Below, one piece after another: positions 1 through 64,000 of a DNA stretch of 64,000 bases. The notes beneath the pieces were generated by a model. That model worked only from the letters and a program-made list of their open reading frames with translations, did no database searches and had not been told where the DNA came from. Position 1 is the stretch's first letter; each line of letters begins with the position of its first letter. The position numbers and the translations under genes were made by a program. This DNA comes from an uncultured Thermoplasmatales archaeon (lineage in GTDB: Archaea; Thermoplasmatota; E2; DHVEG-1): positions 50,989 to 114,988 of the forward strand of contig CAYZTD010000001.1 of NCBI GenBank assembly GCA_964481275.1. The letters are read 5' to 3'.

Positions 1-38
1 AAAAAAGAAAAAAAATAAAAATATTTTTTAATTTTTCT

Positions 39-1367
39 CTATAATTCAATTTTGAATGGTATTATATCAATGTAGTCTGCTTTTTCTTGGTATAGATAAA
101 GATTACAGTTATATGTGCCTTTTTCAAATGTTCCTGAAGAAGCCTTATCTAATTTTATATTCACATCTCCAGTAAACTTATCACCTGTTGCAAGATTTTC
201 TATGAAATAACAATCTCCATAGCTTGTATATTTACAGTTATAGAATAATTTCTTTGATAGGCTTCCTATGTCTATACTAACTTCAACTTCTTCTAACGAG
301 ATAGCCTCATCAAGCCCTTTTTCTTCTGTTAGAGGATTGTATAAAGTAATATACATATTTCTTGCAGTAATATTATCTTTATTTTGTATTACAATTGAAC
401 TGCTTTCACTTATCTCTTCTGATACTCCTCCAGATGAATCTACATTTGAAGAATGATTAATATCAGATATATTTGAAATTTCTAAATTAGCATTATGTAT
501 TGGTGGTTCATAATCAATTCCTAAGAAATCAATTAATACACTTTTTGCTATTTTTTGAATGCTTTCAGGCCATTCCAACCAGTTTTCATCAAGCCAATCA
601 GTTATTTTATTATCAATATTTAAGTATCCTAAAGCTATCCAGATTACGGCTACTGTAGTTGGTAAAAAAAATACAGAAGCTCTTGCCTGTTGATAAAACA
701 TTTCTGGCTCGCTTTTTTGCATTTGTAATCTTGCAAATTGATATACTGAATTTCCTGCTTCATCAGTTACCGTTAACTCTGCAACATAATTACCATTACG
801 CCAAAATTTTTTAGAAAAACTTTTTTCATTATAAGTTTCTACATTTTCCCAACCAAAAAAAGCGGGATATCTTAATGTCCATTCATATTCTAATTCGTCT
901 CCTTCTGGATCAAAAACTTGCGCATCAAAATTTACTGTTTCAGGTCTAAAAGCAGTGTTTTTACTAAGTATGATTTTTACATCGGGTGGATTATTTTTAA
1001 GAACCGTTATGTTAAAACTGTCTGTTTTTTCCACATTTTGATCTTTTACTTTTAATTTACAATTATAAGTCCCTTCTTTTGTGTAAACATATGTTGGGTT
1101 TTTTTCAGTAGATGTATTACCGTCTCCAAATTCCCAGAAATATTCAGGTTTGCCTTTTTCATTTAAAATTAAAGGTTTAAAATTCACTGAAAGTGGTGCT
1201 GTTCCTGAACTAGCATCAGATAGAATATTGATAAAAAGAGATTTTTCATCCGCATCTTTTTTTGGCATACTTTCAACTTGATATTTTAAAGATATAAAAG
1301 CTATTGATAGTATTATAATTCCAGCTACTAATATTGTCAATATCTTTTTTATGTTTTTTTGGTTCAT
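39..1367 (-). CDS. Membrane/secreted PKD-domain protein (N-terminal signal anchor, classic PKD motif 'WEFGDG', second TM segment mid-protein)
   Basis: ORF track 442 aa. Hydrophobic N-terminus ILTILVAGIIILSIAFISL. PKD signature EYFWEFGDGNTSTEKNPTYVYTKEGTYNCKLKV. Two copies of the TGAGGAATATTGTTCTATAAG box upstream (1400-1422, 1549-1570). Confidence 0.5.
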   Translation of the reverse strand: MNQKNIKKILTILVAGIIILSIAFISLKYQVESMPKKDADEKSLFINILSDASSGTAPLSVNFKPLILNEKGKPEYFWEFGDGNTSTEKNPTYVYTKEGTYNCKLKVKDQNVEKTDSFNITVLKNNPPDVKIILSKNTAFRPETVNFDAQVFDPEGDELEYEWTLRYPAFFGWENVETYNEKSFSKKFWRNGNYVAELTVTDEAGNSVYQFARLQMQKSEPEMFYQQARASVFFLPTTVAVIWIALGYLNIDNKITDWLDENWLEWPESIQKIAKSVLIDFLGIDYEPPIHNANLEISNISDINHSSNVDSSGGVSEEISESSSIVIQNKDNITARNMYITLYNPLTEEKGLDEAISLEEVEVSIDIGSLSKKLFYNCKYTSYGDCYFIENLATGDKFTGDVNIKLDKASSGTFEKGTYNCNLYLYQEKADYIDIIPFKIEL

Positions 1368-1399
1368 GTTTATATTTATAAATCTGTAAATATATAAAT

Positions 1400-1422
1400 C
1401 TTATAGAACAATATTCCTCAGG
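1400..1422 (-). promoter_or_regulatory. TGAGGAATATTGTTCTATAAG-type upstream box (copy; also at 1549-1570, 4499-4520, 6229-6252, 6991-7012, 12181-12202)
   Basis: Minus-strand sense ccTGAGGAATATTGTTCTATAAG. Six copies, each 35-100 bp upstream of a secreted-protein gene start on the minus strand. Confidence 0.5.
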
Positions 1423-1579
1423 TTTATACATATAAAAGGAAGGTGGGCATAAAACAGAAAAATTAAAAAATGAAAGTAGGTATAATTACTTATTAACAAT
1501 TCTGTTTCAGATCCAATTATTCTTAGAAATCTCATTACATTTAATATTTATAGTCCAATATTCCTCAAGGATAGAAAAT

Positions 1580-4438
1580 TTAAGAAATATTAAGTAATAA
1601 GAATTTTATTATCTCTGATAAAATTGGAAAACACTCTATAATTTTATTTGGAAAATTTGGAAAAATTGGTAATATTTCTTTAGTTGCAGATTTAGTTGTT
1701 TTCGGAGAAAGGTACAATGAACTTGATATTTCTTTACTTTCAGCACCGTGTTCATCTTTTACATTTACTGATACAGTAACATAAACAAAAGTCGGGAAAC
1801 CTGTTTGCGGATCAATTTCTAATTTGTCTCTTATATATATTTCGTTACTCCATGTATGAATTGCACTTACATTTTCCCCTGATTCAAATGGACCTAACCA
1901 TCTGCTATCTTCTAAAATCCATCTAATTGGTATATTATGAAAACCATCACATTCTACATAATCAAAATAAAACTGATAAAATACCTTATCTCCATCTGGA
2001 TCTGTAGTGCTACTAGTATATTCATATGGTGTATTTGGTTTATATTTATTTTCTCCAAATGGTTTTTTTGGTACTTTTGGTCTTTGATTATACTTAATTT
2101 CAACGGAAATTTCCTCAGAAAAATCAGTAAGAACTTGTTTTTTGTCTGTAGCTTTCACTTTTATTTTATAATTACCCGGTTCTTCATAGATATGTGAAGC
2201 AGTTGCTCTTTCACCAGATTCATATGGCCCTGTCCAACTATCTATCTTGTCATCATTATCCCAATCCCAACCGTAATAGATTTTGTCATCATCTGCGTCA
2301 TATGTAGTTGTTGAAAACTCACATGGTGCATAAGTATATGCCTTATTTTCATCAACAATTTCAGGTTTTTCAGGAGCAGCTGGTACATTGTTATCTAGTT
2401 TAACATGAAAATTAACTGCAGGATCTCCGAATAAATTCAAACCAGAGTGAACCATCCTAAAATCACCATATGTTAAAAAATGTAAACAATCTAATTTTGA
2501 GTCTTCATTTGCTTTGCCGATTGAAGTAATGTCCTCGTGAAATACTGCATCCCAGAACTCTCTATTATAACGTTGGGAGGCTCCATAAAATAGATCATAA
2601 AATCCCCAGCCATATCTAGCATTCCACAAACCTGCGAAAGCACTATAATTATTTTTTACAGTCATATACTCACCTATGCAATCATAAGACTTTAGCAAAT
2701 AATTGTAATCATCCAATGCACCTGAATTGCATGCTTGACTATAAATAAAAAAAGGTTTAGTATTTTTAATATCATCTAAGTCATTTGATTTACCACTTAT
2801 TATACCACTTTTTAATTTCCAAGGATGATCAAGTTTCATATTGTGAAATTCATTACCATGCCCGAGATGATTAATTATATGATAATTACTGTTGATTTTA
2901 TCTATTATATCAGATTTTTGCCAACCTGTTATTTCTGGTAAAAGAGGATGAAAACCATCAATATCTCTATCATATAATTTGTCTATTTCAAATTGATTAG
3001 AAGAAAATCCACTTGTTAAGGTTCTATATTTGAACTTGCCATTATCTTCTGGTTTATAAAAATAATCATCAATACATACATCTACTAATTGATCCATCCA
3101 ATTTCCCCCAAAATCTACACCATCTTCAACTCCCCAGTCTATAAAATCTAGATATTCTCCTACAAGAAGTATTTTGTCAAGATAAGGATCAGTTTCAGAT
3201 TGCATATATTCTAATGTTTTGTCTACAAAATTTTGAATTTCCTCTGAGTTGTCTACAGGTGCACGACCTACATATACTTCAGCTATGAAATCCATAAATT
3301 CCTCATCCCTTTCATTTTCATTTTTATAAAAACTATTATCAAGACCACTATAGTAATAATCTGTTGGAACATATTCACTATTCTCATCAGGATACATCTC
3401 AGCAAAGTAATATCTTACTGGTATTATACTAGTGTCACCACCAAGAAGCACGTATTCAATTCCTAGTTCTTGATAAGCGTATCTAATATAGTTTCTAATC
3501 CATGCTTGTAAATCATCAAATAAATATTCACTAGCAATATTTTCTGTAACAAATGGATTTTCAGGGTTTAAATCACCCCATTTACCTTCTAACTTAAAAT
3601 CAGGGTCATCTTTTATATCTTCAACTGTTTTAAAAAAAGTAGTAACTCCTGTATTATTGGTATGATAATCTGCTAATTCTTGGAAATCTGAAATAAAATC
3701 TTCAGATGTGATAATAACCATTTTACTATCTTCATTATCATCACTTAATAGGCCTTGATTTGGATTTTTATCTTTAGAATATGTTTTAATTGTTTGAGGA
3801 TTATCTACCATTTTATATAATGTATCTTCATCATTAATATTTTTACGAATTGATGTTAATTCTTTTTTATCTTCTGTTATTTTGACTGTTACTTTTAACT
3901 CTGGATAATAAAAAATTTCACCTGAACTTTCCAAATAACAAACAGGGTGTAAAGACAAAACAAGCATCTTATATCCATGGTATCTCTCAATGGAAACCTT
4001 GTTAAATAACTTATCAGGATAATAACTATTTGAACTATAAACTTGACTATCTTTATCATAATACTTAGATGATTTAATCTGTGATAATGGTAAGGGCTCT
4101 TTACCGATTTCAACTTTATAAAAACCATCTAATTTTATTTTTTCACCAGAAACTTCAACATTTTTTATTTCACGTCCGTCTGGAATCAGAATGTAAGCAC
4201 CATATGCTGGTAACCTGGGTTTGTTTGGTACATTAAAAATATAACATTTATCCATAAATATCCTATCATATTTTTTTCCTTTTTCCTCAATTTTTTTAAC
4301 TATGGGTTCACTAAAATAATAATTTAATGTAAGATTATCATTAACCTGTTCGGCATTTCCAATAACTATTGGAAATGAAGTAAATCCAGTTAATAAAAGT
4401 ACGATTATTATTCCTAAACATGTTAATTTCCCATTCAT
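1580..4438 (-). CDS. Secreted C25 (gingipain-like) cysteine peptidase with C-terminal PKD-like domains and conserved C-terminal tail
   Basis: His motif INHLGHGNEF and Cys motif KPFFIYSQACNSGA, as in gingipains. N-terminal signal peptide. PKD-like YGWDWDNDDKIDSWTGPYESGE. Track start 4447 is a GTG; the ATG at 4436-4438 preceded by 'gatgtgataaaa' is the more likely start. Confidence 0.55.
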   Translation of the reverse strand: MNGKLTCLGIIIVLLLTGFTSFPIVIGNAEQVNDNLTLNYYFSEPIVKKIEEKGKKYDRIFMDKCYIFNVPNKPRLPAYGAYILIPDGREIKNVEVSGEKIKLDGFYKVEIGKEPLPLSQIKSSKYYDKDSQVYSSNSYYPDKLFNKVSIERYHGYKMLVLSLHPVCYLESSGEIFYYPELKVTVKITEDKKELTSIRKNINDEDTLYKMVDNPQTIKTYSKDKNPNQGLLSDDNEDSKMVIITSEDFISDFQELADYHTNNTGVTTFFKTVEDIKDDPDFKLEGKWGDLNPENPFVTENIASEYLFDDLQAWIRNYIRYAYQELGIEYVLLGGDTSIIPVRYYFAEMYPDENSEYVPTDYYYSGLDNSFYKNENERDEEFMDFIAEVYVGRAPVDNSEEIQNFVDKTLEYMQSETDPYLDKILLVGEYLDFIDWGVEDGVDFGGNWMDQLVDVCIDDYFYKPEDNGKFKYRTLTSGFSSNQFEIDKLYDRDIDGFHPLLPEITGWQKSDIIDKINSNYHIINHLGHGNEFHNMKLDHPWKLKSGIISGKSNDLDDIKNTKPFFIYSQACNSGALDDYNYLLKSYDCIGEYMTVKNNYSAFAGLWNARYGWGFYDLFYGASQRYNREFWDAVFHEDITSIGKANEDSKLDCLHFLTYGDFRMVHSGLNLFGDPAVNFHVKLDNNVPAAPEKPEIVDENKAYTYAPCEFSTTTYDADDDKIYYGWDWDNDDKIDSWTGPYESGERATASHIYEEPGNYKIKVKATDKKQVLTDFSEEISVEIKYNQRPKVPKKPFGENKYKPNTPYEYTSSTTDPDGDKVFYQFYFDYVECDGFHNIPIRWILEDSRWLGPFESGENVSAIHTWSNEIYIRDKLEIDPQTGFPTFVYVTVSVNVKDEHGAESKEISSSLYLSPKTTKSATKEILPIFPNFPNKIIECFPILSEIIKFLLLNIS

Positions 4439-4552
4439 TTTTATCACATCTAAAAGTATTTTTATAAAAGATATTGTATTTAACTAATATTTATATTTTA
4501 TAGTACGATATTCCTCATAGAAATCTAGAAAAAATTTCTTAAGCAAAAATTA

Positions 4553-6151
4553 TTACGATCCGACACCTTCCATATATTCAGATGGTGTTTGAAAAAATGT
4601 TAAATCAAGAGCGCCCCAATCATTTGTATCATTTGGTCCATGACTGCCGTCCGAGTAGTCAAAGTATCGTTGTCTGAAGTAATCATAGTTCATGACACTC
4701 ACGTAGTCAAACCAGGGATAATCTGGGGGGTTGTTGTTTCTAACGCTTGCATTATCCACACCAGGTGAACTAATTCCTATGATTCCGAGTGAATGGCCGA
4801 GTTCGTGCAGTACTTGTACTGCTTGGCCAATACGTTTTGCTCGATCAGTAAGTGCTGCATTAAGCTGATTCATAAAGAATTTTTGATTGTGCGGAACAAC
4901 CATACAGTCATACCAATGATTTGAGTCCTGTGGATGACACCAGCCTCCGCCATAGGCAATTATAAGATATCGGAAAATACCTTTTCGGTCATCAGAAAAA
5001 TCATTAGCATAGTGTCCGGCAACAACACCTGTATCTTGATGGTATGCACCATTTCCACGGACAAATGGAAGGATGTCTCCCCCTTTACCCATACATCCAT
5101 CATCGATATGGACGGTAATTCCATGCTCATTGAATCTATCCATTAGCATTTGTTGCGATTCTTCATAGAATTCATGTTTCCATCCATCCCAACCATCTCG
5201 ATTAAATAATTTTTTTGGAGTTTGTTCCATATAATCTACTTCTATATAAATTTCAGGTTGATATGGATTGGCAAGCCACTCTTTTATATAGTATTCTTCC
5301 AAATTAGATAATCCATCATTATCGGGATCTAAATTTGCATGATCATCCCAATTGAATGGATCATATCCCCATTTCCATTCCCAGGAGGTAGGAATGCCGT
5401 CTCCATCAGGATCTAAGTAGGTATCATCAACAAGGGGGTCTGTTCCAAGTTCTATTTCTGCTAAATAAGGAATGATATCTCCATCTGCTGAGGTTTGATA
5501 GATGTAAAACCATACTTCAAAGTTTGTTCCATTAAAATGTCCATAGCCATCAGGGTCATTTAGGTAATCATCACCTATCCATCGACCGGTTCGAAAATCA
5601 TATTTAACAGTGAATGAATCTTGTTGCTTCTTTTTGATGTTGTTTCCAATCAGTTTATCAACTTTTACATTTTCAATAATAGAAAATTCAATTGTCGTAG
5701 TAGCCTGTTCATCTTCTACATTTCGAAAGATTTGTTGATTCATATAGCCAGTATCCCAGCTATCATATGTATCTTTTCCTTCCCATTTAAAATCATCAAA
5801 TTTAACTGCATAAAAATAACTTGGTTTTTCATCCCAGCCTTTGCCTTCTCTCAATCCATCAAGTATACTGCTCCATTCTTTACCAGCTGATCTTTGTGGT
5901 GAAACATCAAATATATTTTTCCCTGAGTTATACATCTGGTCAATTATACCTTTTTTTCTGATTCTATGTATCTCAAGAAATATCGCTTGATTAGTTAATG
6001 GACTTATTCGGTCATCTATCTTTTCTTCTTTTGAATTCTTTTTGTCTTCTTCTACATTAAATGTTACAAAGTATGATACTGTGGATATAAGTATTACAGC
6101 TATAAGTAAAAATATAGATATAATAGTTAAATTCTTTTTATTCATCGACAT
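4553..6151 (-). CDS. Secreted/membrane-anchored zinc metallopeptidase (HExxH) with DxDxDG calcium-binding-like motifs
   Basis: HELGHSLG zinc-binding motif. N-terminal TM LTIISIFLLIAVILISTV. DPDGDGIP and DPDNDGLSN motifs. Track start 6163 is a TTG; the ATG at 6149-6151 is more likely. Confidence 0.5.
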   Translation of the reverse strand: MSMNKKNLTIISIFLLIAVILISTVSYFVTFNVEEDKKNSKEEKIDDRISPLTNQAIFLEIHRIRKKGIIDQMYNSGKNIFDVSPQRSAGKEWSSILDGLREGKGWDEKPSYFYAVKFDDFKWEGKDTYDSWDTGYMNQQIFRNVEDEQATTTIEFSIIENVKVDKLIGNNIKKKQQDSFTVKYDFRTGRWIGDDYLNDPDGYGHFNGTNFEVWFYIYQTSADGDIIPYLAEIELGTDPLVDDTYLDPDGDGIPTSWEWKWGYDPFNWDDHANLDPDNDGLSNLEEYYIKEWLANPYQPEIYIEVDYMEQTPKKLFNRDGWDGWKHEFYEESQQMLMDRFNEHGITVHIDDGCMGKGGDILPFVRGNGAYHQDTGVVAGHYANDFSDDRKGIFRYLIIAYGGGWCHPQDSNHWYDCMVVPHNQKFFMNQLNAALTDRAKRIGQAVQVLHELGHSLGIIGISSPGVDNASVRNNNPPDYPWFDYVSVMNYDYFRQRYFDYSDGSHGPNDTNDWGALDLTFFQTPSEYMEGVGS

Positions 6152-6267
6152 TTTTTTATTCAAATATTAGCCCCCTTTTTGGCAGTTTTTTCTTATTATA
6201 TTATTTTTATCTAAAAAACTATATAAAACTTATAGAACAATAATCCTCAAGGAAATGATAAGAATAA

Positions 6268-6933
6268 TTAGCTATTCCTAAATTTTATTAATCTTTCTAA
6301 TAGTTTTGTAGATTGTATATAATCTTTGAGAAAATCAATAAATACCACTCTCGAAATTTTCTGTCTGTTATATGGAATCTTTATAGTTCGTTTTTCTGAA
6401 TCATTTCTGTGCCCAATAGGATTATCATAATTACCATTTGGATCATATATATCATAATCTACTTCGACATATGCTGTCAAATCTCTAGCACTATCAACGA
6501 TCCATGAATCAGAATCATCAACTGTACAACTTGGACTGTCACTGTCTCTACTATCAAAATATATTTTGTCCGTTGTAAACAAAACATTTTCCCCATCTGT
6601 AATATATGCTTTATAATATCCTACCAGTGGATGATAATATCCTGCACAAAAAATCTCGATTTGTTTGGTTGCATTAATCGTTAGTCTATCTCCTAGATTG
6701 ATATAAGGATCTACAAAAAAATCCCAAACCATAGCATTTGGATAATTTAGATTATAAGCATTATTTATTCTTAAACTGATAGATGCATGTTTTTCATTTG
6801 ATTTTATAATTTTATTTTGATTCAATTCTTGGATAGATTTTTTACATATACTCACTCCATCAACTGAAAAAAAATTAATACTAATCAGCAAAAATATACT
6901 TATAATTCCAATACATATCATTTTTTTCTTCAT
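6268..6933 (-). CDS. Small secreted hypothetical protein
   Basis: Signal peptide MKKKMICIGIISIFLLISINFFS. Shares the leader 'ggatgtgataaat' before ATG (track start 6942 is an upstream GTG). Promoter box at 6991-7012. Confidence 0.4.
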   Translation of the reverse strand: MKKKMICIGIISIFLLISINFFSVDGVSICKKSIQELNQNKIIKSNEKHASISLRINNAYNLNYPNAMVWDFFVDPYINLGDRLTINATKQIEIFCAGYYHPLVGYYKAYITDGENVLFTTDKIYFDSRDSDSPSCTVDDSDSWIVDSARDLTAYVEVDYDIYDPNGNYDNPIGHRNDSEKRTIKIPYNRQKISRVVFIDFLKDYIQSTKLLERLIKFRNS

Positions 6934-7248
6934 ATTTATCACATCCTTAGTCTTGTTTTTTTATATTTTTTGTTCCACATATTTAAAATTTTTAGTACAA
7001 CACTCCTCATAGAACATTTTAAATTTTAAAATAACATAATTTTAATAACAAAAAACATTTAATTCAGTTAATTTATTCCTTTTTAAATAGGATGGGATAA
7101 AACAAATGATAATTCAAGAAATTAATTTATTATTTTTTGGAATAGTTATCTTATTTTACTTTACATCTAAAAATCAAATTGGAGAAGTGATTAAATTATA
7201 GAAGAGAAAAATACAAATAAATCTTTAATCGCAAATTCTCTTAATACA

Positions 7249-8772
7249 GTGGTAAAAGGTTCGAGTTTTGTATTAATTGGATCTTTAATATCATCATTTT
7301 TACTTCTTCTTTTTAGTATATTAATTGCTAGATTTTACACAAAAAACGATCTTGGAATATTTACACTAGCCTTTTCATTTTTACAGCTTTTTTCAACAAT
7401 TGGAGCTTTAGGTATAACAAAAGGTGTCACTAGAAATATAGCATACTATAAAGGTAAAAAAAATTACAAAATACTTCCAGATATAATTTTTTCTTCAATT
7501 ATACTTACATTTATTGTAAGTTCAATAATGGCAGTTATATTATTTATCTCATCTAGTTATATAGCAGAGAATATATTTCATGAATCTTCCTTTAAATTAC
7601 CATTGATGATTTTTTCTATAGCAATTCCTATAAATAATTTAATCAATATTTTTGTATCGGTATTTAGAGGTTTTAACAATATCAAACCTATTGTTTATTT
7701 TCAACAAATATTACAAAATTTACTTTTCTTTTTATTTTTGATATCTTTAATTATTTCTAATGCAGCTTTTATCTATGTTTTTTATTTGTATTTAGCCTCT
7801 CTTTCTGTTACATGTTTAATATTGATAATATATGCATTAAAAAACAAATCAAAACTTGATATTTTATCTAATGTAAAAATTAGTTTTTCACAAGCAAAGC
7901 CTTTGCTTTTGTTTTCTCTTCCGTTACTTGCCGCTGCTTTACTAAATACATCTACAAACTGGGTTAACAACTTGATGCTTGGTGGATTGAAAACTGCTGC
8001 AGAAGTTGGATTATTCAAAGTGGCAGGAATTATAACTGGATTTATAGGTTTTCCTATTGGGATATTACTTGTTCTTTATATGCCGGTTGTTTCAAATCTG
8101 TTTGGATCAAATAAAATAAATGAAATCAAAAGAATTTACTCTGTTCTTACTAAATGGATTTGTTTTTTAACTTTACCTTTGTTTATATTTTTATTTATTT
8201 TCTCTGACTTGGTTATAGGTGCTATGTATGGAAAAGAGTATATTATTGCGGCAAATACTTTTAGAATATTGTCCGTTGCAACTATAATTACTAATTTTGC
8301 AGGACCTAACGGTGCTACACTTGTATCTATTGGAAAACCGCGATTTGTAATGTATTCTATTCTAGTTGCCTCTATAATAAATATTGTGTTGAATATTATT
8401 TTGATACCGCCTTATGGAATTGAGGGTGCAGCTATTTCAGTTACTATTGCATTACTTTCATTTAATATTATAAAATGTAGCATTCTTTATTTTTCAGTAG
8501 GTATAACATCTTTAAGTTACAATTTAATAAAACCAACTATTTCTACTATTGTAATACTTTGTATTTTATATGTCGTAATCAAAAACTTTTTCTCAATCAA
8601 AATCTGGATGTTGTCTATCTTTTTTATTGTTTTTTATCTTATTTATTTTTTATTTTTCTTAATTACTAAAAGTATTGATAAAGAAGACATTGAGATTATA
8701 AAAATCATTGGTAAAAAAATACATCTAAAAACAGATTTTTTAACAGATATTATGAATAAATTCAAAAATTAA
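7249..8772 (+). CDS. Polysaccharide/oligosaccharide flippase of the MOP superfamily (Wzx-like)
   Basis: 507 aa polytopic membrane protein. N-terminus SxxKGxxxxxGxxxSxxxxxxxxxLIARxLxxxxLG is typical of Wzx/PST-family proteins. About 14 hydrophobic segments. Confidence 0.65.
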   Translation: MVKGSSFVLIGSLISSFLLLLFSILIARFYTKNDLGIFTLAFSFLQLFSTIGALGITKGVTRNIAYYKGKKNYKILPDIIFSSIILTFIVSSIMAVILFISSSYIAENIFHESSFKLPLMIFSIAIPINNLINIFVSVFRGFNNIKPIVYFQQILQNLLFFLFLISLIISNAAFIYVFYLYLASLSVTCLILIIYALKNKSKLDILSNVKISFSQAKPLLLFSLPLLAAALLNTSTNWVNNLMLGGLKTAAEVGLFKVAGIITGFIGFPIGILLVLYMPVVSNLFGSNKINEIKRIYSVLTKWICFLTLPLFIFLFIFSDLVIGAMYGKEYIIAANTFRILSVATIITNFAGPNGATLVSIGKPRFVMYSILVASIINIVLNIILIPPYGIEGAAISVTIALLSFNIIKCSILYFSVGITSLSYNLIKPTISTIVILCILYVVIKNFFSIKIWMLSIFFIVFYLIYFLFFLITKSIDKEDIEIIKIIGKKIHLKTDFLTDIMNKFKN

Positions 8773-9413
8773 GAACGATATGGTATTGGAAAAATATCAA
8801 AAAATACATCTGTAACTTTGTCTAGCTTGTCTTTGTTGTTGCTGTCATCTATCCATTTTAAAAAACGACCGTGAGCATCTGATAGTATACTTTTATCATA
8901 TCTTATTATTAGATCATAAATTTCTTCAGGATTTTTAAGCCTATATCTAAGTTCTGAACTGTTGTTAATTAAGTTAAAAGATTCTATAATATTTTCTTCT
9001 AATAATTTTTTCAAATGAAATCCTAATGTTGTGCGATGTTTATTTAGGTTATATCCAATTTTTGAGGGATGATTCTTCCATTTTTTGGCAAATTCAATCA
9101 TTTCTTTTTGAGAAGATTCAAAATAGAGAAATAGGTAGAGTATAATATTACGAGGAACAGTTTCTCTTAGAATATTAAATAGCTTTTTATCATTTTTACC
9201 AATTTTTTGTGAAATGTAAAATCTTAGATATCCATTTTCAGATTCTTTTGATAGTAAATTTCTTTTTACAAGATAACCTAGATGATAAGACAGTGTAGAC
9301 GCAGGTATATTTAATGACCTTGATATTTTTCTGAAATGTACTCCTGGATTTTTCTTTATAAAATTGTATATATCTTTTCTTATTTTTACTTCAAATATTT
9401 TTTCTGTATACAT
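8769..9413 (-). CDS. Transcriptional regulator with two winged-helix (ArsR-like) HTH domains
   Basis: ISRSLNIPASTLSYHLGYLVKRNLL and HRTTLGFHLKKLLEENII resemble the ArsR-type HTH pattern. Embedded in the peptidase gene set. Confidence 0.5.
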   Translation of the reverse strand: MYTEKIFEVKIRKDIYNFIKKNPGVHFRKISRSLNIPASTLSYHLGYLVKRNLLSKESENGYLRFYISQKIGKNDKKLFNILRETVPRNIILYLFLYFESSQKEMIEFAKKWKNHPSKIGYNLNKHRTTLGFHLKKLLEENIIESFNLINNSSELRYRLKNPEEIYDLIIRYDKSILSDAHGRFLKWIDDSNNKDKLDKVTDVFFDIFPIPYRS

Positions 9414-9549
9414 ATTTTTACCAAATAATTAATTGTTCTGAGTTTTTGTTTGCCCTTATTATTAATATGTCAATAATTATATAAAAATATTTCTATTTAT
9501 TATGTAACTAATGAAAAAATATATTTTTATTTGATTAAATCTTTAATAT

Positions 9550-10224
9550 TTATGTTTTTTCTTTATAATCTAAAGAATATCTAGTCAAAAAATATGCCAT
9601 AAAAAACAAAACAATAGATCCAATAATCAAATAAAATCCATATCCAACATACCAAGCATCCATATAACCTAGATTGTTTACATCCTTCAAATAATTGATA
9701 TATATACCAGATATTATAACATAAACAAATATAATAATGAAAAGTATGGCATTATATAATATATATTTGTCTGGTTTATTTTCTATATTTTTGATAATTT
9801 TATAGCTAAAATAAATAAACAAGACAAAAAAGAAAAAGGAAATTAAAATCCTTGCCATATTTATTAATGAATTTGATAATTGTAAATTTTTATCGTTTTC
9901 TGATGAAATATCATAGTCTGATATAGATGTAAATTCACCTGTCGAGATTCCTGTTTCAAATTTTAAAAATTTGAATAGAATATATCTATGAAACTCTTGA
10001 GGTTTTTCAGAATTTCTGCAATCATATTCGCTAAAATGTGATAATAACATAGATGTTTCAGTTTTCCAATACAAATCAGGATTTTCATATCCATTTTGCT
10101 CTAAAACATCTGAGTAATCAAGACAACTGATTGGTGCAAAAAAAGATACAAACGCGAAAGAAATAGCCATAAGTATGATTATATTTAAAACAGTTTTTTT
10201 TGTTTTTTCTTTCATCCAATCCAC
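9550..10224 (-). CDS. Hypothetical integral membrane protein
   Basis: 224 aa, three or four hydrophobic helices, no recognisable motif. Confidence 0.35.
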   Translation of the reverse strand: MDWMKEKTKKTVLNIIILMAISFAFVSFFAPISCLDYSDVLEQNGYENPDLYWKTETSMLLSHFSEYDCRNSEKPQEFHRYILFKFLKFETGISTGEFTSISDYDISSENDKNLQLSNSLINMARILISFFFFVLFIYFSYKIIKNIENKPDKYILYNAILFIIIFVYVIISGIYINYLKDVNNLGYMDAWYVGYGFYLIIGSIVLFFMAYFLTRYSLDYKEKT

Positions 10225-10294
10225 ATAAATGAATTATTTACTTTGTTTTAATATTTTCTGATGAAAAAAATATTAATAATTTATTATGGAAAAT

Positions 10295-12121
10295 TTATAT
10301 ATTCTTAAAAATATCAATCAATCTTTTTATTATAATTAAATATTTAAAAAAAGCATTGCTGCTTTTTGGTACAGGTCGCTCTATTTTGCCCCAATCACTT
10401 GTAGCGCCATCTTCATCTTTAGCTTGGGCTTTAATTATATAATTTCCTTTTTTATTAAAAGTAATATCTACTGAATCAGATTCTTCACCTGGAACAAATG
10501 GACCAAACCAAGAACTTGGCTCGGGACTCATACTAAATTTTTCCTTTACAATATATCTATAGTAAACCTTTTCAAAATCTCCATTTTCATCAGAACTTCT
10601 AAATGTATATTTATAAGTCCCAAGTCCAATATCACCAGATGGTCCTGATATTTCAGGTGTTTCTGGCGCGACATTTTCTTTTATTATAAAATCGATTTTA
10701 ATGGATTTTTTATTACATTCTAAACATTCCTCTTTGTCCTTATCAATAAAAACAAGTTTACCTTCAAATTTTTCGTTGTTATTTCCATTTGTTTCAAATG
10801 AATAATTTACAAGAAATGTTCCATATTCGGGAGTTAACTTAAAAGGAGGATCACGCAGCCCATCTGTACTGTTATATGAAAAATCATTTCCATTTCCATC
10901 TTTAATAGACCTCCTCCATCCTAAAGATTGTGCAGGTATAGGATTAATACCCCAATTCAGTTTACTGCCAGGATGACCTATATTTGTAACATAAAAATTA
11001 AGACAGATTTTTTTATCTGGTTTTATATATCCTAAAGATAATTCTTCTTCTGATAAAGTTAATTTTGATTCAATTGATTTTTCTTCTATCCTTATACCAT
11101 CAAGATAATATGTATCATATTCAATAAAACAATTATTGTATTTTATCTTAAACCATCCGCCCTGGCTATCTTCATCATACGGATTTGGAATTCCCCAATT
11201 TTCACTCCAACTGTTTTTACAAATCCAGTAACCACCAGATGAAACATTTGAATCATCTTTATACCCAACAATAATTACATCATGATTTTGTATATCAGTA
11301 CAACCACCACCAGCTATATCTCCATATTTATGATAATACACATCTTCTTGCCATTCGTCTTCATTTGGATAATGCGGTATATTCTGGTTACTTCCATGAA
11401 GATCTTCATAAACTGTCATCTTAGTTGGAAGAGGTCCATATTGAATTAATGCATTTTTTAATGTTTCTTTATCTCTAGACAATTTATTAGCTGAATCAAT
11501 AAACACCCTGTAATCCTTCCAATCTTCACATTTTTCATCACAATTGCTATCGTCTGCAATATACGAAAAACAACTTTCATTTATTGCACCATAATTCTTA
11601 ATAAAATTTTGACTTGCCTCTAGTCTTCCACCCCTACAACCCTTGATATCATAAGGATAACAATTAGATCCGCACGAAAGAATAAATTGTTCAGACAAAT
11701 CAATATAAGTATTTGAATTCTTTTTTTCTTTAATTTTATATAAGCACTCTAAAACACCAATGGGGGCAAATGCATAACAACTACCACAAGCACCTTGATT
11801 TTTAATAGCTGTTGTCCAATCATATCCACTTTTGTTACCTGGTTCACCATATCCCGTACTTTCGTTTAAAAAAGCGTTTCGCCAATCAAAGCTTGAGGGA
11901 GTTTCACCAGAAAGTGTTTCGCCAGCTCCATCTGGCGAAAAATCAGATGAGTTTTCACCAAGACCATATTCAAAATTATTGTTATTACAAATAGAAAGAA
12001 GCTCGCTTGTTTCAGTAATATAATTATTATTTAGTTTCATATCTAAATTTATACTTGAAGCTTGAAAGCTACAAATAATCATTAATATAAAAATCATCAC
12101 TGGGGCAATTTTTGCGTTCAT
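10295..12121 (-). CDS. Secreted papain-like (C1A) cysteine peptidase with PKD-like C-terminal domain and conserved tail
   Basis: Active-site Cys QGACGSCYAFAP, His NHDVIIVGY, and NSWSENWG. Signal peptide. C-terminus RPVPKSSNAFFKYLIIIKRLIDIFKNI. ATG at 12119-12121 is preceded by 'aatgatgtgataaga'; the track's 12130 is a GTG extension. Confidence 0.8.
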   Translation of the reverse strand: MNAKIAPVMIFILMIICSFQASSINLDMKLNNNYITETSELLSICNNNNFEYGLGENSSDFSPDGAGETLSGETPSSFDWRNAFLNESTGYGEPGNKSGYDWTTAIKNQGACGSCYAFAPIGVLECLYKIKEKKNSNTYIDLSEQFILSCGSNCYPYDIKGCRGGRLEASQNFIKNYGAINESCFSYIADDSNCDEKCEDWKDYRVFIDSANKLSRDKETLKNALIQYGPLPTKMTVYEDLHGSNQNIPHYPNEDEWQEDVYYHKYGDIAGGGCTDIQNHDVIIVGYKDDSNVSSGGYWICKNSWSENWGIPNPYDEDSQGGWFKIKYNNCFIEYDTYYLDGIRIEEKSIESKLTLSEEELSLGYIKPDKKICLNFYVTNIGHPGSKLNWGINPIPAQSLGWRRSIKDGNGNDFSYNSTDGLRDPPFKLTPEYGTFLVNYSFETNGNNNEKFEGKLVFIDKDKEECLECNKKSIKIDFIIKENVAPETPEISGPSGDIGLGTYKYTFRSSDENGDFEKVYYRYIVKEKFSMSPEPSSWFGPFVPGEESDSVDITFNKKGNYIIKAQAKDEDGATSDWGKIERPVPKSSNAFFKYLIIIKRLIDIFKNI

Positions 12122-12258
12122 TCTTATCACATCATAATTTGTTTTTTTATTTTACTTTTATTAATATAAATATATAAAATTATTGGAACAATTTTCCTCA
12201 TGTATAGCAATAAAATGAAGTCAAAAACATTAATAAAGAATATACAATAGGGGGGAAT

Positions 12259-13635
12259 GTGGGGAACATTTTGACAAAAAATCAGAAAATTATAATAATT
12301 GGTTGTGGTGCAGGTGGAGGTACAGCTGCACAATTTGCAAGAAAAACAAATAGAAAAGCAAAAATAACAGTTTTTGAAAAAAATTCTTATCCACAATATT
12401 CCAAATGTGGTCTACCATATGCAATATCAGGTGACATACCAAAAATAATGGATTTAATAGAATTCTCAGAAGAATGGTTCAAAAAAGCAAATATACACCT
12501 AAATCTTGATACAACTGTTGAAAAAATAGATATCTCGAAAAAAACTGTTTATGCAAAAAAAGAAGATAAAAATATTACAGAAAATTTCGATTCACTTATA
12601 ATATCTACAGGTGCAAAACCATCTTTTCCTCCAATTAAGAATATAGATCTTAAAGGTGTTTTTTCTCTTAGAACAATTGATGATGCAAAAAAAATCAAAT
12701 CTTTTGCTAAAAAAGATACAAAAGCAACAATCGTAGGTGCCGGACTTATTGGTATGGAGATGGCTGATAATCTTTTTAAAATGGGATTAAAAGTGACAAT
12801 TGTAGAAGCATTAGAAAATATCCTTGCAACAAATCTTGACAAAGATATGTCAAAACTTGTATCAAACGAAGTTCCAGACGAAATAAAAATTTATACAAAT
12901 CATCTTGCAACAAAAGCTGAAGATAAAAATGGAACTATCAACAGTATTGTAATTAAAAATAAAGATAATAATGAAGAACAAAAAATTGAAACCAATCTAT
13001 TAATAGTCGCAACTGGTACTAAACCAGAAACATCACTTGCAGAAAAAATAGGATGTAAAATTGGAAAAACTAAAGCAATAATTGTAAATAATAAATCAGA
13101 GACAAACATTCCTAGAGTTTATGCAGTAGGTGACTGTACAGAATATGTAGGATATATTACAAAAAAACCAATATTAGTTGGATTAGGAAGCATAGTTGTA
13201 AGACAAGGAATAGCTGCTGGTACAAATGCAGCGGGTGGAAAATATGTTCTACCAAAAGGTTTTCTAAATACGTTTACATCAGAATTTTTTGATAAAGAAA
13301 TAGCAGGGGTAGGAGTATCTTCAGCTTGCAGAGATTTAGATTATATCTCTGCAAAATACAATGGAGAATCTCTTCCACATTATTTCCCGGGTGGAAAAAA
13401 AATATCAATAAAAGTTTATGCTGATAAAAAAACAGAAAAAATCATAGGTGCTCAATCTGTTGGTGACAAAGCAGCGCAAAGAATCAATACATTTGCAGCA
13501 GCAATAATGGGAAATTTAGATATAAATACATTTAGAAAACTTGAAACAGCATATGCACCACCAATAGCACCAACTCTTGATGCAGAAACACTAGTTTGTG
13601 ATATTTTAGATATGAAACTAAAACGTAAAAGATAG
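12259..13635 (+). CDS. FAD-dependent pyridine nucleotide-disulfide oxidoreductase (CoA-disulfide reductase / NADH oxidase family)
   Basis: GxGxxG IIIIGCGAGGGTAAQFA. Single redox Cys in SKCGLPYA. Second NAD(P) fold IVGAGLIGMEMAD. GGGGGG SD-like run upstream; GTG start. Confidence 0.7.
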   Translation: MGNILTKNQKIIIIGCGAGGGTAAQFARKTNRKAKITVFEKNSYPQYSKCGLPYAISGDIPKIMDLIEFSEEWFKKANIHLNLDTTVEKIDISKKTVYAKKEDKNITENFDSLIISTGAKPSFPPIKNIDLKGVFSLRTIDDAKKIKSFAKKDTKATIVGAGLIGMEMADNLFKMGLKVTIVEALENILATNLDKDMSKLVSNEVPDEIKIYTNHLATKAEDKNGTINSIVIKNKDNNEEQKIETNLLIVATGTKPETSLAEKIGCKIGKTKAIIVNNKSETNIPRVYAVGDCTEYVGYITKKPILVGLGSIVVRQGIAAGTNAAGGKYVLPKGFLNTFTSEFFDKEIAGVGVSSACRDLDYISAKYNGESLPHYFPGGKKISIKVYADKKTEKIIGAQSVGDKAAQRINTFAAAIMGNLDINTFRKLETAYAPPIAPTLDAETLVCDILDMKLKRKR

Positions 13636-13648
13636 GATTAAGGTAACT

Positions 13649-14791
13649 ATGAAAATTTTACATACAGCTGATTCACATTTGGGATATGCAGCATACAGAA
13701 AATCCACAGAAGAAGGTATAAACCAACGTGAAAAAGACGTTTACAACGCCTTTGAACAATTTATAAACTATGCAATTGAAAAAAAACCTGATTTAATAAT
13801 TCACGCAGGGGATTTATTTGATTCAGTAAGACCAAACAATAGAGCAATAACATTTGCCATAAAACAGATGGTTAGAATTTCAAAAGAAAAAATACCTTTT
13901 GTTCTTATCTCTGGAAACCATGAACAACCTAAACTAAAAGAAACAGGACATATTTTTAGTGTTTTTGATCACATAGATAATATCTATCCAATATACAACG
14001 AAGAATATGAAAAAATATCATTTGGTATAAATGATAAAAAAATAATTGTTCATGCTCTGCCCCAATGCAATTCCAAAAAAAGTTTTAATGAACAGCTTAA
14101 AAAATTAAAACCAGAAAAAAATGCTGATTACAATTTTTTAACATCTCATGGTTCTGTAACAGGTTTACAAGATTTTACTATGAATGAGTTCAATGAACTT
14201 ATAATACCTGCAAGGATTCTTTCAAGAAGTTTTGATTATATAGCTCTTGGGCACTATCATAGATATACAAAATTAGCAGATAATTCATATTATTCAGGAG
14301 CAATAGAAAGTCTTACATTTTCTGAGGCAAATGAAAACAAAGGTTTTTTAGAACTAAATATAGAAAAAAACAAAATATCAAAAAATTTTATAGAATTAAA
14401 AACTAGACCTATGATTGATTCAGAACCAATAGAATGTTCAGAATTGAAAATAGATCAAATAATGAAAAAAATCAAACAACAGGCAAAAAAAATAAAACCT
14501 AAAGAAAAGACAGTTAGAATAACACTTAAAGATATTTCACCAAATCTCTATCGAAATCTAAATTTTGATGATATAAGACAAGACTTTGGAGATGCGATAC
14601 ACTATGAAATAAAAGTAGATGTAAAAGAAAAAGATACTGCATCGTCTACTTTTTCTAATTCAAAGATAAATGCTTTAGCAAATGAATTTAAAGATTTTAT
14701 TGAAAAACAAAATATTGAAGATAAAAAAATTCTAGCTGATATGGGAATAGGTTATATAGAAAAAATAGAGGCAAAAAAAGAAGGTAAATAA
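13649..14791 (+). CDS. mre11: DNA double-strand break repair nuclease Mre11
   Basis: N-terminal phosphoesterase motifs MKILHTADSHLG, IIHAGDLFD, GNHE. Stop overlaps the rad50 start (TAATG). Confidence 0.85.
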   Translation: MKILHTADSHLGYAAYRKSTEEGINQREKDVYNAFEQFINYAIEKKPDLIIHAGDLFDSVRPNNRAITFAIKQMVRISKEKIPFVLISGNHEQPKLKETGHIFSVFDHIDNIYPIYNEEYEKISFGINDKKIIVHALPQCNSKKSFNEQLKKLKPEKNADYNFLTSHGSVTGLQDFTMNEFNELIIPARILSRSFDYIALGHYHRYTKLADNSYYSGAIESLTFSEANENKGFLELNIEKNKISKNFIELKTRPMIDSEPIECSELKIDQIMKKIKQQAKKIKPKEKTVRITLKDISPNLYRNLNFDDIRQDFGDAIHYEIKVDVKEKDTASSTFSNSKINALANEFKDFIEKQNIEDKKILADMGIGYIEKIEAKKEGK

Positions 14792-16896
14792 TGCTATTGA
14801 AGAATCTTACGCTCAAAAATTTTCGAAAATTCAAAAACATAACTATTGATTTTCCTGATGGAGTAACTGGAGTAGTAGGCCTAAATGGAGTTGGAAAATC
14901 AACTATTTTTGAAGCAATAGCCTGGGTTTTATATGGACCTGTTGCAGCAAGAACATCTGCAGATGAAATAAAAAGACAAGATGCAGATGAAAAAGAAAAC
15001 TGTAGGGTAGAACTTGATTTTATTTTTGAAGAAGAAAAATTTAGGGTAGTAAGAGAAATCAAAGGAAAAAGCCTTACAACATCAGCAACAGCAACAATAA
15101 ATGGAAAAGTTGCAGCAACTGGCGCGGATGTAGTTACAAAATATATGCAAAAAAAACTAGGAATGGATTTCAAATCATTTTTTACAAGTATCTTTGCAAA
15201 GCAAAAAGAGCTAAACACTTTGTCATCTATGAATGCAAGTGAAAGAAGACCACTGATTCTTAGAATGCTTGGTATAGATTCTCTTGATGAAATAATAAAG
15301 GAAATAAGATCGGACAGGAGAAATAAAGATGCTTTGATTGAAAAATTAAATGACGATTTGACAGATGAAAAAGGAGAAAACAAAAAAGAAATATATGAAA
15401 GAAAAATAAAAGAAAATAAAAAAAATAAGGAAGAAATAGATAAAGAAATCAAAAAATTAAAAGATAAAATAAAAGAATACAAAAAAGAATTTGAAAAGTT
15501 GGAAAAAAAATATATTGAAAATAAAAAACAATATGAAAAACTAAACAAAGAAAAAGAAGAACTGTCAGAGAGAAAAACTCTTTTTGAAAAAAAAGAAAAA
15601 TTACAGACAGAAATAGATGAACTTAAAAATAAAATTGAGGAAAGAAATAAAAAACTCGATTCTAAAAGAAAAGAATTAAATGGTTTTGAAAATATAGAAC
15701 AAGATTTTAAATCATCTGAAATGCGTTTGGAGGATATCGAAAATCATATTGAAAAACTTTTAAAAGCAATTGAAAAAAATAAGGCTTTTTCAGATCGTTT
15801 AAAAGAAGATTTATCAAATGTTGAAACAAAAAAGAATAAAGTCAAAAAAATAGGCCCTGATGCAAAATGTCCAACCTGTGAAAGAGTTCTTTCCGAGCAA
15901 TATAATGTTTTATTAAAAAAATTTGATGAAGAAACAAAAAAACATGAAAAACAAATTGAAAAATATGGAAAAGAAATAAAACTAAAAGAAGAAGAAAAAG
16001 AACGTATACAACGTGAAAGAAACGCTCTTCGTAAAAAAAGACTGTATCTTGAGAAAAGACTTAGAGAAAAAGAGGGAATTGATATAACAATTCGTCATAT
16101 TGAATCTGAAATTAAAAAAGAAAGATTTGATTTTGAAACAAAAAAGAAACTTCTGAAAGATATGGGTAAAATAGATTTTGATTATAAAGAATACGAATCA
16201 TTAAAGAAAAAAGTACAAAAATCATATGAATCCTATCAAGAATCATTGGAATTATTTAATAACAAAAAAGATGATTTATCTAATATTAATTTAGATTTAG
16301 AAAAAAAACAAGGAGAAATAAAACTTATCAAGCAAAATATTAGGAATTTAAAAGAAAAAATAGATGAGATTGATAAATATAAAAAGAAAATAAAAGAAGA
16401 AAAAAATGCTGTCAGATATCTTGGAATGCTCTCCGATGTTATGAATGATTTTAGAACATATCTTATCTCTCGTATTAGACCTACTTTATCTTCTTATGCA
16501 TCTGATTTTTATAGAAGACTTACTGATGGCAAGTATAACGAAATAGAACTTGATGAAAACTACAATCTTTTAGTTTATGATAAAGGAGAAATTTTTGGAA
16601 TTGAAAGATTTTCGGGTGGTGAAGAAGATCTAGCAAATCTTTGTTTGCGTCTTGCGATATCTGAAGTTATAACAGAACGAGCGGGTGGAGTTTTCAACTT
16701 TATTATACTTGATGAAATATTTGGATCACAAGACAATATACGCCGGCAAAATATAATGAAAACATTAAACAGGCTCTCATCAAAATTCCGTCAGATTTTT
16801 TTGATTACTCACATTGAAGATGTTAAAAATTATGTAGAAAATGTAATTAAAGTATATGAAGGAGATAGCGGGACTAGTAGTATTAAAATAGAATAG
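14791..16896 (+). CDS. rad50: DNA repair ATPase Rad50 (short coiled-coil variant)
   Basis: Walker A GLNGVGKSTIFEAI, zinc-hook CPTC in the coiled-coil, signature/D-loop FSGGEEDLANLCLRLA...LILDE. Translationally coupled to mre11. Confidence 0.85.
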   Translation: MLLKNLTLKNFRKFKNITIDFPDGVTGVVGLNGVGKSTIFEAIAWVLYGPVAARTSADEIKRQDADEKENCRVELDFIFEEEKFRVVREIKGKSLTTSATATINGKVAATGADVVTKYMQKKLGMDFKSFFTSIFAKQKELNTLSSMNASERRPLILRMLGIDSLDEIIKEIRSDRRNKDALIEKLNDDLTDEKGENKKEIYERKIKENKKNKEEIDKEIKKLKDKIKEYKKEFEKLEKKYIENKKQYEKLNKEKEELSERKTLFEKKEKLQTEIDELKNKIEERNKKLDSKRKELNGFENIEQDFKSSEMRLEDIENHIEKLLKAIEKNKAFSDRLKEDLSNVETKKNKVKKIGPDAKCPTCERVLSEQYNVLLKKFDEETKKHEKQIEKYGKEIKLKEEEKERIQRERNALRKKRLYLEKRLREKEGIDITIRHIESEIKKERFDFETKKKLLKDMGKIDFDYKEYESLKKKVQKSYESYQESLELFNNKKDDLSNINLDLEKKQGEIKLIKQNIRNLKEKIDEIDKYKKKIKEEKNAVRYLGMLSDVMNDFRTYLISRIRPTLSSYASDFYRRLTDGKYNEIELDENYNLLVYDKGEIFGIERFSGGEEDLANLCLRLAISEVITERAGGVFNFIILDEIFGSQDNIRRQNIMKTLNRLSSKFRQIFLITHIEDVKNYVENVIKVYEGDSGTSSIKIE

Positions 16897-16900
16897 AAAT

Positions 16901-17854
16901 TTATTTTTTTAGCTTCAAACGTTTCTTTTTTTTCTTCTTTGGATTATCATCTGGTTTTTCAACTTCGGTAGTGTTTTCTTCGAAATCTATCTTTTCTGTT
17001 GGCTCAGATCTTGTTGTATTAGTTGTTTCTTTTTTTACCGGTATATCTGAGGAAAATAATTTATCAAAGATATCTTTTTTTGATTTGTACCAATTTTCCC
17101 ATTGTTCATTTTCTTTTTTTAGTTTTTTATATTCATTATCTGTATCTTCGTATAGTTGGTATAATTTTGTTAATCTTTCTTTTTCTTTTTCGTATTTAGC
17201 GTTTACTTCTTCATATTTTTCCTTGTAAGTTTCCATATCTCCAGTTTTTTCAAGTTTTTGATTCAAATCATTGATTTCTTTTTCTTTATTTTCATTTTCT
17301 TCTTTTAGAATGTGTATCTCACTTTCAAGATTGTTTCTAATATCATCAAACTCTTCACATCTACTCTTATATTCATCTACTTTTTCTGCTTTTTCTTTGT
17401 TTTCTTCAAGTTTTTGGTTTAATGTATTTATCCTAGATGTAAGATCATCTTCAAGTTGTTTTTTAGATGTTTCTAAGGTTTTAATTTTTTCTTCATATTC
17501 GCCCATTCTTTTCTCAGTAGTTGTTAGTTCTTCTTCTTGGTTTTTGTATGCATCCCATAGTTTTACAAGTCGTTCTTTTTCTTTTTCTAGTTCTTCGCTG
17601 TATTTTTTTGCTCCTTCTGCTGCTTCTGATCTTTTTTGTTCTGCTTCTTGAACTCTTGTTTCAAATTTTTCTAGTATACCATTTATGTTATCTAATTTAT
17701 CAATATGAAGCATTTCTTGTATTCTTGCTAATTCTTCTGTGTTTTTCGAAAAAGAATTTTTAATGGCATCAATTTCATTTGTAACTGTTGTTAATTTTTG
17801 TTTGAGTGAATCAAAATCCCCTACATCCTCAACAATATTATCTTTATCTGTCAT
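16901..17854 (-). CDS. Coiled-coil protein with poly-Lys C-terminal tail (hypothetical)
   Basis: Heptad-rich E/K sequence, C-terminus KKKKKKRLKLKK. Divergent from the GTPase operon. Confidence 0.4.
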   Translation of the reverse strand: MTDKDNIVEDVGDFDSLKQKLTTVTNEIDAIKNSFSKNTEELARIQEMLHIDKLDNINGILEKFETRVQEAEQKRSEAAEGAKKYSEELEKEKERLVKLWDAYKNQEEELTTTEKRMGEYEEKIKTLETSKKQLEDDLTSRINTLNQKLEENKEKAEKVDEYKSRCEEFDDIRNNLESEIHILKEENENKEKEINDLNQKLEKTGDMETYKEKYEEVNAKYEKEKERLTKLYQLYEDTDNEYKKLKKENEQWENWYKSKKDIFDKLFSSDIPVKKETTNTTRSEPTEKIDFEENTTEVEKPDDNPKKKKKKRLKLKK

Positions 17855-18044
17855 AAATAATCATGCCTCCCGACCAATCAGGGAATAGATAATGGTCTTG
17901 TTGATATTTAAGGATTTTCATAAAAATAAATATAAATTAAATCCTTATTTAACATTAAATAAAATTAATACCATTAAACTAATAAACCATAATATAGATA
18001 CAAGATTTGGGTAATTATTCCTAATTTTTAGGAGGTGTAGCTGG

Positions 18045-18701
18045 ATGGGATTATTTGGCAGAAAAAAATTTTCTTCAATTCTTAAAAAAATTTTCGGAAA
18101 AAAACAAGCTAAAATTGGAATTTATGGGCCACCTAATGTAGGTAAAACTACTCTTGCAAATCGTATTCTAAAAGATTGGACTGGAGATATAATGGGGAGC
18201 GTTTCAGAAGTCCCCCATGAGACACGTCGTGCTAAATGGAAAAAAGATGTTAAAATAGAAAATGGTAAATCATCTCTTTTTATGGATATTGTTGATACCC
18301 CTGGAATTTCTACAAAAGTAGATTATAAAGAGTTTATGAATGCTTTTGGGTTATCAAAAAACGAATCAAAAAGAAGAGCAAAAGAAGCAACTGAAGGGGT
18401 AATAGAATCAATTAAATGGCTAGAGGGTATCGATGGAGTACTACTAGTTATGGATTCAACACAGGATCCTTTCACCCAAGTAAATGTAACAATTCTTGGT
18501 AATCTTGAAGCAAGAAATCTACCTGTTTTAATTGCAGCAAATAAAATAGATATGGAGGAATCCAGTCCTGCTACTCTCAAATCCGCTTTTCCACAACATC
18601 CAGTAGTTCCAATAAGTGCTCTTACTGGTTATAATTCTGATAATTTATATTCTTCTATGGTAAAACATTTCAAGAGAAAACGCAGGAAAAAAAGGAGGTA
18701 G
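18045..18701 (+). CDS. Small P-loop GTPase with polybasic C-terminus
   Basis: G1 GPPNVGKTT, G3 DTPG, G4 NKID, G5 SAL; tail KRKRRKKRR. GGAGGTG SD upstream. Confidence 0.6.
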   Translation: MGLFGRKKFSSILKKIFGKKQAKIGIYGPPNVGKTTLANRILKDWTGDIMGSVSEVPHETRRAKWKKDVKIENGKSSLFMDIVDTPGISTKVDYKEFMNAFGLSKNESKRRAKEATEGVIESIKWLEGIDGVLLVMDSTQDPFTQVNVTILGNLEARNLPVLIAANKIDMEESSPATLKSAFPQHPVVPISALTGYNSDNLYSSMVKHFKRKRRKKRR

Positions 18702-18707
18702 ATCTAA

Positions 18708-19085
18708 ATGACTAAAAAAAATAACGGTATTTCTTTTAACCTTGTTTCTAAAGATAAATTAGAAAACTTTTCATCTGATGAGAAACTTAAATTTATAATT
18801 AAAGAAATCAAAAAAGGAAAAATTCTTGTTTTAGAATGCGGTCTAACTCCTATGGAACAGACTAATTTGATAGAAAAAACAATGAGAGAAATCAAGCAGG
18901 ATACTTTTATTGGAGTTGAAATGGAAGGTTATAGTCCGGAAAATACTTCTTTTATTAAGAGAATACTTGGTATTTCTTCTAAACCCCGTATGACGCTGGT
19001 AGGACCTGCTGATCTATTAAAAATGGTTAAAAAAGACAATGATATGATTCAAACTAAAATTATTCCTGGTAAGGGAGCAAAATAA
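18708..19085 (+). CDS. Conserved archaeal protein (DUF2073-like) co-operonic with the GTPase
   Basis: 125 aa, AGGAGGT SD, 6-nt gap from the GTPase gene. Family assignment is from memory only. Confidence 0.4.
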   Translation: MTKKNNGISFNLVSKDKLENFSSDEKLKFIIKEIKKGKILVLECGLTPMEQTNLIEKTMREIKQDTFIGVEMEGYSPENTSFIKRILGISSKPRMTLVGPADLLKMVKKDNDMIQTKIIPGKGAK

Positions 19086-19628
19086 ATGCCTCATCAATGT
19101 CTTAAATGTGGGCATGTTTTTGAAGAAGGGTCATCTCAACTTTTAAAAGGTTGTCCAGATTGCGGAGGAAATCGTTTTTTTTATACTAAAAAACCACTTG
19201 ATGAAAAACAAAGACAAAATATTACTAAAAAAGTTGGGGAGGATATAAACTCTGCAATAATTGATTTATTAGATGGAAATAAAGATATAATTGATAATTC
19301 AGGCAAATGGGCAGAAATTAAACCTAACGATGTAAAAAAAGCAGTGGAAAAACATTTGGAAAAAAAGAAAATAAAACCTGATAAAAAAGAAAATATTGAT
19401 GCTGTAACTGATGAAAATTACAGAAAAAAAGCTATTGAAAAAATAGAATCAGAAGTGGATCTCTCAATGAATCCTGAGACAATTGATATCGAAAGGCCCG
19501 GTAGATATAAAATAGATATTAAAGGTCTTTTGGAAGAAGAACCAATTATCATTCAGAAAGATGGTTCATATACTATTCATCTTCCATCTATTTTTAAAAT
19601 GATAAATGAGGAAAAAGAAAAAAAATAA
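19086..19628 (+). CDS. Zn-ribbon protein (CxxC...CxxC; DUF2072-like)
   Basis: MPHQCLKCGHVF...GCPDCGG. Start directly abuts the stop of the upstream gene. Confidence 0.45.
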   Translation: MPHQCLKCGHVFEEGSSQLLKGCPDCGGNRFFYTKKPLDEKQRQNITKKVGEDINSAIIDLLDGNKDIIDNSGKWAEIKPNDVKKAVEKHLEKKKIKPDKKENIDAVTDENYRKKAIEKIESEVDLSMNPETIDIERPGRYKIDIKGLLEEEPIIIQKDGSYTIHLPSIFKMINEEKEKK

Positions 19629-19649
19629 AAGTTAATGAGATAATTTTTT

Positions 19650-20099
19650 TTAATCTGTTAATGAAAAACTGATTTCCTCTCCATAATATGCACTTGGTTG
19701 CGTCCCGTCTTGAACTCTATATACTGCTTTTGCTCTAAAATAATAGGGTTTAAATCTATATTCTCCATCTGAAGGTAAAGTTTTTTTTGCTTCAAAATAT
19801 GTTATTTGTCCTATTTTCCTTTCTAAACTTGGTTCCAATTCTTCATCATAATCTAAATCTGTTTCAGAGTGAGGTTCATCGTCAAATAAAAATGAAACAC
19901 TAAGTAATGGCCAATTATTATGTTTAGTTGTTGCTATCCCTTTTAGTACAACAGTTTCAGTTCCTGGTGGCGAATTGCTTTTATCATCAAAATTCCATCC
20001 TCTAGTTTCTACACATCCTGTTAACAAAACAGTTAATACAAGTATAGATAAACAAACTATCGATGCTACTACTCTATTTTTTTTTCTCATCATATTCAC
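19650..20099 (-). CDS. Putative secreted lipoprotein (lipobox-like LTGC)
   Basis: Signal peptide followed by LLTGCVE; no further motif. Confidence 0.35.
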   Translation of the reverse strand: MNMMRKKNRVVASIVCLSILVLTVLLTGCVETRGWNFDDKSNSPPGTETVVLKGIATTKHNNWPLLSVSFLFDDEPHSETDLDYDEELEPSLERKIGQITYFEAKKTLPSDGEYRFKPYYFRAKAVYRVQDGTQPSAYYGEEISFSLTD

Positions 20100-20195
20100 C
20101 TAATATTTTGAATTATAAATGAATCAATATATATAAATATTACTATAAACTAAAGAAATAAAAAATAATCCGGATCTTTAAGTAAAATACTTAAT

Positions 20196-20618
20196 TTATT
20201 TTTGTAGATTTTTATGAAGTTTAACTACAGCTTCAACAGCAGATTTTGCTCTCTCTATTCTTTCTTCTGCCTGAAGTCTTGTCATACCAGGACCAGATAT
20301 TCCAAGACCAACTGGTTTATCATATTCAATTGATAAATCTGCTATTTTTCTTGCAGCATGTTGAATAACAAGATCGTCATGTTCTGTTTCTCCCTCTATT
20401 ACAGAACCTAATGCTACAACACCATCGATTTCTTTACTTTTTAATAGTTTTTTAATTGCAAGACCTACATCAAAAACACCAGGTACCTTAATAGTTTTTG
20501 TTATCTCTGCACCAAGAAAATTAGCATGTTCTTTTGCACGTTCCAGCATCATCATTGTTATATCATAGTTAAACTCTGATACAACGGCTCCAATTCTTAT
20601 TTTTTTATTTTTTACCAT
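20196..20618 (-). CDS. ribH: 6,7-dimethyl-8-ribityllumazine synthase
   Basis: Strong similarity, recalled from memory, to archaeal Rib[48 protein letters not shown]. Confidence 0.85.
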
Positions 20619-20634
20619 TTTTTCACATCCAAGT

Positions 20635-21544
<910 letters not shown>

Positions 21545-21566
<22 letters not shown>

Positions 21567-22300
21567 GCCTCTACAATCTCTTTTCCTTCTAAAAATACAA
21601 GGTTATTTTTTTGTGCGTACTTCTCCGCTTCTTTTTTTGATAGTGCTTTTCCGTTGTCCCCCATTATTTCACAGCCGCTTCCTGCAGGCGGTAGTCCTGC
21701 CATCTGTAACATACTTATCACTAGTTCTGTATGACCTTTTCTTTTATTTAGAAGACCTTTTGATGCAACACATATTGGTATATGCCCAGGTGATCGAAAT
21801 TCTTCTCCAAACATTTTTGTTGAAATCCCGTCTTCAGTATTTTTGATTTTTTTTGTTAAATCTGCAAATTTTTTCATTGTAAGACTGCGGTCATTATCAG
21901 TAATCCCTGTAAATGTATCTCTATGGTTTATATAAAGTGAAAATGAAGATTTTGAATCATATGGTATATCATTTGGAACAAGTTCTTTTAATACAGGATA
22001 TTTATCATTAATACATGAATACATATCAGATAGAAATGGAAGTTTAAGTTTATCAGCAATTTCTTTGGAGGTCATTAAAAATATTAATCCTCCTCCATCC
22101 TTTCTCATAGTTTGTATTGATTTTGGTGTTACAAATTCTGATGATATTACTAGATCTGTTTCTCCTTCTCTTTTATCGTCGTCGAATATTAAAATAAATT
22201 TTCCTTTCTGAAGGCCAGTTATTGCTTTTTGTATTTCTTTTATAGGTTCACCTAGTATAAGAAGGACCCCCTTTAAAATAAATTTTAGGTTACTACTCAA
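21545..22300 (-). CDS. ribB: 3,4-dihydroxy-2-butanone 4-phosphate synthase
   Basis: Matches RibB blocks: FDDDKREGETDLVISSEF, RSPGHIPICVA, GHTELVISMLQMAGLPPAGSGCEIM. Confidence 0.85.
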
Positions 22301-22526
22301 AATTTGGTTGAACTGGACTGGGTTTGTCTTTTGATACTAGATATCTAGTAATATATCCTGCAATACGATTTCTCAAAACTTTACTATTTACATCGCTGAG
22401 CTCTTGAACTTTCTTTTTATTGTGTTGAAAATCATCTTTTTTAAATTGATCAGGATGTATTTCAGTTAATTCAATTGCAATATTTTTTATGAACGTCTGT
22501 CTTATATTTCCCAGTATATCACCCAT
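22293..22526 (-). CDS. rps17e: Ribosomal protein S17e
   Basis: MGDILGNIRQTFIKNIAIEL...SKVLRNRIAGYITRY matches the conserved eS17 N-terminus. Overlaps the ribB start by 8 nt. Confidence 0.85.
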   Translation of the reverse strand: MGDILGNIRQTFIKNIAIELTEIHPDQFKKDDFQHNKKKVQELSDVNSKVLRNRIAGYITRYLVSKDKPSPVQPNFE

Positions 22527-22705
22527 ATGTTAAGAGACCGGAATATCTCTTTCTTATATATAAAAACTTTGGAAAACCTATTTTATACAAATTTGTTATT
22601 TACTCATTTCTTTGCAACATATATTAACTATTAAATTAAACATAAAGTTATTATAATACAATATATTTAACAATTAATAATAAATGATAAGGAGGCTTTA
22701 GATAA

Positions 22706-22861
22706 TGCCAGTAGAATTTGAAGAATATAATGGTAATCCTGTAGTAGTATTAAAAAGAGATGAAAACGATGCTTATCCATTTAGATTTGGACTAAGAAAA
22801 GCACAGTTAATTATCGAAAACATAGAAGAAATCAAAAAATTTGTAAAAGAAAATAAATAAG
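22706..22861 (+). CDS. Small ORF (51 aa) with strong SD, hypothetical
   Basis: taAGGAGGctttagataATG; MPVEFEEYNGNPVVVLKRDENDAYPFRFGLRKAQLIIENIEEIKKFVKENK. Not in the ORF track (too short). Confidence 0.3.
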
Positions 22862-23078
22862 ATTAAAATTAAACTACAGATTATATCCTAATCTATTACT
22901 TTTCTAATGTTAAACCTATAAATACTAGAAAATCATCTGTTTTTTTTAAATATATTCATTTGGGAGGCAGAATTAAATTTCCCCTAAAAAAGCATCATTA
23001 AAAACACTTGCAGGAAAAAAAATAGATAAAATAGAAGAATATGCTTTACATAGTGATGTTCTAAGAAAAATTGCTGCA

Positions 23079-23867
23079 ATGATCTACAGATCAGATGCTT
23101 ATAATTTTTTTAATAACAAAATAAACGAATTCAAAGACTACAAACTTTTAGAAGAAATTAAAAAACATAAAATGCCACAGCATGTAGCAGTAATAATGGA
23201 TGGAAACAGACGTTTTGCAAAGGGACTTGGTCTTTCTCCAACAGCAGGACATCACTTTGGAAGAGATAAAATAGAAGAATTACTTGAATGGTGTTTCGAA
23301 CTTAAAATTAAAAATCTTACAATTTATGCCTTTTCTACAGAAAACTTTCGAAGAGAAAATAAAGAAGTAGAATCACTTATGAATCTATGTAAAAAAGAGC
23401 TTGATAAAGCAATTAAAGATTCTAGAGTTCATAAAAATAAAGTTAAAATTAGAATTCTCGGACATCTTGATTCTTTACCAAAAAAAATTAAAAAATCAGC
23501 AACTAATATAATGAATCTCACAGAAGATTATGATAAATATTCATTTAATATTGCACTTGCTTACAGTGGAAGAGAAGAAATAATACAAGCTATCCAAAAA
23601 ATAGCAAAAGATGTAAAAAAAGATAAAATCAAAATAGATGATATAAAAGAAGAATTTTTTTCAAAATATCTTTATACTAAAGACATACCTGATCCAGATA
23701 TAGTACTTAGAACATCTGGTGAAGAAAGAATAAGTAACTTTTTATTATGGCAGCTTGCATATTCTGAACTATATTTTTCAGATGTTTATTGGCCTGCATT
23801 TCAAAAAAGAGATTTTTTAAAAGCAATTAATACATATCAAAAAAGACAGAGAAGATTTGGAAAATAA
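23079..23867 (+). CDS. uppS: Undecaprenyl/dehydrodolichyl diphosphate synthase (cis-prenyltransferase)
   Basis: HVAVIMDGNRRFAK, YAFSTENFRR, LRTSGEERISNFLLWQ. True start may be the internal Met (MPQH) at about 23172. Confidence 0.85.
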   Translation: MIYRSDAYNFFNNKINEFKDYKLLEEIKKHKMPQHVAVIMDGNRRFAKGLGLSPTAGHHFGRDKIEELLEWCFELKIKNLTIYAFSTENFRRENKEVESLMNLCKKELDKAIKDSRVHKNKVKIRILGHLDSLPKKIKKSATNIMNLTEDYDKYSFNIALAYSGREEIIQAIQKIAKDVKKDKIKIDDIKEEFFSKYLYTKDIPDPDIVLRTSGEERISNFLLWQLAYSELYFSDVYWPAFQKRDFLKAINTYQKRQRRFGK

Positions 23868-23879
23868 ATATAAAAAGAT

Positions 23880-24200
23880 TTATTCTTCTATGTTTTCCAT
23901 GTCTTTTTCTATTTCATCAGCTATCTCATTTAATTTAACAAATTGACGATATAGAAAATAAATAATTATTCCAACAGCTATAAATATAAGAGAAAAAGCA
24001 CCTATTGAGTCAACAGCAGTTCCTTTTGATACCTCATATAAATTTCTTAGAAAACCTGTGCTATTTTCATTTAAAATAAAAGAAAATATCTTTAAAAATA
24101 CAAATAAAATTAAAAGAAACAATCCTAAAGTTAAACTTAATCTATAATAAAACCCTGTTTTGAAGTCATGTTTTGTTGAAAAATATCTTTTTTTAATCAT
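23880..24200 (-). CDS. Small membrane protein (hypothetical)
   Basis: 106 aa with two hydrophobic helices. Confidence 0.3.
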   Translation of the reverse strand: MIKKRYFSTKHDFKTGFYYRLSLTLGLFLLILFVFLKIFSFILNENSTGFLRNLYEVSKGTAVDSIGAFSLIFIAVGIIIYFLYRQFVKLNEIADEIEKDMENIEE

Positions 24201-24221
24201 GTATATCTAAAATACAACTTT

Positions 24222-24587
24222 TTATGAAGATTCATCAGAACCACTTAGTGCATTTTGAACCTTGCTTTGTAGTTCGTTTAATTTTTCTTTTGTTCTTCCT
24301 TCTTGTTTTAAAAGAGTATTTTTTCTAAGATCTAATGATTCTTTATCAGATTCTAGTTCTTTTGTTATCTCTTTTTTCCCTTTTGTTTTTATAAGAATGG
24401 CACCTACACTTTTATATATAGGTGTTTTTTCATCTGTTTTTTCGAGTTCTTGTAATGCTTCTTCTGTTTCTTTTAATCTCATTTCTACTTGTTGTCTTTG
24501 TTGCATTATCATTTGTAGTTGTGTTCTCATTTGTTGTAATCTACCGATTTGATCTTGAATTTGTTTTGACATTTCTACATCAGTCAT
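24222..24587 (-). CDS. pfdB: Prefoldin beta subunit
   Basis: Coiled-coil/beta-hairpin/coiled-coil layout: QIGRLQQMRTQLQ...PIYKSVGAILIKT...LDLRKNTLLKQE. Confidence 0.8.
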   Translation of the reverse strand: MTDVEMSKQIQDQIGRLQQMRTQLQMIMQQRQQVEMRLKETEEALQELEKTDEKTPIYKSVGAILIKTKGKKEITKELESDKESLDLRKNTLLKQEGRTKEKLNELQSKVQNALSGSDESS

Positions 24588-24922
24588 TTTTATTTTTCTC
24601 CTACATTTTTGTTGGTAATAAAAGTTGTACTTATTAAAAGTATTGTCAAAAAAACCAACATGATATCCAATATATCTCTACAATAATATAAATATACAGA
24701 AAATATTAAATACAAAGATAATAAATATAATAATAGGAAAAACCAAAAATAGATAATTTATAATGAATGAAGAATAAATACATACTTGTATGGCAAAAAT
24801 AATAATATAAAAAGTACATTTAGAAATATTTAAATAATATATCTAGAATTATAAATTATTGATTTAAAAATCGATCTGGGGGAATGATACAAGCGTTCTT
24901 CTTGATTTAGAGGTGAACTTTA

Positions 24923-27889
24923 ATGAAAAAGAATGATAAAATAGTAGTAGTTTTAGGCGTTGTAATTTTAGTATTAGCTTCTATAGGAGTTTTTTATTGG
25001 GCGCCAGAATCAACCGAGCTAGTAAAGGCAGACTTAGAAGATTTTAAACATATTACCGGTTCTTTAAAAAAGATTCCAAATGCAATAACTGTTTCTGATA
25101 GTGATCCATTCTATCCACTAATTGGAACACCAATTGCCTGTCATTATAACTCTGATGGTGAGCAAATAGTAATACCATTAACTGTAAGAAATATAGAGAA
25201 TCCATCTGTTGCTGTTGAAAGAATAGAAGATCAAATAGGCTATTCTGGAGAGATTGTGATTGATGGTCATATTGATTCAAAAAATGTTTCACTAGAGATG
25301 GCAAGTAAATATTGGGATAAATCTGAAGCTGCATTGATTATAGAAAATAGTAAAGAAGGATATGAACTAGGAATTGTTGCAACACCAATTGCTTCATATT
25401 TAAGCATACCAGTTATTGTAACAGATGAAATAGATAGTCATGTTTCTGATGTTCTATCAGATCTTGATGTTACAAAAACGATTATATGCGGAGATTTTAA
25501 AGGATATGGAAAAACATTAAAATTAGAATCAGTAGAACAAATTAATGAAGTTGCTGTAGAAATACTAGAAGAAAAATTTTTACCAGCAGATCCAGACTTT
25601 GAAGTCGGTTATATAACAATTGCAAATCCTTTAGATGCATTTAGACCTAAGGTTCTTGATTCTGTTGAATATTATTTGCCTGAAAAAACAATTAAATCAA
25701 TATCGTTTTCTCAAATCCCAAATACTATAAGTGCTATTCTATCAGGTGCAGGTTCTGCAAGTTGGGAATTTGAAATTCCAAAAGGATACAAATATGCTCT
25801 AGTGGAGTTTGAAGGTTACAACCATGATGCAGAATATGCAGAGTCTATGGGAGATAGCGCTTCATTTGATATTGGTCCAAATCTTGAGGATATTCCTTCA
25901 GGATTACAAAATTTTGAAATTTTAGCTGCAGGTAGTACTGGTACTTGTGGTACACCAATTCGGGATAAAAGTGGTCAAATAATAAAAGATAAGGTCACTT
26001 CTGAAAACGTTGTTTATGGAAGAGATGGAGTAACATATACAGTCAGCGGCACTGGCTCTTGGCTTACTAAAAAAGAAGGAACAATATCAGGTTACGTGAA
26101 AGTTTCAAAACTTGAACATTCTAAATATGAATTTATGAGGGGGCTTTCAAGTATAGCACCTTATCTTACAGCTTATCGTAAAGGTATTGTGTTTGCAAAA
26201 CCAGATTTTGCTTTTGCAGCAGATGATGATATACTTTGCAATGGAGAACCATGTTACGGTCATTTTATGCCTAGAAGAAACCCAAAACTTGTTGAACCAT
26301 CAAACAGACATATACAGCATAACATAATTGATCCATTAAACGAACTTCTTGCTGATATTGCTGGTATGGATGATTTAGATATTAAAAACGATAGAGATCT
26401 TAGAATGTTATATGAATATTACAGTGATAATCCAGTATATATTGCAATTGTTGGCGGAGCTACTGTAGTTCCTAACTTTATTTATCAAAATCATGTAGAG
26501 CCATATGGAGATATAGATGGTGATGGTATAGATGATACTGCTTATTATGTTGGTGGAGGAACACCATCAGATGTAATTTATGGTAATATCGATCCTGTAC
26601 GTTATGCTAATGATAACAAAGCACAAGATCAGTTTAGTGAATATCCACAAATGGAAAATATTGTCGGAAGAATCACCGGCTGGGATGTTCAAGATGCGAG
26701 TGCTCTTGTTGCTCGTACAATATTTTATGAAAAAATTCTTGAAAAATATCAGGCATGGAAAGATAAATTTGCAATACTTGTAGGTGCAGGACAAGATTTT
26801 AGAAAACCATTGCTTAGATATTTGATATTTGGTGATTTACTTGGAATGATTAAACGTGGAGAACCGATGAAACTTCATACAGGATATGCTGAGATGGTGG
26901 GTTTAAGATTAAGAGATGAAGTGGCAGAGCCACTTGGATTCGAACCAGAATTAGTGTTTTTCTCAGAGGCTATGATGAAAGGATTTAGTGAAGATGTACT
27001 TGACGAAATAAAACAATCAAATCTTTTAAACAAATTATTCTTTAATAAAAACCAAGTAAGAAATCTTGCTGGTGAAAATGTTGTGAAAGGCGGCGATATA
27101 ATAAAAGAATCTAATTTTCTTTTCCTAAACGGACATGGAAATCAACATTTCTTTGGTATGTCTGGAAATGATCTAGTGGCTGCAGGATTAGGTGGTCCTG
27201 TTATGCATTGGTTCTTAAAACAAACTCTTGTACCTATAATGGGGGGATTTATTGGTCCTGGTGGAGATCTTGGAAAAGTAGGTGATTATACTGTAAGAAG
27301 TATTTCAGATGTTGAACTTGGACCTTCATTTATGTTTCTTGAATCTTGTATCACTGGTAAAATTGATGGTATTGATCCAAGGATTAATATTGGTCAAGCA
27401 TTCTTGCATGCTGGTATAAATAGTCTTATAGCCTCTCCAACTGGTACAAATATAGGTGGAGGTTACTTAGAGCCAAAGAACAGAATGTATGATGTCCCTG
27501 GTGAATCTTACCTTAAATATCTAAAAAATAAATATACCGATTGGAAGAATGAAGAATATGATGATCCACACTTTGGATTATTGTTATATGATGATCTGTG
27601 CTATGATTTACAAGAAAACGATGTAAGTGTTGGTCTTGCTTTCAGAAATGCTAAAAATAAATATTTAGAGCAAGATGCTGACTGGGAGTTACTATGGGCA
27701 CCACCACTTCCTAAACCAACAAGCACAGCTCATATGATAGAGATGTCAAACGACGATAGTTATGATATGCTTCGTGAGACCTCAAGTAAAGATCCATATA
27801 TGCTGGAAGCAAAATATATAACCTATCAAGAATACATCCTATTTGGGGATCCAGCTTTCAATCCTTATGAACCAATAAATGAAGGATAG
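24923..27889 (+). CDS. Secreted C25-like (gingipain/clostripain-fold) cysteine peptidase, large
   Basis: N-terminal signal anchor. LNGHGNQHFFG (His) and FLESCITGKIDG (Cys) arrangement. Canonical GAGGTGA SD. Confidence 0.5.
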   Translation: MKKNDKIVVVLGVVILVLASIGVFYWAPESTELVKADLEDFKHITGSLKKIPNAITVSDSDPFYPLIGTPIACHYNSDGEQIVIPLTVRNIENPSVAVERIEDQIGYSGEIVIDGHIDSKNVSLEMASKYWDKSEAALIIENSKEGYELGIVATPIASYLSIPVIVTDEIDSHVSDVLSDLDVTKTIICGDFKGYGKTLKLESVEQINEVAVEILEEKFLPADPDFEVGYITIANPLDAFRPKVLDSVEYYLPEKTIKSISFSQIPNTISAILSGAGSASWEFEIPKGYKYALVEFEGYNHDAEYAESMGDSASFDIGPNLEDIPSGLQNFEILAAGSTGTCGTPIRDKSGQIIKDKVTSENVVYGRDGVTYTVSGTGSWLTKKEGTISGYVKVSKLEHSKYEFMRGLSSIAPYLTAYRKGIVFAKPDFAFAADDDILCNGEPCYGHFMPRRNPKLVEPSNRHIQHNIIDPLNELLADIAGMDDLDIKNDRDLRMLYEYYSDNPVYIAIVGGATVVPNFIYQNHVEPYGDIDGDGIDDTAYYVGGGTPSDVIYGNIDPVRYANDNKAQDQFSEYPQMENIVGRITGWDVQDASALVARTIFYEKILEKYQAWKDKFAILVGAGQDFRKPLLRYLIFGDLLGMIKRGEPMKLHTGYAEMVGLRLRDEVAEPLGFEPELVFFSEAMMKGFSEDVLDEIKQSNLLNKLFFNKNQVRNLAGENVVKGGDIIKESNFLFLNGHGNQHFFGMSGNDLVAAGLGGPVMHWFLKQTLVPIMGGFIGPGGDLGKVGDYTVRSISDVELGPSFMFLESCITGKIDGIDPRINIGQAFLHAGINSLIASPTGTNIGGGYLEPKNRMYDVPGESYLKYLKNKYTDWKNEEYDDPHFGLLLYDDLCYDLQENDVSVGLAFRNAKNKYLEQDADWELLWAPPLPKPTSTAHMIEMSNDDSYDMLRETSSKDPYMLEAKYITYQEYILFGDPAFNPYEPINEG

Positions 27890-28022
27890 ATAAATACTAT
27901 CTTTTATTTTTCTTTAACATTTATTGCTAGAATATATATTGTAACTCGTCTGGTATTTATTCTAAATAAAATAAGCTAATCATCTTTTTATATATGAATC
28001 TGAATCCACCTTTGGTGAGTCT

Positions 28023-28454
28023 ATGAAGTACGTTATCTTTTATTGGTCCAGATATGGCCATAATAAAAATATTGCAACTACTCTTTCGGAAAAACTTAGT
28101 AAGAAAGGAAAAGATACAAAAGTTTTCAATGTAGAAAAAGCAGATCCAACAAATGTACCCGGGGCTGATTTATATATATTTTCTGCGGCTGCTGAGGCAT
28201 TTAGAGTGCAGAAACATATGAGAAAATTTATGAAGAATCTTGAAGGGCTAGAAGCAAAAAAATTTGCCATTATTAATACCCATGGTATGAAAAGTAAAAA
28301 CTGGTTAAAAAGTATGGAAAAAATACTTGCCAAGAAAAACATGGTAAAAGTTGCTGAGATAAACTTTCAAATTAGTAGCAAAGGTCAAAAAGAAGGTTTG
28401 GGTTTCATGGAAGGTTGGGAAGAAAAACTTGAAGAATTTGCCGGTAAGTTATAA
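28023..28454 (+). CDS. Flavodoxin-like protein
   Basis: MKYVIFYWSRYGHNKNIATTLSEKL is a flavodoxin-type N-terminus; 143 aa. Confidence 0.5.
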   Translation: MKYVIFYWSRYGHNKNIATTLSEKLSKKGKDTKVFNVEKADPTNVPGADLYIFSAAAEAFRVQKHMRKFMKNLEGLEAKKFAIINTHGMKSKNWLKSMEKILAKKNMVKVAEINFQISSKGQKEGLGFMEGWEEKLEEFAGKL

Positions 28455-28518
28455 GATTATACTATAACCTAGCTAATACTTTTTACTTAAAAAATAAAAA
28501 AAGTTAGATAGATGGTTT

Positions 28519-31032
28519 TTAGTTATAACCACCAATCTGAAGACTTGGATCTCCAAGTAGCGTCCATTGCTGCACGGTTTTTGCATGTCCTGCTTCAAAA
28601 TCTGTCATGTCATGTGTTTGTATATATGTAGTAATTGCTTGTGAATGAACCTTTCCTAGTATGGTTTGTCCCTCTTCTCCATATTGTCTAAAAAATTCGA
28701 TTGTTATCCATCCATCTCCACCGCCTGTTGTAAGTTCTTTACCTGGCATACCATATCCAAAGCCTGTGTTACCAATTGATGCAATAGAGCCACCATTTGG
28801 ATTTCTGACGAGCCTCCAGTTAAAGCATTGTGGTACAGGAACACCATGCGTCCACATAGTTATTTTTGGCAGAAATCTGAAATAATTAGGCAACATGTCA
28901 TATATTGCAGGTAGTATTGAAACATTAAACTGGCTATTATGGCATCCTCCAATAACTGCTACTGGTAGTTTTTCAGCGTTTGAAAGCGTATCTATAGGCA
29001 TCGCAGGAAATGAAACAAACGGTGGCCATGGTTTAATATTTGTTACAAATAAACCACTAAGACTTCCATGTTGTCTATTTCCAGGAACACCTGGATAGTG
29101 ATCACCCCAGCTATTGGCTGAGCCATGACCCGACATGAAAACAAAGCCACTACCTTTATTCCATGAATTTATGACATCTTGAACTCCTGTGAAAGTTCCT
29201 TTTGAAGACCAAATTATTTCTCTTTCAAATGTCTCAGGCATATAATAAAGCGCTCCTCCTCGTCCTTTTAAAACCTTTTCACCTGTTGTCCATTCTCCTT
29301 CATAGTACATTTCCATGTCATATCTCCACTCAGAAAATACAACCTCTCCATTTTTGTCTTTAATCCAAACATGTAAATCCGTTAAATTTCCATAAGGCTT
29401 AGGATCATATGATTTACCACGAATAGTTAAAACACCATTTTCATAACTCATATTTGCCCAAGGTAAAAAGTAGTTACAATATGCTTCATTATCACTTGGA
29501 GTATATGTAAAATCATCATAACCTAAGATGTCACCTGGTGAAATCGTTACAATTTCTGCGATAGGTGGTGCAGGATAACCATCAGCTAAAGTAGGATTTA
29601 GATGATCATTATGTTTGAAAGTCAAAGATGTTTTTTTTGATCTATCAATTCTTAATTGAACAGTATCTACAAAACTTCCTTCACTATCTTTATTATAACT
29701 TTGGGCATAAATTGTATAATAACCGTTTTTAAGACCTGTTGTATCCCATTTTATATCCCAATCTTCTTGATCTAAAAATCCATCTCCTGAGACAACAGTT
29801 ACTTTGTTGAACCAATCAGAATCACCTGCATTAGTTGTTTCATACGTAATGATTTTATCAACCACTGTTTTTACCTCTCTAATGCTTCTACAGGCAAGTC
29901 TACCAACGGAGACATCGGGAACAAAATCTATATCATCGTCATCTTCAACTCCTTCTATTCCCCAGGCAGCAAAAATATCATCACCATTTGGGTCCCAGCA
30001 TGAAAAATCACCTTCGCCATCATATATATCTGCATAATAAAGATCGCTTATTGCTCCTGGATCAAAAATATTTGCGTAAGGATTTTCATCAAGTGGAAAT
30101 TTTGGTTTATCGTAAAGATTAGCATATCTAACAGGTAAATACCATCCTTTAGAACCCTGATTTGCGTCATCTCTGGGTCTTGCAAAAATCTGATTTTTAA
30201 GACCTCCTACTAAAAGAACATAAGTGATATTATATGTTTCAATTGCATCTTTTATAAAGTATTTTATCTGCTCGGGTTTATCAACGCCGTCATATTCATT
30301 ATATATCTCTTCACTTGTTTTAATAAAAGTATTTATTCCAATATCATTTTTATGTTGTTCTAGCCTTTCTAGATGTTTTTTAAATACATTTGGAGCTATA
30401 ATTACTAGATCTTTTTCACTTGTACCTGTTGAAGAATCTCCTCTTTTTTCATATGTAACTTTTATATCGCTTTTTTGAAAAACATCAATAAGTCCTGTAC
30501 TTGGTATGTATCTTACAGGATAAATGTCAATTATTGCAAAAGTTACTCTCTTGTTTTCTTTGTTCAAACCAGATCTGACATCATAATTATAGTATTCAGA
30601 GGGATAAGGATTATTGCTTTCATATGTTTTATAATCTTTTACTTCTGTATTTGTTTTGCTGTTTTCTTTTTTTATTGTAACCATAGGTAACATCTGCGGG
30701 CATGGTTTTATTTCTTCTGTGATTTCTTGTTTGACGGACTCTTTCATATCAATTTCTACTTCTACATTTTTTGCACCAAATGGAAGCTCTATAATTTTTA
30801 CTATTTTAGGTAGAATTGGCTTACCTGGTTGCATAAGGTAGGTTGAGACATCCTCTAAGCTTAGTTCTAAATAATTTGCATCTGTTTTTGTTATTGATAG
30901 TTGTGGAAAAGAAATTGATGTTAAGTTTGTTTTTAATTCAATTTCGTTTTTTTCTTTATGATTTGTTGCTATTACAGAAAAACTGCCTATTAACAAAAAT
31001 ACTACTAAAATAATTGCTATTGTTTTTTTCAT
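28519..31032 (-). CDS. Secreted C25-like cysteine peptidase
   Basis: VFMSGHGSANSWGD (compare gingipain GHGSETAWG) and LPVAVIGGCHNSQF (Cys). Signal peptide. GGGGGAC SD. Confidence 0.55.
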   Translation of the reverse strand: MKKTIAIILVVFLLIGSFSVIATNHKEKNEIELKTNLTSISFPQLSITKTDANYLELSLEDVSTYLMQPGKPILPKIVKIIELPFGAKNVEVEIDMKESVKQEITEEIKPCPQMLPMVTIKKENSKTNTEVKDYKTYESNNPYPSEYYNYDVRSGLNKENKRVTFAIIDIYPVRYIPSTGLIDVFQKSDIKVTYEKRGDSSTGTSEKDLVIIAPNVFKKHLERLEQHKNDIGINTFIKTSEEIYNEYDGVDKPEQIKYFIKDAIETYNITYVLLVGGLKNQIFARPRDDANQGSKGWYLPVRYANLYDKPKFPLDENPYANIFDPGAISDLYYADIYDGEGDFSCWDPNGDDIFAAWGIEGVEDDDDIDFVPDVSVGRLACRSIREVKTVVDKIITYETTNAGDSDWFNKVTVVSGDGFLDQEDWDIKWDTTGLKNGYYTIYAQSYNKDSEGSFVDTVQLRIDRSKKTSLTFKHNDHLNPTLADGYPAPPIAEIVTISPGDILGYDDFTYTPSDNEAYCNYFLPWANMSYENGVLTIRGKSYDPKPYGNLTDLHVWIKDKNGEVVFSEWRYDMEMYYEGEWTTGEKVLKGRGGALYYMPETFEREIIWSSKGTFTGVQDVINSWNKGSGFVFMSGHGSANSWGDHYPGVPGNRQHGSLSGLFVTNIKPWPPFVSFPAMPIDTLSNAEKLPVAVIGGCHNSQFNVSILPAIYDMLPNYFRFLPKITMWTHGVPVPQCFNWRLVRNPNGGSIASIGNTGFGYGMPGKELTTGGGDGWITIEFFRQYGEEGQTILGKVHSQAITTYIQTHDMTDFEAGHAKTVQQWTLLGDPSLQIGGYN

Positions 31033-31181
31033 CTTTTATTGTCCCCCTAAATTATATTTCTATATGTTAAAAAAGCCTTTCAAATATAAATGTTTTTATT
31101 AATCTATAATTATTATTAAAAGCATTTGTTATTATAATAACAAAAATCGCGTTTTATGTTACTATAATAACATTTTCAAAT

Positions 31182-33665
31182 CTAATCATTTTGCTCTTCT
31201 TGTTCCTCAGAGCATTCTTCTTCGTCTTCACCTTCTTGCTCGATTACTTTTGCAACACTTACAACTTTGTCTTCTTCGTTTAACCTCATAATTCTTACAC
31301 CCATAGTGTTTCTACCTTGTATACGAATGCTTTCGACAGGAATTCTTACAACCATTCCCATTTTACTAGTAAGCATTATTTCATCATTATCAGTTAATTC
31401 TCTTACATATATCACTTTACCATTTCTTTCATTTGTAATAATTGTTTTAACACCTTTACTGCCACGATGTGTCTTACGATACTCAGAAATTGGAGATCTT
31501 TTACCATATCCATTTTCAGTTAAAGTTAAAAGATTTCCCTCTTCATGCTCAACAATAGCCATTGAAACAACTTTGTCACCTTTATTAAGTCTCATGCCTA
31601 TTACACCACGGGTTACTCTTCCCATAGAACGTACTTCTTTTTCATCAAATTTACATGCTTGACCATCTGCTGAGGCAAGAAGAATAGTTTGATTTCCATC
31701 TGAAAGTCTTGTTGCAATAAGTTCATCGTCTTCATCGAGGCGTATTGCTCGTACTCCATTGACTCTAATATTGCTATAAGCAGAGAGAACTGTTTTTTTA
31801 ACTAGGCCGTTTTTAGTTGAGAAAACTAGGTTGTGTTCATCATCAAACTCATGGATTGGGATTGTAGTTTCAACGTATTCACCTTCTTCAAGCCTTGGAA
31901 GCAAGTTAACAATTGCTTTTCCTTTCGAGTGTCTTCCGCCTTCAGGAATCTTGTATCCTTTGAGCCAGAAGCATTTACCATGGTTTGTAAAAAACATGAT
32001 ATAATCATGAGTAGATGTAATAAATGAATCAACAATTACATCCTCTTCTTTTGTTTTCATACCAACTAGGCCTTTTCCACCGCGGTGCTGAGTTCTATAT
32101 GTTTCACATGGAATTCTTTTGATATAACCGCTGTCAGTAATAGTTATTATAACCTCATCTTCGGGGATAAGATCCTCCATTTCAACTGTTATTTCTCCTT
32201 CAACAATTTTTGTTCTTCTCTCATCACCAAATTTTTCTTTGATTTCAATAAGTTCTTTTTTAATTTCATCAAGTATATGTTGCCTATCAGATAAAAGCCA
32301 CTCAAGTTCTTCAATTAGTTTTTTTGTTTCATTGTAATCTTTTTCAACTTTTTCTATTTCCATACCTGTAAGTTTTTGAAGTCTTAAATCAAGTATTGCT
32401 TTCACCTGAATCTCTGTGAAATCAAATCTTTGCATAAGGCTTTCTTTTGCTTCATCAACAGTTTTACTTGCACGGATTATCTTTATTACTTCATCGATGT
32501 TTTTAAGTGCAAGCATAAAACCTTCAAGAATATGCATTTTTTCCTGTGCTTTTTTAAGATCATAATTTGTTCTTCTTGTGATTATAAGAACTCGATATTC
32601 AACAAAATTAGTAATCAGCTCTTTTAGATGTAATGTTCTTGGTTCTCCATCTACAATAGCTAGATTATTTACACCAAAAGTAGTCTGCATATCAGTATGC
32701 TTGAAAAGCTGGGATAAAACAACATCTTCTATTGCATCTCGCTTGAGATCAATTACTACTCTCATACCTGATCTGTCTGATTCATCCCGAAGATCACTGA
32801 TTCCTTCTATTTTTTTATTTTTAACAAGGCTTGCAATAGTTTGCAGAAGCTTTGATTTATTTACCTGATAGGGAAGTTCTGTGATAATTATCTTTTTTTT
32901 GTTTTCTTTTTCTTCAATATGTGTTTTTGCACGAACTCTAAGAAGACCTCTACCTTCAGAATATGCCTGCAGGATACCTCCTTTACCGTATATAATTCCA
33001 CCAGTTGGAAAATCTGGACCCTTTATTGTTTCCATAAGTTCAACTGTATCAATTTCAGGATTGTCAATAACTTGTATTGTTCCATCAATCACCTCGGTTA
33101 GATTATGTGGGGCCATATTTGTTGCCATCCCAACTGCGATACCTGATGAACCATTTATCAAAAGATTTGGAAGAACAGAAGGAAGCATAACAGGTTCTTT
33201 GAGGCTTCCATCAAAATTATCAGCCCAATCAACAGTATCTTTTGAAATGTCTTGAAGCATCAGATCAGAAATCTTTGCAAGTCTACTTTCAGTATATCTC
33301 ATAGCTGCTGCAGAATCCCCGTCGATACTTCCAAAATTACCTTGACCGTCAACTAAAGGATAACGAAGTGAGAAATCCTGGGCCATACGTACCATAGAGT
33401 CATATACAGCTTGATCACCATGTGGATGATATTTACCAAGTGTCTCACCTACCACACGTGCAGATTTTTTATGAGATTTATTATATGTAAGGCCCATATC
33501 ATTCATAGCATACAAAATACGTCTATGAACAGGTTTTAAACCATCTCTAACATCAGGTAGTGCACGGCTCATAATAACACTCATAGAATAATCCATGAAT
33601 GCACGTTTCATTTCAGATTCAAGAGTTCTTGTTTGCTCTTCTTTTGGAAGGTCCTCATCTGTCAT
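31182..33665 (-). CDS. gyrA: DNA gyrase subunit A
   Basis: Active-site Tyr context AAAMRYTE, GyrA box and C-terminal beta-pinwheel repeats, acidic tail. Confidence 0.95.
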
Positions 33666-33674
33666 AAAATCACC

Positions 33675-35597
<1,923 letters not shown>

Positions 35598-35813
35598 TCA
35601 CTTTTTTTGATTAGTATTTACACTAAATGTGATAGTTTTTCAAAGTTACTTTTTCATCCCATCTCAAGGGTTATTTTTCAACTATTTTCATATGGAGTAG
35701 AGACTAATAAATGTTGCTATTAAAGTATAAGAGTTTAAGGTTTTTTTATTTTTTAAAAAAGTGTTAAAAACTATTTAGTGTATTACCTAAAAATGTAATG
35801 ATGGTGAGTTAGG

Positions 35814-64000: not shown

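Follow-up and report, generated by a model that had tools for sequence, protein, structure and literature searches.

A portable C-terminal tail on exported proteins of Thermoplasmatota, with a predicted amphipathic helix-proline-helix hairpin

Tail-bearing genes in the window

The window, i.e. the whole 64-kb stretch of DNA that was analysed, contains 8-9 copies of a short C-terminal tail, and the carriers are designated below by their lowest coordinate (Table 1). The eight C-terminal peptides quoted by the first-pass annotation were found verbatim at the ends of their ORFs by inspection of the window ORFs and re-translation of the tail coordinates, and the upstream regions were assigned by Pfam as it had claimed, to C25, C1 (four proteins), S8 and C14 peptidases and a beta-propeller protein. 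A ninth carrier, at 6268, was added here. All nine have a basic-then-hydrophobic, signal-like segment at the N-terminus, as called by a hydropathy heuristic that is distinct from SignalP. A PKD-like domain, which had been said to precede the tail, is usually but not always found there: the last domain of 37717-41127 has a different Ig-like fold. The GC content of the window is ~30%. The feature common to the window tails was also tested as a DNA repeat and is not one.

Table 1. Tail-bearing genes and their tails in the window (asterisk, stop codon)
Feature	Position	Strand	Tail	Pfam match	Remark
C25 gingipain-like peptidase with tail	1580..4447	-		Peptidase_C25, 1.6e-50	
C25 protein tail	1580..1708	-	SPKTTKSATKEILPIFPNFPNKIIECFPILSEIIKFLLLNIS*		short 'E(R/C)FPxLxxII' variant
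Small exported protein, 224 aa, signal-like N-terminus	6268..6942	-			ninth tail carrier, new relative to the first-pass annotation; no Pfam or NCBIfam match
Small protein tail	6268..6375	-	PYNRQKISRVVFIDFLKDYIQSTKLLERLIKFRNS*		
C1 papain-like peptidase with short tail	10295..12130	-		Peptidase_C1, 7e-29	PKD-like last domain
C1 10295 short tail	10295..10375	-	PVPKSSNAFFKYLIIIKRLIDIFKNI*		
Beta-propeller/PKD protein with tail	37717..41127	+		WD40/beta-propeller and PKD	last domain not PKD-like; also from alignment
Beta-propeller protein tail	41026..41127	+	KQTKTKSGFIDDYFTFKNPLIKQILIKLFELLI*		
C1 peptidase with tail	41133..43433	+		Peptidase_C1, 1e-35	PKD-like last domain; paralogue of 46354-48570
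C1 41133 tail	43320..43433	+	PTPKSKDKNIVLEPIFRNLLKLFFSDCSIFGYLKINL*		central Pro absent
C1 peptidase	43527..46277	+		Peptidase_C1, 4.6e-48	true PKD domains
Doubtful tail of C1 43527	46152..46277	+	VRKSKSKMLFRFLEITGLFNIDISFIMEILYFFDSLLFIDS*		position and basic cluster as in the family
C1 peptidase with tail	46354..48570	+		Peptidase_C1, 3.8e-50	paralogue of 41133-43433
C1 46354 tail	48457..48570	+	PTPKLKDKNIFIEPLIRQLLKLFVSGYSIFESLLTIL*		
S8 subtilase with canonical tail	48755..51226	+		Peptidase_S8, 2e-54	signal-like N-terminus; PKD domains
S8 protein tail	51125..51226	+	TMPKSKSETNSFISQLLSRLPFLESLLSFLYTS*		
C14 caspase-like peptidase with canonical tail	51245..53368	+		Peptidase_C14, 7e-22	PKD domain
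C14 protein tail	53267..53368	+	SMPKTKQIVKTDLTDFLMQKYPLLYYILNILKK*		

Statistical tests of the window tails

For the profile test, each window tail was scored with an HMM built from 126 tails of other genomes only and compared with 2000 shuffles of itself. For the pairwise test, the last 40 aa of all 33 large window ORFs were compared by BLOSUM62 with the same 126 external tails. Pairwise z values of at least 2.5 were confined to 1580, 6268, 10295, 37717, 41133, 46354, 48755 and 51245, and the 24 large ORFs other than these and 43527 reached 1.6 at most; since every cytoplasmic ORF of the window is among the latter, the occurrence of the tail on cytoplasmic proteins, named earlier as a possible refutation, was not observed.

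The S8 tail (48755) and the C14 tail (51245) gave 25.0 and 20.4 bits with the external HMM, 0/2000 shuffles being as good in both cases, and pairwise z values of 11.3 and 12.3, respectively; both read as very strong family matches, and the S8 subtilase, judged from its sequence, is the best family member within the window. The tail at 6268 gave 13.6 bits, 1/2000 shuffles and z=5.6. On the pairwise comparison, the C25 tail (1580; z=5.8, 0/300 shuffles) and the C1 tail of 46354 (z=3.5, 0/300 shuffles on the top-10 mean) qualify as clear matches, with HMM results of 131/2000, which is weak, and 35/2000, respectively. Modest matches are indicated for the C1 tails of 41133 (z=2.5; HMM, 8/2000) and 10295 (z=3.2 with 17/300 shuffles; HMM, 112/2000) and for the beta-propeller tail of 37717 (z=2.6 with 6/300 shuffles; HMM, 61/2000); the second helix of the 10295 tail appears truncated. 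For the C-terminal extension of 43527-46277, family membership could not be demonstrated: 673/2000 shuffles did as well in the HMM test (not significant), the pairwise z value was 0.2, the maximal KD(19) of 1.77 exceeds the hydrophobicity of the family, and a search for a close homologue with the same tail found none.

Because of these HMM shuffle and pairwise results, seven of the eight quoted tails are backed (two strongly, two clearly and three modestly), one is not and one member is added, so that the earlier claim of a module common to all eight proteins stands with the exception of 43527-46277. The formal profile search, which had been set beforehand as a possible refutation, was significant for the best tails.

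Consensus, position and distribution of the tail

The tail is a genuine, widespread module on exported proteins of Thermoplasmatota. Its consensus consists of P-[KR]-x-[KR], a spacer of 5-10 residues and FLxFLE[RN][FH]PxxFP[IL]L[RQ]xLLGL, followed by the stop codon. It is clear in a set of ~200 tails, drawn from many genomes, in which synonymous changes are abundant. Column conservation runs M 84%, P 95%, [KR] 84%, x, [KR] 79%, E/Q 76%, P 60%, F 60% and P 52%, and P[KR]x[KR] is also retained behind non-PKD domains. Related loci come almost all from Thermoplasmatota MAGs, and of 80 Thermoplasmatota loci, 75 have an ORF that stops 27-42 aa past WSDPLS[VI] with a single consensus tail.

One match per protein was obtained with the tail HMM, multi-PKD proteins included, and in 56 of 59 proteins the distance between the end of the match and the C-terminus was 0-11 aa. 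Over 596 kb, 87 matches were recorded, compared with 0 in the reversed control, and 84 of them lay within 7 aa of the C-terminus; of 125 matches to FPNAFP[IL]L in a tail-anchored metagenome scan, 109 were placed 3-11 aa ahead of the stop codon. Chromosome CP070836.1 (1.79 Mb) carries at least 12 tail loci, as counted with one strict 10-aa pattern. The description of the tail as a portable C-terminal module of secreted proteins is thus borne out: it is strictly terminal, single-copy, present many times per genome and joined to unrelated cargo. Tail codons show 204 synonymous and 215 non-synonymous differences (251 and 368 in the adjacent domain), and the tail is under selection at the protein level. 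In certain paralogous pairs, tail similarity exceeds that of the adjacent domain.

Predicted structure and hydropathy

AF2 models of two tails share one layout, i.e. a beta-sandwich, a linker and two helices. In the S8 protein (119-aa query), a low-confidence linker at PKSKS is followed by helices of ~12 residues at 94-105 and 107-118 (pLDDT 81-86), and in C1 41133 a helix at 95-108, a break and a helix at 112-119 were obtained (pLDDT 56-69). A helix-Pro-helix hairpin, with two short amphipathic helices joined at the conserved Pro, is therefore what these models predict, and the amphipathic character proposed earlier agrees with them and with a hydrophobic moment of 0.635, as against 0.504 for shuffles. 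As had been supposed, the tail is not a TM helix: it is too polar, with a mean maximal KD(19) of 0.77 (1 of 126 tails reaches 1.6; a true TM anchor inside the window has 2.42) and ~4 charged residues in its helical part.

Export, cargo and the preceding domain

The tail is limited to exported proteins. An N-terminal hydrophobic segment was called in 62 of 71 complete carriers by the hydropathy heuristic; among 29 apparent signal exceptions there were 17 contig-edge truncations, 5 ORFs that start at a non-ATG codon and are hydrophobic at the N-terminus, and 3 masked cases. Cargo includes C25, M14, PAD_porph, M28, S8, S12, S15, C1, C14, beta-helix, FG-GAP, beta-propeller and BNR domains. Tail and C-terminal TM anchor were never found together (0/143 vs 36/180, p=1.5e-10), an exclusivity that is partly trivial, the C-terminus being occupied by either.

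The usual neighbour before the tail is a domain matched by the Pfam PKD models (PF00801/PF18911), with 44% identity to 4XED from Thermoplasmatales archaeon SCGC AB-540-F20 (Foldseek E=3e-8, TM 0.82; phmmer 1.2e-18). This PKD domain is a separate and far commoner unit (24,698 clusters), which is also bacterial and often in tandem, whereas the tail stands behind the last PKD copy only, in a subset only, and also without PKD; 21 tails have no PKD-like domain.

Comparison with known systems

Nothing on the tail was found in Pfam, NCBIfam, the PDB or the literature searched, and no NCBIfam model, including PGF-CTERM, PEP-CTERM and the other CTERM models, matched the window and canonical tails at E<=10; the stated difference from PGF-CTERM, PEP-CTERM and T9SS C-terminal domains (CTDs) therefore holds, in that the tail belongs to no curated family. 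With LPXTG/sortase, PEP-CTERM/exosortase, PGF-CTERM/archaeosortase A, GlyGly-CTERM/rhombosortase and MYXO-CTERM/myxosortase it shares a small terminal homology domain in many copies on proteins with signal peptides, otherwise unrelated architectures and a signature motif at the start. Unlike these tripartite signals, it has no TM-length helix, places its basic residues before the hydrophobic part and ends in LLGL instead of an Arg cluster, and no cognate enzyme was found, i.e. no recurrent membrane enzyme among the neighbours of 209 tail genes (1.3 Mb). When the seven Haft criteria for small C-terminal sorting domains were applied (10.1101/2023.06.07.544157), position, copy number, conserved P-[KR]-x-[KR] motif, signal peptide and unrelated cargo pairs were as in such domains; the TM-length hydrophobic region and the terminal basic cluster were absent. 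A tag design of basic hinge and amphipathic helix-Pro-helix with no TM segment is outside current curated sorting-signal models.

E. coli PBP5 is reportedly attached to the membrane by a C-terminal amphipathic helix. The anchors of PBP5 and PBP6 resemble the tail in that an exported enzyme ends in a short, non-TM amphipathic segment, which for the tail consists of predicted helices; the PBP anchors attach their enzymes peripherally to the cytoplasmic membrane, on its outer side. Two helices, a conserved Pro and the P-[KR]-x-[KR] hinge in front distinguish the tail, as does residue conservation across dozens of unrelated cargo per genome; to our knowledge, PBP anchors form no common portable family. 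A bipartite C-terminal membrane-association motif has been described for the alpha-amylase of Sulfolobus solfataricus and other crenarchaeal secreted proteins, and membrane retention of a secreted archaeal hydrolase by a C-terminal motif leads to better use of polymer substrates (PMC5023256). Both that motif (PMC5023256) and the tail are short, C-terminal and common to several archaeal secreted proteins, but in the former a hydrophobic region is followed by charges, whereas in the tail, which is amphipathic and from Thermoplasmatota, the charges come first.

The cargo overlaps strongly with that of the T9SS (C25 gingipain-like, PAD_porph, M14 and M28 proteins), and the Ig-like domain at the C-terminal end and the abundance of C25 peptidases are further points of likeness. 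The T9SS CTD of Bacteroidota is a beta-sandwich of ~80 aa that serves in outer-membrane translocation and is removed by the C25-family sortase PorU. The tail, in contrast, has 30-35 aa, is predicted to be helical and occurs in single-membrane archaea, and no Por_Secre_tail/TIGR04183 or other CTD match was found in the carriers with Pfam and NCBIfam. The C25 peptidases scored 43-55 bits against PorU models with cut-offs of 420-450, consistent with family-level homology only. The dockerin, a duplicated Ca-binding F-hand segment (Pfam Dockerin_1), was rejected as an identity for the tail, with no Pfam match at E<=10 and a consensus that has no Ca-binding Asp/Asn pattern.

Proposed function and alternatives

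Few archaea of marine and freshwater sediments are as abundant as Thermoprofundales (MBG-D) and related Thermoplasmatota, which are thought to live on detrital protein that they degrade by extracellular peptidases (PMC6461988). The question at stake is how enzymes and products are retained near an uncultured, single-membrane cell. Our preferred reading, with a probability of roughly 45%, is that the tail hairpin retains Sec-exported enzymes non-covalently at the cell envelope. After Sec export, the N-terminal signal being removed or kept, the P-[KR]-x-[KR] hinge and the following ~25 residues, as two short amphipathic helices, would form a hairpin that lies in the outer membrane face and/or docks on one common envelope partner; the basic hinge would be placed at the anionic surface, and extracellular peptidases, other hydrolases and their products would be held near the cell. 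The exposed Lys/Arg-rich hinge could double as a release or maturation site. Surface retention, the partner and any cleavage are what we infer from the sequences and models. Against this reading, the conservation of E, P, FP, R/Q and GL is higher than amphipathic helices that bind lipid only usually show, and recognition by a protein, be it receptor or enzyme, would account for it no less well. P-[KR]-x-[KR], which hardly varies, resembles an enzyme recognition site, and the predicted hairpin might pack on the preceding domain instead.

The main rival to surface retention, which we regard as possible though rather doubtful, is a cleaved sorting signal: an envelope enzyme would read P-[KR]-x-[KR] and the hairpin, remove the tail and possibly link the cargo covalently to a lipid, a glycan or the S-layer, by the logic of sortase, archaeosortase and PorU with a different signal design. 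Five of the seven Haft features are seen in the tail (10.1101/2023.06.07.544157). Its greater conservation than that of the adjacent domain in certain paralogues would be expected of one common reader, and C25 peptidases, to which the T9SS sortase PorU belongs, abound in these genomes. However, an intramembrane protease of known kinds is unlikely, as there is neither a TM-length hydrophobic segment nor a terminal basic cluster, and the neighbourhood and PorU-model results given above also argue against a cleaved signal. Were a new archaeal sorting system at work, with a dedicated enzyme, possibly a PorU-like C25 transpeptidase or one of another kind, that cuts the hinge and attaches the hydrolases covalently, dozens of hydrolases per cell would sit on surface lipid or glycan through a sorting signal without a transmembrane segment, unlike the sortase/exosortase-type signals described to date; we consider this unlikely. 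Much the same low probability is given to a dockerin-like module, by which the hairpins of many different hydrolases would dock on one scaffold or S-layer receptor and so build up a cell-bound multi-enzyme degradative complex. Residue-specific conservation over unrelated cargo, a single, always terminal module per protein, a coherent set of extracellular hydrolases and a cohesin domain in one carrier speak for it; there is no dockerin or other Pfam match, nothing in the same neighbourhoods (209 tail genes, 1.3 Mb) looked like a receptor with complementary modules in repeat, and 25 residues are small for a specific high-affinity interface.

An intramolecular role is still less probable, in which a C-terminal pro-peptide caps the last Ig-like domain, or keeps the enzyme inactive or soluble in export, and is later trimmed. 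Pro-peptides are common in S8, C25 and C1 peptidases, the basic hinge is probably protease-sensitive, and the helix pLDDT is fairly high in the domain context; but the domains in front of the tail are unrelated to one another (PKD, C25 directly, FG-GAP, beta-helix and an unannotated beta-domain) and non-enzymes carry it as well, so a domain-specific cap or inhibitor is unlikely, and crystals of the PKD domain were obtained with the tail absent (4XED, ending ..VTMPK). The absence of any specific function, with the likeness arising from composition (K/I/L/F/N-rich ends in a low-GC genome) and recent paralogy, is hardly credible. It could draw on the window GC of ~30%, on the 41133 and 46354 tails being recent paralogues and on the fact that 43527, with two more in the HMM test, did no better than shuffles. 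Yet 7/8 tails exceed composition-keeping shuffles, 0/24 other window ORF ends score, the reversed control gave 0 matches and the consensus persists through abundant synonymous change over ~200 tails of many genomes; this reading is effectively refuted for the family and possible only for 43527-46277.

Whether retained as we prefer or processed, the tail marks a set of exported hydrolases with many copies per genome. Because curated models miss the tag, the present annotation of its carriers goes no further than 'PKD domain protein' or 'hypothetical'. The tail offers a sequence handle for questions of retention versus release and of the partner or processing enzyme, and also for cataloguing the surface and secreted degradome in MAGs.

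Tail carriers in the window

The window has a GC content of about 30% and is archaeal, and the relatives of its proteins were found almost only in Thermoplasmatota MAGs. A Logan contig of run SRR15425350 carries a stretch of genes identical to the window. Genes for exported peptidases are densely packed here. The eight secreted proteins for which the first-pass annotation had claimed a common C-terminal module were re-translated; all eight quoted C-termini were recovered verbatim at the ORF ends, and the upstream domains named for them were agreed by Pfam (Table). Each of the eight N-termini shows a basic and then a hydrophobic, signal-like segment. The term tail is used below for the basic hinge P-[KR]-x-[KR] and the approximately 25 residues between it and the stop codon.

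Within the plus-strand peptidase run (35814-61096), GC was 0.33-0.34 versus 0.27-0.29 in positions 1-24000, and GC skew was strongly positive. Neither tRNA nor Rfam features were found across the whole 64 kb.

Table. Tail carriers and other genes of the window, with scores of the tails against the HMM of external tails
Feature	Position	Strand	Domain assignment	HMM score (bits)	Shuffles as good
C25 peptidase	1580-4447	-	Pfam		131/2000
Small exported protein, tail carrier absent from the first-pass list	6268-6942	-	no Pfam/NCBIfam domain	13.6	1/2000
C1 peptidase	10295-12130	-	Pfam		112/2000
Vps62-like exported protein	35814-37595	+			
Beta-propeller plus PKD protein	37717-41127	+	Pfam		61/2000
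C1 peptidase	41133-43433	+	Pfam		8/2000
C1 peptidase	43527-46277	+	Pfam		673/2000
C1 peptidase	46354-48570	+	Pfam		35/2000
S8 peptidase	48755-51226	+	Pfam	25.0	0/2000
C14 peptidase	51245-53368	+	Pfam	20.4	0/2000
C25 peptidase, first half-ORF	53513-54886	+			
C25 peptidase, second half-ORF	54959-56794	+			
1097-aa protein	57803-61096	+	no convincing family match		

Statistical support for the shared tail

When the last domain and tail of the S8 peptidase were used as the query, Thermoplasmata fragments with a much sharper consensus (e.g. ..WSDPLSVSMPKNKAINTSFLRFLENHPHLFPLLRQLLELK) were obtained. Scanning for the pattern [EVQ]SxWSDPLS[VI], with one genome per species, gave 80 loci, nearly all from Thermoplasmatota and at least 12 of them in the 1.79-Mb chromosome CP070836.1. 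The ORF ended 27-42 residues past this motif in 75 of the 80 loci, and the tails were alignable. Tail-only alignment in a word-indexed protein search gave a single match, because E-values were scaled to 5.8 billion sequences.

A tail HMM was built from external tails only (n=126), and each window tail was compared with 2000 shuffles of itself. In this formal profile search the S8 and C14 tails were equalled by none of their shuffles. Because the tail family has sub-variants, a pairwise comparison was added, in which the last 40 amino acids of every large ORF in the window were set against the 126 external tails. Exactly eight ORFs reached z≥2.5, namely those starting at 1580, 6268 (z=5.6), 10295, 37717, 41133, 46354, 48755 and 51245; ORF 43527 gave z=0.2, and the remaining 24 large ORFs, including all cytoplasmic ones, gave z≤1.6; the tail was absent from the cytoplasmic proteins among them. 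The HMM and pairwise results therefore support seven of the eight tails of the first-pass list, fail to support one, and reveal one further carrier. The claim of a common tail was not supported for the C1 peptidase 43527-46277, whose membership is doubtful; a homologue search with its C-terminus gave a single match, covering PKD only.

Domain in front of the tail

The tail is usually preceded by a PKD variant with 44% identity to PDB 4XED. The sole solved relative (compared with window 50864-51226), 4XED represents the PKD domain in an M14-like peptidase of Thermoplasmatales archaeon SCGC AB-540-F20, known from a single-cell genome. Residues 13-99 of the 99-residue crystallised chain were aligned by phmmer; the chain stops exactly at ..VTMPK, and thus the solved structure is without the tail. 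The PKD-like domain is spread far more widely than the tail, being present in 24,698 protein clusters, and as many as 52 tandem copies were found in a single protein of 5395 aa; bacterial proteins with this domain have other kinds of C-termini. Among the proteins with the domain (P0022-P0171) are some whose C-termini resemble bacterial T9SS-type ends or TM sorting ends that terminate in Arg.

In a tail-anchored scan of metagenome contigs, the distance between FPNAFP[IL]L and the stop was 3-11 residues (mode 6) for 109/125 matches. The PKD-like domain stood ahead of the tail in 79 of these. The other tails came after FG-GAP repeats, after an unannotated beta-domain, straight after a C25 domain or at the end of a beta-helix protein. 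At seven metagenome loci (L091, L125, L149, L161, L167, L181 and L185), a second, unannotated beta-rich domain with the pattern ..VxVxAP..FxGxIxVxN..DxCxIxVxLxTP[KR]x[KR] replaces the PKD-like domain directly before the tail. No Pfam match was obtained in any of the four scanned carriers (L125, L161, L185 and L181), and that at L091 gave only a weak Ig-like match, further upstream. Since this domain also ends in TP[KR]x[KR], the basic hinge is part of the tail and not of the PKD domain.

Anatomy and predicted structure

By column, the hinge consensus is [ST]-M(84%)-P(95%)-[KR](84%)-N-[KR](79%), followed by a spacer of 5-10 residues; the helical part reads [LF][LF]xx[FL][LF]-E/Q(76%)-[RN]-[FH]-P(60%)-x-x-F(60%)-P(52%)-[LI]-L-[RQ]-x-L-L-G-L and then stop. 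Counted from the last beta-strand, tail length is 33.8 ± 3.1 residues. For the S8 domain plus tail, AlphaFold2 predicted a beta-sandwich and, beyond a linker of low confidence at PKSKS, helices at 94-105 and 107-118, both with pLDDT of 81-86; the tail of the C1 peptidase at 41133, without Pro, was predicted as the same helix-break-helix at lower confidence.

The view that the tail is no classical TM anchor was borne out by hydropathy: maximum KD(19) averaged 0.77, which excludes a TM anchor, and reached 1.6 or more in only 1/126 tails. The hydrophobic moment, proposed earlier for analysis, was 0.635 for the tails and 0.504 for shuffles. A real TM anchor is found in the window in the Vps62-like protein, where it is C-terminal and classical (KD19 2.42) and is followed by a long charged tail; the genome would thus use both styles of anchoring.

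Position, cargo and selection

The tail is a conserved, portable and strictly C-terminal helix-Pro-helix with a basic hinge, confined to exported proteins and under selection at the protein level. The HMM matched once per protein, at the extreme C-terminus, and in 596 kb of loci it found 87 ORFs versus 0 in the reversed control. Cargo in other genomes comprised C25, M14, PAD_porph, M28, S8, S12, S15, C1 and C14 as well as choloylglycine-hydrolase-like, BNR and beta-propeller proteins, as anticipated for a portable module. An N-terminal hydrophobic segment, called by a hydropathy heuristic, was present in almost all carriers, the exceptions being mostly truncated or mis-started ORFs. The tail and a C-terminal TM anchor never occurred together (0/143 vs 36/180).

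Over 24 pairs, 204 synonymous and 215 non-synonymous differences were counted in tail codons versus 251 and 368, respectively, in the adjacent domain, and in some paralogues the tail was more alike than the domain. Constraint on tail codons is at least as strong as that on the adjacent domain. A DNA-level repeat or terminator as the source of the similar ends was rejected, as tail DNA is not conserved and synonymous changes are plentiful.

Comparison with known sorting systems

With whole proteins, window tails and canonical tails as queries, no Pfam or NCBIfam model matched the tail at E≤10, in agreement with its earlier placement outside the PGF-CTERM, PEP-CTERM and T9SS consensus sequences, and no description of it was found in the literature searched by motif strings and related topics. 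Measured against the Haft criteria for small C-terminal sorting domains, the tail agrees in where it lies, how often it occurs, the motif at its start, the signal peptides of its carriers and the range of its cargo, but it lacks a hydrophobic helix of TM length and a terminal Arg cluster. These architectural differences and the lack of a model match thus place it outside sortase/exosortase-type signals, the T9SS CTD and dockerins.

Porphyromonas gingivalis proteins with the T9SS C-terminal domain include C25 gingipain-like, peptidyl-arginine deiminase, M14 and M28 enzymes. Tail cargo at loci L002-L081 of other Thermoplasmatota (C25 gingipain-like, Porphyromonas-type peptidyl-arginine deiminase, M14 and M28) mirrors this set, which suggests that the cargo genes have a common ancestry and that the targeting module was swapped.

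Proposed role

In function the tail would be closest to a common C-terminal tag for anchoring or sorting, of new design, and sequence analysis, within its reach, supports the first-pass interpretation. An enzyme that a single-membrane archaeon exports through Sec would be lost unless held, and non-covalent retention at the envelope would therefore be the most economical role. We infer that the tail holds exported enzymes there in this manner. The amphipathic hairpin could bind the membrane interface and/or dock to one common partner, and the basic hinge would be located at the anionic surface and might be a release site. Precedents for the tail as an anchor are the C-terminal anchor of E. coli PBP5, which is reportedly amphipathic, and the C-terminal motif of the S. 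solfataricus alpha-amylase. The alpha-amylase motif leads to membrane association and better growth on starch (PMC5023256).

A serious rival is a sorting tag that is cleaved off, with which the residue-specific conservation of the tail and the nearly invariant P[KR]x[KR] are consistent; however, no candidate enzyme was found near 209 tail genes. Clustering of neighbours at 80 and then 201 loci for a processing enzyme turned up nothing but further secreted hydrolases and housekeeping genes without a pattern. A PorU-like sortase among the C25 genes of the window was rejected, since these scored 43-55 bits against cut-offs of 420-450, a similarity at family level only.

Other genes in the window

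One C25 peptidase is split over two ORFs. The first contains the propeptide and stops halfway through the catalytic domain (ending ..GHGSPTE), and the second, after a gap of 73 nt, contains the rest of C25 and Ig-like domains. The identical split was found on an independent Logan contig (L001); the gene may be a pseudogene or carry a frameshift, or it may encode an enzyme of two chains. The N-terminus of the 1097-aa protein (..KKNEAVSAVIGTILIISIVM..) resembles the class III signal peptides of archaea, which are type IV pilin-like.
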